A stretch of DNA of 64,000 nucleotides from positions 1 to 64,000 of the IMG/VR virus record IMGVR_UViG_3300035661_000023. One strand, given 5' to 3'. Positions 1 to 64,000 of this stretch are shown piece by piece. The notes beneath the pieces were generated by a model, which did not search any database, had not been told where the DNA came from, and was given only the letters and a program-made list of their open reading frames with translations. The translations under genes and the position numbers were made by a program. Numbering within the stretch: the stretch's first letter is position 1; each line of letters opens with the position of its first letter. This DNA comes from a virus.

Positions 1-230
1 CAGATATAATCAGGGATAGTAATAAACTTGTCTAGTTTATTCTGTGCTGTAATCTGATGTTTGAAGTATTCCTTCTTAATGCCATCCCAATAGTATTCAC
101 GGAAGAATGAAATGGCTTCATCAATTCTGTCCTCTAGTTGCTCAGTAGCAACATCAATGTTAATTAATGGCGCACCAAGTGCTCTAAAAACATATGCCTT
201 TAATTGTTCTCTATTAGAAACTATTGCCAT
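1..230 (-). CDS. gp13: Neck protein, T4 gp13-like (5' part; runs off the window)
   Basis: Translates MAIVSNREQLKAYVFRALGAPLINIDVATEQLEDRIDEAISFFREYYWDG, which matches the gp13 N-terminus pattern (LRxLGAPVIxIxV..QxxDRIDEAL). Confidence 0.85.
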   Translation of the reverse strand, partial: MAIVSNREQLKAYVFRALGAPLINIDVATEQLEDRIDEAISFFREYYWDGIKKEYFKHQITAQNKLDKFITIPDYI

Positions 231-232
231 GT

Positions 233-682
233 TCAACCTTGATTAATCTTGTTTGATTTCTCTATTAGCAACTTTAGAGAGTAATATAAAATACCAGGGC
301 TGAATAGATATGCCTTTTCAAATCCAAGTAATTCTGCAATTATCTCTGAACAGAAGTATTTATTCTTTGTGTTGTAGATCTATGGAATTATAAATCCAAA
401 ATTTCCTAAGAGATCATATCCCATACCCACTTTGGATTGCAAATTGTTTCTAATATCTGCTTCCCATTCATCAGGTAAATCAATAAAATCCCAACGATCT
501 GGATCATATACGATATTTTTGATTCTTACCCCACCATCTATGTAAGATGAAGAACCCTACATGCCGTCCTAGAACAAGAACTCGCAGTGAGAATATGGAG
601 TTCTTGTCCACCAACGGACTACTCTAGAGTAGATACCCTCTATCCCGGGTCTCACATCTTTATAGAAAGCAGCTTGAAACAT
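233..682 (-). CDS. Permuted papain-like (NlpC/P60-related) amidase/hydrolase; contains in-frame TAGs
   Basis: MFQAAFYK...PYSHCEFLF*DGM*GSSSYIDGGVR...GYDLLG...KYFCSEIIAELLG. The His (YSH) precedes the Cys (FCSE). Ends at TGA 233-235. Missing from the ORF track because of TAGs at 569-571 and 557-559. Confidence 0.7.
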
Positions 683-712
683 GATTAGCCTCTCTATACA
701 ATTCTTCTTGAG

Positions 713-806
713 TCATTCAGAATCCTTATGACTTTCATTTGGTTCAACGGCTGAAGTACCAATATCATACCTAGGCTCCTATAGCAGTAACGAGATACTT
801 TGCCAT
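713..806 (-). pseudogene. Relic of a third Gly-rich protein/partner module
   Basis: MAKYLVTAIGA matches the KYLVTAIGG motif of the Gly-rich paralogs. It is followed by TSAVEPNESHKDSE*, which resembles the partner protein C-terminus TAPVQPNEIPRGI*. Confidence 0.55.
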
Positions 807-808
807 TA

Positions 809-1216
809 TTAACCCTTGTAGACTTCATCGAGTTGGATAGCAGAGTCCAGAATGATCAGAGCACGACCTACAGCCAATAGACCAAGACTTTCCAGTGCCA
901 TAACACCTGCCCTAGTATCTTCTCTGTCTAGATCAATGAATGTAGCTGCCATGATCTTTTCTTTGTAGCGACGTATTGCTGCAGTGTTCACGGTTGAACC
1001 AATAGAAGCCAGATCAAGAGCAATAGCCTCACCATCGGAGAATCTATTCATGAAAGCCAGTTTAGTGATATTTCTATGTTCTGGCTATTGCACGACTACT
1101 GCTGCTTCAATAACTTCTCTGTAATTTCCGCTAGGGAAATTATCTGTCATATACATATGATCTGCTACAATATTGTTATGTACAGATCCATCTGGATTTA
1201 AAATTTCAAAAATCAT
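809..1216 (-). CDS. Tail-fibre-associated small protein (putative assembly chaperone), paralog B
   Basis: MIFEILNPDGSVHNNIVAD...Q*PEHRNITKLAFMNRFSDGEAIALDLAS. 135 aa with 1 TAG. Same length as, and clearly paralogous to, 3155..3562. Confidence 0.7.
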
Positions 1217-1230
1217 GTTCAGTTCCCAAT

Positions 1231-2091
1231 TCAGAAAACAAATTCAATAATAACACCACCATCACCACCTTTGCCAGAAGCTGCATTATCACCCGATGGT
1301 CCGCCACCACCACCAAAATTTCCACCATAGCCACCACTCTGTGTATTCTGTGCATCATATCCACCACCGGCAAACAGACCTCCATGGCCGCCGTTGCCGG
1401 CCTGGTAGCCGCCTCCAGCTCCTGGCCCGCCAGCCGCAGAAAAAGAGTCAGATGCCCCAGATTTTCCCCCCGAGCCCATGGGACATAACAGTCGTCCTAA
1501 AAATGTGTTAGTGTTTATTAAACCAGATATTGCAGACCCCCCGGCATAGCCAATACTTATTGATAATGCTGATTCTCCTACTCCAGCGCCATAGCGTGCT
1601 GTACTTGGCGCTGGAGTAGTCCCGTATACACCGACCGCACCTCCACCGGAACTGTTAGCATTACCTGCGCTGCCCCCTTGCACATTCATTGTGTTGCCAC
1701 CCTAAGCGGTACCCCCTGCGCTTGCCCCTGATGCTGCACCGCCTGCTCCCCCGTTCGATGTGAGAGTCGTATAACCTGGTATTGTCACAGTAGTTGTTCC
1801 GCCGGCGTTGCCAGGCACTGGGGCACCTGCCACATATGCCCCGCCTGCCCCAACGGTAAAACTTATTACATCACCTGCTTTTAGTGCACAAATAGATTGC
1901 GCGAGCCCACCCGCGCCCCCACCGCGGCACAAGTTTGTGCCAGATCCACCACTACCACCACCGCCGATAGCAGTAACCAGATATTTTCCGTCCATTGGAA
2001 CAGTAAACTAACCAGATGTATTTGTGGCTCGCATCTGCAAGAACTAGCCAGCAGATGATGTTGATGAGAAGAATTGAGTTAAAGTGCTCAT
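1231..2091 (-). CDS. Glycine-rich tail-fibre/adhesin-like protein B
   Basis: MSTLTQFF...TSG*FTVPMDGKYLVTAIGGGG...GGTA*GGN...GGDGGVIIEFVF. Joins track ORFs 1702..1995 and 1231..1689 through TAGs. Polyglycine motifs throughout. Confidence 0.75.
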
Positions 2092-2125
2092 CTTATTTCT
2101 TATCCTATTTGTTTGAACTATAATG

Positions 2126-2133
2126 TATTTATA
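2126..2133 (-). promoter_or_regulatory. T4-type late promoter TATAAATA
   Basis: Exact TATAAATA on the minus strand about 35 nt upstream of the ATG at 2091. The gp33 co-activator is encoded in this window. Confidence 0.7.
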
Positions 2134-2138
2134 TGGGT

Positions 2139-2180
2139 GTCAAGAGAGAAAATACATAACTAAAGATTATGTATTTTCAT
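2139..2180. repeat. Dispersed palindromic element, copy 1
   Basis: gtcaagagaGAAAATACATAA ctaaaga TTATGTATTTTCat, a 12-bp stem. Related copies at 23751, 33674 and 47101. Confidence 0.75.
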
Positions 2181-2186
2181 TCTTAA

Positions 2187-3155
2187 TCAAAGAGTGTAAG
2201 CCATCCACTCGATAATGATACCACCATTGCCACCATTGCCACCTGCGGTATTGTTTTGGTTTGGGAATGATCCCTATCCACCCCCGCCCCCACCAAAAGC
2301 TCCACCGGAACCGGCACCGCCATTATAATTAATCTAAAAAGAACCCCCACCACCACCAGCAAACATCCCACCGTGCTGACCATAAACATCACTGTAAGTT
2401 TTGTAACTTTGTTGTCCACCTACTCCGGCACCACTCTAACTTCCTGTAGAAGTATATCCAGTAGGCTGTAAAATTCTGTTCGAGAAGATTGGTACAACAC
2501 CAGTTATAGTAGGTGTCAGTTGGCCAAAATTATACCTGTACAGGCCCCCTTCTGTGATATCAGACCCAGAAAGTTCCATTGCATTCATAAAACATGTCAA
2601 CTATGGATTCCCAGATGTGCCCGCGCCGCAGCCCGCGCCGGCATTTTGTGCATCACACACCTTGCCGTACACACCTACTGCTCCACCTCCCCCGCCAGCC
2701 AAATATCCTTGGCTGGCCATATACCCATTAGAACCGCGTCCGCCATTGATATTCATTACATTTCCGCCTGCTCCAGTACCACCAGATCCACCAGTACCAC
2801 CTAGTCCCGGGTTTAACCCTGCTCCCAAGCCACCCATTATCCCGCCATTAGCAGTAAGAATTCCGCTGCCATTAAGAGAAATCGTGGTATTGCCGCCATT
2901 TGAATCGAATGCACCAGCACCACAGATATATGTTAGAACATCACCAACTTCTAGTGTGATCAGGCTTTGTGCTAACCCACCTGCCCCGCCGCCACCTCCT
3001 CCATATTTTCCCCCACCCCCACCAGCGCCAATAGCAGTGATTAAGTATTTCGTTCTAATCCTTGCAGTAAATGTGCCAGAGAAAGTACTTGCATGAAACT
3101 GATATAGTCCTGTTGCACCAGAACCGCTGCCAAAAAATTGCTATACATTACTCAT
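2187..3155 (-). CDS. Glycine-rich tail-fibre/adhesin-like protein A
   Basis: MSNV*QFFGSGSG...KYLITAIGAGGGGG...GGAVGVYG...GGNGGIIIEWMAYTL. 322 aa once TAGs are read through. Paralog of 1231..2091. Confidence 0.75.
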
Positions 3156-3562
3156 CAGATACCTCTTGGAATTTCATTTGGTTGCACCGGAGCAGTCAGA
3201 ATCTGTGCCGCTCTACCCTGAGCAATAATACCCATCTGCTCTAGAGCATTCACACCAGAGATCGTTTCTTCTAGTGCCAGGTCAATATATGGAGCTGCAT
3301 TGACCTTCTATTGGAACCTGCGAAGTGATGCAGCAAGAATACTAGTGCCTTGAGAAGCGATGTCTAGAGCAATAGCTTCTGCATCTGTGAGACGATGCAG
3401 AAAAGCAAGTCTAGTCACTCTCATTGGCTCTGGCATCAAGTTCTTAACTTCAGGAATATCAAGAGCACGATACGTACCATGCTCAAAGTTCTATAACATG
3501 AATTCATTCTAGGCAGTGATTGTATTGATCACCTGTCCGTCTTTTAGAATTTCATAAATCAT
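3155..3562 (-). CDS. Tail-fibre-associated small protein (putative assembly chaperone), paralog A
   Basis: MIYEILKDGQVINTITA*NEFML*NF...VTRLAFLHRLTDAEAIALDIAS...ILTAPVQPNEIPRGI. 3 TAGs. TGATG overlap with the next gene. Confidence 0.7.
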
Positions 3563-3578
3563 TTGTTCTCCGATTACA

Positions 3579-5459
3579 TTAAGATATGGTCCAGCCGATG
3601 CCTTGATCCATGTAAGTGAATGTCAGCGTACTGTTATTGTAGTCGATGTTACAGTTCTCAGACAGAGACATGATATTCTGACCGTTGCGCATGACTGTAC
3701 ATGACTATGTCGCATGTTTGTATATAACAACCTTGTCCCCGGGAACTGGATTCGCCGGCAAGAATACATTGTTACCAGCCCACATGATACAGCAATCATT
3801 TGCCATGGCATATAAAGGAGTCCCAGCAGAACTACCCCCATTAACTACTCGCTGACCACCGATAGAAGTCCAGTCACCCCATACAGTACCTTCTGCAACT
3901 CGCAGGTACATTCTACTAGCATTACCAGCAGATAACTCCACTGCCAATTGAGCTGCATATCCAGTATTGTCATGGTAAAATACCAAAATGTGCCAATAAC
4001 CAGCCAGAGTGATTGCTGTACCAGTAGCATTATGCAAACCGTTTCCATCATTAGTATAGAAACCAGCCTCGAGTGTAGTAGACTGAAAGAATGCAGCAGT
4101 GTGCGGTGTGTCCTCAAAGATGGGAGTCCGTAACAGAGCACGAGCAGAAGCGACATCACTAATGCCGAACAGTGATTTACCTACAGTAGAACCGCCCAAA
4201 TTGGTCAATGCCTGAGAAGAAGTAGTCGCTGCAGTGCCACCCTATGTAATAGGAAGTGCAGTCATAAGTGACAGACTAGAAAGAGTACCAGCGCCCGCCG
4301 TGATCTATCCATTGTTACCGAATGAATGAGTAACACCTGAACCGTCAGCAGTAAGAATCTCTACTCTGTTATCTGCTACAACTTTTCTAACTTCTCTACC
4401 ACCCAACTTGAGCGCACCGGAGTATAGTACGGAACCAGAATCACCTTTAAAATCTGGCACACCAGTTAGATCAATATTAATCTTCTCTGAACCGGACAGT
4501 TTGATAGAAATTGGCTTATAAGCACCAGAGCCAAACTTACCAGATTCAATCACTGTTGCTTCTGCATCAACACCAACATTCACAAAACTTGTATTAGCAA
4601 TATCAGAACTTGAATAAGAAATTAGACCCGATGCAGTACCGCCACCATTTGGTGCAATACCAAGCTGCGCATTAGAATCTGCAGCAGAAGAAGTGATCAG
4701 GAATCTCTTAGTATGATCTGCATTACTCAAGTCGGCAATGATTTTTCTATTGTCACCAACGAATTCGTACGATCCATTGTGAGTAACATCTACATCACCT
4801 AGAGAAACAAGTCTCTGTGTTACATTGATAATCTCTGTGTAACCGGTTACTATCTTTGCAGTCAGTGTTCTTGCGGGTGTGAACTTAGTAAAGTCGCCTG
4901 ATTCCAACAGCGTGATCTCAAATGCTATGTGATCATATATTGCAGAGCCAGTTGGTACACAGAAGATTCTGATATTACCGGTTGGAGTAGTCCAAACTTC
5001 AAACTGGAGACTTTGTGGTAACTCATTTGACTCGTGGCTAGTCCAGTGGAATACAGTGATTGCAGAACCAGTGGTGGCTTGGAAATAGATCTTCCCTTTG
5101 CCTTCAAGTGTAGTAGTGCTCTACTTCTGCAACTGCGCGGAGATATCAAATATCGCCTTCTCACCATCATTTCCTCGTCCATAATCACCAATGAGAACAC
5201 CAGCAGTGGGCACAATACCGGAATATGCAATTGCATACTTTTTGATTCTACCTCCAGCTAAGTAGATATCATTCATGCGAACGATATCACTGAACACTGG
5301 GTTGGCAGCACTCGCTTTGGTGTTGATTTCCTCATTCAATGCCCAAAGGTTATAATCGCCTTCTGCATTGGTAAGAGGAGAACCTTTGATGGCAGAATCC
5401 TATATTACTGCCTATGGAATACCTGGGGTTGCTGTCTGTCTGTAGAATATATTTGCCAT
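3579..5459 (-). CDS. Tail fibre protein (626 aa)
   Basis: N-terminal KGSPLTNAEGDYNL motif, central LPIT*GGTAATTSSQALTNLG motif, C-terminal LPANPVPGD...RNGQNI...GW domain. Joins three in-frame track ORFs via TAG and ends in TAA. Confidence 0.75.
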
Positions 5460-5474
5460 TGTTTGGAGTCCTGA

Positions 5475-5663
5475 TTATCGGCTAGACAATAATTGCAGAA
5501 TCTTGTCTAGCTTATCCTCAAGATTTGCTAGTCGCTGCTCTGTCTCTTTTTCCTTCAAGTATTTATTAAGACCTTCTTGATCTTTCACTATTATGCTACC
5601 ATTAGGAGATTTGTAGACCCCGGACAGAGGTCTACCAGATGTATCAACTACTTGCTTGAGCAT
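5475..5663 (-). CDS. Small coiled-coil protein that typically follows the VrlC-like gene
   Basis: Track ORF with C-terminal RLANLEDKLDKILQLL. Confidence 0.6.
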   Translation of the reverse strand: MLKQVVDTSGRPLSGVYKSPNGSIIVKDQEGLNKYLKEKETEQRLANLEDKLDKILQLLSSR

Positions 5664-8155
5664 CAGATAACAGCAATAACTCTGTAATTCTTGATCACAG
5701 GTGACATGTTCTTGTACTTAGAACTCATCACACACTTCAGATTGTAGGTATCAAATCCTGGTAGATCGTACAGATAGAATTCATAGTCGAATAAGTCACC
5801 AAATGAAGTAGATTTATTTCTAGCGACATCGCAGTTCAACTTCTTCCATTGCAGTTCTGAATGCGTACTGGTGTCATTAGACATACTAGTTCTGACATAC
5901 CATTCAACAGATGTGTCAGGAGTAGAAGCCATGAATGAAATTACCTTGATACCAGTAGAGAGAGTCTCTAGCTTGATTTCTTTAGTTATGTACTTAGCAA
6001 GTGCATAACCATTGTTTGGTAACAACTCTGAGTTCACCTTATCGATGACTGCTGCAGCGGTTGCAGTCTGACCAGAGCCGCCCGGGGCAGCAATAACAAT
6101 TGTTGGAGTTCTAGTGTAACCTGATCCACCGGAGACAGTCAAGCCGGTAACACTGCCACCTGCTACAGTAGCAATAGCAGTTGCCGTAACAATGTTCTCT
6201 TTATTTGGCTCATCCTCTGCTGGCACAATAGTTACAACAGGAACACCAGAGTAACCTGTACCACCAAACAATTGTGTGAAACCAGTAACTGAACTAGAAG
6301 CAACAGTAGAGTTTACATCTTCAATGAATGCTTGATTGTTGATAGCATTTGCATAAGAAGTAACAGTTGCACCGTTTCTCAGATCAAGAACCGGTGATAC
6401 ATTGCTAGCAGAAGTAGTAAGTGCTATATTCAACTTGAATGAAGAATCTGTCTCACCATTGTTAACAGAAGTAGCTCTATTTGCGATTATAGATTCATAT
6501 AGTGCAAAGTTAGCAGCATATAGATCAGTGGGCATATCTCCACCGGTGTACTGGTAATTTGTGTCCAGAAGTTTGTGTGATGCTCTCAGTGCGGTACCAA
6601 CAGGTGTAGCAAATTCAAGATTTGGCACAAATAGACTGATCGGCTTGTTGATACTCACATTAAACCATGCCTCAGAATAAGCAGTTACAATACCTGGCCA
6701 TGTACCAGCATCTACTTGTACATTTGTCGTATAACCGGATCCAGGATTAGTAACAGTTGCACCAACGAATCTTGGACCTGAGCCAAACTATGTAGCTGTG
6801 TTAACAGAAGCGGTAGCAGCAGTTCCACCAGCAGGTGCAGGAATTGTTACACCAGTAGGGACAGGGCTATCTGCATTCTGATTCTCAAATACTACATGAG
6901 TTATCACACCACAAGAATTTATCGAGCCCGTAGAAGTAGCAGTAAATCCTGCACCAGAACCCGCCAATTCAAATTCAATTGAATAGTCATCAACAATTCT
7001 GGTAATACCGAAAGAACCTGCCAGATTAGCACCAACGATGCCATTATAATATGCATTGGCATGAATGGAGATAGGATTAATGACAATGCGTTCTTTGTTA
7101 TCGAATAGAGTGTAGCCGTGCTGCTCGAAAGAGCGATAAACGACTTTATTACTTCCAGTAGTAGTAAAGAACTGAGTACCTTTAACCCAACGGTTAGCAG
7201 AGTCACCACCCAGAGTCACAGTAGCAGAATCAGATGTGAAATCTGCAATATTCATGCGGAACTTCATATCTTCAAACTGATCTGTGGTCCATGTGGATTC
7301 GTTCTGGCTCTTGAACAAAGAACCAACATACGGCTGTTCGAAGATGGTTTTCTTAGTCTCATTGGACTTTTCACCCATCTTAGATGCCCAGATCTGGTAA
7401 GTATTACAGTTCTACTTTACGACAAAACAGAATTCCTTGTCTTGTGGCAGGTAAATTGGGACAGGGAATGTGAATTTAGTAGGGACCGATGCATCATTAG
7501 ACACAAGAACTTGATTAGGGTACAATGTCACATTTGCATCTTCTGATACTAACTTTTGAGTAGGGTACCCGTTCAGCATTTCTCTCAGATCAACCGAGAC
7601 TGGAAACGTCTGATCCTTTGTATAGAAATATATCTCAATACTTGTAACAAACACACCACCTTGCTTCCCATACGTAAAGAAGGACTGTGCCAATGGGTCT
7701 ACTCCAGCCCTAGGTGGTGGGGGAGCGACAGTATCAATATCGAGCAGAGAGATAGTCTTTCTGAATACCTGTAGAGTACCTTGAGCAACAAATGTTGCAT
7801 CCAGTTCACCGAGTGTGTTGCCGTCTACTGCAAGATCAGCAATCTCTGATGCTTCTGTAGCAATAATATCCAAGTCACCTGCCTTAAATTTACCACCTTC
7901 AATATTGATGATAAAATCTACATCACCGTTTGTAGACACAACAACCGGTTCACCCATGTTTTTATAATCAGAAGCAGAGTTCCAGTTCCGAGATTCAACG
8001 CGGTGATCATACTTCACACCATCTAAGAAAATATGAAGAACCGTATTAGGTCTTGCATCCTTGTAAGTGCAAGTAACCTTTTGTGCACGAATATAGACCA
8101 GAGGTTCTGATCCAAGCAGTTTCGTTACTGCATATCTTCTAGAAATTGTTGCCAT
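5663..8155 (-). CDS. VrlC/DUF4815-like virion structural protein, C-terminal half
   Basis: Motifs DPLAQSFF, GVFVTSIEIYF, FTFPVPIYL..EFCFVVK*N, QPYVGSLFKSQN.STWT.DQ.EDMKF and AKYITK. Three track ORFs in frame via TAG. Confidence 0.8.
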
Positions 8156-8163
8156 AATTTATC

Positions 8164-11100
8164 TTATCTCAAATTTAAGCCGTTGCGGATGTACTGTTGG
8201 ATGCTAGGGTATTCCCACGTAGAAAGTGCTCTAGTCTTTGAATCCCAGCCCATGATCGTGTCTATACTGATCTCTGAAGGCCCAGAGTAATATGCACTTC
8301 CGAGTGTGTTTGGTAGTTCATATTTAACCCCAGTGTATGGGAGTTCGGGAATGTTGTACGGTTCAGCGAGTACTGGCGGAATAGCCGCTGGTTGTGTAGT
8401 CCATGCCCATGCATTTCTTCTCAGAGTAATCTCTGGTAGGAACAATGTCTCAACCCAGTAATCTTGCTTAGGTGACAGTGTAAGAGAACCAGAGAAATCA
8501 ACAACGTTGAACGGATTCACATTAACAATTTTGGATGAATATTGAGACTTCGCAAAATTCTACTCAATATAGTTAAGAGTTACAAACCCACCATCATTCA
8601 CCTTCACGTTGGTAGTTTCTGTAGCAGGAACATACAACTGAAGATTGATCTACTCATTTTCCAGACGGCAGTAGATTCCATCCTGTGGAGAAGTAGAGGC
8701 AGAATAACCTGTGGCTAGAACATCTGCGATCTCAAATGGATCTTGCACATTTTCTACTAGGTACCCAGTCTTGTATTTCTCCAGACCTGTCTTAGCATCA
8801 ATAACCTTAGTCTGAAGCAATTGTGTCTCTGCTACCGATAGAGTAGCAAATTCTTCCACCTTATCGATTCGTTCTTCAATATTGGAAATTGCTTCCATTG
8901 TATAAGTGTTTACAGCCACACGATAAGAATTAATATCGTTAATGGAATACAGATATGGAGGAAGGTCGTATCTGTCTAACACATAAGCATCTTCTGGTAC
9001 TGCAGGAACTCTAGGTGCTTTACCTGGGTTGCCTTCTTGTACAAAGATCTCGCCGGATTTATCTACACAGACGAGATCAATCCTACCAAGATAATAAGTA
9101 ACACTTGTATCGATTGAAGAACCAGAAACAACAGGATTCGAATTCACACCGGTACGAAGATCCAAACAATCTCTCATGGAGATAGGAGAACCATTTGCAG
9201 GAGTGTAAGATTCAATATAATGATTTGGTATACCGGCATATGAATCTGCACTGAAGAAACTAGATGTTCCAGAGTGTTGCAGGTAAACATACTTGATCTT
9301 GATATCCTGACCTGCTGGTAGTGAAGAGATACCGGGCCGCAATTCAAGATATGAGTTCAGATATGCAAACTCTGTGGTGTTTCTCGAGAATCTGAAGTCA
9401 TTGATTCGCTCAATGCCGCCGATTACAACACTCTACACAAAGACAACATCATAATTGGGCAGTGTAATTTTTCTCTGCCCCAATGTAGAAGTTGACATGA
9501 ACGGGGTATCAGAAACTTCTTGCACTGTTTTTGTCTTTGCGGCAGCTGCTGATTTTCTTACTTGAACAAAGCAGATGTAGCCAGCAGTATTAGGTCCGGT
9601 GATAGATGTTCCACCACTAGAAACACTGAATCCTGCAATAGACACAGGAAGACCTGCCAGGCTGTATACTGTAAAGATACCTGTGTCTACACCAACGACT
9701 GTACCAGAACTCACTGTACCAGAAACAGATGAACCAGAGTTGATCGTCAATCTTTCCCATGTGGTTATATCCATATCTGGTAGATTGTTAGAATCCTTCA
9801 GTGTCTAGACACCATTTCTACCTAGATACTGAATAAGGTTATCAGCACCATCAGAGAACAAGCAACCGATAGAAAGAATCTTTGCGCCTGCTGCAGGCGA
9901 TGTGGTAGCAATAATCTATCCTGGCTGTGGCATCTACGCACCTGGGGTATTTCCAGATTTGAACACAAATAGCATGTTAGTGGACTGTTCATATCCACTA
10001 ATAGAGAACTCTGTGCCATTGATAGCAGTCACTGCAGAGATTGATGCCCAGTTGCTAGTGGAATCAACTTGTGTCTCATGAACCATAGCACCAAACGTTG
10101 TGCTAGTACCAACAATTCTTGCACATGTTGACAGAGAAGAGTACCCATTTGCATAGGCGAAATCATAGAAGTAAACTTTATCTACTCTTCTTTCTCCCCA
10201 TGAAGAACCTGCATAGAAATCTACCGTCAAGAACTTAGCAGTAGCTACAACATTACCACCTGCGGAAGCAGTGTCATAGAATGTAATCGTTCCGCCTGGA
10301 GCAGGTAACTGACTCGCATTAGTAACATTCACCAGAACATATGAACCATACGCAATTCTTTTTGTCAGTCGCTCTGGTGCACCACTAGTTCTAGGTTTGT
10401 CTACTACTACATAGTTTGGAACAAGTGTTTCTACACCGAAGCCGTAAATGTATGCTTTACCCTGAGTAACATTGTATACTAATTTCTGTTCAAAACTAGC
10501 TTCTTCTGAGGGAGATGTAGCAGTAAACTTGCCGCTGTTGTTACCCGCGCGCAGATATTCCTGTGCATAACCTTTCAACCCATCTACTACATAATTACCT
10601 GATTCTTCATATGTGCGCTTGGCGAATGATTTCTCGAGTTCGTTGTACTTCGGGAAACGAGCATGTTCTTCCAACACACCTTCGTTGTATCTCATCAGTT
10701 CAACATACTCATCTGTGATAGCAGCATCGAGTGGGAGCGAGATCAAGTCGATCTCAATCTTGACTCTGTCCGCGCCTGGCGCAGTGTAGTTATAACTACC
10801 CTGAGATGGATCTAACAGTGTCTCATCATCTGTATATTCTACAAGAGATTCTGTGATCTTGAACAGAACATGTGCAGAAGGAGAAACAGTGTATCTGGAG
10901 ATAGTTACTGTCTGCTTCGGTGTGCTAACGAATGTGCCATTGATGTAATACACACCAGCATTCACGAAAGCAAGTGAGCCAAGACCAACAGGTGAAGGTT
11001 CACCGGAAATTAGATTCAAATCATTAATCAATGCTCTCTGTGAAATGTCAGTTTTCACATACACTTCTTCATCTGGCAAGAATTTGCTAGTAGCAAGAGT

Positions 11101-11508
11101 ATTTCCGCTCTGAGTGTAGATACCAGATTTTGTATAAGCGAGATAGAAGGTCTTGGGTGTGCTATTGGATGATTCATTCTCAATGTGAATTATCTTAGCC
11201 TCAACACCGGATGTCACACCAACAATCGTCTTGTTAAAGAATCTGGTGTTATCAATAATTATGCCGTTGAATGATGAGCCTACGGTAATGTAATCTACAC
11301 CCAGTTGAGCAAAACTATTACCCGGAATAACAATGGAACCATGTTTAAAAATGTGGTTGCCAAACTTCTCGATCTGATTTCGCAGTATAGTCTGAAGTTG
11401 AGTCAATTCTCTGGCTTGCACAGCATAACCAGGTTTGAACATAATCTGATGATAATTCTTGAATTCATCAAAATCATCAAAGTATGGGCTGACGTTATAG
11501 TTCTTCAT
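8164..11508 (-). CDS. VrlC/DUF4815-like virion structural protein, N-terminal half
   Basis: MKNYNVSPYFDDFDEFKNYHQIMFKPGYAVQARELTQLQTILRNQIEKFG, APGADR, RTYEESGNY, YYLGRID. Fragments in frame through TAG. Ends TAA at 8164. Confidence 0.85.
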
Positions 11509-11555
11509 GTTTCTTTGTCTTTCCTAAACAATCTCTAGGAGTATTTACGGCCGAA

Positions 11556-13892
11556 TTATAGAGAGATATTCTAGAAATTCAGGAATGTTTTGATAATGAT
11601 ACCTTGATTCTCTGAGAATGTAAAGGGTTGTTCGTATGAGTAAAATACTAGATCCCCAGAGTTCCTATTGATAGTAGGTGTATCCGCAATCTCTGTTACA
11701 GTACATCTAATAAGAGTGTTCATCTCTAGAAACAATTCTCCGGATGGTGGAATATTTCTATCACCAATTGGCACTAGAACCAATTCCGAATTTGTGTTAT
11801 TCACAGACAGCACTCTGAACTTCTGTATGCCATATTGTGTGTCAGTCATCACCAATGTATTTTCATAGAAACCTTCTAATGAAGCTTCATTAGTAGAGAT
11901 ACCAACGGTATAAGTCTAGAGAGTTTCATCAGCCTTGATTGGCTTGGTGTATACATCCTTCGGTCCACGCAAAAGACCATACAATCTATAATCTTGATTA
12001 ATGTAGTTTAGAGCGCTGCTCATGCGGAATGAAGCATAGATACTAACACCCTGAGCACCAAGTTCTTTTGGAGCATTAGCACCATGTCCACCAATAGGAG
12101 GAACTATAGCGTATCCAGATGCTTCTGTCAGTGATGTATTAGAATTCTCGCGCTGACTGTCGTAAAAAGAAAGATTGGCGTAAGTGTAACCAAATCCCGG
12201 ATCTGTAAATCTTACATCAACAATCTCACCATCATAAACAATCGCTTCTGCTTTTGCACCGATACCGTCGCCAAGAACTGTAACAGTCACGAACTTGCTA
12301 TCTGTGTATCCAGTGCCCCTAGTGATAGCACCGGTGACGATATCAGACATTTTAGCGGCATACAGACCACCTGGAACTGCAAGTTGTTCAATATACTATT
12401 GATCAGATGTGAAATCTGATTGGTTAATAACAGCTTGTAATGATGCAGGAGAAACACCTGCTGCACTGGTGCTAGCACTCAGAGAGATAGATGTATACCC
12501 TTCACCTGCATTCTGTGTTACAACTTCGATAATTCTACCATTTGAGACGATAGGAACAAATTCTGCTCCATTTCCATCACCTGCAACAACGATAGCAGTA
12601 TCTGCATTAGATGGATATCCCATGCCAGGATCTTCTGAGAAAACATTTACTACTTTGTTCTTAGATATGATGCACTTCACTATTGCGGTTGGGTTTTGTG
12701 TGCCAATCGCATTAAAGAATTTTCCTGTGGGGTAGACACCAACCGCATTATTCTAAACAACAAGTTCAGGAGCAGAAATGTAACCAATACCTGGGTCAAT
12801 AATCTTCACTTTGATGATCTCACCCTGTACATATTCCTTACCATCTGCAGCTGTACCAGCCTCTTTAGCTACTGCAACACCGAATGTAGCTCCACCAACG
12901 GACACTGTTACGTTGTCAGAAGTTTCATAACCATATCCTGGGTTAACAATGGTGACACCTGTAATCACACCAGAAGTAATAACTGGTTCTATTACTGCAC
13001 CAACTCCGAACACAGAACTAACTGTGATTCTTGCACCAGCTGTGTAACCTGTGCCACCTGTGATAGTAAGAGCAGCAATCGCACCAATTGGAGAAACAGA
13101 ACTAATTGTGAGTACTGCGCCTCCCCCAGTTACATGACCTGCATCTATAACGGATATCGTCGTCGCTTCATAGTTATCATACCCAGAACCACTATCCAAT
13201 ACGATGACATTTTCAATCTAGCCACGGTTATAGAAACTATCTGAAATAGCCTTCTGCACAGGAACAAAAGATGAGTTACCAAATTGACGCAGTTTGTACT
13301 TTGGAATCTCATACATGTACTTCCACATGTACCCATCACCCAAAATAGCATTAGGAGAACCTTCAGCGGTCGGATAACCTGTTTCAGAGTTGTACCATTC
13401 TGTCTCTAGGAATCGTACTGGAGTAACACCAGTAAAGGTTGGCTTGATCTTTGAACTTAGACCAGCTGGACCAAAATGAAGACTTGGGTTGTTCAAGAAA
13501 CGATTTTCGTTGTTATCCAGGCACTTGTACACTCTATAGATCTGGTCAGCACCCTGGGTGATCACATAGAAACTATTCCTATAGTTATCTGTCACTAGAG
13601 GAGAAATACAATTCCTTGTGTGATCCCATCTAGAATAAACGGTATTTGCCTGCCATTCTACACGTGGGATTACTTTTGATACTGCATTAGAAGAAATCTT
13701 CTTATAGTAAACAGAGTCATTTCTGATGTCAGATTCATCTTTAGCAGAACCGATTACAGATGGAAGAGTCCCTCCGTATTCATAGCCGGATGTTTTACCT
13801 AGGAAATGATACCAGATAGATCTTTTGAGTTGGATATCACTGACGATAATATCAGCAACATCCCCAGCGAAATCAGTCTTTAAAACGGACAT
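11556..13892 (-). CDS. gp8: Baseplate wedge subunit, gp8-like (extended)
   Basis: VIPRVEW...YRVYKCLDNN...DGYMWKYMY...PPIGGHG.NAPKELG...SGDLVFY. Five track ORFs in frame via TAG. Confidence 0.8.
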
Positions 13893-13910
13893 AAGACTCT
13901 CAGTTCAAAA

Positions 13911-14393
13911 TCAGTTAACGGTGATAGACCATGTGACAGTAAGAGAATCACCTGCTTCTTTGTTCACCACATTGAAAGTAGTTCTTGCCAGCATGTTGCC
14001 ACCTGAAGCTGCATCCATAATACCGGCTTCCTTAAGTGCACCAGTGCCAGCTCCCGGACCGAATAATGCAGTGTAAGTAACTGTAGGCCCAGTGCCTGTG
14101 TTTGCACCTGAGGAAAGAGTAAGTGCAACTCGACCGACTTCAGCACCGAGCCCCACATCGCCAGTAACTGCAGCTGTCTGCGTAGTACCAACTGCCATGT
14201 GCGACATAGGAGAAGTATATACTACACCTGATGCTGCTTGCCTCATGAGTCTGGCGATATAATCTTTACCAGATCCAACAACTAGGTTCTTCACCTCTCT
14301 GCTGTCTTTAACAGTGCCATCGGCTGCTGTTAGCTTAATCGTAAGTTGACCAGTAACTCCTGAATCACTTACTAATACTCTGTCATTGATCAT
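13911..14393 (-). CDS. Baseplate/tail-associated structural protein
   Basis: Intact track ORF with KNLVV..G...MAVGT...EAGI...MLARTTFNVVNK...DSLTVTWSIT. Confidence 0.7.
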   Translation of the reverse strand: MINDRVLVSDSGVTGQLTIKLTAADGTVKDSREVKNLVVGSGKDYIARLMRQAASGVVYTSPMSHMAVGTTQTAAVTGDVGLGAEVGRVALTLSSGANTGTGPTVTYTALFGPGAGTGALKEAGIMDAASGGNMLARTTFNVVNKEAGDSLTVTWSITVN

Positions 14394-16141
14394 TCTACGA
14401 TCTCCAATTGTATTGAGAAGAAACCACCTTCGGTGGACGGGTCGGTTACGTCAAAGAAGGAAGTTACGGAAATGTGCGCCACGGGGTAATTATAATCATT
14501 ATTTATGCCGTACCACGTGTCAGCTGACCCAGAAACATCCCCATAAGAATAATCGGGTTCCCAGCCTCCAAATGAAATATAGTCTGCTACTACATTCTTC
14601 TAGATATTCTTAGCAAGAGTTTCTGAAGGAGATATGTAATCTTCGAGTACCTTTTCAACATGCTTGATATTAAAGTCAAATGTTGATGTACCATCAAACA
14701 GAACTACATAATCTGAAGATATACTTCTCTAACCTGTAACAGCGTAATCCAATCCGTTCATTCTTCTCTATTGAATGAACGACTTAGTTCCGGCAGGGTG
14801 ATTAAATTTAATTATCTACTCTGCTTCTTTAAACTATTTCTATGTTTCAATAGTATAAGAATATGTCTGATAATAGAAACTATCTTGAATGATGGACTGA
14901 GCATCAGAAATTAATCCCGTCCAGTCATCGAATCTACCATTACTCTTTACGATATAATCAAATTTCTAGATCAATACTGTTCTGGATTCTTTCCATTGAT
15001 CTATTGTGTAAGAACTAAAATCCGTAAACAGAGTCGGTTTAGCCTGACTTACAGTCTGAATAAATGCCAAAGAACCATAATATGGTCCTACTTCCGGCAT
15101 CTGTTGCTTGTAGTAATCTCCAGACAGCATATACGTCTGAATCCAGGATCCACCATCAATAACCTCTGTCATACCTTCTATATCATCTAGAATATCAATT
15201 CTGTGATGTTCTGTGATAGCACCAGTAGTGAAATTGACTGAATCAATCTCCGATGTTATATTAATATTTCCGGTCGGAGGCTTCTAGAATGGATAAATTG
15301 TATACCATGAATTTTCTAATAATTCATAGCCATATTCTTTTATTTCTACAGTTTTGATCTACCCAGTACCAGTTGAACTGTACACCCTAGCAATTGTTGA
15401 TTTCTTCTATCCGGGAATCTAGAAAACCTGCCCTTTTTGCCAATACTTTCCGCCGGTATGGATATCAAAATGACTGAATGTCTTTTTAATAATACCTTCG
15501 TAGACCTTAATCCCATTTCGTTTAATCTGAAATTTTTGAAGATTACTCTCTGATGTTGTGTCAATATAGAACTGTTGTTTAGAATCAAAGAAGATCAATG
15601 AATCAGAATTGGAAACAACTTCTACTTTCTTGACATTTATAGAGAAAATACCCTTTGCATTGGCCCATGATAACTTATCGTATGGCTCAATCACGAACGC
15701 ATCTGATATTTTGTAAAGTGTCTATAGACGAATATGGTATTCCTGAGTCCATGTAGACTCAGAGGCACGAAGCATATTATACTTCGGATATGCTACTTCA
15801 ATTTCTTCACCGAATGCAATTCTGAATAAGAACTTAAGACATTTCTCAGTACCTTTATGAGAATATACTTCTGCTGCATTTCTTAGAAAATTGATAGTTG
15901 TTATATTTGAAAATGTTGGTACATCTATTGCAAATTGATTTCTGTAATGCTCAATGAAAACATCCAGATACTTTTCATCCAATGAGGAAGCAAGATCCAA
16001 ATCAGTAGCATAATTCAACTTACCATTGAACGTATCTTCTTCAATGAATCTATAGTATTCCTCTACGAATTGAATTAGATTCGGGAATTCTTCTCTAAAG
16101 AACTCCGGAAATCTATTGCTTGTTATTAGATCTGTTTTCAT
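14390..16141 (-). CDS. gp7: Baseplate wedge subunit, gp7-like
   Basis: PEFFREEFPNLIQFVEEYY...YSHKGTEKCLKFLFRIAFGEEIEV.YP and C-terminal QDSFYYQTYSY...HPAG. Continuous through TAGs and ends TGA overlapping the next ATG. Confidence 0.75.
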
Positions 16142-17928
16142 TTAATAGATGAGAATGTCTTCGACTACACTTTATCATAATCAACATAAGTAAGAACTTC
16201 ACAATCTTGATAATCTATTTTTATAATAGTGTCTCTCAATGGGATAACATCATAAGATGACACAAATATATCAAACCAGAAACCATCATCATATAAACTA
16301 GAAATTGTGATAGCATCAGTCTTGATAATGCCTTCTTTGAAATCAACTGTGCCGATCTATTGAATGAATTGATCTACACCTGAGGGTAGTACTTCATATA
16401 AATCCAATTTTCCAGCAAGTGAATTCATTAAGAAGAAAGAATTAGAAGATCCAGGAAGATAGAACCTGCTAGATTTAACCTATCCTGTTTTGATATCAAT
16501 GGGGTTATTTAATTTCACAGAATATGTTTCAGATGTGCCAACAATAATAGTAAGATACTGTTTGACATAAACCTTTGTCAAATTGCTAACAATACTATAA
16601 TCTGTAGAGTCAATGAGTTTAGTAAGAGTAGAATATCTGAAACTCTTTTTCAATGAATTCAAAGAATTAACATAATTCAAAACCCCATTCTTGATTAGAA
16701 CAGAAATATCATCAGCTGTTTTAGTTGTTTTATCAGGATTAAAATATACACCTGTTTTGATTACTAGATTAGTATATGTTGGATCTACAATAATAGGCTG
16801 AATAGAAAGCATTGATCTATTCGCCTTCAAGAACTCAACTATTTCAAATTTCTCATCTACAGAACATGCATTTCTATCAAATGGTTTTGCACAGATATAA
16901 ACTGACCCATATCTTGGTGGATAATGATCTTCACCTCCCCAGACGGAGACAGATTCAACAAATGGAAACTGTTGTAATATCTGTGAGATATAATCTTTAT
17001 CGGTTACAGCTCTATTCTGCGCAACATAATTGCGAGGTGCATTATACTTTACGGACTCAATTGATTCTGCATTTGCACCACCTGAAGATAATTCCAAAGT
17101 AGTCACTTGATAAAGTGCATCACCCCTGTATCCACCGGCATAATAGAACTGCCCACAATTATTTGCTGATTGTCCGGAAGAAGCATAATAATCCAAGTAA
17201 ACAACATTGCCAGTATCAATTGCTTTACCTAATACATCATTACCAAAATAAACTTCATAGAAAAGATCTTCTCTTTGTTTAACAAAATAAACAGTATCTT
17301 GACTGGAGACCTATAGAAGATCCAATGATCTATTAAATGTCTGGGATGATATATTGCTAACAGATTCTTGAACTCGCACTGTCAACGAAGTCATGTCGGC
17401 ATTCTTATTTGGGATGACAAATGTAGTACCGATTGAATTGACATAACTGGTCTGTATGTATGATCCTTCTATTACATCTACCTCAAATACGAATCTTCCA
17501 TTCAACAGTTCTGCAGTCTTAGCATAATAAGTCTGGAAAACATATTCATTGGTACCAATTACTCCACGAAACATCGTTCCCTTTGGTAGGGTTAATTGTG
17601 TCGATGTAAGATTTTGTACTTCCTACATCTCTACTCTGACTTTTGCTCTGGCAGATGTGACAGATTTGGCTGTATATCCAATTGATTTAGCCAGAGACAC
17701 AACACTCGAATACTTACTGGCAGAATCAATGAATGACTCGTTCAGAGCCATATTTGTATACAATGAATGATAATGTAGGTTATAAGCAAGAACATCAATT
17801 AATGTACTTAGAGCAGAACCCTCAAAGTTATAATCACTGAATGTAGCTTGACCTTGAAGGAATGTCTTAATATTTGCTTTAATTCCATCAAAATCCAACT
17901 AGTCTACTTTGATAAGATTATTACTCAT
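16138..17928 (-). CDS. gp6: Baseplate wedge subunit gp6
   Basis: LDFDGIKANIKTFL...FSDYNFEGSALSTLIDVLAYN...ESIESVKYNAPRNYVAQNRAVT..DY...VWGGE. ATGA overlaps at both ends once TAG is read through. Confidence 0.9.
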
Positions 17929-18311
17929 CTTGTTCTTTCTAATACTACATTGACACTTATAGGCTGTTCAGTGTTGATGATTTTGTAAATGATTGTGATA
18001 TAGATAGCATTATTGTCCGGGCTATCGTTGATGCTAGTGTTAATCAACGCAGCCCTTGGTTCATAATTTTGAATGACATCTGCTATCATCTTTTTCAACA
18101 TGATATTTAATTGATCGCCATGCAATTCAAATAGCAACTTCTTTACAGGAGTCCCTATGCTTGAATTAAATGGTCGCTCACCATTTAATGTCAGAATCAA
18201 ATTCTTGATAGCAAATGAAATTGCTCTAGCATCAGTCTTTACTGCAATATCCCCTGTAATAGGGTTACTGATAAAAGCAGCGTCAAAATCTGTGAACGTT
18301 CTTGTTGCCAT
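17925..18311 (-). CDS. gp25: Baseplate wedge protein gp25
   Basis: AIKNLILTLNGERPFNSSIG...IQNYEPR. Confidence 0.9.
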   Translation of the reverse strand: MATRTFTDFDAAFISNPITGDIAVKTDARAISFAIKNLILTLNGERPFNSSIGTPVKKLLFELHGDQLNIMLKKMIADVIQNYEPRAALINTSINDSPDNNAIYITIIYKIINTEQPISVNVVLERTR

Positions 18312-18312
18312 A

Positions 18313-20751
18313 TTATGCCTTTAACACAAATTTTCCACTGCCGATTGTCTTATTAATTGCCGCATCAATTGTAAGATTTTGACAACGATAGTCACCTTCT
18401 TTGAACTAGACATGAATCCACGTACTAGAACCTTTGTATTCTAGAATCAATTGTCTATATGCGGGCAGTATCTTTTGGATCTCAATAATAGCCTGATAAT
18501 GTTGTTCTCTGGAGAATCCTGATAGTTGAATATCAGCAGCACATCCTGTCAAGTGATCTGATGTTTTCTAGCCACCTATTTTACTATTTACGGTTTCTGA
18601 TCTCCATGTGTTTGTGATTCTCATGTTTGGAAATTTTGCCTTAATTGTGTCCAGACAGTTCACAGTCAATTTCTTGAGATTGCACACAATCTCAGAAGCA
18701 GTCTTTCCGTAGTTTTTTCCTCTGGGGTATCCAGAACTTCCAGTCAGAACATCACCAAGTTTAAACAGCGATGACAATTGATATTGCGGGACTATGTCAG
18801 CATCAGTCAGATTCTCACAATCTGTTGTTAATGGCATCGGTGTTTTTTCTCCTGGCACAGTTTCTTCCTTTGCATCACCTGTAGCCTCTTGAGTTTCATC
18901 CTCGTCGAATTCTTTAGCATTTCTAATCTGGAATTCTACCGGGGATCCTTCATCTGGTGTTTCATAGTTTGCATTGAACATCGCCTTTCTGGTAGGAGTC
19001 GTAAGCAAAGGTAAATCGATTTTGCCGCCAGGTTCTTCTGTTGGTAGTTCCATGCCTCGTACTTTTCTATCAGAGTTCAAGTGAATGTTCTATCCTTCCA
19101 GGGATGTTTCACCATCAGATTCTTCCATAAAAGAAGCATTAGTCTTGATGCTAATATCTTCTTTAGCATGTAGTGCGAATTTTTTACCTACTGCAAGAGT
19201 GTAATTCCCTGTGACCTCGGTTTTCATATCACCAAGTACTTGTAATCTAGCATCATTTTCTACTCTGATATTGGCATCACCTACTATAGTAAGATTACAA
19301 TTACCCTTGATGAAAATATTTCCATCTCTATCCAGAATCTCATATGAATCCCCAACGATTCTGATCATCTTCGTGCCATTGACATCAATTTCTTCATAGG
19401 TGCCGGACTTATGCCACCTATGTAGTCTCTCATTTCCTTTAGAATCATCGAATTCTTCTATGTGACCTCGCTCGGTCATCTTCACATGATTGTAAGGCCA
19501 AGTTGGATTGTAAGGTACCGGGGGTTGTTTCCACGTATTACCTGATGCCGTCTTTACCTACTTGATTCTAGAAGCATCTTTTCTTGCAACGATCGTCTCG
19601 TTTATGTTCTCAGCTCTGGCAAGTCTATTAGAATCAGGTTCGTTCTTGTCTCTAGGGTAAACACCATTCGGATCTTTGAAACCTTCTCCCGTGCTAGACT
19701 GCTGAGTGAATGTAGGAGGTTTGACCCATTTTCCAGTTTCTTTTTGTGTTTTTTCTTCTGTCAGAACTTGATCTGGCGTCTTGTCGATTTTACCCTCAGA
19801 GTTATGAAATCCATCTCTTTCGAACCAATCTCTTTCTTTTGCTCTGCGGTTACCCACATTCTTTGCATAAGTCATCGGGATCAATGCTGCAGCTTCATCA
19901 TATCTTCCAGAATTCAAAGAAGAGAAGAACTGAGACTTGATTAGCCGAGGATAGCCGATGTTATATGCCATCGATACTACTGCCTCAAACATACCTTGAG
20001 TCACAGGTGCTGACAAGTTTCTCTTGATAACAGCAACAAATTCCTTGTTCAGCTTATTCTTGAAAAGATCAATACACTGCGCCTTTGTCAGCACTGTGCC
20101 AGGTCCTACTCTGGAATTGTCCAGAAGATAAGTAGATCCAAACCCGATAGCCCATGCGTTGTGTGTGTCTTGGTACTAGTAAATTCTAGTATCATCTGGT
20201 ATTGATTTCCAATTCTTTCTGTAGTCATTTCTACCGGCAGTCAGGGATGACAATGCTTCTTCATCCATAATAAACATTTCACCGGCATCTGTCATCTATA
20301 GTTCTTGTGGATACTTCAGTGTGTCTGGAGTTGTGTCACCAGAAATGACTGGGTTACCATAGCCATCAGTGACAGTATTCCCCTGAGAATCTGTTACTAC
20401 CGACCCGGTACTATCTCTTGGTACAACTGGCTGATCAGAAACTTCTTGATTTGTGTTGTCAGGAGATTCAAATGGAACACCTGCAATCTAACCTAAGATA
20501 ATAGGGTGCTGCCGATGCTCATCTGCGAATGCAATAGCTACCCATGAACCTTCTACTAGCCCCAGCGGTGTCTGCCCAACACCGCTCACACCTGCAGATG
20601 TGATATCTTGAATAGGTATTGCCCATGGCAAATCGGTGGTAGGCAGTTCTGCCTTATTCTCAGAATGAACACCAAAAACTCTTACTCTGCATCTGCCAAT
20701 CTTAAACTTATCATTTGTGCTTCTTTGTTCTACTACACCAAAATAAATCAT
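18313..20751 (-). CDS. gp5: Baseplate hub/tail spike gp5 with a lysozyme domain and a C-terminal M15 peptidase
   Basis: OB fold (GRCRVRVFGVH..LPTTDLPWA), GH24-like lysozyme, beta-helix (GHIEEFDDSKGNERLHRWHKSGT) and M15 motifs GG*KTSDHLTGCAADI...WIHVSF. One 812-aa frame through TAGs. Confidence 0.85.
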
Positions 20752-22031
20752 GCTATACTACCTTCTCTTGATAATTCAATTGTACACAAATGTGCCTTTT
20801 TAGTGAATCTGTGATTGATTGCCGTTATAACATAGTAACCACTATAGACAACATCTAATAGATTTGATGGGTCATCCTGTGCAGTAATCTGTAGTTTAGC
20901 AGTTGAATCATAATAAATTACTTTGCCAACAGTGTAATCAGTTCTACCAAAAACATCAATCTCTATTTTCTATGAATTGATAATTCTCATATCCTACATT
21001 CTAGATTGAAAGAATTTAGAATTAGTACTATTGGCAGAATCGGTTACATCATAATGTTTTGTGGCAAATACTCTTAATGGATCAACCGAATCGACTATCT
21101 ATTTCGGGAACAATGCAGACTTATTGATTCTTGATTCAGATCTTGCCGAATTAGTTTTTGCCGAAACTGTTTTTTTCAGTAGATCATATGATGTAAGTCT
21201 AGTCGAAATGGCACCAGAATTATAAACATCTAGATAATCATACAGAGTGTCAACTCTGACCTACTGCACAACCTGAACATCTTTATTAGGGTTTCTATGT
21301 GCAGAACCCATTAAATCACCCTCAGTAACAATGTCTACACTGAAATCATTGTCTTTGAATACTTGAAAAGGTTTTTCCTTATCAATATCGAAAATAGTAC
21401 TTAATGTTTTAAAGTTAAATCCATCTCTATTTTCAAAGAATGAGAAAGATGCATCTCCAGACACAGACACAGCGTGCTGTGTACAATACTCAATACATTT
21501 CTATGGCTGCCAGAAATTGGAGATAAACTTCATCTGGTGAGAAGATTTATCTGTAAGGAATTCCTTACCAGAATCTGGATAATACTTCTTCAGAATCAGT
21601 GAAATTATCTCATCCTATGTGCCACGAAAAGCAGAACTAATTTGTCTTTTAAAATCAAATAGCATCTCGACTGAAGCAAAATAGAATACATATTGTTGCA
21701 TTCTATCTCCTACCATAGATCTATCTCCCATCTTATAAACCCAGAATAGACCTGATATGATGTTTCTTGGTTTATTCTTATCAATACCTTTTGTTCTAAT
21801 AGATAAATTGATGAGATCCTTACCCCCTCGGCCGAGGTAATTCGGGATATCAATTGTGTCTCTCATTACTACTTTTCCAGTAATAAAAGGAGAGTACATA
21901 TCTTCGTAGATATTAATTAGATCGATCTGTTCGGTGATGTCAATACCTTCACCTTCTGCTAGAAGTAGTTCGAAGAAATCTAATTCATATTCACCCGCGT
22001 TGGTAGAAAATTCAGTTGTTTCTGCCATCAC
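20748..22031 (-). CDS. Baseplate hub protein (gp27-like)
   Basis: INIYEDMYSPFITG...FSFFENRDGFNFKTL...GRTDYTVGK...YSGYYVITAINHRF. Lies between gp53 and gp5. Confidence 0.7.
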
Positions 22032-22603
22032 ACACCTGATAATAGTCTTTGAATATCCGACACAACTTTGTCAATCATAGCAGGATTTAATACTTTAATT
22101 CTTCTCTTAGATTCATTTAATCTATCTTCATATTCGAAGTTACTGATAGATTCAAATTCTCTACTATATTCAATGTATGAATCATCTGGATACAATGCAG
22201 CAAATTGTACCTCGGTCAATTTCTATACTGTATTCCCATCTCTATCTTCATAATGAAGATTACCAAAGATAATATGCTGATCATACACTTTATCTTCACC
22301 ATATTTCTACTCACAGTATTTTATCAGCTGAATGGATGTCAACGGAAAATCTTTTCTATAATCAAATCTCTGATTCAATAACATTATAGTCCAATGATAA
22401 ATCGGCTTTCCATATAACTTCTCAGAAATAATATCAAATGTCTCATTATCTTCAATATCATACTCATCAAATAGAGTAATATTCTCTAGAATCTCTTTTC
22501 TAACTCTGACATTCAGCGCGATATCTTTAATCGCTACTATAGTTATTTTTCCATTAAGTTCGAAGTTGTATCCTATTGTGGGAAAATTGATGAAATATGA
22601 CAT
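22028..22603 (-). CDS. gp53: Baseplate wedge protein gp53
   Basis: MSYFINFPTI...ISEKLYGKPIYHWTIMLLN...YCE*KYG...SNFEYEDRLNESKRRIKVL. Confidence 0.85.
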
Positions 22604-22605
22604 GA

Positions 22606-23595
22606 TCAGATTCCCTACTTGTCGAAAGGAGATGTCTCCTTAGTAGCTGTACCTAACTCTTTGAATTGCAATTGCAATCTTATTTGTGTGGGCATACCAT
22701 TAGCAAAAGTATTAAATTGCCCATTTGGTGTGTAATTAACTGTGCAGTTAGTCAAAACGGCGGTCATCTGCTTCTCTAAGTGAGTATTCTCTACATCACC
22801 TCTGAAGTATTTTATCTCGAATTCAGACGGGTAAATGTACAGATAGTTTTCCCTGTCAGCATATTCTGGTAGCATGTGGTAACGGAACATTCTAATGATA
22901 TCAAGTACTGCATTAGCTTCGGCTTCACTTCTTGGTGCAAAATCGTAATCGTATGAGAAAGTACGGAAATCTACACCCTTGAACAATTGCCCCATCTTAG
23001 AGCCACCACTGGTAGTCCTTGTAGCTTTCTGCACGTAATTTTGTCCATCGAGAATTTTTCTACCAATAGCAGATGCACCTAATGACACGATGTCACTGAT
23101 GCTAGCAGAATCTTTACCCAGTCCAACCGCGGTTGAAGCATCTTCAATAAAACTGCCATCCGTTAAATCTTCTTCAGACCAGCTAACAGAGTATGTGTTT
23201 GATAAAGAGTTTGGGACATATAGAGTAATTGCCGCCATCAGACGTTTCAATGGCGCAACTATAATATTAGAATCCTATGCACCAGATATATGTCTGATTG
23301 TTTCTTTTAATTTTTCACCCTATGCTTTATAGTACTCATTTGGTGGAAGATCCTGTGCATAACCTCTATAGTCAAACTAATTGTTATCACCTTGTACTAA
23401 TGTCTTACTCTTACCAGACACATTGATAAAGAATACTACTTTGTTACCACCAAACTCTGGGCTAGAATCTAATGTGATGGGATATTGCAGTGCAAATTTA
23501 TCCTGCTGCATACTCAGCGCATACAGTGCATCTCCTTTTGCATCAACATACCCTTCTGCTTTCGTGTATGATTCTCTTTTGTAAACTAATCCCAT
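22606..23595 (-). CDS. gp48: Baseplate tail-tube cap, gp48-like
   Basis: LQYP...ITLYVPNSL...FKGVDFRTFSYDYDFAPRSEAEA...YPSEFEI...VNYTPNG...LQFKEL. Confidence 0.8.
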
Positions 23596-23646
23596 TTTAT
23601 GGATCCTAAATATAGTAACAACTTATACTATTTAATAGCGCGTGAC

Positions 23647-23700
23647 ATGGCAAAATTTCATCAAGACAAGTATAGTCTTAAGAACCCGGATTCTTTTTAA
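23647..23700 (+). pseudogene. Truncated relic of a gp4-type N-terminus
   Basis: MAKFHQDKYSLKNPDSF* resembles typical gp4 starts (MAxxxQGKYxPKNPxKY) and sits just upstream of the intact gp4. Confidence 0.5.
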
Positions 23701-23750
23701 GAGATAATCTTCCCTCACCAGGGTGTGTTCCTTTCTTCACTGCCCTTGAT

Positions 23751-23785
23751 ATGAACTAATACATGGCTAAAGATTATGTATTTCC
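23751..23785. repeat. Dispersed palindromic element, copy 2
   Basis: atgaactAATACATgg ctaaagat tATGTATTtcc. Confidence 0.65.
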
Positions 23786-23860
23786 GAACTCATAGACCCA
23801 GCTAATAAATAATAGTATGTCACAAATTCTCCTATGAACTAATAGTACCTTATATTCACA

Positions 23861-24301
23861 ATGCCCAATTTTCCAAAACCAAAAAAATGGTTCCCAAAAA
23901 ATACACAGAAGTATATTGGAAATGTGAATAACATAATTTCAAGAAGTTCTTGGGAAACCAAATTTCTAAATTGGTGCGATACTACTCCGGGTGTAATAAA
24001 ATACAACTCTGAGGAATTAGTAGTTCCATATATGAGTCCGGTAGATGGATTGCAGCATAGGTACTTTGTAGATTTTATGATAATGGTAAAGACACGGCAA
24101 GGTGAAATCAAAAAATATGCCGTGGAAATCAAACCAGAAGCACAGACTGTTCCCCCTAAGCCCAATCGGAACAAAGTTCGTTACTTGAATGAATCTGCAA
24201 CATATGCCATCAATCAAGCTAAATGGGAAGCAGCATCCAGATTTTGCAATAAAATGGGTGTAGAATTTATTGTGTTAACAGAGAAACATTTAAAAGTCTA
24301 A
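23861..24301 (+). CDS. gp4: Head completion nuclease gp4
   Basis: KYIGNVNNIISRSSWETKFLNWCD...HRYFVDF...EIKP..QT...NQAKWEAA...LTEKHL. Confidence 0.9.
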   Translation: MPNFPKPKKWFPKNTQKYIGNVNNIISRSSWETKFLNWCDTTPGVIKYNSEELVVPYMSPVDGLQHRYFVDFMIMVKTRQGEIKKYAVEIKPEAQTVPPKPNRNKVRYLNESATYAINQAKWEAASRFCNKMGVEFIVLTEKHLKV

Positions 24302-24302
24302 T

Positions 24303-24890
24303 ATGACAGGACAGAACAGGAAAACGGTATTTGAGTTATCTAGAATCAATGCGGAGGAAGTTAAAAAGTCCTCCACTTGGTTTAATGAGCAAGTAAAAAG
24401 ACTATCGACGAAAAATATAACACCAAACCGAGTCATGAATGAAGGTGGTGTGCACCTGACTCGTAGATTAGTCCCAGGGAAGATGTACTTCTACTATTAT
24501 GACCCAAAGTTTAAAGAAACTCTGCCGTTCTATGACCAGTTCCCACTTGTGCTTCCATTTGCAAAAACTCCGGGTGGTTTCATCGGACTGAATATGCACT
24601 ATCTTGATTATAAGATGCGTATGACTTTGTTTCAGAATTTACTGGAAACAGCAGGTGCGAAACATCTGACAGAGACTGCAAAGATCAAATATTCATGGGC
24701 TACTATTGCTAATGCTTCCAGATTAGCTCCAGCACAGGCATGCGTGAAGAAATATCTAATGGATCATGTAATGTCACCATTCTGTGAAGTACCGCCAGAA
24801 TTCTGGCACACAGCAATGATGTTACCGGTACAAAGATTTGTTGGTGCGAGTAAAGAATCAGTTTGGAAAGAAAGTAGGAAATACAGATGA
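24303..24890 (+). CDS. gp2: DNA end protector gp2
   Basis: PGKMYFYYYDPKFKETLPFYDQFPLV...GLNMHYL...CVKKYL. Confidence 0.9.
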   Translation: MTGQNRKTVFELSRINAEEVKKSSTWFNEQVKRLSTKNITPNRVMNEGGVHLTRRLVPGKMYFYYYDPKFKETLPFYDQFPLVLPFAKTPGGFIGLNMHYLDYKMRMTLFQNLLETAGAKHLTETAKIKYSWATIANASRLAPAQACVKKYLMDHVMSPFCEVPPEFWHTAMMLPVQRFVGASKESVWKESRKYR

Positions 24891-26254
24891 GTGATGCTAA
24901 ATCAAACTTGAGCAATTTTGTTGCCAGAGTCAAAAAGAATGGTCTACTCTCTGCATCTCATTTCTATGTAGTCATACCTAATTTTAGCCCAAACGCTTCA
25001 GACAGAGATCTGCTAATGTTCTGCGATGCCGCTGATATTCCTGGCATAACTCTGATGACAACGGAGATCAGACAATTTGGAGAATTGACAACACTTCCAC
25101 ATGCTCCAATGTATCAACCCGTGCAGCTGTCTTTCATTTGTGATTCTACTATGGATGTTAAGTATGCATTAGAAAACTGGATAGATTCTGTCTTTAATAG
25201 AAATACAAGATCATTTAATTTCTATGATTCGTACACAAAAGATATTGAAATTTATATTGTAGATAAACAGGGGAATGATGTCCACAAAGTAACTCTGTAT
25301 GAAGCATATCCAGTTTCTATTGGCAATATTCAACTGGATTACTAGCAAGAATCTATTGTGAAGGTGCCAGTTACTATTGCATATAAGTGGTGGGAGACTA
25401 GTTTTTACGGTAGTTCATATAAAGAAGATCAATTCCAACTGAATAGACATCTACCAGTATCTGTGCCTGTGCGCATGGGTAATATTAAGCCAGGGACTGC
25501 ACACTATTTTAATGGACAAGAATTCTCTGGCTTTGAATTCCTACAGTAGAACTTAGTATTGTCTCCAGAAAATCAAGGTATCTTCACCGGTATCACAGAA
25601 TCTGGTAATACTACTGGCAATGTTATGGCGAATGGTTCATTCACATAGATTATTGGTAACAAATCACAAGATATCATTAATCTTGGAAATGAAGTACAAC
25701 AGTAGTTCGGTCGTGCTGGAAATGGTCTATCAGCCGCGATGATGGTAGCACAGACAACAACTAGTCAAGGTGTCACCTATGCATCACAGATGGCAGTACA
25801 TGCAAAGACTATATCATCTGATATGTCTGGCTACGCTCAAGGTCTTGTACAACTAGGCCAAAATATCTAGAGTATTACCAAACCTGCTAGCATGATAGGT
25901 ACCGCTGTTTCTTCTCTGGGTGGGACTCTCTCGTCTATAGATAGCACATTGCAAATGGTGGGAATTAGATCTTAGCCGTTTCAGAATGTTGCTAGAGAAT
26001 TATATGGGGTGGGAGGTAAGATCGGACAAGCCGTTAACTTGCATGGACTCGCAGGGGGTTTGCAAACTGTCGGTGCTAATATGTCTGCAACTAGTTCCAT
26101 ATTCCAGTAGGTATAGAGCCAATTGGCTGGAAAAGAAGGTTTCTCTAAACAGATTGAGACTGCAATGACACAGATGGGCAGAGCGTTCTAGAACAACGGC
26201 TCGAATACTATGAACGCAGCAAATGTGTTAGAAAATAGGGCAGGAGAATTTTAA
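24887..26254 (+). CDS. gp54: Tail-tube initiator gp54-like protein with a long C-terminal extension
   Basis: Tail-tube fold (CDAADIPG...LYEAYPVSIGNIQLDY*QE...VTIAYKWW). The frame continues through TAGs to a TAA overlapping the next ATG. Confidence 0.7.
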
Positions 26255-26670
26255 TGAGTAAAGCTATAAGTGAAGTATTTGATGTTGAACCATACCAGCA
26301 ACCTACACCACAGGCACCTATGGTTCAAGGAGACGAGATTTAGCATGATGCAGAATATGCTTCAGACAACATCAGAAAACTTATTGAAATCGGCATGGGT
26401 GCAGTAGAGGACGCGGCATCTGTTGCTAGAGACTCAGAGTCTCCAAGAGCATATGAAGTAGTTTCTACAATGATAAAGAATCTGACAGATATGAACTTAC
26501 AGTTAATGGATATCCATGGAAAGAAACAAGAGCTAAATAGAGGTAACGGGGCAACATCTCCACAAGGTGTCAGCAATGTAACAACAAATAATGCATTCTT
26601 TGTAGGAACTACTAAAGATCTTAATGAATTGATTATGAAAAGGATGTCTGGAAATGGCAACACAATCTAA
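26254..26670 (+). CDS. Terminase small subunit-like protein (gp16-like)
   Basis: DAEYASDNIRKLIEIG...ARDSESPRAYEVVSTMIK...NNAFFVGTTKDL. Confidence 0.75.
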
Positions 26671-27373
26671 ATTAGCAAATCTAACTGTTTCACCTCTGTA
26701 TGATGTGATTATACCATAGACTCAAGAAAAAGTAAAATTTCGTGCATACAATGTAAAAGAAGAGCGTGCACTGTTGACTGCAGATGAGTAGGGTGATGGA
26801 TCTGTTATGATCTAGACATTGAACCAAGTCGTTCTGAACTGTCTCACACCAACACCAAAATCATTAACATCATTTGATCTAGAGTATATCTTTTCTCAGA
26901 TTAGATCCAAATCTGTTGGTGAAGTAGCTGTGATCAAAGTAGGCTGTGATGAGACTGAATGTAAAGATGTATAGATTGAATACAGATATGATCTATCTAA
27001 TTTGAAGGTTGTATTCCCAGAAGGTATTGCTAAGACTATCAAATTATCCGACATAATCGCTGTGAAGATGAAATACCCATCCGTTGAAGATTCACTAAGA
27101 ATAGAGTTTATCAAGTCAGAATCTGACAAAAAATATGAAGCTATCAAGTCATCTATCGACCTGATTTATCATGGAGACGAGGTAATTCATGTGGATGAAG
27201 AACCACCAGAAGCGATTGTTGGGTTCATTGATGGTCTGAACCCACAATAGTATAGAAAACTAGAAGGTTTCTTTGAAGATATGCCATATCTGGAAGGTGA
27301 ATTAAAGTATCGTTGCACAAAATGCAAAAAAGATCATACTAAAAAAGTGAGAGGTCTGGCTAATTTTTTCTGA
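26654..27373 (+). CDS. gp26: Baseplate hub subunit gp26
   Basis: YDVIIP*TQEKVKFRAYNVKEERALLTADE*GD...FDLEYIFSQIRSKSVGE...MKYP...GLANFF. Confidence 0.85.
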
Positions 27374-27375
27374 TA

Positions 27376-27546
27376 ATGCTCTGTCATGAAAGTCTGGAGA
27401 ACCATTACAGAACGAATTTTCTTCTCCAACACAAATTCAATTATTCCATGACAGAGCTAGATGAAATGTTGCCTTATGAAAGAGAAATCTACATAGGGCT
27501 ATTGTTACAATACCTGGAAAAGAAACAACAGCAAAATGCAAGCTAA
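27376..27546 (+). CDS. gp51: Baseplate hub assembly protein gp51
   Basis: MLCHESLENHYRTNFLLQHKFNYSMTELDEMLPYEREIYIGLL. Confidence 0.85.
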   Translation: MLCHESLENHYRTNFLLQHKFNYSMTELDEMLPYEREIYIGLLLQYLEKKQQQNAS

Positions 27547-29326
27547 TATACTAAAGTCAGTATCAGGAATTCTTTCCGCTGATTAGATTCAGAAGAAAGT
27601 TGACAAGGTAGAAGAGACCGATAAGAAAAATACAGATCGGTTAGTCAATGCTATGCACAATTTGACTAAGACACTAGTCAAAATAGAAAAAGATTCATTG
27701 AAACAGACAGGAAAAGACAGACCGACAATTTCTGGGCTTATTAATCAAGCAAAACTGGCAAAGGAAAAATTCACAACCAAAGCCGGTATTGTAGGTATGT
27801 TAGCTGACAAAGTAGCTGACCGCCCAATTTTAGGTGCTGTAATGGGATCCGTTGCTGCGCATTTAGAAAACAAGTCATCAAATAAAGCTAGAGAAGAATC
27901 ATTTGTGTCTGTTGTTAGCAAACAAACTAAACTCGGCAGAGATTTAATCGCGGATAAAGGAGAAGCAGGAGCAGCAAAAGAGCTAGCATCAATCTATAAA
28001 GAAAAATCGAAATTAGAAAACATCGTTGAAGCCAAAAAGGCAAAACAGTCTGCAATTAAAGCCGAAGGTAAAGAACATGGAGTTAATGCAGATCTGTTAC
28101 CCGAAGAATTAAAAGAACTTCAAGATAATGAAGAAAAATTAAAGAAGATTGTTTCATTTATTAATGAAGGGATGAAACAATCTCCAGATAAAACTGACCC
28201 CGAATCGGAAAAAAGTAAAGAGGGACATGATTCACAAGTGTTAATGTCTGATGAGGAAGCAAAACAACTCAGAGAAGAATTAATTCAATCCATTATGGAT
28301 GGGATGCATGCAGGTTATGATGAGTTGTCGGCTGAAGAAAAGGCTGCACTTGAAAAAGAAGACCCAGAAAAGATCAAAGGTATTAGAGAAGGTATTGAGA
28401 AGGAGGTTTTATCTCTTAGCAAGCAACAACTCCACGAATTAATGAAAATTTCTTCTGAGTTAGATCATGATGAAGATGCACAAAAAGAAGCAGAGATAGA
28501 AAGCAAAAACAAATTACTACAACCGATATAGAAAGAAAATACACCCAAGGAAGAAAAAAAAGGATTTTTCAACTCGATACTCGGTTCTTTTGATAAAATG
28601 TTTAGCCCGTTGAAAAATGTCATCGGGATATTTTCTAGTTTATCTGGAATGATGGGTAGATTTATTCCCATGGTTGGGAGTCTGTTGAGCGGACTTGCCC
28701 CAATTTTAGGACCTATGGCGGCTGTTGCTGCGGCAGGTGCGGGTGGTGCTATGATAGGGAATGCTATAAATGACGCAGTAGAATCATAGACAGGAGTATC
28801 AGTAGGGACCCACGCCGGTGATATGATTGACTCTTTCAAAGGTAGTTCCATCGGGAACATGTTAGGGTTTCAATAGGAAGATCAACAACAGAAGGAACAA
28901 GAACAAAAGGGGGCAGAGGACTCTTATAACAAAAAATTGAAAGATGGAAAACAGATATCAGAATATCAGGCGAAATACTACTCGGAACATGGTATAAAGG
29001 TAGATCCGGCTCTTATCACCAAAGATAAAGCGCCTATTGAGAAATAGGTCAAAGATAAAGCGCCTATTGAGAAATAGGTCACCGATGAAGCACCAAACAA
29101 ATTAGAAAAAGAAGCATACATGGAACGGGCAACCGATGCCGTTGTGCAACTGGATGAAGAAAATGAGAAAGCAGATAAAAAATCAACTCAACCTGTAGTA
29201 AGTGGCCCAACAGTTGTCAATGCACAAAAGACATTCAATAATACAACTCAAAATATTGTCAGGCCTCAAATCAGAAATCCAGAACCATAGTATATCAGGG
29301 TAGAATCTAGAAGGTTTGCTTTCTAA
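27536..29326 (+). CDS. Putative tape-measure/hub protein (gp29-like)
   Basis: 596-aa helical protein after gp26/gp51 with a Gly/Ala-rich hydrophobic segment and C-terminal RNPEP*Y. In frame via TAGs. Confidence 0.6.
29020..29079 (+). repeat. Perfect 30-bp tandem duplication inside the gp29-like gene
   Basis: caaagataaagcgcctattgagaaataggt occurs twice and encodes KDKAPIEK*V twice. Confidence 0.9.
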
Positions 29327-29331
29327 ACTAG

Positions 29332-29354
29332 AAAAGGGCCTAAAGGCCCCTTTC
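29332..29354. terminator. Bidirectional intrinsic terminator between convergent genes
   Basis: aaaaGGGCC taaa GGCCCctttc hairpin between stops at 29326 (+) and 29355 (-). Confidence 0.7.
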
Positions 29355-29594
29355 TTATTCTGCTTTTTTCTTACTAATTTTTTTCGTGGTTGGTGCTTCA
29401 ATGGGGATCTCAATAGCATCTTCAAGAGAAGGTACTTGTGCGGCTTCAGCAGCCGCTTCAGCAGCCTTAGCAATCTCTGCCTAAACCTTATCCAATTCCT
29501 ATTGTGCATCAGTAACAGCAGAGTCATTTCCAGCGCGTGTATGGAAAGCAACCATGCGTTCCAGTGCTTCTGCATGTGTCTTTTTATTAAACAT
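29355..29594 (-). CDS. Small Ala/Glu/Lys-rich protein
   Basis: MFNKKTHAEALERM...AQ*ELDKV*AEIAKAAEAAAEAA...KKKAE, with GGAG upstream. Not in the track because of TAGs. Confidence 0.6.
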
Positions 29595-29613
29595 AATCTT
29601 CTCCAAATAAAAA

Positions 29614-29634
29614 TGGAGAGGGAATTCCCTCTCC
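29614..29634 (-). terminator. Hairpin downstream of gp32
   Basis: Palindromic ggagagggaattccctctcc followed by a T-run on the minus strand. Confidence 0.55.
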
Positions 29635-29649
29635 TAGATCAATTATTTA

Positions 29650-31273
29650 TCAATTGTCGGAAATAGACCGAAAATAATCTTCTATATCATCGCCATCCGA
29701 ATCAGGTTCGGCTTGTGGGGCAGGTTTAACTTTTGTTTGAACTTTTGGTTCAGTGACAGTCTTACCCTGAGTCTTAGGAGCAGCAACAGGCATCGCTGAC
29801 ATTGACTCTGCAACTTCCTCGGCAGTCTTAGTACCAACAGTAATTCCATTCATGACTGCATCAAACTTACGCTTGAGTTCGTCATAAGATTTGAACTTTG
29901 AAGGAGCAATAAGTTCCTTCAATGGTTGCATCTTGTTGAGAATTTCAACAATTTCCTCATCCGAACCTGCGATAGGAGAAGCATCAGCAAACTCAGATTT
30001 GTCATAGTTAGGATAACCTTCTACTTGACGCATGCGCAGTTTGAAATTTGCACCCTCGAACGGGTCGAACGGATTCAGTGGTTTCTCATCTTCGAATGTT
30101 GGATTAGCAGATTCCATCAACTTTTCAAAGATTTTCTTGCCAAATTTAAACTTCATCACACTACCTTCTAATTCCGGCTTAGTTGGATAAGACACAATCA
30201 GAATATTAGCGATGTAATTCAGGCGGCGCTTGGACTTGCGAGCAGATTCTTTATCTGCCTCGAGACCGGTCTTCCATAGTGCAGCATTATACTCACTTCG
30301 TTTGTGTTCAACACCAATCGTTACTTGATGCCCGTATTTCATACAGCTCCAATTTTCACTGGAGACCAGACTATATCTTGTTCTCTGATTTGTCTCAAAG
30401 AACCTCGGCATTTCGAATCACTTGATTCTACTCCACATAGGATAGTCGTTGAACCTTCTTCATGCTTGATAATCAAACCACTATCAAGGTTAGAAGCTTG
30501 GCTGCTGATTGCCCAATCTAACAATTTCTTAGACCCGTCAAGTTTGCCCTTTCGGGCTTCGCTTTTACTAGGAATGATCAAAACTGCAACTTTATTCTGC
30601 ATCATAACACTTCACCATTGAACTTATTTCTAATAATCTCATTTCTTATTGTTTTTGTGAAAATGCAATAAGAATTATAACCATGTGTGAAGTTATGATA
30701 ATTTTTCATATTACCACACTCACAGATATCATCTCCAGATTTTTTCAAATACTTGTCATAGTATTCTCTAGATGTAATTCCCATAGCTCTGAGATTGTTT
30801 AAAAAGCCTCTTAGATGTTGATAATGTTTTCCTGTAATTACGCATGTTATACTCATCTGAATCTCTTTTAAACTATTATTGAAAAATGATTCAGAGCACA
30901 ACAACACTTTGTGGGATTGTTAGCTTAAGGGGATTCCAGCAATTAACCGAGTTTTCACTGAAAGATTACTCTATCAGGCCGCTAGAAAGTTAACGGGATC
31001 TGCTTCACCGAGAGTAGTACGGCTGTTTTCAATATACCACCGACCAGTAGGACCTTGGAAAGCATGGTTGTAAATGCTCACCCAGGGTAGTTCGTCATCG
31101 GGGTGTTTTGGCAGGAAGCGAATGACAGCAGAACCGTTGCCGGCTTTGTCACGTTCCAGTTTGAAGAAATCATCGTTGTCATCTTTCTCATAAGAGGTGG
31201 TCTTTTTCAAGGCCTATTGAAGAGAAGCGAAGTCACCACGTGACTTGCGAAGATCTGAAAGAGTAAAGCTCAT
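29650..31273 (-). CDS. gp32: Single-stranded DNA-binding protein gp32 (exons 30993..31273 and 29650..30298)
   Basis: DKAGNGSAVIRFLP...HAFQGPTGRWYIENSRTTLGEADP|V|SEYN...KFGKKIFEK...GANFKL...NYDKSEF, plus an acidic tail. Spliced length is 930 nt, in frame. One TAG near the N-terminus. Confidence 0.92.
30299..30992 (-). mobile_element. Group I self-splicing intron in gp32
   Basis: Exon ends in U, intron starts TAA and ends in G. P1 pairing CCGU/GCGG. Core elements P (AATTGCTGGAA), Q (AATCAGCAG), R (GTTCAACGACTA) and S (AAGATATAGTCT). P3 pairing CTCGGT/GCCGAG. Removal restores DPVSEYN. Confidence 0.92.
30602..30856 (-). pseudogene. Truncated intron-encoded homing endonuclease remnant
   Basis: MSITCVITGK...EYYDKYLKKSGDDICECGN...GYNSYC is a Cys-containing DNA-binding-type N-terminus. 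It stops at TGA with no recognisable nuclease domain. Confidence 0.6.
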
Positions 31274-31334
31274 TTTATTTTCCTTTAAGTTAAAGCGGAC
31301 TTGCCGCTACAATTATAGTGCATATAGCACTGTT

Positions 31335-31529
31335 TTACTGAAGATCATCATCTTCAAACATTTCATCAATGTCTGAATAATCATCCTCATCAGTATTTAT
31401 ACTGCAGTAATGACGCCGAGAATTAAATTCTTTCTCGGCTTGTTCGCGCTGTTGTATTTTATAAGATTTGCTAGCTCTACGATCTAGTTCATCTTCATAC
31501 CGTTTATGGATATTCTTAACCTTAGACAT
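31335..31529 (-). CDS. Small hypothetical protein
   Basis: Track ORF between gp33 and gp32, basic N-terminus and acidic C-terminus. Confidence 0.6.
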   Translation of the reverse strand: MSKVKNIHKRYEDELDRRASKSYKIQQREQAEKEFNSRRHYCSINTDEDDYSDIDEMFEDDDLQ

Positions 31530-31531
31530 AA

Positions 31532-31822
31532 TTAGTCTTCTTCAAACTCCAAACGTGTTGACTTAGGCAAAAGACCTGCATCTTGCATTTCTGCTGATAC
31601 TTTATCTTTTAGAGATACTGTCAGCATTTTTGCTAATGTCTCATACTCTAGATCATACACTTCACAAAAGTCAACAAGAACTGATGTTAATGTTGTAGAG
31701 TCTCTCTTGGCAAGAGTTTCTATAAACTCTGAGAACTCAACTGCAGTCTTGAATATCAGATTCGGGGGATTCTGAGCCAACTTTGCCAAGTCAGCTCTTT
31801 CAAAGATTTCAACTCCAGGCAT
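31532..31822 (-). CDS. gp33: Late-transcription co-activator gp33
   Basis: FSEFIETLAK...VLVDFCE...LAKMLTVSLKDKVSAEMQDAGLLPK, located upstream of gp32. Confidence 0.8.
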   Translation of the reverse strand: MPGVEIFERADLAKLAQNPPNLIFKTAVEFSEFIETLAKRDSTTLTSVLVDFCEVYDLEYETLAKMLTVSLKDKVSAEMQDAGLLPKSTRLEFEED

Positions 31823-32048
31823 ATGCTTGTGTCATACGATGCAGACGTTGGACCAAAGAATATTCTTCTGAAATATCTTTGAATTTTTTAGACTTCATGA
31901 AACCCGAGCGCTTCATAGATTGATCTGCTTCCATATCCAAGATTCGAGTTTTATGCTCGAGAATCATCTTAATATCATCCATGCGCTGGAGATTACGCTC
32001 ACGTTTTGCGGAGAGAATAGCAACTTCAATTTTACGGTATTTCATCAT
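31809..32048 (-). CDS. Hypothetical protein
   Basis: Track ORF, likely start MMKYRKIEV. Confidence 0.55.
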   Translation of the reverse strand: MMKYRKIEVAILSAKRERNLQRMDDIKMILEHKTRILDMEADQSMKRSGFMKSKKFKDISEEYSLVQRLHRMTQAYAWS

Positions 32049-32062
32049 TTTAGTACTTTCGA

Positions 32063-32278
32063 TTATCTGCCAATAGAAATAAGTTGAAAAATCATAAAGA
32101 AAAAGGTAGCACCAATTGCAAAAAGAACAACGAAAGTCACTAGTGCTGTGATAGGTAGAAGTAACAGAAACCACGAAAGATCACGTGCATAACAAGGAGC
32201 GTGCACCAATTTCAGTAAGATTGTCACCAACCACATGATCACACCACAAATAATCAGACCGATAGTAGGGAAAATCAT
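32063..32278 (-). CDS. Small two-helix membrane protein
   Basis: Hydrophobic ORF (LLKL...SWFLLLLP) with GAGGA RBS, directly downstream of an early promoter. Confidence 0.65.
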   Translation of the reverse strand: MIFPTIGLIICGVIMWLVTILLKLVHAPCYARDLSWFLLLLPITALVTFVVLFAIGATFFFMIFQLISIGR

Positions 32279-32292
32279 TTCAATATCCTCAT

Positions 32293-32336
32293 TGTGTAGC
32301 CTTTAGATGTATTATACCACACAACCGAATAAAAGT
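32293..32336 (-). promoter_or_regulatory. Sigma70-type early promoter, copy 1 of a 44-bp direct repeat
   Basis: ACTTTTATTCGGTTGTGTGGTATAATACATCTAAAGGCTACACA contains an extended -10 (TGnTATAAT). Identical to 32712..32755. Confidence 0.8.
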
Positions 32337-32711
32337 TCAAATTTTAGACAAAGATGTTATAAGTTTTGCTGCACTTCCATTGCCAGTCTCAAATACATCC
32401 CAAAGCCCCATCAATTTTTCATAGTTCAACTGGATCCAATCTGAAATGTCATCAATTTCACGTTGATCAAGTTTGCAAGATTTTGGTGTTAGGACCTGAG
32501 GAGTTTTGCTCACCGACATAACGAAACAAGAACTTGTGTTCATCTTGCCTCTTGTATTCGACACCTTGATCCTAGGGCCATGCTGACCACCTACTTCTCC
32601 TAACCAAATGACATATGGCAGCCCTGTATCTTCTGGGACAAGATTTGCCATTTCATCTAGAAATGATTCCAGAATAATCATTTCTTTGTTATATTCTTTG
32701 AATGTTTTCAC
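32337..32711 (-). CDS. Hypothetical protein with MKTFKEY N-terminus, flanked by the promoter repeat
   Basis: GTG start at 32711. EMANL...TGLPYVIWLG...HGPRIKVS...WIQLNYEKLMGLW. Confidence 0.7.
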   Translation of the reverse strand: MKTFKEYNKEMIILESFLDEMANLVPEDTGLPYVIWLGEVGGQHGPRIKVSNTRGKMNTSSCFVMSVSKTPQVLTPKSCKLDQREIDDISDWIQLNYEKLMGLWDVFETGNGSAAKLITSLSKI

Positions 32712-32755
32712 TGTGTAGCCTTTAGATGTATTATACCACACAACCGAATAAAAGT
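32712..32755 (-). promoter_or_regulatory. Sigma70-type early promoter, copy 2 of the 44-bp direct repeat
   Basis: Identical 44-mer, with a GTGTAC -35-like box overlapping its 5' edge. Confidence 0.8.
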
Positions 32756-32759
32756 ACAC

Positions 32760-33182
32760 TCAGAATGAATTCTTTTTCAGTGCCTACTAGACATGCTTCT
32801 TAGTCACACGGAAAGATACCCACTGATTGTAATATGCATCACTGAACATCGCTCTTTCTTCCATGATATACCGAGTTTCCTCATAGTTGCATTCCTACTT
32901 CTAGAAGCAGAACTTGATGATTTCTCGCTTAAATTTATCTGCACCAAGAGAAGCAACTTCTTCTTGAAGTTCCTGATTCTATCCGTAGTAAGTCTTCCAG
33001 TCAGACTCTACCATCATCTTCTTCTTAACACCCTTGAATTGCTTTGTTCTGCGGAACTGAAGAAGTTTTTTTCCGAGATACTGCCGACCTGTATCCAAAC
33101 GAGTAATCCTGTAGATAAAACCTATTGCCTTTTCAGGTGGTTCATCTACAGGATCACCATTTAGAAACCACTCATTACTCAT
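32760..33182 (-). CDS. GIY-YIG-family endonuclease (T4-like conserved)
   Basis: GFIYRITRLDTGRQYLGKK...ESDWKTYYG*NQEL...FKREIIKFCF*K*ECNYEE...YYN. Confidence 0.8.
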
Positions 33183-33318
33183 CATCAGTTTCGTCAAGTG
33201 GTGCAGGAGAACCACACACTGGACAGTACTAAATTTGCGCATCATCAAAGTCATCCCCAAGAATAACTTTGACATCAACACCACAATCATCGCATGTAAA
33301 AACAACCTTCTGAGACAT
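33175..33318 (-). CDS. Small zinc-ribbon protein
   Basis: MSQKVVFTCDDCG...I*YCPVCGS has two CxxC motifs separated by an in-frame TAG. Confidence 0.7.
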
Positions 33319-33375
33319 TATAGAGACCTTTCATATAGTAAAATATACTCAGATCTATATATTCATCTCATTATT

Positions 33376-33624
33376 TCACGCTAAGAATTCAATAATCTTT
33401 GCAGCGGGTTGATTACCAGTCATAGTACGGATAACTTGATCATTTTCGTCTACAATCAACATAGTTGGGACTGAGCGTACACCGAATTTCATTGCAACAT
33501 CAATCTGTGTATCAATATCGACCTTCTCCATAGAACGGACAAGTGGGTGATCAATTTCATTCAGTGTCATTTGCAGGCCTGCGCACGGCTGACACCATGA
33601 TGCACCTATCTTAACTAATTTCAT
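33376..33624 (-). CDS. Thioredoxin
   Basis: ASWCQPC active site and GVRSVPT. Confidence 0.9.
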   Translation of the reverse strand: MKLVKIGASWCQPCAGLQMTLNEIDHPLVRSMEKVDIDTQIDVAMKFGVRSVPTMLIVDENDQVIRTMTGNQPAAKIIEFLA

Positions 33625-33673
33625 ATTTCTTCTCCTTGATCATTGGCAAGCTAATGCCGTTTGTTGAAAATTC

Positions 33674-33717
33674 ATGAACTAATACACAATCTTTAGATGT
33701 GTATTTTCTTGCTTGAC
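33674..33717. repeat. Dispersed palindromic element, copy 3
   Basis: atgaactAATACACA atctttaga TGTGTATTttcttgcttgac. Confidence 0.75.
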
Positions 33718-33788
33718 TACCTGTGAACTAGAATAGATGTCTCATCTTGGGTGGATTGAACTCTGGGATCAATCCCAGATTCTATTTC

Positions 33789-35510
33789 TTAGCTACAGGC
33801 AACACATTCCGTGATTTTAGATGCGGCAATACCAGACTTGCTGTAAATGTAATACAGCCCGCGAATACCTTCATCAAGGAATGCTGCTTGATGTATTTCT
33901 GCGATCTTTTCCTCATCTTCTTCAGCCGAGCAGAATAAGTTCAGTGATTGCCACTGATCGACAAATCTACCTCGAGCCGAAGCTAATCGAAGAACAGCCA
34001 TCTGATCAATTTCAAACGCAGTCTTGAACACAGACTTCTCAAATGTATCAAGCCATTCTACGTGCTGAACTGAACCAAATGCCTCTGTGACCTGAGCAAT
34101 ATTCTGCTTGGTGTACACACCCTTCTTCTTCATTAACTTCAGTAGTGTGGGGTTGATTCGATCAACTTCACCTGCTGCTGTAGACTGAGTGAATGTCATA
34201 GCTGGATCAGGATTGATACCTTCAGAAATTCCACCCATAATCAGTGCAGTTGATTTGGTTGGCGCAATTGCAATCCTATGAGTATTTCTGATACCAAAAC
34301 CTTCACACCACTCGGGTTCACCAAGTTCAATAGCCATCTCTCGAGATGCCCTCAGTGACTCATCATGGATATGTTTCGCAATCTCTTGTGACAACATGTG
34401 GGCTTCTAGACCTTCAAATGGCAACATTCTTTCCTGAAGAAGTGTGTGGAATCCACATTGGCCCAGACCGAGAGCACGACCTCTTACGGTAGCACGAACT
34501 GCAGATTCAAGACCTTTGATGTTCTGCGCGCGTTCAATGAACTCAGAAGCAACACAGTCCAAAAAGACCGTCATCCAGAAAATAGCATCTGAATTTTTGA
34601 TCAGATCCCATTTCACCACATTGGCAGAAGATAGCACACAAGTGAAAGTATGTTCTTCTCCTTTGTATAATCCAGCGAATAAAGTAATTTCATCACACAA
34701 GTTTGAAGCCTTAACAGTAAGGCCAAATTTCTTATATGTTTCTGGATTGTTTCGATTGATCTTATCAATGAAACAGAAGTATCCCTTCCCGGTCACCATC
34801 TTCAGTTTCAACACTTTACGGAAGCGGCGGATAGCTTCCTCATCACCAGATTTGAGATTTTCGATATACTCATCGGTAATATTCCAGCCAATGTTTGCAT
34901 CATCAGGCTCAGCTGCTACATAATCTGCAATCTCATCAAAGTCACCATGATCGATAGGGAGATAACCAGCCCAGGCACCTCTTCGGGCAGTACCTTGCGC
35001 TACATTTCTCATGGTATGAATTCGATCTTTGAACACAGGAAGAACACCTGATGCCTTGCCGCCTACGGATATAGAAGTACCACGTGGGCGGATACTCCCC
35101 AAATAAGAACTGGTACCAAACCCATATTTTGTGAGCAGTGCGGTTTCGGTCAGATCAGAATAAAAACCATAGATGCTGTCTTCAATTGTGCCACCTGAAC
35201 AACTCACCGGCATACCGCGAGTTGTCCCCATATTTGCCAGAACTGGGGTAGAAGGGCTCATCAGACCATCCCATAATAGAGAGAAGAACTTGGTTTCAGC
35301 CTGTGTTTCGTACTTAGTCCCTTTTAGATGTTTTGCAGCAGTCTTTGCAATCCTCTCGAACTGACCTCTGACACTTCTACCGCCGGTATCATACTCATAC
35401 TTTTCCTTGAACAACTGATACCCACCAGATGTATACCATTCTGGTACAAGATCTTCTTCTTGAAGGTGTTTTCGTTCTTCTGACAACTTTTCATAAATGC
35501 TAACCGACAT
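33789..35510 (-). CDS. nrdA: Ribonucleotide reductase class I alpha subunit
   Basis: SPSTPVLAN, PVSC, SNLCDEI, TCVLSS, AIAPTKSTA, QSLNLF, LYY and C-terminal CVAC. Confidence 0.95.
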   Translation of the reverse strand: MSVSIYEKLSEERKHLQEEDLVPEWYTSGGYQLFKEKYEYDTGGRSVRGQFERIAKTAAKHLKGTKYETQAETKFFSLLWDGLMSPSTPVLANMGTTRGMPVSCSGGTIEDSIYGFYSDLTETALLTKYGFGTSSYLGSIRPRGTSISVGGKASGVLPVFKDRIHTMRNVAQGTARRGAWAGYLPIDHGDFDEIADYVAAEPDDANIGWNITDEYIENLKSGDEEAIRRFRKVLKLKMVTGKGYFCFIDKINRNNPETYKKFGLTVKASNLCDEITLFAGLYKGEEHTFTCVLSSANVVKWDLIKNSDAIFWMTVFLDCVASEFIERAQNIKGLESAVRATVRGRALGLGQCGFHTLLQERMLPFEGLEAHMLSQEIAKHIHDESLRASREMAIELGEPEWCEGFGIRNTHRIAIAPTKSTALIMGGISEGINPDPAMTFTQSTAAGEVDRINPTLLKLMKKKGVYTKQNIAQVTEAFGSVQHVEWLDTFEKSVFKTAFEIDQMAVLRLASARGRFVDQWQSLNLFCSAEEDEEKIAEIHQAAFLDEGIRGLYYIYSKSGIAASKITECVACS

Positions 35511-35512
35511 AT

Positions 35513-36475
35513 TCAAACCTTCCAAACAAATTTAGACTCATCCCAATCTCTAGCATATTCCCTCTACATCCCCTAAAAGAAATCATTGAAAGTGTAATCG
35601 TTGATTGCTTTATAGAACCACTCAGAGATAGGATCATATGTTACTTCAAACGGTGGTTGGAAACCGAGCTGTTTGAAGCACTCATTGATTCTTGATTTAA
35701 CAAAATTCTTCAATTGTTTGGCAGTAATTCCATCCTGTGTGCCCTTCTCAAACACCATATCAATGATTTCATCTTCATGTTCGAAGATCTTTAGGGCTGC
35801 GGTGGTAATTTTACATTTCAATGATTCCCATTGTTCTGCATTCAGACCAGCATTTTTTGCCTTGACCTTAAACGCGTAAGCAGAAGCAAGTGCATGCAGA
35901 TTTTCATCGCGCAGAGAGAAATTGATACCGCGAACTACATTCAATAGTTTATTCTTGCCCTGCTACTGGAAGTGTTTCAAGTAAGCAAATGCGGAATAAA
36001 GAATAACACCTTCTACCATAGAGAATGTAGCAAGAGCAGCGAGTTCATCTTCTTCTGAAATGATCTGTGCGATATGCTCCATACGTTCTTTTAGCACTGG
36101 GTTATCAAGATACTACATGTAAAAGTTTTCGTCATCCAAATGCAGAAGTTGATTGATCTTATTATAAAAGGGTCCATGTACTGCAAGTTCGAACATAGCA
36201 AATGTGGAAGCCATCCGGTGCCATTCTACACCATCAAACATTCCCTTGAATCTGCCTCCCCACCATTCGTCCCCTGCATGTGTCTCATACAGAGAGAACA
36301 ATTTCAGTGTAGTGATTACCCCATGTTTTTCTGCCGGTGTGAAATTCACCAACACATCTTGAATATCTTTTTCTACATTTACTTCTTCTGGTAACCAAAA
36401 TATCTTTAGTTGTTTATCCGTAAACTCTTGTGGTACTGGATCTTTATCAATCGGGATTAAGTGTTTTGCTAGCAT
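35513..36475 (-). CDS. nrdB: Ribonucleotide reductase class I beta subunit (4 in-frame TAGs)
   Basis: FWLPEE, FSLYE, ELAVH..FY, VEGVILYSAF, KHFQ*QGKNKL, RDENLH, NDFF*G. The di-iron ligands lie on both sides of TAGs. Confidence 0.93.
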
Positions 36476-36481
36476 TTTTCC

Positions 36482-36877
36482 TCAGTGTGAGTAAGTTGGT
36501 TTTTGTTTGTCATAATAATGTGTGTCAATATCTTCAGTCATCAATTTGATAATGTCATTCCAATTAACATCTTCAAGTTCATTCATATCTTCATCATATA
36601 CAGTCCCATAGGCACAAATATCTGATATAAAGAAACCAGTGTTAGTTAACTTGCCAATAAATTCTGCGACATCATACAACTCATTACAAACAGCACCTGT
36701 TCTGATAGTAAAACCCGCTTCTACTTTCTTTTCTGTGTGATTCCTAATCATGAACCTGATTATAGGGACATAAAATGTATCAGTATCCTATACTACTTTA
36801 ATACAATCAATTGCTAGTAGATCGAATTGATCTTCTATAACAGGAAAACAAGAAAAGAGTTTTACATAATCAATCAT
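36482..36877 (-). CDS. Hypothetical protein
   Basis: Extends from the ATG at 36877 through one TAG into track ORF 36482..36751 and fills the gap after primase. Confidence 0.6.
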
Positions 36878-36879
36878 TT

Positions 36880-37899
36880 TTAGAATTTCTTTCTATGATT
36901 GATTTCAAGTTTAGCTTTAAGCCCTGTGGTCACATTCTGCATTATAATTTCCATCAATTTCTGTTTAGACAAATTACCTTTGACAACACAATCATTTATA
37001 TCTTTCCACGGAATAGATTCTGGCATCAGAGATACACGGAACCCATCATCAACAATCCTCTCCAATGATTTATATACCTGCTTATTTCTTTTCCAATCAG
37101 AATCTGGTATTACTATAATCTTTTCTCTATTTTGTTCTAGGAATGGAAGACTGAAGTCACCTCCATTTACTGCTATGCAATTATCCAGAAACAATGAATC
37201 GATCTGACCTTCGACTGCCAGAATATCTTTGTTCATGTCTAATTTCCATAGCCCGTAAATTTTTGGTCTTGCTTTATCAACCATTACCGTGACATATTTT
37301 GGTTGTTCTTTTCCAAATGAACGACCCGAATAGCAAATAACAGATCCATCTGAATCATAAAAGGGGAATACTAATCTTGGATGGGGACTATTTAACTTTT
37401 CAAAAACCTCATCATACTTCGCTGCAAATTTGTAGAAGTTCTTGGCGATGCTGATATCCTACCAGAATTCTCTTGGGATTCTTCGGGACGTCACATATTG
37501 TATCACAGAACTGGATTCTTGTAGCTTTGTTAGCGGAATCAAATCTTTATCCAGATCTATGTGCTTTGGTTCAGGTTTTTTGACAATAGAAGTGAACAGT
37601 GGCTTCGGTGTAGTAAACCCACCCTTAGAATCTTTGAACTTCTCCATCCTATACTCTTGAAATAGATTTGGATCTTCTTGTTTCAAGAAATTGCCGAATG
37701 AACTTGAAGCCGAACAGTGGTAGCAATGAAACATCATACCATCATCCATCTGGTAGAAGTTTCCTCTAGCTTGAACTCTGCTTTTACTGAAGTCTTCGCA
37801 TGAATGAGAAAAAGCATAAACATTCCCCCTCTTCTGTTTGAAGTTTGGGAGTCTGCCGCCTAGTAGTTTGGAGTATTTTAGGTCAATGTAGTAGCTCAT
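36880..37899 (-). CDS. gp61: DNA primase gp61
   Basis: FHCYHC zinc finger, RLVFPFY...GRSF, VEGQIDSLFL, KDIND. One TAG at 37459. Confidence 0.92.
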
Positions 37900-38211
37900 A
37901 ATGAGTACTATATCATAAAAACAAGGGAAGAACGCGGGAAACTTAAAAAACTGTGTTTTCTATCAAAAAGGTAAGGGATACCCCTTAGTACGCAAAAAAC
38001 GATCAAAAAAGTGTATATAGATCAATCACTTAGCTGTGTGTTTTTACAGTTCTAAACAATTTTCTAGAGATTTCTCTAGTGATTTCCTGGGATTCCCTCT
38101 GGTGTGAAAAATATTTTGCTAAGAGGGGTTTACATCGGAATCGTTCAATATACAATCATATTAAAAGGATAATCTTAGTTGCCCCCACCGCTCGGTTGTA
38201 ATGTAACTATA

Positions 38212-38349
38212 TTAGACTAAGGTCTTTAACTTTGGTGGATCTTGCATCAGATCAGGTGGTGGCAATGGAAACTTTTGTTTTTCTGCAACTGGTACTGTGC
38301 TGCACCCAGCAAATAATAGAACACACAACGATGCTAAAATGAATTTCAT
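38212..38349 (-). CDS. Outer-membrane lipoprotein (o-spanin-like)
   Basis: MKFILASLCVLLFAGC lipobox followed by Pro-rich KFPLPPPDLMQDPP. Confidence 0.7.
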   Translation of the reverse strand: MKFILASLCVLLFAGCSTVPVAEKQKFPLPPPDLMQDPPKLKTLV

Positions 38350-38912
38350 TTGTTTTCGTTCCATAATTTTTCTTGTCTGCGGACCCACTCTTGAAGAGAC
38401 TTAAGTTGCTGAGCAGTTCTTTGGCAAGTTGAGTAATTCTCTTTCACGACCGAACTCACATCACTAAGTTTTATATCAGATGGTGTGGTGTCTGTTTCTT
38501 CAGGTGAGATGAGAACTTGATTTACAACTGAATCATGTAATCTCACAAACCCAGTGTTGATAGTACAAGCAGAATCATCCTTCACAGTAACAAATTTAGT
38601 CACAACTTGTTGTTGCACTCTATCTATATATCTAATCTCTGGATAAAATTCTGTAAGAATCTGGGTGTTGATATAAGCAGATTGCGCTTGAAGAGAAGCA
38701 ATTTCTAATCTAGCAGCAGACATTTTGATTTCCCAATCAAGTCTTTCCTATTCTTTTCCCTTAAAGAATAAACCAAGACTAATTAGCAAAACACCAATGA
38801 ACTGACCAATAATCTTGTATTGACCAATTGGCAGAATATATGAAGCTAGAAATAATACTGATCCAATAATCAATATTGAAAAACTATACTAGATAATAAA
38901 AGATTCAATCAT
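38346..38912 (-). CDS. Inner-membrane spanin-like protein (Rz-like)
   Basis: N-terminal TM helices visible only with TAG read-through, then CTINTGFVRLHD and NYSTC...QLKSLQEW. Confidence 0.65.
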
Positions 38913-39664
38913 AGGTCTACAATTTCAATTTCATCATAAATGGTATAAAATGATTCTGCTAATTGTTTTGGCTTGCGTTTGATGTTTGCCCAATTACCAG
39001 AACCTTTTCTAGAATATCTGATACCTTTCAGTGTTCCCTTTGAATCTTTAAGAACGATAATACCCGTTGGATTCTTTTTGGCGAAATCATATATCTCTTT
39101 GTGACTGTTATCTTCCAAATTCAGATACTGATTCCATCTACGATATTTAGCCTTGCCTTTGCTAAATTTTCCGAATGTGTCATCATCAACTTGGAATTCA
39201 GCAAATCTTCTAACGATCTTGGATTTCTTGACTGGAGTATCGGTAGCGACACCAGCACCTGTTGAGTTAGCAGGCGCGTCTTCTGAGAGTGCTTCAAATG
39301 CATCTTCTACCAAGTCGCGTTCTTCAAAAGGAAGATTCCAGACTCTATCAAAGTTCTCACGGAAGTGAATCAGAGCTTGATCCTCAGAATGTTGTGCTTC
39401 AACAGATTCACGTACTAGAAGATATGCTGCAGCTAAAGAACCAATTCTAGTCTTGCCACCTGGTACTAGAGCAAACACTTTCTTGATGTTCCATACCAGG
39501 CGATGTAGCATGCTGGTAGAATTCTTTTCTTCAGGTGTTTTCGCATTCTTTAGTTTATTCCCATTTGCATCAATTAAACCATACTTAAATGCATCAGTCT
39601 TTTCAAATGGGACTGTTAGCAAGTAAATTATGCGAAGGGCTATGAGGTTGTCTACGATGCGCAC
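38909..39664 (-). CDS. Conserved T4-like hypothetical protein
   Basis: LLTVPFEKTDAFKYGLIDANG...LHRLVWNIKK...EDAPANSTG. Confidence 0.7.
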   Translation of the reverse strand: MRIVDNLIALRIIYLLTVPFEKTDAFKYGLIDANGNKLKNAKTPEEKNSTSMLHRLVWNIKKVFALVPGGKTRIGSLAAAYLLVRESVEAQHSEDQALIHFRENFDRVWNLPFEERDLVEDAFEALSEDAPANSTGAGVATDTPVKKSKIVRRFAEFQVDDDTFGKFSKGKAKYRRWNQYLNLEDNSHKEIYDFAKKNPTGIIVLKDSKGTLKGIRYSRKGSGNWANIKRKPKQLAESFYTIYDEIEIVDL

Positions 39665-39667
39665 TTA

Positions 39668-40033
39668 TTATTCCCAGAGATTTGTTTTGTTATCACCATT
39701 ATATCTTTTGGCAAGATTGAGTGAAATTAATTGTTCATTTATCGTAGTTGCATTGCCATCTAGATTAATATCCGCCAGCCATCTTCCATACTTATCTGTC
39801 TTTGTCTACTGTATCACAACACTCTTATTCAAAATTTGATCAATAAGAAATTGTTTTGCTTGTTTTGCTATTGCTTGAATTGCTTCATTTTTAGAATTAA
39901 TTTCCGGAGTGTCAATCCCATTTAATCTAAATCTGATTTTTGTTGATACATTGAATCCAAGATCTACTACTGCATCAACAGTATCACCATCAACTATATT
40001 AGTAATAGTTGCATTATAGACATATCTAATCAT
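39668..40033 (-). CDS. Thermonuclease (SNase)-family nuclease
   Basis: IVDGDTVD...RFRLNGIDTPE...Q*TKTDKYGRWLA. Confidence 0.85.
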
Positions 40034-40404
40034 AACTTCCTCAACTTTTCTATGATTACTTGATCTAGACTTATATCACTGATTGGATATTTCCCCGAAA
40101 TAAGATAATCTTCTGGGAGTCTGTTCAAGAAAATTAAATATGGAATTAAAGTTCCCCATTGATGATCTTCAATTTTATAGAAGAGCATATCTAGTGTAGC
40201 ATTACCAAAAATGTTTAAACAAATAACTAGATGGTTCAGAACTAATCTCTCATTGCTAGCCCCCGAACCATCTAGATACTTATTGAATATCTTTTTAATA
40301 TGAGAAAATCTATCAATGTCCTATTTGAACTCATCCACAGATATGCATTGTGGATTATCATATGAGTGCAAAGCAAGTTGTAGAAAGATTTTCTCATTCA
40401 TCAT
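40030..40404 (-). CDS. Conserved T4-like hypothetical protein
   Basis: YDNPQC...EFK*DIDRF..IKK...NERLVLNHLVI..NIFG...MLFYKI. Absent from the track. Confidence 0.75.
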
Positions 40405-40422
40405 ACACAGATTGAATTAGAA

Positions 40423-40995
40423 TCAAGCAACGATTAGTTTAGCACCATTAGATGTGACCTGAGCAGTACCGCCGGCATTAGTAACCACACAACGATACTC
40501 GACACCATTCAGACCTGTAGAGTTAGAGATATTCAATGTGTTGGTAGTAGCCGTAGAATACACACCACCATTAGCAATATCAACATATGATGCTGCGCCA
40601 GTCTTTTGTTGCCACTGATATGTAGCACCAGCAGGCACAGAAACAACCACAGCAAATGTTGCCGCAGCAGGAGCTGTTACACTTGCTGTACTTGGTTGTG
40701 AGGTAATAGCAAACTCAACATCAGCAACAACAAAGTCATCAGCAGCATCGCCGGACTTAGAATTGAGAGCTGTAGAATTAGTCAGAGAAACCAAGCACTC
40801 AACATATGTACGCTGATTGCCACCGGCTTCATCTTTAGTCTTGATTAGATACCAACCTGGTCCTTTGATGCCTTTTGTCTTGTTAGAAGTCAGTGCTGCT
40901 TCTTCAGAAGAGACGAAGAATGCCTTTGCTTTATCAGCAGTGGGCAACCACTTTGGTTTAGAGATTTCTGCATCTGTTATGCCGAATAGTGCCAT
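40423..40995 (-). CDS. Virion protein with a C-terminal Ig-like domain
   Basis: MALFG...PGW N-terminal domain followed by ITSQP...TYQWQ...YRCVVTN. Confidence 0.7.
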   Translation of the reverse strand: MALFGITDAEISKPKWLPTADKAKAFFVSSEEAALTSNKTKGIKGPGWYLIKTKDEAGGNQRTYVECLVSLTNSTALNSKSGDAADDFVVADVEFAITSQPSTASVTAPAAATFAVVVSVPAGATYQWQQKTGAASYVDIANGGVYSTATTNTLNISNSTGLNGVEYRCVVTNAGGTAQVTSNGAKLIVA

Positions 40996-41039
40996 TTTGT
41001 TTCCTTAAGTTAATTGTTTGTTATTTATTAGTGATCTGA

Positions 41040-42200
41040 TTATTCTTTGATCAGATTTCCAGAGAGTTTAGCTGCATACCTAGCAATCTTTGAATCTACA
41101 GATTCATTTGCTTCTTTGGATTCTTTAGTCAGACGATCAGTAGCCTTAGCGACACCCTTCAGACGCTTAGTAGAAGTTTCTGTAGCATCATATGAAGCCT
41201 TGTGCATAGTATCTGCATATCCTTCTCTGCGCTTTGCATTCTCCGGTTCGCCTGCTTTTCTATAGTATTCAGCATCTGCTCGTGCTTCTTTTTCATGATT
41301 GTTATTGTGCATTGCAGCAGTTGCATTTACAGTAGAAGAACCAGCAGCTTTCTTGATGTATGAACCCAGAGTTTTCTTGCTCAGTTCATCCAGAGATTGA
41401 TATTCTTCATCCAACATGAATTCAACGATAGAGTTGAGTGACTGACCTTCGGTGATATCTGCCCAATCTTCTTCGTCTAGTCCCACTGATTCATTCATAG
41501 CCTTGCGAGCTTTATCTACTGAACCACCTGGAATTGATTGACCATGATGATCAACATGACGAATTGTATATCGTCCACGGAACATTTCCTCACCTTGAGC
41601 ATGTGCTGCATCGGATGCCGCTTTATATCCATCATCTGTTGACAGATTTACACCATTTTGTCCGTGGGTAAATGTTGGTGCTTTGCCAAGCAGATCTTTG
41701 TCAGTCCCGCGAGTAGGTCTTACTTCCAAAGAATTTAGCATTGCTTTGTAAGTTTTAGCTTCTTCTAGTTCTTCGGACTCATTAGTGCCAGCCAGCTTAG
41801 CGGCTTTACGAGCAGCTAACTTAGCCTTCATACTAGCTTTAGCCTCATCAGACCAACCCTTACCAGTAACACCAGAACCATTCTTGTTCAGAGCACCAGC
41901 AGGGCGCCCACGACCACGCTTGACTGCTGGTTCGGCAGCAACTGTGGACTTGGCTGCTTTGCCAGAATCTTCATCATCTGGTAGCACTTTTGAATATACA
42001 CGACCTGTTGAGGTTTTCTTTTCCTTGTGTCCGGTCATAGTATAGTCGGTGTTAACAGCAGAGCGCTTGACCTTCTTAGGTTCATCTGCAGGTACACCTT
42101 TACCGTACTTGCTCAGTGTTTTTCCGATAGAACCGAAGTCCATCTCGTCAACCTGATCTTCTTCTAAGCTAGTACCAAATTTGATTTCTGATTTTGACAT
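41040..42200 (-). CDS. Putative internal head/core protein with AT-hook
   Basis: KRGRGRP AT-hook, LDELSKKTLGSYIKKA motif and many xxE-S/A putative protease sites. Confidence 0.6.
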   Translation of the reverse strand: MSKSEIKFGTSLEEDQVDEMDFGSIGKTLSKYGKGVPADEPKKVKRSAVNTDYTMTGHKEKKTSTGRVYSKVLPDDEDSGKAAKSTVAAEPAVKRGRGRPAGALNKNGSGVTGKGWSDEAKASMKAKLAARKAAKLAGTNESEELEEAKTYKAMLNSLEVRPTRGTDKDLLGKAPTFTHGQNGVNLSTDDGYKAASDAAHAQGEEMFRGRYTIRHVDHHGQSIPGGSVDKARKAMNESVGLDEEDWADITEGQSLNSIVEFMLDEEYQSLDELSKKTLGSYIKKAAGSSTVNATAAMHNNNHEKEARADAEYYRKAGEPENAKRREGYADTMHKASYDATETSTKRLKGVAKATDRLTKESKEANESVDSKIARYAAKLSGNLIKE

Positions 42201-42243
42201 TGTTAAAACTCTCCTATATTCTTTTATTTAATCTTCACCGGAA

Positions 42244-43026
42244 TTAAGAACCAATGGTCATTCTGTGTGCTGGATATAATCTACCATCAGCCCCTACCTT
42301 CTTATCAGCCGAAGCAATCTCACCTTCTTTCATAGCAGAGTATCTACCTGTGGAAATAAGTTGCTGTGCTCTCATGGATGAACCAACTGAATCATGAGTA
42401 TGCCAAGTTCCATCCGATTTCTTGGATTGGATGACGAACTCACGTCCTGCTTTACGGCTCAGTACTTGATATTCCTTACCGTCTTTTTCTTTAGAGGAAT
42501 GTACAACAGTTGCTTCATCAACTTCATGTACAATCTCTTCGGATTCTGTAACACCCCAGCGTTGCCCAGCTTTCTTGTAGGAAGATTTTGCAGTAGCCTT
42601 AGTAATACCATCTTGTCTCTTACCGGACTTGTCTAGCAATTCCATAGCACGAGTTAGATTCTTAGATCTACCAGCTTTGTTCATCAGTGCTGAACTGGAT
42701 TTCTTAGCCTTCTCTGCATATGAATCCAGAGTACCTGTAGACAATTCATTGACGGTTGCTTCACGCTTGAACTTTACAGTATGAGCATTACCGGTCGACT
42801 TGCTAAGTTCTTCTGCCTTTTTCTTAGCTGCAATTTCACTATATGCAACATGAACCTGCTTGCCTTTGTGGTCAACTACAGTGAACGATTCACCAAGTTC
42901 TGATACAATCTCTGCAGATTCATCAAGTTTGCGCTTGCAAAGTTTCTTTACTGTAGCCAAAGCCTTAGTCTTATATGACTGAATGGTGTCGGTTGATAAT
43001 TTATTGGTATGCATAACTTCTTTCAT
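42244..43026 (-). CDS. Putative internal head protein
   Basis: VNELSTGTLDSYAEKA and KLSTDTIQSYKTKA motifs shared with 41040..42200. Confidence 0.6.
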   Translation of the reverse strand: MKEVMHTNKLSTDTIQSYKTKALATVKKLCKRKLDESAEIVSELGESFTVVDHKGKQVHVAYSEIAAKKKAEELSKSTGNAHTVKFKREATVNELSTGTLDSYAEKAKKSSSALMNKAGRSKNLTRAMELLDKSGKRQDGITKATAKSSYKKAGQRWGVTESEEIVHEVDEATVVHSSKEKDGKEYQVLSRKAGREFVIQSKKSDGTWHTHDSVGSSMRAQQLISTGRYSAMKEGEIASADKKVGADGRLYPAHRMTIGS

Positions 43027-43027
43027 A

Positions 43028-44092
43028 TTATCGTGATAGACGTTCTTTTTCCACTTGTCTGACAAGTGGAACTAATTTCATAGCCATTCTATCAATGACA
43101 TTCTTTCTGCGTTTGATAATACGCTCAATGCGTTCCTTTTCACCCGAGGAAAGTTGGTCCAATGGCTTCTTTGCTAATTTCTTTTCCATGGCTTTTACAG
43201 CCAGTTTTCTTGCTCTATGATTCAGCGTAGCACCACTTGAATGCTTCTTCAGGGCAATCTTCAATTTAGCTTGAAGTTTATTCTTGTTTTTTGCCATTCG
43301 GATTCTTGCTTTAAGTCTCTCCGAACGGGATAATACTTCATTCAGTTCTGATTCATCGATAGACTCTTCCAAATGATTCCCTTTTTCATCATAGATTCCA
43401 AACTCTTCATCATCATATGTGGAAAGAATATCTTCATGATCTAAATCTGCAATCATGGCATCCAACTCTTGATCCGAAAATTCATCATCATCTACTTGTT
43501 TCTTTTCCTCTGTGACGATAATCTTTACTTTAGGAGAAGCGACAACATCAATGCCGGCAGATTCTGCCAGTTTTAACATCTCATCTACCAGTGCTGCGTT
43601 CTCTGCCGACATTTCACCTGCACTAGCAATTGCATTCTCAATAACTTGTGTGGGTGTTTCACCGGCAACAGACTTATATCCGAGTGACTGTGCAATAATA
43701 GATGCCGCTTGTGTTTTTCGTGTCAGATCTTCATTTACTTGCTTCTTGACTGTAATCTTGGCAACTTTCACCTATTCCTTAACAGGAAGAACAGGTTTCT
43801 GTTTTGTTGCGATCTCAATACAAGGTTCAAATGTGATAGATTCTTGCAGAGGTGTGTAGATCTTATTATCAATCACTACTTCTAGCCTAACTGGATAATT
43901 GCCAGCAGATAGAATATTCTTTAGTACTGGAATTTCTACTTCGGTAGATTCGTTAACATTTCTACATGGTAGCATAATGCTGAAATCTTTGCCCTCTATA
44001 ATGAATCTTGCCATGGGCTGAGATTCTGCTCCAGTTACTGAAACACCAAATTCTAACTTGGTACTTTCGTCTAATTTTAGTTGTGTGATCAT
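43028..44092 (-). CDS. Putative prohead-associated protein
   Basis: Track ORFs 43772..44092 and 43028..43771 are one frame joined by a TAG (VKE*VKV). C-terminal LNEVLSRSERLKARIRM...EKER. Confidence 0.65.
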
Positions 44093-44118
44093 GTTAAGTC
44101 CATCAAGAATGAATTGAA

Positions 44119-44430
44119 TTATTTATTATTTGTGTATGCATTAATAGCAGTTTCTGCAATTTTTGCCCCTGACCAAATTCCCAGATAAGACAAGAACATC
44201 CAAGTATCAATTGTATTGTTCTTTAGTACAATGTACATGACGACCCAAGTGCTTACTGCTAATGATACGAATATTGCCATACGAAATGCAGATGGTTTTC
44301 CTGAATCATCTCTGAGCATATCTTCGAATTCGAAATTGTTGTCTGGGTCCTTTTGTACGCGATAGAGTACCCAGCCACCCATCATGAAAATGAGTAACAT
44401 CACAATTGACGCTATATCAAAGCTATCCAT
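44119..44430 (-). CDS. Three-TM membrane protein (holin-like)
   Basis: Hydrophobic helices, with DMLRDDSGKPSAFR preceding TM2. Confidence 0.55.
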   Translation of the reverse strand: MDSFDIASIVMLLIFMMGGWVLYRVQKDPDNNFEFEDMLRDDSGKPSAFRMAIFVSLAVSTWVVMYIVLKNNTIDTWMFLSYLGIWSGAKIAETAINAYTNNK

Positions 44431-44827
44431 TAGTCTATCTAGATGTTGTTGCAATTCTATTCACCGTTATAGTTATCTGTTCTTGTTCGTAAATCTGAAC
44501 TCCATTCACAGATACCATAACATTATTAGTCGAAAAGTTCTTGATTCCTTTTAACGTGGCAATAACTCTAGCTTGTTTTTCATCAACAATCTGAGTATCC
44601 TCGTACCATTTTCCATTGTATTTAATTCTTACGGTTACTCGGAAATGTGTTGGCTTCCTATGTAATGGGGCAGGAACGAAACCACCCCAGCCTCCACCAC
44701 CACTGGAATGAGGGATGACAGGCTCAATGATTACTTCTGTTTCGTATGTACCTAGATTTGCTATAGATCTGGTAGTGACCTAACCAGGGAATAAACCTTG
44801 TACCGCTAGATTCTTATGCTCGAACAT
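44417..44827 (-). CDS. Hypothetical protein
   Basis: MFEHKNLAVQGLFPG*VTT... stays open through TAGs and fills the gap. Confidence 0.55.
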
Positions 44828-44831
44828 AGAA

Positions 44832-45569
44832 TTAGACTCGAGTTATGATGGTTTCTGTGGATGTTGTGACGATGTTCTGGCTTATAGATCCAGCGACACG
44901 TGCATTCTCTGTGACGATCAGTGGCTTAGTAATGTCCAAACCGAGAAGTTCATACATTTCCAGAATCATAGTTGCTTGTGTTGGAGTCAGTCCAGCAGTC
45001 TGGTTTTCCAGAGTTAGTACATGAGCAAGTTCAGGAGCAAGTTCAGTGCGAACTGCAGCTGCTATAGTATTAGCCTAAGGTATCTGGTTTGATTTAGCTA
45101 GGACTGTAGATGATTCAATTTCTGCTAGAGTAGCTCCGCCACCAGCTCCAGTCTACGTCAATGTTCTATCTGTATAATTCCAGATATCTGCCGCTGTTGG
45201 TCCAGAACTACCTGATGTTGATACCGTGTTCACCAATGCGGAAACTGTAGCAGGAAACTGTGCTACCATTCCTGGAGTATAATAGGCTGTTTCATAGTCG
45301 TCAGAGTACAACACACCAGTAACTCTGACCTTAGTAAAATCCAAAGATAGCTTCCAACCATTGATCAAGAAGTACACATCACCTGTATACACACCTGGGC
45401 CAATTTGATCCAAACCTGTCACCCTGATGGCAGGAAGATATTTGAGGTTATCGGCTGTGGCTATCCAGTCTACCCAGGCAGAATATACATCTACTCGAAT
45501 ATCAAGAGATGTTACTGTGCTCAGTACACTGATTACCTTTGTCACACCATCAAATGTTACTTTTGCCAT
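44832..45569 (-). CDS. Virion structural protein
   Basis: MAKVTFDGVTKVI...VYSAWVDW...YFLINGWK, extended via TAGs to TAA. Confidence 0.65.
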
Positions 45570-45634
45570 CGATAAGAATTAGTTCAAAAAATAAGGGGAA
45601 TGTTCCCTTATTTACAGATGAAAATCTGAGATGA

Positions 45635-47068
45635 TTAGGATGCGTAGACGCGATCTTGTTCTGCAGTCAATGACAGAGAAATGGCTTTACTTCTAGTCAG
45701 AGTACCAGTTGCAACCACATACTTGCCAGAACCTGGGCGGACACCAATCAAGGTAATCGCTCTGTCTGTAGCCGGAGTTGCTCCACCCTGTACGTTACCA
45801 TCATAGTCATACGTGAAGGCAATAGATGAAGCGGAAATAGTTCCTGTGATTGGTGTGCCCTAGGCATCGTTAACTGTGATCGCACCAGATTCACCATAGT
45901 CGTTACCAGCACCCGGAGGAGATGTGAACATCATGCGATATGAAGAACCAGCTCCTATCAATGGCGCGTTGAATGTAATTGTACCAACTGCGGTGTATGG
46001 GTTAGTTCTCAGCGTATTTGAATCATCATAGAATTCAATACGGTTAGAGTCAGCTGACTGGATATTATCGATGTAAACTGATTGTGATGTTACCAGAGTA
46101 TCACCAACGAATGTCAACAGAGAAGAAGCAGTCTTACCAGTTACAGAACCTGCGGTACCGGCAGTGTTGATGTTACTGTTCTGACGCAACAAGTATTGAA
46201 TCTTGGTGTAGATCTGTTCAAGTGTTGCATTGTTACCGTTAATGATAATCTTGAAGTTTCTAGAAGTACCACCGATAACTCTTGTCTGGTTTTCCGTGTA
46301 GTAGGAAACATTAATACCAGAGTATGGTGCTCCTGACATTGCAGCATCAAGAATAGGTGAACCAGAAGAGTAGGTCTTCAAGTCATCTTCGTTTGACAGC
46401 AGAACATTAACGATGTTAGCACCAGTAGATGTCTTACCGGTATCAGCCAGCACTGAGTCTTTGTACTTCTTGTTAGATTCTCTAACGAATGCCTTGAAGT
46501 AAGTTCTCTTGTCGAATGTTGTCGTTGTTGCATCAGCTGTAATATCACCATAAATCTGGATACCTTCGTCACATTGGTCAGTGAATGTAAAGTTAGTAGG
46601 AGCATCAATAGAAGCTCGTTGATAGTACAACTGAGAACCAGCGGATACGGAACCCAGACCCACAATACCCACATACTGTCTAGCCAAAGCACCACCAGAG
46701 ATTAGGTTACCAGAACCATCATACACACCAGCTGTGAATTCAGACCAACCACCATCACGCAGCATTTGACGGGTTGCATCATTAGCTGGTTTCCAGCCGT
46801 TGTACCGAGCACCATCAGTACCAAATTGGAACTGACCAGAAAGTCGGTCAATCGCATACATCGGAAATGGAGAATCTTGGTATGCAAGCGTATTCCACAA
46901 GTCAACAAACTTAGAATATAAAGCAGCTAGTTCTACTCCATCTTTGGCAATTAAGCCGTTTGTAGTAGAACCGTCTGCAGACGCAATAAGTGTAAATGTT
47001 TTAGCAACTTCGTCAATTGTAAGATTTGTTCCTACTATAAGTTGCGTTCTGCTATTCAGCTTTGCCAT
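45635..47068 (-). CDS. Virion structural protein (477 aa)
   Basis: ALYSKFVDLW...PFPM...GW...LRDGGW, extended by one TAG (VNDA*GTPITG). Confidence 0.7.
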
Positions 47069-47092
47069 GAATTTTCCTTAATAGTTTTGATA

Positions 47093-47100
47093 TATTTATA
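47093..47100 (-). promoter_or_regulatory. T4-type late promoter TATAAATA
   Basis: Exact motif 25 nt upstream of the ATG at 47068. Confidence 0.7.
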
Positions 47101-47146
47101 GTCAAGCGAGAAACACATATGATCTTTAGTTGTGTATTAAGTTCAT
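47101..47146. repeat. Dispersed palindromic element, copy 4
   Basis: gtcaagcgagaaacacatatg atctttag ttgtgtattaagttcat. Confidence 0.65.
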
Positions 47147-47167
47147 CTTTAGTGTAACTTGTGTAAC

Positions 47168-50100
47168 TTACTCATAAGCCAGATCAACCAGTTGAGCAAC
47201 AGGAATTGATGCATCGGTGGTACCTAGCGCATAATTACGAATTGTGTATGGTTTGAATCCAGGTTTGTACACAACAATGTCTACATTCTGTTGAACTGAA
47301 TACTCATAGTTCCAATATGTCACCGAGTTGTTTTCTATAGAAGCAATAATGGTTGTTGTACCTGCCATCAGGACCACGATATCAGATCCAGTCTTAAGAC
47401 CAGTCAGTGTCAGATTGTTCACAGATGCTGGATAGTAATTTCCCACTACATTGTCTAGTTCTGTAAACAGGCGGATTGCCATTAACTTACTGGTCGGTTG
47501 TGGTGCAAATACACCAATTGTGTTAGTCGCAGTGATTGTCCCGTGAATACCAACAAGACTCACCTATCCAGATGCAGTAGACAAACTCGCCGCTGTGTTG
47601 CCATAAGATGCTGTGGTTACAGTAAATGTTGTGGCGTTTACAATAGCATGCACGAAGTAGGTAGTTCCCGTGCTCAGACCACCAATCGCGGTTTCTACTC
47701 TGAACCCCATACTTGAGTGTAGGTTAGCAGTGCTGTCACATGTTACTGCTGCATACGTACCGGTTATTACTGTAGATGTAACACCTTGAGGAAAGTTAAC
47801 TACCCATGTGGAGCCGGAGCCGGAGCCGGAGATATTTGCTACAATATATGTACCAGAAGTAACCCCGGTGCCTGTCACCAGCATACCAGGTACTATTGTG
47901 CCAGCAGCTAATGTTCCGACTGTTAATGTAGTTCCAGCAATTGTGGATCCATTCAGTGTCGCTGTTGTATTAGCAGCAGTTGCTGAAATTGTAGCTACTA
48001 AAGTACTAGAATAAATTGTGTCACCGGTAGCCCAAGACCCAGTAACGCTGGAGCACGCGATGCTACCAGTTGTTGATGTAGTTATAGTTTCGTCGGCTTC
48101 AATTACAGCCGTACCAGTTGCAGAGGCGGCTGATAGTGTGTTTCTAATTGTTTCACCGATGACAAACTGTGCAGTCTGCCCTGTGTATTTCATGACATAT
48201 CTTGCACTAACCCGAAACTTGATTCTGAAACCAACTGATGGATCAAAAGCAGTTTCGTATGCTAGATTGCAGATCCCATTATTGCCGTTTAGCAATTTCC
48301 AAGAACCAGAATAACCAGCACCTCTGTCTAAATCATACTCAAGTTTTGCACCCAGAGATGTTACTGGGCTCAGTCCAATATCAACGCCATAGATGTGTGG
48401 CATGCGTCTAGAGAATCCAGTTACACCCTTGATAACATGAGGCCACTCGAATGTGACAACATCTGAGTTGGTAGTAAAGAACAAACCACCCGAGTTATCA
48501 AAATAAGCATTACCAGATACAAACGCATAAGGTTTCAACGACTTAGTCGATGGAGACATTCTAACATCCAAACATCCCTTGTTTGCAGCTCCCCATGTCA
48601 TTTCGTGGAACATGTTATCATAAACCGCAGCAAGTGATGCTGGGTTAACTGGGAAACTATCCTGAGATGGGTTAGTGGTCATATTCCATGATACAGCACT
48701 GTTTACTGGGATAGAATCGCAGCCAGGGGACCCTTTGTAGATTGTATCTAAAGAAGAAGCACCCCACGGACTAATTCCGCTTAGGGTTGATGTTACGTTC
48801 TGAAACTTGATCCCAGATGATGCGTTGTTAATAATAGAATCAAAATACACAGTAGACACATAATTTCTTGGATTGACCATCTTGATATTATGTAAGTACA
48901 CATTATAAGCAGCTGTGGAATATCCCAACAAGTTACCGACGGAACCATTGAACGAGATTGTGGAATTCTTTATCGTGATACCACTAGCTCCGTTCTATGG
49001 ATACAATAGAACGTTTCTATCAGCCAGATAGTTGTTTGCCGGTTGATAATTATCGATCGTGTGATTTGAAGATGAAGCATAAGCAAACGCTACATCTGTT
49101 CCACCAGATTCTGTACTGTAAACTTGGTTCTGATCGGTGATTGTAAAATTAGGTCCTGAATTATCGACATGCAAGTGAGCCCAATACTGACCAGTAGGTG
49201 CTGCTTGGATGTTAGTAACAATACCTGCTGGAGCATCATATAGGAAATAACCAGAAACACCATCAGAGAAGTTGAATAATTGTTGCGGCAAGAATGCAGT
49301 AATAGCCGTCGCATTAGGTGGTGTCGGCACTGGTATAGATGATCCAACTGTGACCATAGCTCGTACAGCTTCTACCATACTACCCATCAGTGGCAATCTG
49401 ATGACTGCGTTAGTTGCGTTTGATGTTGTTGTAAATGTTACAGAATATCTCTTCCATTGGTTAGTCAAAACCAAGCTATTAGTTGTAGTTCCAAACAACA
49501 GATCACAAGTAATATAGTCACGAAGATCTGGGTGTCTAGCTCTTAGATAGACCTAGAATGTATACGGGACTCCGATTCCTGTGTTGATAGTTTGTGTCAG
49601 AGTTCCGTTTGCAGCAGCAGCATATAAAGATGCCCCTAGTGCAGTTCCTAGTGCAGCGTTATTGCCAATAAGGTTGTCAAATGGTGTATACACAGCAGCG
49701 TTTGTTGCTGTGATGTTCGATGCCACCCATGTTGTTGCTAGAGTATCTGATTGCAGTGCCTGGTTTTGGATGACAACAGGAGCAGTAGCAATGCCAGCCA
49801 TCTCAGGCAGTTCTTGCCCAACAACAAAGCGTAGTGTTTGATTCACAAATGTATTTGTGTTTGCAACGGATACTGTCATGGAAGTTGCAGAGTCTACAGT
49901 CTACACTACACTATCTAAGCCAACGTTAGAACCGAAGATATACATTCCGGGAGCAGGACTGAAGCCGATATAAGATCTGTTATTACCTCTAGATGTCACA
50001 TTAGCAGTTAGGTTAGCAGACAGCACGATTGTATCAAAATCTGGCACATCTATCACAGTAGTTCCTACTGGAATGCCGGGTCCGGTTACAATTACTCCTG

Positions 50101-53100
50101 GTATGATACCGTTGGCAAAGAAGTTGAATACCGTAGATGATAGTACGTTTGTACCAACTTTTCCATCAATTTCAAATGATGCTTGCCAGTAGTACCAGCT
50201 ACCTTGTGTGGTGATTGTGTTAGCCGCAGCAGTGCCAGAGCAGTTTGCGATCGATGCAGCTCCACCACCGGACAATTTGCGCAGTCTGTAGTAGTACGTC
50301 GTTCCTTTAGTCACACCATGTGTGTCATTAAAGAACATCTGCCCAGCAGTTACTGATTGTGTAGCACCAATTAATGTTGTAGCATCTCTAGCAGTAAAAC
50401 CTGGTGTAGTTGATCTGAACAACTGATATACACCTTTATAGAAAGATGCAGTCATACCAGACGCAGTTTTAGTAGCAGGCTTGTTGATAGTAAACGTTGT
50501 GCCGTTTGTGATACCTGTTACAATTGCTCCGTTCACTGGGCTGCCAGCGGCACCACCGAATAAAGCCATAGCACCAGTTGCAACTTGGTTACCGTTACTT
50601 AATACCATGACAGTGCCGACTTGCAGACCAGCAGTTGATGTACAAGTCACTGTTGTGCTACCGTTTGTTGTAGAAACAGAAGACGCTGTGTTTAGTGCAG
50701 TACTAAATTCTGTCGATTGGTGATATACGGAAATTCTGTTATATACTGGCATAACATCTGTATACAAAGTCCAGGTAGGAGTTGTTACAGAAATGTCAGA
50801 AGTATACGCAAACCTACCCGTTATCGCAGACACAACACCAACGGCATTACCATTATTCGCAATGCCAATCCAAGATGTAACATCTGGTAGATATTTCAGA
50901 GCAGACCAAGTAACACCATCGGTTGAAGTGGCGAAGCACGCAGATGCTTGAGCTGCAGTAAATGCTGTGTGTGATGTAGTATTCCACACAGAACCAGCCA
51001 TGATCACAAACACAGAACCAGTGAATATGATCTTAGAATATGTCATACCTGTGGGGAGAGCTGGTGCAGTGCTAGCTGTCCAGGATGTTCCGTCTGTGCT
51101 GTATGCGGTAGGCCCTGTTGTACTTGAACCCGAAATTGCAACGAATTTTGAAGCACCGAATGCAATCTATTGCCATAGAGATGATGCTAGAGCACCACCA
51201 GCAGTCCAAGTTGCTCCATCTACGGAATATGCAGATGCAGTACTTGCCACAGACCCACCTGCAATTGCTATATATCTTCCTGCACCGTTTGAAGTTACAT
51301 CAATCCAAGTGGCTGATGCTAATGTGGTTGCAGTAAAAACGAAGGACCCGGTTGTTACACTACCTCTAGTGCCAGCCGTTGACACAGCAGATCCACCAGA
51401 TACTGCTACCCATTTATTTGTTGCTTGGGTGTTATCAAATGCCAGTTTTTGCCACTGAGCAGCTGCTGGTGCAGTTGTTACTTGTGACCAATCTTTCCCA
51501 TTAGTGGAAATTGCAATTAATGTAGAAGCCGCCCCACCACCACCGATTGCCATAAAGTAGTTCTGTGTTGGGCACCAGATAATATCTCGCCAGTATGTAG
51601 AAGCTGTGGTTGATGCTATAGGTAATTGATATGCAGTCCAAGTTACTCCATTATCATCAGAAACCATAGCTGTGTTAGCACCAACAGCTATAGCCCCGTC
51701 TAAAAATACCCATGATCCATTACCGTATGCCATACAAGGTGCCGTTGTTTGCTACCAAGCCGGAGTTACACCCACACGCTGTGGCATTTGCAAATACTTC
51801 GGGAAATTGCCATGCACACCACAAATTGGCATAGAATCTACATAAGACGTTACATCTTGCACATTTGTTGTTTTGTATGATCTAGACTTCAACCAGTATT
51901 TTGTGTCTTTTGCAATGTACTGTTCGTTCTTAACATCTGCCAGAACACGCATACCAGATGCCCAGCTATACCCCTCATTGTTGATACCAGTTCTGTGTGT
52001 GATATTAGAAATCTTGGTGTTGTTGACAACATAGCACCCCATCACACCATTGACATTATACAGCTTGATGTTAGAATAGTTATGATTATTACCAGCACTA
52101 TTTGGTGAAAATGCAGTGTTGTTTGGTCTAGTTTTTGGATATGAACCAACCTGGATTCCTTTGAAGTTGTTGATCGTGACATTATTAGAATAACTAAGTC
52201 CAAAGAATCCTGCATATGCTGAGCCAATCGATGGGTTTGTCTACAAACCGTAGTTCATATGACCACCAAACGTCATCGTCACATTTTGTATATTTGCATT
52301 AGAAACATATGACCACAAAGCACTAGTCAACGAGTTACCAAAAGAGGCAGTATTGCCTAATAACATACGATGTTCGCGAACTACCCAGGGTCCATAATAT
52401 GTGTACGCAGTTGTGCTAGTCGTTGTGTGTGCAGCAGTAGAAATCACTAATGATGTCGCAGAAACTACTGAGGTAACAGTTGCCGCATGAATAGCTGCAC
52501 CACCAGTAGTCAACAACATACCAGGAATAATAGCAGTTGATGACGGTATTGTGATTGTTGTTGAAGATGCAGTAGAAGCACCAGTAGCACCAAGAGCTAC
52601 TGGGCTAGTTACCATCATCCCGAATGATGGTAACTAGAATGCTACGTTATCCATCGATAGCTGGTAGCACTCTGAAATGAATGGAACACACTGCCCACCT
52701 GAGTTAGTGATTGATACAGAACTAGCTTGTGAGAAGTTAGAATATGATTCACCAAACAGAGTCTTGTCAAAGCTAAATTTCCCCCCACCAGCAGAAGTTC
52801 TTAAGTGGAACGGAGCATTACTAGATGTAAACACCGCATTCATGAAGTTAGCCGGAGAATAATCCGTTAACATTATGTTTGGGACTCTAATCTTAGCACC
52901 GGTCGGCGGGAGAGTCCCATTCGTGCCATCTCCGAATCTCAGTGTAGTTGTATTCTGTGCATAGATAGGCAGAATTGCTGCCATTGGTATATTAGCAAAA
53001 CCAGTAGTACCAGAAGATGATGCAAAAGATATTACACCATTAATCGTGAAACTAGTTGAAGATAGTACTTCTTGTACCACAGCACCACCAGATATACTTC

Positions 53101-54649
53101 TGCTGTACACCCAAGTACCGGGTACTAACCCAGCGGTCGATGTGCAGGTTATGACATTTGTATTTACAATTGCATTTGTGTTGCCCAACATTAAGTATTG
53201 GCAAGCAGATTTATTAAAATCTTGAGTGAATACTTTTCCCCCATCGCCCTTCCCGACGGAACGAAATCCATTACGCATCCAGTTCCATTGTGCATAGTCT
53301 GGAGAACCAGAAACATTAACCCATGCTTCATATACACCAGATCCAGAAGCTGTCTCTACCCATATAGTTGGGATATAGTCACCGGTAGTATATGGAGATA
53401 TGACGGTCTGCCCAGCGATTCCGGAGCCAGTGCCAATCTCAATCCAATTGCCGATGGTTTCGAATGTACCAAGTCCGTTTGTGCAGTCGATAGCACTGAG
53501 AACTGCTGTTGTGTTAAGTCTGCCAGTACCAAATCGAATTGGTGTTGTTGTGCTAGAGTTTGTTACAGAGACCTTCCCATTAGTGACGGTCAGTGCTGTA
53601 GTTCCTGCTAAGAAGACTTTCTGATCAGTGTTGACAGTCAAAACAGCACCGTTGTTTACAGTAATGCCATCACCAGATACTAATCTTGGTTTGATCAGTT
53701 TAAATTCTCTGTTATATGCAGCAGATGTGATTGTGGTCACAGACCACTTGACTCCGTCATATGAGAAAGCACCCACCGTACTTGAAATGGTGAGAGCAGT
53801 AAACATCTGCAAACCGTTCGAAGCAGCTTTACCACCAGCAATAATCCAGTTACCAGTAGCAGGAAGTGTAGATGCAAGCCACGTGGCACCGCCATCCAAA
53901 GAATATGCACCTGTTGTTCCAGTTGATGGAACTGCTACCCATGTCCCATTAGAATTGCCAATGTTTGCCCAGCTAATCATAGACCATGCTGCAGCCGATG
54001 GCAGAACTCCAGATCGCAGAGTCCAGTTCTGCCCATCGGTAGATGTACACACATCTTGAGACCCATTGGCGATAAGCACAAACACACCATTGGCAAACTT
54101 CAGATCAATCCAAGCAGCAGTAGAGGGTAGAGTAACTGAGGACCAAGTCGATCCAGCATCGATCTAATATGCAGCTGATGTAGAAGAAGGGGCTACTGTT
54201 ACGAATGTATTGTTGCCAAATGCTAGCAATGACCAAGCTGCAGCAGATGGAAGTGTAGAAGCAGTCCAGCTAATACCTTCCTTGTGTCGCATGTAAGCAG
54301 CAGAAGTTGTGGATGTGTTAACAGAAACAAATGACCCATTACCGTATACACATTTCTTCCATGCAGTACCAGTAGGTAATTGTGTAGCAGCATTAGTAGA
54401 AGCAGCACCAGAAGTTAGAGGAGCAATAACGGCGGCACTAGTTCTGTCTGCGGCTACTAAAACACATAATCCATCATCAGAAAAGTCCCAACCTGTCCAT
54501 GTAGATACAGCAGAGAATATATTACCAGAAGTAGTCCAATTCTGCCCATTGACAGAATAATAAGAAGTTTGCGCGCCGTTTATGGGTGTGTAAAACTGGT
54601 ACCCGACTTCTGAAATATTTTGATCTGTTGTTACAACGTATTGAGTCAT
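47168..54649 (-). CDS. Giant (about 2490 aa) tail-fibre/receptor-binding protein with BNR/Asp-box beta-propeller repeats
   Basis: Ten track ORFs share one frame. Boundaries checked by hand are TAG. Repeats SxDG.(T/S)W and W..(I/V)A(Y/F)GNG. Ends TAA. Confidence 0.8.
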
Positions 54650-55188
54650 TAATTAAAACCCTCTGGCCATCCTGTATTGATATCTATTGATTCTGGATTT
54701 TCAGAATCATCCACCAATGATTTTAAGTACTCTGCATATCCATAAATGCTTTGTTCTTGAATCATCTGGGAATAGTATATCTATTTAATGAGGTCAGAGG
54801 TCATTAAAATCTTAGAACTACTCATTGTTTTCCACATTAAATCTTGTGGGATATTCTCACCAGCAATCAGTAGAGCCAATTGTTGTAATTTAGAATGTGT
54901 GTCGGAGTGAAACCAATTTTCTCCTACTTTACAACCACCATTGGTCATCTTATCATCTCTGATTGCTTGTATATTATTCCAAACATCATCTGCTATCTTT
55001 TTATTAGCAATGTCCATTACACCAAAATCACCATTCACTGCTCTATTGAATAGTTCAACTCCCATTGGGTCTGTATCTGCTGAACTGGCGATATATGGAG
55101 TTTCTACTTCCTGATCTTCAAATACTACATTCATTGAAATAGTATGTCTAGTGCGCCATTTTGGTGAATTAGCAGATATGTAGTTCAT
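54649..55188 (-). CDS. Tail-fibre assembly protein (DUF4376-like)
   Basis: PYIASSADTDPMGVELF..A..GDFG, IQAIRD...WFHSD...WKT, and C-terminal GWPE after the TAG. Confidence 0.7.
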
Positions 55189-55193
55189 AATAA

Positions 55194-55499
55194 TTATTCT
55201 GTCTTATTAAATTTTACTGTGTTCAATAGATTACTAATATTAGAACTAATTTTCTCAATATCTTCATCCATTCTAGCACTCTCAGTTGCAATGATATTGA
55301 TTTCTTTACTTAGATGATCTACTTGTCTTTTAACTAAATGCAATGCAGTATTGAAGTTTTCGTGCTGCATTTTGTCATTGCTACAAGAATCATATAATAT
55401 TTGTTTTATTTTATCAGATGTCTTTTTCTGTCTAATCAAAACAAATACTATAACTACAAGCAATAATAGAATCAGTAGATCTATATAATGCATAATCAC
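55194..55499 (-). CDS. Small membrane-anchored coiled-coil protein
   Basis: N-terminal TM helix followed by heptad pattern. Confidence 0.6.
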   Translation of the reverse strand: MIMHYIDLLILLLLVVIVFVLIRQKKTSDKIKQILYDSCSNDKMQHENFNTALHLVKRQVDHLSKEINIIATESARMDEDIEKISSNISNLLNTVKFNKTE

Positions 55500-55789
55500 A
55501 CCTTGATATCTTTATATTTGGAGATTTCATTCCGAAGTTTATCTACTTCAGATCCCAATGTTTGAATTTCCATGTTGAGCATGTGGTTCTCTTTGACCAA
55601 CTGAATCAAATCATAATTCAGTTTCTGCATCTCTTGTCTTAGTAAATCTAATTGTTTGCCTAATTCAACATTACGAAAGATCATCAATTTGATACAATCT
55701 GTATTGTGCTTCTTTTCTGTATACAAAAGAAGACACAACGCAACGCAGACTAGACAAATTAGTAGGGAAATGAATTCCAGATATATCAT
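55496..55789 (-). CDS. Small membrane-anchored coiled-coil protein
   Basis: N-terminal TM helix followed by heptad pattern. Confidence 0.6.
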   Translation of the reverse strand: MIYLEFISLLICLVCVALCLLLYTEKKHNTDCIKLMIFRNVELGKQLDLLRQEMQKLNYDLIQLVKENHMLNMEIQTLGSEVDKLRNEISKYKDIKV

Positions 55790-56115
55790 GGTTGTGGTTT
55801 CTTATTGAGCAAATCCTCTAGCTCCTGAATCCTGGAATTCGAGTCTCGAATTTGGTGCATCAATGACAGATTCTGCTCATGAATCTCTGTCAATTGATCA
55901 CGCGCCTTTTTTAATTCTGTAGACAGTAAAGTGACTTGGCTCATCAGCTATTCAATCTGCTGATGCTGCAATGTACCAACCGAAGTTACTTCTTCAATTT
56001 TAGTTTTCTTAAAATAAAACCAGATGCCGCTAAGAAGTGCAACGAAGCTTATACCGATAGAAACCTATCCGCCGCCATTCTAGTTCCCTATCAATGAAGC
56101 GATTATTGTGTCCAC
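55786..56115 (-). CDS. Membrane-anchored coiled-coil protein
   Basis: GTG start, TM (IGISFVALLSGIWFYF) and coiled coil. 3 TAGs. Not in the track. Confidence 0.55.
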
Positions 56116-56495
56116 TCTCGATCCTTATTCTTATGTTCACTTACAATAATGGTGTTTATGACGAATGCAACAAAACAAGAAACTCCTATCACCATCATGA
56201 TAGTCATTTCAATCGTTGAAGATGATTTATTTAATGCAAAAAACACCCATATAGAACCGGCTCCCCATAAGGATGCAATTCTTGCATATAATTGATGTGG
56301 ATGGAATGCAATTGCAACCAATTGAATAGACTATACCAATATGCACAATATCCCCCATAGAGGAACATAGTTTTCTAATTGATCTGTGTCAATTTGAAAT
56401 AGAAATACAACACCAATGATCAGCATCGCGATACTAGATGCGACCTCTAGTGCACGTGTGTCTGGTGTAATGAAATTCCTGACAACTGGGCTCAT
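56103..56495 (-). CDS. Multi-pass membrane protein
   Basis: MSPVVRNFITPDTRALEVASS..., about four hydrophobic segments, one TAG. Confidence 0.6.
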
Positions 56496-56785
56496 CTGTT
56501 TTTTCTCACGTTGTGCATGTTGAAAATTAGCATCACAAGAATATTAAAGATGGACCAAGCATAATTGGACCACTCTGTACCTTGCAGATCACCAAGAATA
56601 TAGAAAGAATACTACCAACCTGACTGTGCAATAATTAGAACAACACATGCCATACTGGCAAGATAGATTTTTACTTTATCCATCTTACGTCTGGAATTCT
56701 TGTAAGTAAATCCCATGCCAAACAAGGCTGTAATCGCCATTACTATTGGCACAAGATCTACAAAAAACATTATCCCGATTTGCAT
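56492..56785 (-). CDS. Three-TM membrane protein
   Basis: MQIGIMFFVDLVP...IIAQSGW*YSFY...WSIFN. ATGA overlap with the next gene. Confidence 0.55.
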
Positions 56786-56802
56786 TTAGTGCTCCATCTA
56801 TA

Positions 56803-57138
56803 TTATTCCACCAGGATTTGACCAAACTGAAATCTGATTTTGGTTACCCCAGGTGAGCCAGTCACACTGTACACATAACGAGGTCTAGTTAATGTTGTAG
56901 TATCTTCTACAATTATTTGATATATGCCTTGCAAAGGTGATGTTTTGACTATGCTTGCTGCATAAGTTGTACAACCATTCTCATATTCCAAGATCTGACA
57001 TGTGATGTCAATTTCCTAAATGTCAATTGCAACACCGGTGGAATCTATTGCTTGGCAAGTGAATGCATTATCCTACCCTTGATAGACATACAAGTCTCTT
57101 TTTGAGACTATAATATCCGATTGACTGTTGATGGACAT
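56803..57138 (-). CDS. Small structural-type protein (QG.DF family)
   Basis: LYVYQG*DNAF...IDI*EIDITCQI...RYVYSV...RFQFGQILV. Confidence 0.6.
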
Positions 57139-57139
57139 T

Positions 57140-57928
57140 TCAATCTCCCATCAACTTTCTGACTCTGAGTTTTCTAGCCGTATCATCTGTATTCAGAGAG
57201 TATCCGGGCATAGTATAACGTTCTTGATCACGTGCCGGATCGGATGTATATTTCTGCACGGAATCTTTTAATGTGTTCTGAGTCTTTAACCCAAGTTTAG
57301 AGAGCATACCGATCATGTCGGCATAAATCTTCTTCTGATCTAATGTCATAGCCTTGGCACCAGCTTTCTTGATCAGTTCATCTACTTGTTTCTGTGGTTC
57401 AGTAGCAGATAATTTGATGCTCAGAGCACCAGAGATAATAGAAATTGCCTGGAGTTGGTCCTACTTTGTCGCTTCGAACAACTTCTCTGAGTCAATGCCT
57501 ATCTTTTCAGCAGATTCAAAGATTTTGGAGAAATTCTTATTCTTGAAATGATCAAACATCTTGATCATACCAACTGGATCTTTAACCGCAGATTCTGAAA
57601 CTACAGATTCAAATCCCATTGGGATTGAGTGGCCTTTATATGTGCCAGCTTGAAAATGTAATGATTGTTTAGATGGAATCAGATCAATAGGAAAAACTCT
57701 TTTCGTTTGTCCCTATTCATTCACAACGACTACATAATTGCTACGTTTGTCCAGAATCTCATGCAACTGATCTTCAATCAGTACTGATCTGCCGATGGTG
57801 AACACATTCTAAGAGAAGAACTTTTCTCTTTCTGGTGTGGGTTTGATCTATTCCTCAACCAGTTTGGCACGTGAACGTTCCTCTGTGTTGCGAAGTTTAT
57901 TCCCAAAATCTTTGAAATTGATGGCCAT
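57140..57928 (-). CDS. Hypothetical protein resembling the C-terminal domains of T4-like cytidylyltransferases
   Basis: MAINFKDF...REKFFS*NVFTIG...EILDKRSNYVVV, in frame with track ORF 57140..57349. Confidence 0.6.
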
Positions 57929-58015
57929 CTTTATAGAACTCAATGTTAGTGATAAGTGTATTTAATCCTTATCAATCTTCGTGGGCACAGTTTGGAACAG
58001 ATTTGTTACCCCTCG

Positions 58016-58645
58016 TCATGTGTCTCCCTCCCAGCAGGTACCTCTTGCTTCGAACAGTCTATTCAGAAAAGTTTTAAACTTGACTCCCTCTGATATGCCC
58101 ATCCCCGCGCGTAGCTCTTTCATAAGGAGAACGGCCTCTGAATCTTTAAAAGTAGGCGGGAGACCTTTTTTAAAATCCACTATATCATTCCTAAAAGCAG
58201 CATCACGCATTTTGGTAGCCGACATACCTGTTGCTCCATCAGCATCTGGATCTCTATCTCCAGCAGATACAATTTCAATCTAGCTAAAAGAATAATCTTT
58301 CCCATTATATTTGTTCAATAGTTCTTTAAATTCCGGAATCCGGTCTGAGCCTGCTACTACAACTAATTTGTCATACTTCCCAGACAGAGACTTAGCTAGT
58401 TCTACAATGGTTCTAATTTTGTCATTAGCAGCTACAATATTCACACCGGGAAACATCTTCTTCGCCCAGAATACTTTTCTGTTCACGGGCAATGGATTCT
58501 TCTTCTTGTCCTGAGTCTTTGAAAGCATTATCATCTGATCTGCACCTCTGTGGAGGGATTCCTCTACCACTTTCTTAACAAGTAGTAAGTGGCCAATTGT
58601 CTAAGGATTCATCCTAGCGAACTATAGAACTATCGTGTTTTTCAT
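58016..58645 (-). CDS. Cytidylyltransferase-like (HxGH) nucleotidyltransferase
   Basis: IVL*FARMNP*TIGH...KNPL...VAGSDR...YNGKDY...SAGDRDPDADG..GMSATKMR. Confidence 0.85.
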
Positions 58646-58647
58646 AG

Positions 58648-59343
58648 TTATCGGTTCTTGTTGGAATTATGAGCATCTGCCAAATGTTGCAGAGCATCTT
58701 TCTTGCTACTGAACCCAGTTTCTGAATACTGAGAACCAGCTGGAGTTTTATTGAACACATTCCCATGTCTGTTATGTTCACCACCATGGATGGTTGCTTG
58801 CCACAGTCTCACATTTTTGCGTGATGTGACGATGCGACTACCAGCAGGTTTCTTATCTTTATATCCAGAGTATGAAGCAACGTGACCAATATGCTTCCCT
58901 TCATGGAATACATCATGATGCTCTTTTGGTTGACCGCTTGCGTGTACACCAACTGACTTTTCCTTGTTCTTCACTACATCGAACTTTACATCTCGAGATG
59001 CACTGGTAGCTGGAGAATCAGAAACAAAGGCTGCTTCTTCTAACTCAGAAGATTCATTCCTTCTGTATGGATTTGGATTCAATTTCTCAAAATCCTTAGA
59101 AACACTAGCATGAGGATATGCTACCTCGGTTCCGTCTTTATGCTGTAGAGTAGTAAGTGTTCTGCCGATCTTTGTTACTTTTCCAGAAAGAGTTTTGAAT
59201 TTCATTGTCGGATGTTTAACCCAAACTGAATCACCAACTTTATGCTCTAGACCTTTGGCACCAGAATCTTTTTCTGCATTATAGGTATTACCGCGTTGTA
59301 CCGCCTCATTCAGTCGAATACAATAATCTTTAAAGCTAATCAT
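58648..59343 (-). CDS. Hypothetical protein with a capsid-targeting-like N-terminus
   Basis: Intact track ORF starting MISFKDYCIRLNEA. Confidence 0.65.
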   Translation of the reverse strand: MISFKDYCIRLNEAVQRGNTYNAEKDSGAKGLEHKVGDSVWVKHPTMKFKTLSGKVTKIGRTLTTLQHKDGTEVAYPHASVSKDFEKLNPNPYRRNESSELEEAAFVSDSPATSASRDVKFDVVKNKEKSVGVHASGQPKEHHDVFHEGKHIGHVASYSGYKDKKPAGSRIVTSRKNVRLWQATIHGGEHNRHGNVFNKTPAGSQYSETGFSSKKDALQHLADAHNSNKNR

Positions 59344-59506
59344 TTTCCATCCTTGAAGTATTTTCAGTTCGCCAATTTAATATCTATTTAATATTTCTTC
59401 CCACATAATCAATTTTAAATTTTTCTTACATCCTATTTTCTCACTTGACTACTATAATCAAACTACTGATGTAAATGGTTTTGACAAATTTTACAATCGA
59501 ATTCAC

Positions 59507-60757
59507 TTATGATCTTGCTGTCTAATCCCAACCTTTAATTATCTTAGGATCCCAATTATTTTTGCTGAATGCAAATCTGTCTACCAACTTAACAGCATCA
59601 CCATCACTATTAATTGCTACAAAACCTTCGGGAGATGTTACTTTGTACCCATTTTCTGTGCGGAGTAGATGCTTGATATTCTAAGCACGATTGAGTACAC
59701 CAACAATAACACCTTTTACTTCATCTATAGAATATGAGAGATCGAAAATTTTCCCAAGTTCGGCAGTATTTATCGACGTCAGGAACTCTAGCACTCTCTG
59801 TCTTTTGGCAGTTGCAGAATCCTTTCCCTTAGCAGACTTCTTCTATTCGATATCCTTGGCATACCTGTCATGTACAAATTGTAAGAACCCGGCAGCAATC
59901 TTGATACCAGGTTCCACCTTGGTACCAGTCTTTACTCTATTATTGATATACATCAACATCAAATCAAGTGCTTCCTGGTCTGAATGAATATGATCGATGA
60001 TTCGACCGTTAATCTAGTTAAAGAGTTTACCAATATCAGACAACTTCTTCTGCACTAGTGCATCTTCCTCCGGTGTGAAGTTTGCACGGCCGGTCTGATT
60101 CTCATACGTAGCATCAATAGCCCATACAGAACTGACCTTCTTTAGATCAACAGTAAGACGCTCACCGAATGATGCATTCAGAGAAGCAAAATCAGATCCA
60201 GTATACTTGGTGTGAAAAGCAATACCAAGTTTGGATTTCTTGATAGTAGCACCGAGTTCAGAATCAACAGGAATCGCATACACAATTGTGTTTGGTTGGA
60301 AAGTGTAGCACTTCTCACCATCAATTTCATGTGTCCCAAGATCACCAGGTGTGTACAATAGATCACCCTGGATGATACCTTTGATACCCAACTTCTTCAG
60401 TTCCGGCAGAGCAATAGAGAACTTAGTATGCAGTTCTCCGGACAGATCTGCGTCGATATCAGCTTGGGTTTTGTAAACTTTTGGGCTTTTATTAAAAATA
60501 CCCTTCTTGGCTATGAAGAACTTACCATCTGATGGATCAATACCACAGATGATTGCGGGAGCTCCGTCCCACTTCACACTTACATTAGAAGAAGTCTTGG
60601 CACCATTATTCCTGAGCATGTCTCTAACATCACGCAGGAAGTTGATGGCTTTTCTTGTCCCAGTAACTCCCTCCATGAATACCAAGTCCTGGAGATGTGT
60701 CATATGAGAATTTACTTTTGCTTCTTGAATGAGCTTATATTCTTTAAAACTTATCAT
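59507..60757 (-). CDS. Conserved T4-like protein (DUF6267-like) that usually neighbours the cytidylyltransferase
   Basis: HMTHLQD...VKWDGAPAI.CG.DP..GKFF..KK..FNK...QGDLLY...FQPNTIVY...PEGFVAI...VKLVDR..FS..N. Read through TAGs to TAA. Confidence 0.8.
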
Positions 60758-61416
60758 TTGTTCCACTCCGCCCACATACCTGTTGCTGGGGCATAATATG
60801 CACCGCGATTTTGGTACAGTTTGAACTATCTTTTTACATCGAATTTCAGTTCCAATTTATCAGGCGCAACTGGCATCTCATAGAAATCATTACCCTTTTT
60901 TGAAGCTAATGGGACTCCTCCAGCATTCATGATCTGTTGTGCTATCTTTTCATCATATGAATCCTTAAGGATTCGAACAAAACCGTGTATTTTAACACCT
61001 GGGATCTTGTACAGCTATTGCCAATTACGTCTGCCACCTGCTGTCTATAAATTGTCTGCTGCTATATTGAATCCAAGAATACTCATAGCAATCCCGTAGA
61101 GACTCTTTGCCATACCTCTGCCTCTTAATTCGGGATTGACATGGATTAGAGATGCTACTCTAACAGGCACGGGGTAGTCGGTTGGATACCGATTTGTCAA
61201 TTCTAAGAATCCAGCCTCTACTAACTCTTCTTTTTTAGTGTCAGCATAGATCACAATGACGAGTGTATCACCTCGTTTTTCAGACAACCAAAATAGATCA
61301 GAGCCACCAGGAAGTGGCTTTAGCTTTTTGTCTGTCTTTGCAATCGAGCTCGCCGGTTGTAGTGTGAAAGGATAGACCTTATTGATTTCGTTAAGATATT
61401 CTTTAAACGACAACAT
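60754..61416 (-). CDS. GNAT-like acetyltransferase with a capsid-targeting-like N-terminus
   Basis: MLSFKEYLNE...VNPELRGRGMAKSLY (acetyl-CoA motif A)...DNL*TAGGRRNW. ATGA overlap with the next gene. Confidence 0.7.
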
Positions 61417-61417
61417 G

Positions 61418-62473
61418 TCAACAGAATCGGAGAGTAAATTTCTGCCATTCTTCCTATGAACCACCCATTTTTTCTACACCAGCTCTTGTATTAAGAGCTC
61501 GAACAAAAGAACGAATGTTAGCTGTCTTTTCTGGGATTTTTCTCTTTTTCAGAATTTCGATGATTTCTTTTCGTTCTGCTTCATCCAACTTATAGTCAAC
61601 ATCAAGAGGAATCTTCATACAGATCTTGCCAAGGAAGTCATAGATTTCTTCATTTGTAGGATCGATGTTGATAATATATCCACGAGTACGCAGAGCACCA
61701 TCTGGGTCCAATTTGTTTAGTTGCAGATTGGAAATACCAATGATCTTGCCGGTAAACTCAAATGAACGGGGTAGTTCATCCTGCTCCCCTTCTGAATCCC
61801 AATCATAATCAGCAGCATCAACATAATTCTTGCCACCTTTTTGCCAAGAAATTTTTCTAACTTTTTTAGTATCGGCTGCGGCTTTGAACAAATTCCTAGA
61901 ATCAACATCTAAGAAAGCGCCATCACTGTCGTCAAAAAGTATAATTTCTTTGCGATGCTGAAATAGAATTCTATAGATACCAGCAGTGGACGCAGTGCCT
62001 GTTATTTTTACATACCCATCACCATCTGTTTTACCTGCAGCCTTCAGCTCATCTTCAACGTTTTGCGTTTTACCGGTATTATGGTGATTGATACCATCTG
62101 CGGTTAGATATGTATGCTTCTCCGAATCTACTTCCATGTCGTAGAATTCGGATTCTCCATAAGTAGAAATATCTGCTACTTTTACCGTACCATTAATAGT
62201 TTCAATCTCATCTCCCACAGAAAGATCACGAGCGAATATTTTACCATCTGGAGACATAAAAATATGTTCAGACGAGCATTCTACTGTAGCACCGGAATCA
62301 AATACCACAGATGTCGATCTTCCAGTTTTTACAACAAAACTTTTCACAGGTTTAAAACCATCTTTTGTTTCGATTTTGATCTTAAGATCAGAGATATTAT
62401 AAAAAGTTCCGATGTCTAGCTTACCGAACTTCTCTTCTACCATCTATTTAATTGCCGACAGAGTTGTTTTCAT
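61418..62473 (-). CDS. C-intein (132 aa) fused to the C-extein of a P-loop ATPase
   Basis: MKTTLSAIK*MVEE...VECSSEHIF (block B)...FYDMEV...YLTADGINHHN|TGKT...IILFDDSD (Walker B)...FEFTGKIIGISN...ALRTR. Confidence 0.88.
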
Positions 62474-62566
62474 TTAGTTCTTTCAAATAAGAGATTGAGA
62501 TTATCTTGATTATTTATCAATTCATTCATTTCATCTAAAATAGAGTTGAAATTGGAAATTATAAGT

Positions 62567-63502
62567 TTAACCTATTTGAATATTAATTTCAGTCTTGCCG
62601 GCTAAACAGCCCCCTCTTCCAGAAATGAACAGGGCTTGAGTTGCATTCTACATCAGAAGTTTCATAGCAGTCTTCAAAGAATCTAGCTGCTCCTCGTATG
62701 ACAGACGCTCGATATCTGCTTCAGATGTACCTTCGACTTCAACTTCTTCTTTCTACCCAGGTTGAACAGAGTAAGAAACAACTTCATCATCCCCACTTAC
62801 TGCTGCCAGGATCTTTGCTGCATCTAACTTAGCAACAACTTGTTGATTTACTACATTCTTGGTACCTTCCTTCTGTAGGATGTTTGGGTACATTTTGATA
62901 ATGAGACCGTTGATCATGTTCCAGCCTGCGCCAAATTTCTTTGAACCCCCGGCCTTATATTGATCGTTCATATGAATACCTTGCTTCCATGCTGCAATAA
63001 CGGCAGTGAGAGTCTTGGAAATTTCACCAGAAGAATATCTAGCTTCATTGATTTCAGCTACACGAGTGAAGTCTGTTATCATTGGTATGTGCTGAATCTA
63101 CACAAACTCATTAATGTAGAAACCAGATTTATCTAAACCACCCTGTATTAGGTCTACCACCATTGGGAGAACTTTAATAATCTACTGCTCATGATCTAGT
63201 TTAATATGATGAGATGGGTTTGGCTGTGGAGTCTTAGAACCATCCCAGAAATCGATGGAAACTAGTCCCTGTGAGCCGATTTTACCAACTGTTTTCCAGT
63301 TCATACGTACGGATTTAGCACTCCCTCCATCCATGATAAAGAATCTGACACCAACATGTTGTACACCACCTGATGGAATAAAAACTTCTGGTGTTGGGTA
63401 TGGGAACACTTTATTCCCAAGTTTTGAACGCAGATACTTCATGATTAGAAGTTGCGAGGATGTAAAATCTTTTGAGCGAATTGCTTCGGTAATTAGGTTC
63501 AT
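62567..63502 (-). CDS. N-extein of the P-loop ATPase plus a 13-aa N-intein
   Basis: MNLITEAIRSKD... runs through TAGs to ALFISGRGG|CLAGKTEINIQIG-TAA. Confidence 0.85.
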
Positions 63503-63563
63503 GTTGAAAATATCTCCATCTAATATGTTGATCATGAAGCTATTTAATCAATATCTACTTGCT

Positions 63564-63584
63564 AAAAAGCCCTCCGAAGAGGGC
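63564..63584 (-). terminator. Intrinsic terminator
   Basis: GCCCTC TTCG GAGGGC TTTTT on the minus strand, a UUCG tetraloop hairpin with a U-tract. Confidence 0.8.
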
Positions 63585-63600
63585 AATTATTATGCAATTA

Positions 63601-64000
63601 TCAGATTTTCACAAATGTGATGTGCTGTTCTTTTTCTCTTGGGAGAACTTCACCATACGAATTGCGAATATCACAATTTACATTCCATGCATCACGAAGA
63701 ATACTCAAAGACATATCTGAAAAATGTATCAATGCCGGGACATCTTTGCTAAAACATGCAGATCCAGTTCCAGCTCTTCCATCATGCCCAGGTACAACAC
63801 TATGACTTTGTCCTATGCGAGGGTCACATGTGAATGCATCTCTGACTGTGTCGTAAGCAGCACCATGTTTTTCCATCAATTCTTTCATCTGGTTCCAGAA
63901 AACAACTTTCAATGCAAGATATGAGTTGATGGAATACTTGGTAAATGATGCCTCTTTTGCAGACATTTTCTTCACAGGACATTTATTGCAAATGCTATAT
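63601..64000 (-). CDS. UDP-glucose/GDP-mannose dehydrogenase family, C-terminal part
   Basis: EASFTKYSINSYLALKVVFWNQ...DPRIG.SH..VPG.DG..G.GSACFSKD. Confidence 0.85.
   Translation of the reverse strand, partial: YSICNKCPVKKMSAKEASFTKYSINSYLALKVVFWNQMKELMEKHGAAYDTVRDAFTCDPRIGQSHSVVPGHDGRAGTGSACFSKDVPALIHFSDMSLSILRDAWNVNCDIRNSYGEVLPREKEQHITFVKI

Follow-up and report, generated by a model that had tools for sequence, protein, structure and literature searches.

Stop-codon recoding is established in phages, which are reported to read TAG as Gln, and TGA as Trp or Gly. Borges et al. (bioRxiv 10.1101/2021.08.26.457843) state that, among phages with a code unlike that of the host, they encountered two changes only: TAG read as Gln and TGA read as Trp. 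The initial annotation of the present sequence had held that Ser is assigned to TAG in no standard table, and this agrees with the NCBI tables checked through Biopython, in which TAG is Q, L, Y, E or W and in none Ser. No report of a phage using TAG for Ser was found in the literature searched. Insertion of Ser at UAG is familiar from the laboratory: T4 psu1+ and E. coli supD are amber suppressors derived from tRNA-Ser, and tRNA-Ser with a CUA anticodon inserts Ser at UAG; seryl-tRNA synthetase (SerRS) ignores the anticodon.

The window analyzed here is a stretch of 64,000 nucleotides within a 97,345-bp viral contig (G000) that is about 59% complete. The source is best explained as a T4-like myophage with a genome of about 176 kb. 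Like the code-15 phages (crAss-like, Lak, Garnet/Topaz and others; bioRxiv 10.1101/2021.08.26.457843, PMC9523058), the lineage has in-frame TAG codons in essential and structural genes, gains coding density on TAG readthrough, has a phage tRNA(CUA), here seen in the sister contig G002, shows TAG skewed to putative late genes and has no phage aminoacyl-tRNA synthetase for the suppressor. It differs in that TAG appears to encode Ser instead of Gln and the body of the tRNA is of the class II tRNA-Ser type. Furthermore, the present lineage consists of T4-like myophages rather than gut phages, and the cultured phages closest to it are marine pelagiphages and cyanophages (about 36% amino-acid identity). 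The tRNA-Ser body with a CUA anticodon is shared with T4 psu1+ and supD, and the D-arm of the G002 tRNA is that of T4 tRNA-Ser except for one base. However, psu1+ and supD are single mutants that rescue nonsense alleles, whereas the present suppressor appears to be a fixed natural gene, and the genome contains more than 200 sense TAGs.

TAG as a sense codon throughout the genome

The initial annotation had proposed that TAG is a sense codon genome-wide, and this was confirmed. With table 11 the window was split into many short ORFs, which TAG readthrough fused into long ones such as 47168-54649 (2493 aa), 18313-20751 (812 aa) and 8164-11508 (1114 aa). With TAG read as sense, all ORFs from position 1 to 64,000 terminate at TAA or TGA. 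The whole 97,345-bp contig has 211 in-frame TAGs and 125 ORFs. Its greedy ORF coverage rose from 0.793 with table 11 to 0.923 with TAG as sense (79% to 92%), and the mean ORF from 147 to 241 aa. The comparison across codes suggested in the initial annotation thus placed TAG as sense highest; coverage was 0.856 when TGA was taken as sense and 0.846 when TAA was, so that the marked gain was limited to TAG. The coding density of a relative, G001, increased from 0.806 to 0.967 when TAG was read as sense. The principal TAG-bearing genes are given below.

1-64000, no strand assigned: the whole window with TAG as a sense codon; 168 in-frame TAGs spread over 48 of 66 ORFs
233-682, minus strand: ORF called an amidase in the initial annotation; 3 TAGs, including 569 and 557
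14390-16141, minus strand: baseplate wedge protein of 583 aa; its 12 in-frame TAGs are the window maximum per ORF
16138-17928, minus strand: gp6-like baseplate wedge, 596 aa; 6 TAGs
18313-20751, minus strand: gp5-like hub, 812 aa, containing a lysozyme and an M15 peptidase domain; 7 TAGs
24863-26254, plus strand: tail-tube-like protein, 463 aa; 10 TAGs
26654-27373, plus strand: gp26-like baseplate hub with a full-length match to Pfam T4_baseplate; 5 TAGs
32760-33305, minus strand: SegE-like GIY-YIG endonuclease; 5 TAGs, including 32979
35513-36475, minus strand: NrdB, 320 aa; 4 TAGs
47168-54649, minus strand: giant fibre-like ORF, 2493 aa; 9 TAGs

Pfam and PHROG profiles matched at full length across the TAGs of gp6, gp26, NrdB and gp5, which have four to seven each. 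The gp6 PHROG profile was matched over 5-581 of 598 positions, spanning six TAGs, the T4_baseplate profile over 4-218 of 219, spanning five, and the NrdB profile over 8-277 of 281, spanning four. The claim that essential genes are interrupted by TAG alone was borne out for gp5, gp6, the gp26-like hub and NrdB, and a TAG-containing ORF was verified for the GIY-YIG gene. All 12 TAG coordinates quoted in the initial annotation were found exactly as given, with their peptide contexts (TAG written as an asterisk): AY*IDAGSTW (54164), YYG*N (32979), IGG*KTSDH (18568), ILG*IAG (20488), EG*NIHLN (19090), IIP*TQE (26717), HFQ*QGK (35963), DFF*G (35573), LF*DGM*GSS (569, 557), MSNV*QFF (3141) and GGTA*GGN (1702). 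The placement of TAG along the ORFs was uniform, with decile counts of 17-24, and 4-nt overlaps between same-strand neighbouring ORFs were found in 16 cases. The position of the stop codon of the 233-682 ORF is occupied in G001 by TAG, followed directly by TAA.

The residue at TAG positions

Codon swaps were evaluated by comparing G000 with G001 and G002 with G001, at about 84% nucleotide and 89% amino-acid identity. A total of 116 pairs had TAG in one genome and another codon in its relative. The partner was a Ser codon in 62 (TCT 34, TCA 15, TCG 9, TCC 3 and AGC 1) and a Gln codon in 23, or 20% (CAG 20, CAA 3); Ala accounted for 9 and each remaining amino acid for at most 4. With the pair's own substitution table, the log-likelihood of the swaps was -232 for Ser, as against -329 and -331 for Trp and Gln, respectively. 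The TAG/TCT and TAG/TCA pairs are two base changes apart and therefore fit synonymous drift. Many TAG/TCN swaps relative to G001 occur in the tail-tube-like gene, and three of the five TAGs of the gp26-like hub correspond to TCG or TCA. The exchange of CAG with TAG was several-fold above analogous first-position transitions such as Pro/Ser. This excess was attributed to the single C-to-T step combined with tolerated Q-to-S changes, and it may also be compatible with some decoding of TAG as Gln.

The second line of evidence came from 20 TAG columns in alignments of NrdB, gp5, gp6 and gp41 with homologues of less than 75% identity. S was the commonest residue in 11 columns, T in three, G and D in two each, and N and E in one each; Q was commonest in none. 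The background share of columns in which S is commonest was 6.9%. The summed log column frequency was -26 with TAG taken as S, as against -79 for A and -110 for Q. Among 115 homologues of NrdB, the columns at 36113, 35963 and 35573 were 99%, 98% and 95% Ser, and the column at 35564 was 97% Gly and not Ser-like. In gp6 (150 homologues) Ser was commonest at 16480 and 16357, while 17899 was not Ser-like (Glu 58%). Ser was also commonest in gp5 at 20296, 20176, 19090 (42%), 18568 (89%) and 18406 (72%). Thus, Ser at the family motifs was upheld for the two NrdB sites, 35963 and 35573, and for the M15 peptidase site of gp5 at 18568. The two remaining gp5 motif sites were divided: Ser was commonest at 19090, but 20488 was Thr in 70% of homologues and Ser in 27%. 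The NrdB relatives in the PDB were too distant to reveal Ser at TAG sites. In the giant fibre protein, the repeat containing TAG 54164, AY*IDAGSTW, occurs alongside AYSLDGGATW, AYSVDGATW and AYSTDGTSW. The swaps and the columns, two independent tests, agree in supporting Ser as fitting TAG far better than any other amino acid, in accord with the initial annotation, which had favoured Ser over Gln and had called for the tally of column residues.

A candidate suppressor tRNA and the distribution of TAG

A tRNA-Ser(CUA) with a long variable arm had been anticipated. Such a gene was found in G002, and none was found in the G000 contig; the 97,345-bp contig and G001 yielded no tRNA genes. G002 bridges the gap between the two ends of the G000 contig and covers its missing arc. 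It represents a different species-level genome and is the sole one of the three in which the suppressor tRNA was seen. Its cluster of 13-14 tRNA genes includes a 90-nt tRNA(CUA) with an Rfam tRNA score of 54 bits and an encoded CCA end. The ARAGORN fold gave a long variable arm with a 6-bp stem, which is of class II type (at least 5 bp). The identity set of E. coli tRNA-Ser comprises G1-C72, G2-C71, A/G3-U/C70 and the D-stem pair C11-G24. All of these acceptor and D-stem pairs are present in the sequence and fold of the G002 tRNA (G1-C72, G2-C71, A3-U70 and C11-G24).

The discriminator is U73, whereas bacterial tRNA-Ser typically has G73. U73 is shared with two annotated phage tRNA-Ser genes, those of Vibrio phage R29Z and Erwinia phage Vettismorki, and the other Ser-type CUA tRNAs found with an encoded CCA end have G73. 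A blastn search with the G002 gene returned tRNA-Ser in all four annotated phage matches and in the one E. coli match. When these two classes were compared, identity was 70-71% to phage tRNA-Ser and 47-53% to tRNA-Leu. These features, judged from the gene and its predicted fold, show that the sister genome carries a Ser-type tRNA(CUA), and we infer that the G000 genome carries the same one. The initial annotation had suggested that such a suppressor may arise from tRNA-Ser(CGA) by a single mutation; in other phages the Ser-type CUA tRNA adjoins tRNA-Ser(UGA). At least 17 further contigs, viral and metagenomic, were found to carry Ser-type CUA tRNAs. A complete genome of 110.6 kb that has direct terminal repeats contains Ser-type CUA tRNAs as well. 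No release factor gene was found in the three contigs and no SerRS gene in the contigs of the lineage.

The base 3' of in-frame TAG was A in 47%, as compared with 30% after TCN codons (p = 2e-5), and the base 3' of true stops was T in 46%. An A after TAG favours amber suppression, and a T after a stop favours termination. The density of TAG per 1000 codons was 10.5 in the baseplate/tail module versus 4.5 in the arc from 63.6 to 97.3 kb, where 37 of 57 ORFs are without TAG. This arc was taken as containing putative early genes, and the distribution suggests that TAG may gate late genes.

Explanation, alternatives and consequences

It is very likely that this T4-like lineage translates UAG as Ser by means of a phage tRNA-Ser(CUA). 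The phage-borne amber suppressor, with its class II tRNA-Ser body, long variable arm and CUA anticodon, would be charged by the host seryl-tRNA synthetase, which reads the variable arm and the acceptor stem and not the anticodon. The charged tRNA would compete with host RF1 at UAG and place Ser there. TAG would later have drifted into the serine codon family, of which it now makes up 8%. Since the baseplate/tail module has about twice the TAG density of the putative early arc, the production of full-length late proteins would depend on the tRNA.

Other explanations were weighed against this one. If there were no code change, and the frames were decayed pseudogenes or an artefact of assembly or sequencing, the only point in favour would be that the contigs are metagenomic; the chance of this is negligible, as the frames are interrupted by TAG only, never by TAA or TGA, full-length profile matches extend through the TAGs, and 81 TAG/TAG pairs (G000 vs. 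G001 and G002 vs. G001) were conserved at the same positions in genomes that come from different samples and were assembled independently. Glutamine at TAG, the code 15 of crAss-like, Lak and other recoded phages, would account for the CAG and CAA partners in 23 of the 116 swaps and for the Q opposite some TAGs in the closest database proteins. However, the Q residues of the database proteins fall at near-invariant Ser columns and are probably TAGs that were translated with table 15. The Gln meaning is highly improbable considering that Gln is commonest in no TAG column and far behind Ser in summed log frequency, that three NrdB TAGs lie in columns of 95-99% Ser, and that the TCT (34) and TCA (15) swaps would then be two-step and non-conservative. 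Moreover, the only CUA tRNA of the lineage has a class II Ser body and is not Gln-type. Table 15 (TAG = Gln), tried as the code of the lineage, was rejected (Gln in 0/20 columns; swaps Ser 62, Gln 23).

Leaky decoding, in which UAG is mainly Ser but near-cognate tRNA-Gln reads, or RF1 terminates, a real fraction of it, so that TAG-containing genes give mixed or reduced products, is unlikely, although less so than the other alternatives. The 20 CAG/TAG exchanges, several-fold over comparable transitions, are in its favour, as is the enrichment of A after TAG, suggestive of selection for efficient suppression. Without a phage release factor in the three contigs, host RF1 presumably stays active. 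On the other hand, TAG occupies near-invariant Ser columns of an essential enzyme, NrdB, and baseplate genes contain up to 12 TAGs, a density at which substantial termination or misincorporation would be costly; the CAG excess is explicable by mutation bias together with Q-to-S changes at variable sites (gp41 columns 130, 452 and 467). A host that itself reads UAG as Ser or has a suppressor, with the phage mirroring the host code, would explain why the G000 contig and G001 yielded no tRNA genes, and suppressor tRNAs are absent from some recoded phages. We know of no bacterium that reads UAG as sense. In the Codetta survey, every known bacterial code change reassigns UGA. The sister genome, furthermore, has its own Ser-type tRNA(CUA) within a tRNA cluster, and the uneven density of TAG fits a supply timed by the phage, which makes decoding supplied by the host very unlikely.

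The preferred reading, Ser inserted by a phage tRNA, has several consequences. A natural code with UAG as Ser, absent from the NCBI tables checked, is likely to have become fixed in a genus-level T4-like lineage with a phage-borne tRNA-Ser(CUA). Given the at least 17 other contigs, the lineage may be one case of a wider, overlooked class. If true, the Ser meaning of TAG would be a new entry among natural genetic codes, reached by the most direct route available to tRNAs that are charged irrespective of their anticodon. Standard pipelines would mistranslate the lineage: gene callers using table 15 would write Gln at about 0.7% of its residues, including near-invariant Ser positions, and the closest public protein entries look already mistranslated in this way. 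The lineage would also show a suppressor tRNA competing with RF1 in nature, as seen in the A bias after TAG, and would offer a system for studying whether the supply of the tRNA gates late genes.

TAG as a sense codon and the setting of the contig

The window forms the first 64 kb of G000, a linear IMG/VR viral contig of 97,345 bp and 40% GC for which CheckV estimated a completeness of 59%. Pfam and PHROG profiles identified a T4-type baseplate and tail module, comprising a wedge protein resembling gp6, hub proteins resembling gp5 (with lysozyme and M15 domains) and gp26, and a tail-tube-like protein, and also recognized NrdB and a SegE-like GIY-YIG endonuclease in the window. The best GenBank matches of gp6 were to Pelagibacter phage HTVC008M, the Methylophilales Melnitz phages and cyanomyophages at 32-36% amino acid identity, a distance that places the lineage as a deep branch within the T4-like myophages.

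When the window was translated with table 11, a mosaic of short ORFs was obtained; reading through TAG joined these into long ORFs with TAA or TGA as terminator. ORF coverage of the contig was highest with TAG as a sense codon (0.923 vs. 0.793 for table 11), as measured with a greedy non-overlapping ORF cover made for this analysis rather than with a trained gene caller.

ORF coverage of G000 under four readings of the stop codons (greedy non-overlapping ORF cover)
Reading; coverage; mean ORF length
Table 11; 0.793; 147 aa
TAG as sense; 0.923; 241 aa
TGA as sense; 0.856
TAA as sense; 0.846

With this reading G000 has 211 in-frame TAGs in 125 ORFs (7.0 per 1000 codons), and the window alone has 168 in 48 of its 66 ORFs. 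The TAG positions are spread evenly along the ORFs, 16 pairs of neighbouring ORFs show 4-nt overlaps, and the Pfam and PHROG profiles match at full length straight across the TAGs. The genome-wide use of TAG as a sense codon proposed in the initial annotation was therefore confirmed, and all of its TAG coordinates and peptide contexts were found to be correct. Two sister IMG/VR contigs are likewise recoded: G001 (60.5 kb, approximately 84% nucleotide identity), in which reading TAG as sense lifts ORF coverage from 0.806 to 0.967, and G002 (79.8 kb), a second relative.

Several repeats were also noted. A perfect 30-nt tandem duplication (window 29020-29079), with one in-frame TAG per copy, lies within a 621-aa ORF (27461-29326). 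A 62-nt direct repeat of 90% identity (window 32278-32339 and 32697-32758) overlaps either end of a small ORF (32337-32759) adjoining the GIY-YIG endonuclease gene. Short elements with 88-100% identity recur within and between three genomes (window 37938-38228; G000 79560-79807 and 97219-97345; G002 1-793, 29238-29349 and 79629-79755); they coincide with the ends of G000 and of G002 and may represent assembly breakpoints of these two contigs. The dispersed repeats of the window were too weak for lineage probing.

The amino acid at TAG

The initial annotation assigned TAG to serine and not to glutamine. This assignment was evaluated by codon swaps between the related genomes and by residue preferences in conserved columns. 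For the codon swaps, codons were taken from DNA alignments, in frame with the called ORFs, in two comparisons (11,800 and 4,228 codon pairs). TAG was kept as TAG at 81 sites and stood opposite a sense codon at 116, of which 62 were Ser codons (TCT 34, TCA 15, TCG 9, TCC 3, AGC 1), 23 were Gln (CAG 20, CAA 3) and 9 Ala, with every other amino acid at 4 or fewer. Scored by the substitution frequencies seen between these same genomes, the log-likelihood was -232 for Ser, -331 for Gln and -329 for Trp, the last with very few counts behind it. About a quarter of the TAG occurrences lie opposite another Ser codon and most such pairs are two bases apart; TAG behaves like TCT, the two-base TAG/Ser pairs matching what synonymous drift via TCG would produce.

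The 20 TAG/CAG exchanges are several-fold above comparable first-position transitions, such as Pro/Ser, an excess to which decoding of a minor fraction of the TAGs as Gln may, less probably, contribute. The simplest reading of the excess is a single C-to-T step from CAG to TAG with Q-to-S replacement tolerated at variable sites, and with TAG bridging Gln and Ser in one step. In the gp41-type helicase of G002, the Q-type partners of TAG fall in variable columns and the Ser-type partners in conserved columns.

The decoding of TAG as Ser was also supported by the column test, in which TAG-masked queries (window NrdB, gp5 and gp6; gp41-type helicase of G002) were aligned with 80-150 homologues each, after homologues with more than 75% identity had been dropped. 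In the 20 TAG columns of the four proteins, the most common residue was S in 11 and Q in none, the others being T (3), G (2), D (2), N (1) and E (1); the corresponding background for S was 6.9% of 2,136 non-TAG columns. Log column frequencies summed to -26 (S), -79 (A), -84 (T) and -110 (Q). At three NrdB columns (TAGs at 36113, 35963 and 35573), the share of Ser among 115 homologues is 99%, 98% and 95%, and at two gp5 columns (18568 and 18406) the share of Ser is 89% and 72%. Columns that are not Ser-like were found at NrdB 35564 (Gly 97%) and gp6 17899 (Glu 58%).

More distant comparisons were less informative. When IMG/VR homologues of approximately 35% identity were searched by tblastn, residue preference was slight across 33 columns (S -94.8, A -96.5, Q -98.4), most TAGs lying in variable columns at such distance, and the NrdB relatives in the PDB were too distant to carry Ser at the TAG sites. 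No internal repeats were detected when the giant fibre ORF was compared with itself by BLAST, and the comparison of its AYS.D motif accordingly rests on four short instances. The public protein entries nearest this phage (P0121, P0125, P0241, P0243, P0001 and P0002) carry Q where approximately 90-99% of homologues have Ser and this phage has TAG, one entry having Q at two near-invariant Ser columns; these residues likely derive from translation with table 15 by the source pipelines.

A candidate decoding tRNA

ARAGORN and Rfam detected no tRNA genes in the window, in the whole of G000 or in G001. The right end of G002 overlaps that of G000, and the leftmost 19 kb of G002 overlap sequence in G001 that lies immediately past the left end of G000. 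With these overlaps at both sides, a lineage-level map closes at approximately 176 kb, with G002 as the arc missing from G000. This arc has a cluster of 13-14 tRNA genes. The CUA tRNA with a long variable arm predicted earlier was found there, in the sister genome, whereas none was found in G000 itself (59% complete). In a complete genome of this phage, a tRNA cluster with a Ser-type CUA tRNA would be expected some 20-30 kb past the right end of G000.

The G002 tRNA(CUA), at 17520-17609 of L156, a stretch of G002, is 90 nt long, with the anticodon loop C-U-CUA-A-A, a 6-bp variable-arm stem, the pairs G1-C72, G2-C71, A3-U70 and C11-G24, an encoded CCA end and discriminator U73, a base also present in two of the three phage tRNA-Ser genes compared. 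A blastn search, covering 50,697 phage records as well as 5,426 E. coli genomes, gave no annotated match other than tRNA-Ser genes. On alignment the gene shares 70-71% identity with three phage tRNA-Ser genes vs. 47-53% with tRNA-Leu genes, and its D-arm is that of T4 tRNA-Ser except for one base. An ordinary tRNA-Ser was not found within the G002 cluster. No RF-1 domain and no class II aminoacyl-tRNA synthetase core (Pfam tRNA-synt_2b, SerRS core) was detected in G000, G001 or G002. Because SerRS does not read the anticodon and these three contigs have no SerRS-type core, the host SerRS would be expected to charge the tRNA(CUA) with Ser.

The top-scoring tRNA of the cluster (67 bits), at 10036-10111 of L156 (G002 50036-50111), was called by ARAGORN as an ochre suppressor (UUA). 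This is unlikely: a better-paired fold gives the loop CCUUUAA with a Lys(UUU) anticodon and an unusual C33, and TAA terminates 52 ORFs in G000. The cluster also includes a permuted two-piece tmRNA (L156:13257-13522, G002 53257-53522; Rfam RF04321, 94.7 bits), for which ARAGORN gives the tag ANADTFLMAA, and a group I intron (L156:14657-14849, G002 54657-54849; Rfam RF00028, 66 bits), which, according to an ARAGORN run that permitted introns, interrupts a tRNA-Met(CAU) gene (G002 54633-54896) within its anticodon loop.

A strict pattern combining a Ser-type D-arm with a CUA anticodon loop retrieved 6 further IMG/VR contigs (L173-L178) and 11 metagenome contigs (L190-L200), at least two being common to both lists. 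All of these carriers lie outside this lineage and their tRNAs have long variable arms; some directly adjoin tRNA-Ser(UGA) and some occur in three tandem copies. Among the unrelated carriers, G003 is a complete genome of 110.6 kb with direct terminal repeats and has a 16.4-kb frame (50530-66969) with 57 TAGs and no TAA or TGA; Pfam assigned no family to most of its TAG-containing ORFs. Another, G005, has a 3392-aa ORF with 7 TAGs and a 1298-aa ORF with 6. A search with the exact anticodon arm retrieved mostly short, unrelated CUA tRNAs. One unrelated CUA tRNA-like gene (contig loci L166:13586-13602 and L168:407-423), uncalled by ARAGORN, has an insertion of approximately 30 nt after the anticodon arm, and one copy lies in a 180-kb viral contig.

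TAG usage and relation to known recoded phages

TAG makes up 8.1% of the pool of Ser and TAG codons and exceeds TCG and AGC. It occurs 10.5 times per 1000 codons across the baseplate and tail module (1-29.7 kb), compared with 5.2 for the block of nucleotide-metabolism and replication genes and 4.5 between 63.6 and 97.3 kb, an arc in which 37 of the 57 ORFs are TAG-free. This unevenness resembles the late-gene skew described in other recoded phages. The base following an in-frame TAG is A in 47% of cases vs. 30% after TCN codons (chi-square p = 2e-5), and T follows 46% of the true stops. A 3' purine, above all A, promotes amber suppression and a 3' U promotes termination; the 3'-A bias is as would be expected if a suppressor tRNA competes with a working RF1. 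At ORF 233-682, where G000 has its stop, G001 has TAG followed immediately by TAA.

Functionally, the system comes closest to T4 psu1+ and E. coli supD, two laboratory suppressors. The amber-recoded 'code 15' phages work in a similar mode, but their defining feature, Gln at TAG, fails here. In phages with a code unlike that of the host, no changes other than TAG to Gln and TGA to Trp were reported by Borges et al. (bioRxiv 10.1101/2021.08.26.457843), and table 15 is assumed by further published work on recoded phages. The NCBI tables in Biopython give TAG as Q, L, Y, E or W and never as S, which bears out the remark that no standard table has this assignment, and a full-text literature search found no report of natural TAG = Ser in phages. 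Two independent sequence tests, the codon swaps and the conserved columns, together with the matching tRNA in the sister genome, support the reading of TAG as Ser rather than Gln in the G000 lineage.

Follow-up and report, generated by a model that had tools for sequence, protein, structure and literature searches.

Organization of the ATPase locus

The window analysed here is the whole stretch of 64,000 nt from IMG/VR record IMGVR_UViG_3300035661_000023, and all positions given are positions in it. Two neighbouring genes on the minus strand together encode a P-loop ATPase, and the break between the two parts of the ATPase lies within the Walker A loop, where each gene also carries one piece of a putative intein. 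The features of the locus are as follows.

N-precursor gene, 62567..63502, minus strand: 298-codon N-extein, 13-codon IntN and TAA stop
N-extein coding part, 62609..63502, minus strand: ends ...ALFISGRGG, the first half of the Walker A loop
IntN, 62570..62608, minus strand: 13 residues, CLAGKTEINIQIG, with the Cys1 codon at 62608-62606
TAA stop of the N-precursor, 62567..62569, minus strand
Spacer, 62474..62566, minus strand: 93 nt, 21.5% GC, without an ORF
C-precursor gene, 61418..62473, minus strand: 132-codon IntC, 219-codon C-extein and TGA stop (61420-61418)
IntC, 62078..62473, minus strand: 132 residues with the block B His, the block F Asp and the terminal His-Asn
C-extein, 61421..62077, minus strand: starts TGKTQNVEDEL, the second half of the Walker A loop with Thr+1; Walker B is ILFDDSD
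Alternative ATG directly after the codon-10 TAG, 62441..62443, minus strand: start of a 329-aa ORF in the standard code
TAG at codon 10 of IntC, 62444..62446, minus strand, in frame
Other in-frame TAGs, 63182-63184, 63098-63100, 62753-62755, 62648-62650 and 61454-61456, minus strand

Every sequence statement made about this split-gene anatomy in the original prediction held when the locus was re-read. From the ATG at 63502, the frame of the N gene passes through ...ALFISGRGG into CLAGKTEINIQIG and stops at the TAA at 62569-62567. The second gene, starting at 62473, encodes the remainder of a mini-intein as had been described, with ...VECSSEHIF... (block B His), ...EFYDMEVDSEKH... (block F, FYDMEV) and ...GINHHN, the last codon of which ends at 62078, and TGKTQNVEDEL... 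follows directly after HHN in the same frame. Both frames are intact, over 311 codons in the N gene and 351 in the C gene, with no TAA, TGA or frameshift. For the N gene, the start at 63502 (MNLITEAIR) was preferred over the upstream ATG at 63535 because relatives begin MSQLNEAIR or MIQLNEAIS. The N-terminus of the C gene product, MKTTLSAIK, is close to that of the homolog P0024 (MKTTLSNIE) and resembles that of L019 (MKKLNTIQD).

The ATPase and the insertion point

A search of PHROGs gave a match for the C-extein only, to PHROG 1250 (E 2e-21), and a tblastn search of a phage collection with the N gene gave no match. The N-extein does match single-gene homologs over their first ~300 residues (L007, 3128-4657; P0002), and the two exteins together match single-gene homologs end to end. 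The C-extein is 67-70% identical to intein-free relatives (L004-L011). In the closest relatives the ATPase is a single uninterrupted gene of ~500-509 aa that reads ...GGRGGTGKTQTVED (GGRGGTGKT), and because related phages carry this form the insertion point is known exactly. Uninterrupted ATPase homologs containing GRGGTGKT, which the original prediction had proposed searching for, therefore do exist. A homolog in a huge phage and those of T4-type phages are also single genes, and conservation of the ATPase extends over hundreds of phage contigs.

A census of the 80 best IMG/VR loci for ATPase homologs found 69 that were uninterrupted at GRGG[TVI]GKT, three with a contiguous 151-aa intein and eight that were split. 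The residue at position +1 was Thr in every intein-bearing allele seen and Val or Ile in 60 of the 69 intein-free alleles. The nearest extein relatives of the window either have no intein or have one of another lineage (40-50% identity), and the same split was not found in any close relative of the window's own lineage. One relative that is 84% identical (L095) ends short of the ATPase.

Relatives of the intein

The contiguous inteins found at the same site in the ATPase are 148-151 aa long. IntN plus IntC amount to 145-150 aa and are collinear with the contiguous forms with nothing missing, which bears out the proposal that the two halves make up a complete intein. IntN of the window aligns with the first 13 residues of four contiguous inteins (P0002, P0006, P0010 and L030) and also with the 13-aa IntN of L015, L019 and L175. 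The nucleophile is the Cys directly after GRGG, its position being fixed by the intein-free homologs that read GRGGTGKT. The window has the full set of Cys1, block B His, block F Asp, terminal His-Asn and Thr+1, and the His, Asp, His and Asn that are invariant in an alignment of 43 sequences are all present.

A phmmer search with the C-piece retrieved 539 representative proteins at E<=1e-3 (best E 4e-33), a homology far beyond chance, and HMMER searches of PDB and metagenome proteins found inteins. Neither half had any match in Pfam at E<=1. The contiguous relative P0002 matches Pfam Intein_splicing only below the cut-off, and the Pfam intein models pick up this lineage poorly. Among the 150 best IntC homolog clusters, about 30 begin at the structural point seen here, which shows inteins of this kind to be common in metagenomes; ~25 of the 150 are of the terminase type. 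This agrees with the earlier statement that atypically split inteins with short N-fragments are known, here those of the S1 type in the 'fractured gene' layout. A search of IMG/VR for loci encoding S1-type homologs in other hosts (P0013, P0027) found none.

A read-through of both halves, joined by an artificial linker, was modelled with AlphaFold2 using an alignment that included contiguous homologs. The model has the HINT fold (pLDDT 88.6, pTM 0.83), as expected if the halves fold as an intein, and IntN forms its first beta-hairpin (pLDDT ~91; strand at residues 12-17 of P0152). VidaL was the closest structure (Foldseek top match 6vgv, E 3e-9), and all of the top matches from Foldseek and VIA were inteins, with VIA Z of 15-20.

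The break falls at this structural point in at least six other lineages as well, their IntN being 13-15 residues long or 13 residues plus a tail. In L015, a 13-aa IntN is followed by a 417-aa ORF and then IntC. In L019, L020, L022 and L023 (four contigs, three sample accessions) the IntN is 13 aa long and the spacer 144 nt, and in L016-18 the intein begins with Ser1 and a DUF559/Vsr-like endonuclease gene is present. The IntC ATG lies 13 nt downstream of a 13-aa IntN in L175, and L178 has a 15-aa IntN and a 433-aa ORF. L176 also has an ORF between the intein halves, as do L015, L016 and L178, and L186 has a 26-aa IntN. Comparison of L015 with L019 gave dN/dS values of 0.12 (IntC), 0.115 (C-extein) and 0.26 (IntN) and, as judged from these values, the split arrangement is under purifying selection in the sister lineages. 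Selection could be seen only there because the window's lineage has no close relative that shares the split. The ratio of IntC identity to extein identity for the window is inside the range of the other lineages.

The spacer

The spacer (62566-62474) is in the same frame as the N gene, and the several in-frame stops reported in it number six within the 93 nt beyond the TAA (three TGA and three TAA). It had no match in Rfam and its predicted RNA folding was no better than that of shuffled sequences (z 0.42), and on these grounds a structured RNA or intron was rejected. Ribosomal bypass was also rejected, as the spacer has neither a landing codon matching the GGT take-off codon nor a hairpin. 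A -10-like TATAAT is found directly after the stop, and promoter-like sites were not above shuffled expectation. The sequence GAAAGAAC lies 4 nt upstream of the C-gene ATG, and the same GAAAGAAC is found upstream of gene 17928 in the same phage. Together with the N-terminus shared with other lineages, this favours 62473 as the start of the C gene.

No free-standing homing endonuclease gene is present between the intein halves in the window, which has the 93-nt spacer only. When the shifted-frame peptide of the spacer was compared with the endonuclease C-termini of L015, L016, L176 and L178 (p 0.03-0.2) and also with the L019 stump (p 0.03-0.7 overall), the similarity was not significant, nor was there a significant nucleotide match. 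The spacer in L019 is a clear remnant of an endonuclease gene (77% nucleotide identity over 165 nt), and the first ~70 nt of this stretch match the 3' end of the intervening gene in L015. The exact 37-nt pattern across the window junction was absent from the IMG/VR records other than the window's own, and a metagenome scan with IntC, likewise of other records, found no independent copy.

In-frame TAG codons

TAG codons had been predicted in both halves, and four were found in frame in the N gene and two in the C gene. The last TAG-free stretch, which includes the 13-residue piece, is only ~26 codons long and IntN is therefore missed by standard gene calling, as the original prediction had stated for the system. 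In relatives, the residue at three of the four N-gene sites is mostly Ser, and at the fourth it is Ser in most but also Gly or Thr. The proposed reading of TAG as Ser is accordingly favoured over Gln. No tRNA, and thus no candidate for a TAG suppressor, was found in the window or in the remaining 33 kb of the record, which is about 59% complete, and a literature search for TAG-to-Ser recoding in phages turned up no paper. There is no strong Shine-Dalgarno sequence upstream of the C gene. With this weak signal and a TAG at codon 10, the true N-terminus of the C-gene product hinges on the manner and timing of TAG decoding.

Interpretation of the split

The gene layout, the collinearity with contiguous inteins and the conserved catalytic residues make it likely that the locus encodes a naturally split S1-type intein in the Walker A loop of an uncharacterized phage P-loop ATPase (PHROG 1250 family). 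We infer that both halves are expressed, associate and splice in trans. Two polypeptides would be made, one in which the N-extein (298 aa) runs into IntN (13 aa) and the other in which IntC (132 aa) leads into the C-extein (219 aa). The 13-mer would dock on IntC as the first beta-hairpin and complete the HINT fold. Cys1 would then carry out the N-S acyl shift, the Thr+1 hydroxyl would attack the thioester, the terminal Asn would cyclise, and an O-N shift would yield a 517-aa ATPase with an intact P-loop, GRGGTGKT. As to its origin, the layouts seen among relatives suggest that the split probably began with insertion of a free-standing homing-endonuclease gene after residue 13, followed by loss of that gene.

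A more ambitious reading, which we put forward only tentatively, is that the 13-mer is a natural IntN with full activity, the shortest known, and that it belongs to a new intein family of a phage ATPase that splices efficiently with synthetic peptides. The family would be characterized by an IntN of 13-15 aa, Cys1 or Ser1, and Thr+1. In the TAG-recoded phage of the window, ATPase assembly would further be gated by whether the six in-frame TAGs, including that at IntC codon 10, are decoded.

It is also conceivable, but unlikely, that the locus is a dead relic, in which an ATPase that was dispensable to the phage was broken by invasion of an intein and endonuclease and the pieces, a non-splicing pseudo-intein, are no longer joined. 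The loss of the endonuclease gene, with only an AT-rich spacer of 93 nt left, would fit such decay, as would the absence of any intein from the closest extein relatives and the poor initiation region of the C gene together with its early TAG, and the evidence for selection comes from sister lineages rather than from the window's own. Decay is, however, difficult to reconcile with frames that are intact over 311 and 351 codons and with the retention of every catalytic residue. The divergence of IntC relative to the extein is no greater than in other lineages, dN/dS for IntC is 0.12 in the sister split lineages, and the ATPase is kept across hundreds of phage contigs.

Two other explanations retain the ATPase but dispense with trans-splicing. 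Split intein halves can associate tightly, and the chemical steps set out above rest on inference, so the halves might simply hold together a non-covalent two-subunit ATPase. This is very improbable given that the break is inside Walker A (GRGG / TGKT), as ~145 intein residues would then sit in the phosphate-binding loop. Furthermore, Cys1, the terminal His-Asn and Thr+1 are kept in all intein-bearing alleles, for which splicing chemistry is the sole explanation. Least probable of all is that there is no real split, the intein being contiguous and the spacer an assembly or sequencing artefact, or else bypassed by the ribosome or removed as RNA. In its favour, the spacer is in frame, for which the chance is 1 in 3, and a second assembly of the junction was not found in the IMG/VR or metagenome scans. 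Against it, contiguous inteins need nothing between residues 13 and 14, making the spacer an addition, and this addition contains six stops, has no match in Rfam, is ordinary in RNA structure and offers no landing codon for the GGT take-off codon. The two-ORF layout also recurs in several independent contigs and lineages, some of which have a gene of 1-1.3 kb between the halves.

The S1-type split, of the VidaL and PolB16 kind, is already known and no new principle is involved here. What is new is the host protein and the insertion site, GRGG^TGKT. Very short N-fragments are wanted for protein semisynthesis because they can be made chemically and bring little baggage. Natural atypical N-fragments have been reported at 15-37 aa (PMC13014065, PMC10189870), in keeping with the original view of 13 aa as extremely short. 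The IntN of the window falls two residues below the shortest natural one assayed so far (15 aa, PolB16 OarG), so that a natural 13-mer would be a modest record. Diverged natural variants are available for screening in L015, L019, L175 and L178, with the Ser1 form in L016. The site itself is found in four states, namely without an intein, with a contiguous one, split around an endonuclease gene, and split around no more than a remnant, and this series documents the fracturing of phage genes.

Comparison with known split inteins

The closest known system is VidaL (PDB 6vgv/6vgw; Neugebauer 2017 and Burton 2020, as cited in PMC13014065), which like the window's intein is naturally split at S1, just after beta-strand 2, and is cysteine-dependent. 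It was the best PDB sequence match (6vgv, E 1.3e-7 over 128 residues) and also the best structural match (VIA Z 19.8), in an alignment that covered 143 of the 145 VidaL residues and took in the N-piece. In the structure construct the intein is followed by Ser-Gly-Lys, so VidaL also appears to precede the GK of a P-loop. The two inteins are only 21-25% identical and differ in the length of IntN (16 aa in VidaL, PMC13014065; 13 aa here), in the +1 residue (Ser rather than Thr) and in the host protein. The start of VidaL IntC (chain residue 17) aligns 7 residues into IntC of the window.

PolB16 OarG has a natural S1 split and a very short IntN, as in the window. It is of metagenomic origin, its 15-aa IntN has been called the shortest characterized, and it has been used with synthetic IntN peptides (PMC10189870). 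It differs in being cysteine-less (Ser1) and in residing in a PolB-type DNA polymerase, and it was a weaker structural match to the window model (Foldseek ranks 48-50). AceL-TerL, GOS-TerL and Cat are also phage-borne natural split inteins with short N-fragments (PMC11766414, PMC13014065), but the split in them comes one element further on, at S2 after helix alpha1, leaving an IntN of 25-37 aa, and they reside in the large terminase. CatC was the second-best PDB sequence match.

As 'fractured genes', Dassa et al. (2009; PMC2677866) described split inteins whose halves flank a free-standing homing endonuclease gene, and theirs is the same phage genomic layout as in the relatives L015, L016, L176 and L178. 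Loci without an endonuclease are also mentioned there, and the window's ATPase was not found among the listed hosts in the passages searched. The window differs from the fractured genes in keeping only a 93-nt spacer. The engineered Ssp DnaB M86 intein has the same S1 split position and an even shorter IntN of 11 aa that is usable as a synthetic peptide (PMC13014065, PMC3620165). It differs from the intein described here in that it was split artificially and evolved in the laboratory.

The RadA intein of Pyrococcus horikoshii (PDB 4e2t/4e2u) is likewise located in an ATPase P-loop and has Thr at +1, and it was a good structural match (VIA Z 18.9). It is, however, contiguous and archaeal, and it occupies another position in the loop.

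A split intein in the P-loop of a phage ATPase

Translation of the minus strand of 61300–64000 with TAG as a sense codon reproduced the two-gene layout, motifs and coordinates of the original prediction:

63502–62567, minus strand: N gene, ATG at 63502 to TAA at 62569–62567, with four in-frame TAGs; ends ...ALFISGRGG + CLAGKTEINIQIG, the latter being the 13-residue N-piece of the intein (IntN)
93 nt after the TAA, minus strand: spacer, with six further TAA/TGA stops in frame with the N gene
62473–61418, minus strand: C gene, a 351-codon frame from ATG at 62473 to TGA at 61418; C-piece of the intein (IntC) and C-extein

The C gene product begins MKTTLSAIK-TAG-MVEEKFGK, includes the intein motifs VECSSEHIF, EFYDMEVDSEKH and GINHHN (ending at 62078), and continues directly after HHN into the C-extein (TGKTQNVEDEL), with a Walker B-like ILFDDSD downstream. 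Read with the standard code, the N gene falls apart into small ORFs, one of them a ~26-codon remnant that carries the 13-residue piece, so that standard gene calling does fail here as had been claimed. With a TAG at IntC codon 10, where the C-precursor really begins is set by how TAG is decoded. An alternative start (ATG 62443) lies directly after this TAG, and IntC would then begin 3 residues past the point aligned with the start of the IntC of VidaL.

Decoding of TAG

In-frame TAGs are frequent across the window, for example at 63182–63184, 63098–63100 and 62648–62650 and in the genes at 14390–16141 and 24863–26254. At three of the N gene TAG sites relatives have Ser in 8/8, 6/8 and 7/8 cases, and at the fourth in 5/8, the others being Gly or Thr. 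When the window was compared in both directions with L095, a related locus (84% identity over the query protein), TAG faced TAG 38 times, a Ser codon 32 times (mostly TCT or TCA, two changes away) and a Gln codon 15 times. Ser is therefore a better reading than Gln, in line with what was originally assumed. Judged from these alignments, the TAGs of this phage look like Ser codons rather than the usual Gln. No suppressor tRNA was found in the 97 kb of the record, and our literature search found no paper on TAG-to-Ser recoding in phages.

The interrupted ATPase

Homologs of the C gene were detected by tblastn against phage genomes in >1100 records, including a 642-kb uncultured phage and T4-like phages, where a single gene has an intact P-loop (ITGMAGVGKT, SGAAGIGKT, SGKGGVGKT). 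The nearest IMG/VR relatives, 67–70% identical in the C-extein, have a single gene of 500–509 aa containing ...LMSNATNSMWVGGRGGTGKTQTVED..., and the intein-free form is therefore GRGG followed directly by TGKT. These are the uninterrupted GRGGTGKT homologs sought, and the predicted spliced product (298 + 219 = 517 aa) is near them in length. No curated name exists for the family, whose matches are PHROG 1250 (unknown function) and, at sub-threshold level only, AAA/STAND models in Pfam.

The +1 residue is Thr in all intein-bearing alleles and Val or Ile in 60/69 intein-free alleles. Thr after GRGG was also seen in the intein-free alleles closest to the intein-bearing ones (P-loops of L013–L092 and L175–L254). 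This association of Thr with the intein is expected if a +1 nucleophile is needed.

Several consecutive genes near the window ATPase share an N-terminal motif (61414–61385 and the 60775 region; MLSFKEYLNE, MISFKEYKL). The motif recurs in the related locus L005, in genes at 2503, 2862, 3152, 4667 and 4957 (MISFKEYLSE, MISFKSFISE, MISFREYLEE, MITFKEYLDE), where the ATPase homolog starts MISFKNYLSE; the window ATPase has no such motif.

Contiguous, split and intein-free relatives

When the IntC part of the standard-code ORF (122 residues, starting at ATG 62443) was used as a HMMER query, 539 representative proteins matched at E<=1e-3. P0002, P0006 and P0010 all have a contiguous intein; P0002, the best match (57% identity, E 4e-33), is this same ATPase and reads GRGG|CLAPETLVNVDFNG...HHN|TGKT. 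Five proteins (P0003, P0004, P0005, P0024 and P0040) consist of IntC and C-extein and start at the same point as the window C gene, P0024 with MKTTLSNIE. The best 80 IMG/VR loci comprised 69 uninterrupted, 3 with a contiguous 151-aa intein (L030–32) and 8 split.

Split loci: the 8 among the best 80 IMG/VR loci and three more from metagenome contigs
Locus; IntN; between the halves
L015; 13 aa, CLSADTAIVATQD; 417-aa ORF overlapping the IntC gene
L019, L020, L022, L023; 13 aa, CLSADTEINATME; 144-nt spacer
L016–L018; begins with Ser1; 351-aa ORF, DUF559/Vsr-like domain above the Pfam cut-off
L175; 13 aa, CLSADTELDIRTE; 13 nt, IntC ATG in another frame
L176; upstream part outside the contig; endonuclease-like ORF immediately upstream of the IntC gene
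L178; 15 aa; 433-aa ORF, then IntC gene with GTG start
L186; 26 aa; about 300 nt

In L175 (567–624; OGVV01002779.1) the IntN ORF stops at TAA 606–608 and the IntC ATG, preceded by GGGAA, is at 622. Either the split is at its most compact here, or a one-base assembly error has broken a contiguous intein.

The intervening genes are of two kinds, with a further example at L176:2–361. Products of 417–433 aa (L015:1225–2478, L178:1173–2474) contain repeated helical modules of ~22 residues (...EHWL.KGYS..EAK.KVSE.Q...) and a C-terminal ...Y.I....VKIGIT..., and no Pfam match was found for them at E<=0.1. The 351-aa kind (L016:1387–2442) has similar repeats and the DUF559/Vsr-like domain. Both are presumably homing endonucleases. 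As outlined by Dassa et al. (2009, PMC2677866), fractured genes, mainly in phages, have a free-standing endonuclease gene between the intein halves; Vsr-like endonucleases and loci without an endonuclease are also among those described there.

The spacer

GC content is 21.5% in the window spacer versus 39.9% in the window. The spacer holds no ORF, and neither an Rfam match nor unusual RNA structure (folding z 0.42) was found. A -10-like TATAAT follows the N gene TAA immediately, but the region is no richer in promoter-like sites than chance would give, and no terminator-like site was found between the two genes. The motif GAAAGAAC lies 4 nt upstream of the C gene ATG and also stands ahead of the gene 17928 ATG; similar purine-rich stretches are found before other genes. 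The spacer is open in a shifted frame that ends in a TGA overlapping the C gene ATG; similarity of this reading to the endonuclease C-termini of relatives was not significant. An alignment of L019 with L015 (165 nt, 77% identity) begins ~70 nt before the IntC start. The final ~70 nt of the L019 spacer thus correspond to the 3' end of the gene that separates the halves in L015, so that the L019 spacer is the remnant of a lost gene. By analogy, the window spacer may plausibly be the 3' stump of a deleted gene.

Functional intein or relic

Contiguous and split inteins are collinear, with IntN plus IntC totalling 145–150 residues in split forms versus 148–151 in contiguous ones, and in the alignment residue 13 is the last before the break, the next position being the initiator Met of the split forms. 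For L015 and L019, which have the split in common (dS about 1), dN/dS was 0.12 for IntC, 0.115 for the C-extein, 0.26 for IntN (13 codons) and 0.28 for the N-extein. On these values the split intein is conserved by selection as its host enzyme is. This pair represents lineages other than the window's, and no close relative of the window with the same split was seen among the loci compared. We regard a dead relic as improbable. The window IntC is not unusually diverged, its IntC/extein identity ratio being 0.59–0.90 against 0.54–1.01 in other pairs. We infer splicing, and consider it quite likely that the window encodes a functional trans-splicing intein; minor alternatives share the remaining probability.

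The window C-extein is 68–71% identical to those of L175, L176 and P0002, and its IntC 40–50%. Lineages whose exteins have diverged much further are at the same distance from the window IntC, so that intein and extein histories disagree. This discord points to exchange of the intein between alleles or to faster evolution of the intein.

Predicted structure and comparison with known split inteins

Folding of the two halves, proposed earlier as a check, was performed on a read-through construct, P0152 (62623–62063 translated with stops as Gly/Ser, the spacer thus forming a linker), using an alignment of 42 homologs. The model had the intein fold (mean pLDDT 88.6, pTM 0.83), with ~91 for the IntN hairpin, >95 for IntC and low values for the linker. 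The best 50 PDB matches in Foldseek were without exception inteins or bacterial intein-like domains, the latter being close relatives with the HINT fold, and VidaL (6vgv) was the top match (E 3e-9). VidaL is also the best solved relative by sequence (E 1.3e-7). VIA-align superposed 143/145 VidaL residues (Z 19.8, rmsd 2.4 Å) over model residues 3–185, which include the N-piece. The IntC of VidaL starts at its residue 17, which the sequence alignment places 7 residues inside the window IntC. The comparative and structural evidence together makes a naturally split intein, as originally predicted, well supported, and places it in the known S1 kind (split just after beta-strand 2), related to VidaL.

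Among the best 150 of the 539 IntC homologs, 60 start <=12 residues from the window IntC start, 59/60 with Met. In about 30 of the 150 the start coincides with the S1 point, the hosts being as varied as this ATPase, MoxR-like ATPases, helicases and PhoH-like proteins, and in ~25 it lies ~10 residues further on, in terminases of the AceL/GOS type. The IntC starts in this set suggest that S1-split inteins are numerous and for the most part uncharacterised. In natural atypical split inteins the IntN measures 15–37 aa: 16 aa in VidaL and 15 aa in PolB16 OarG ('record-short', 'the shortest characterized so far'), both S1-split, and 25 aa in AceL-TerL and 37 aa in GOS-TerL, which are split after helix alpha1 (S2); the engineered M86 has 11 aa (PMC13014065, PMC10189870, PMC11766414). 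The original placing of the 13-residue fragment at the very short end agrees with this range. The host protein and insertion site are new for this kind of intein, and no natural IntN characterised to date is as short as these 13 residues.
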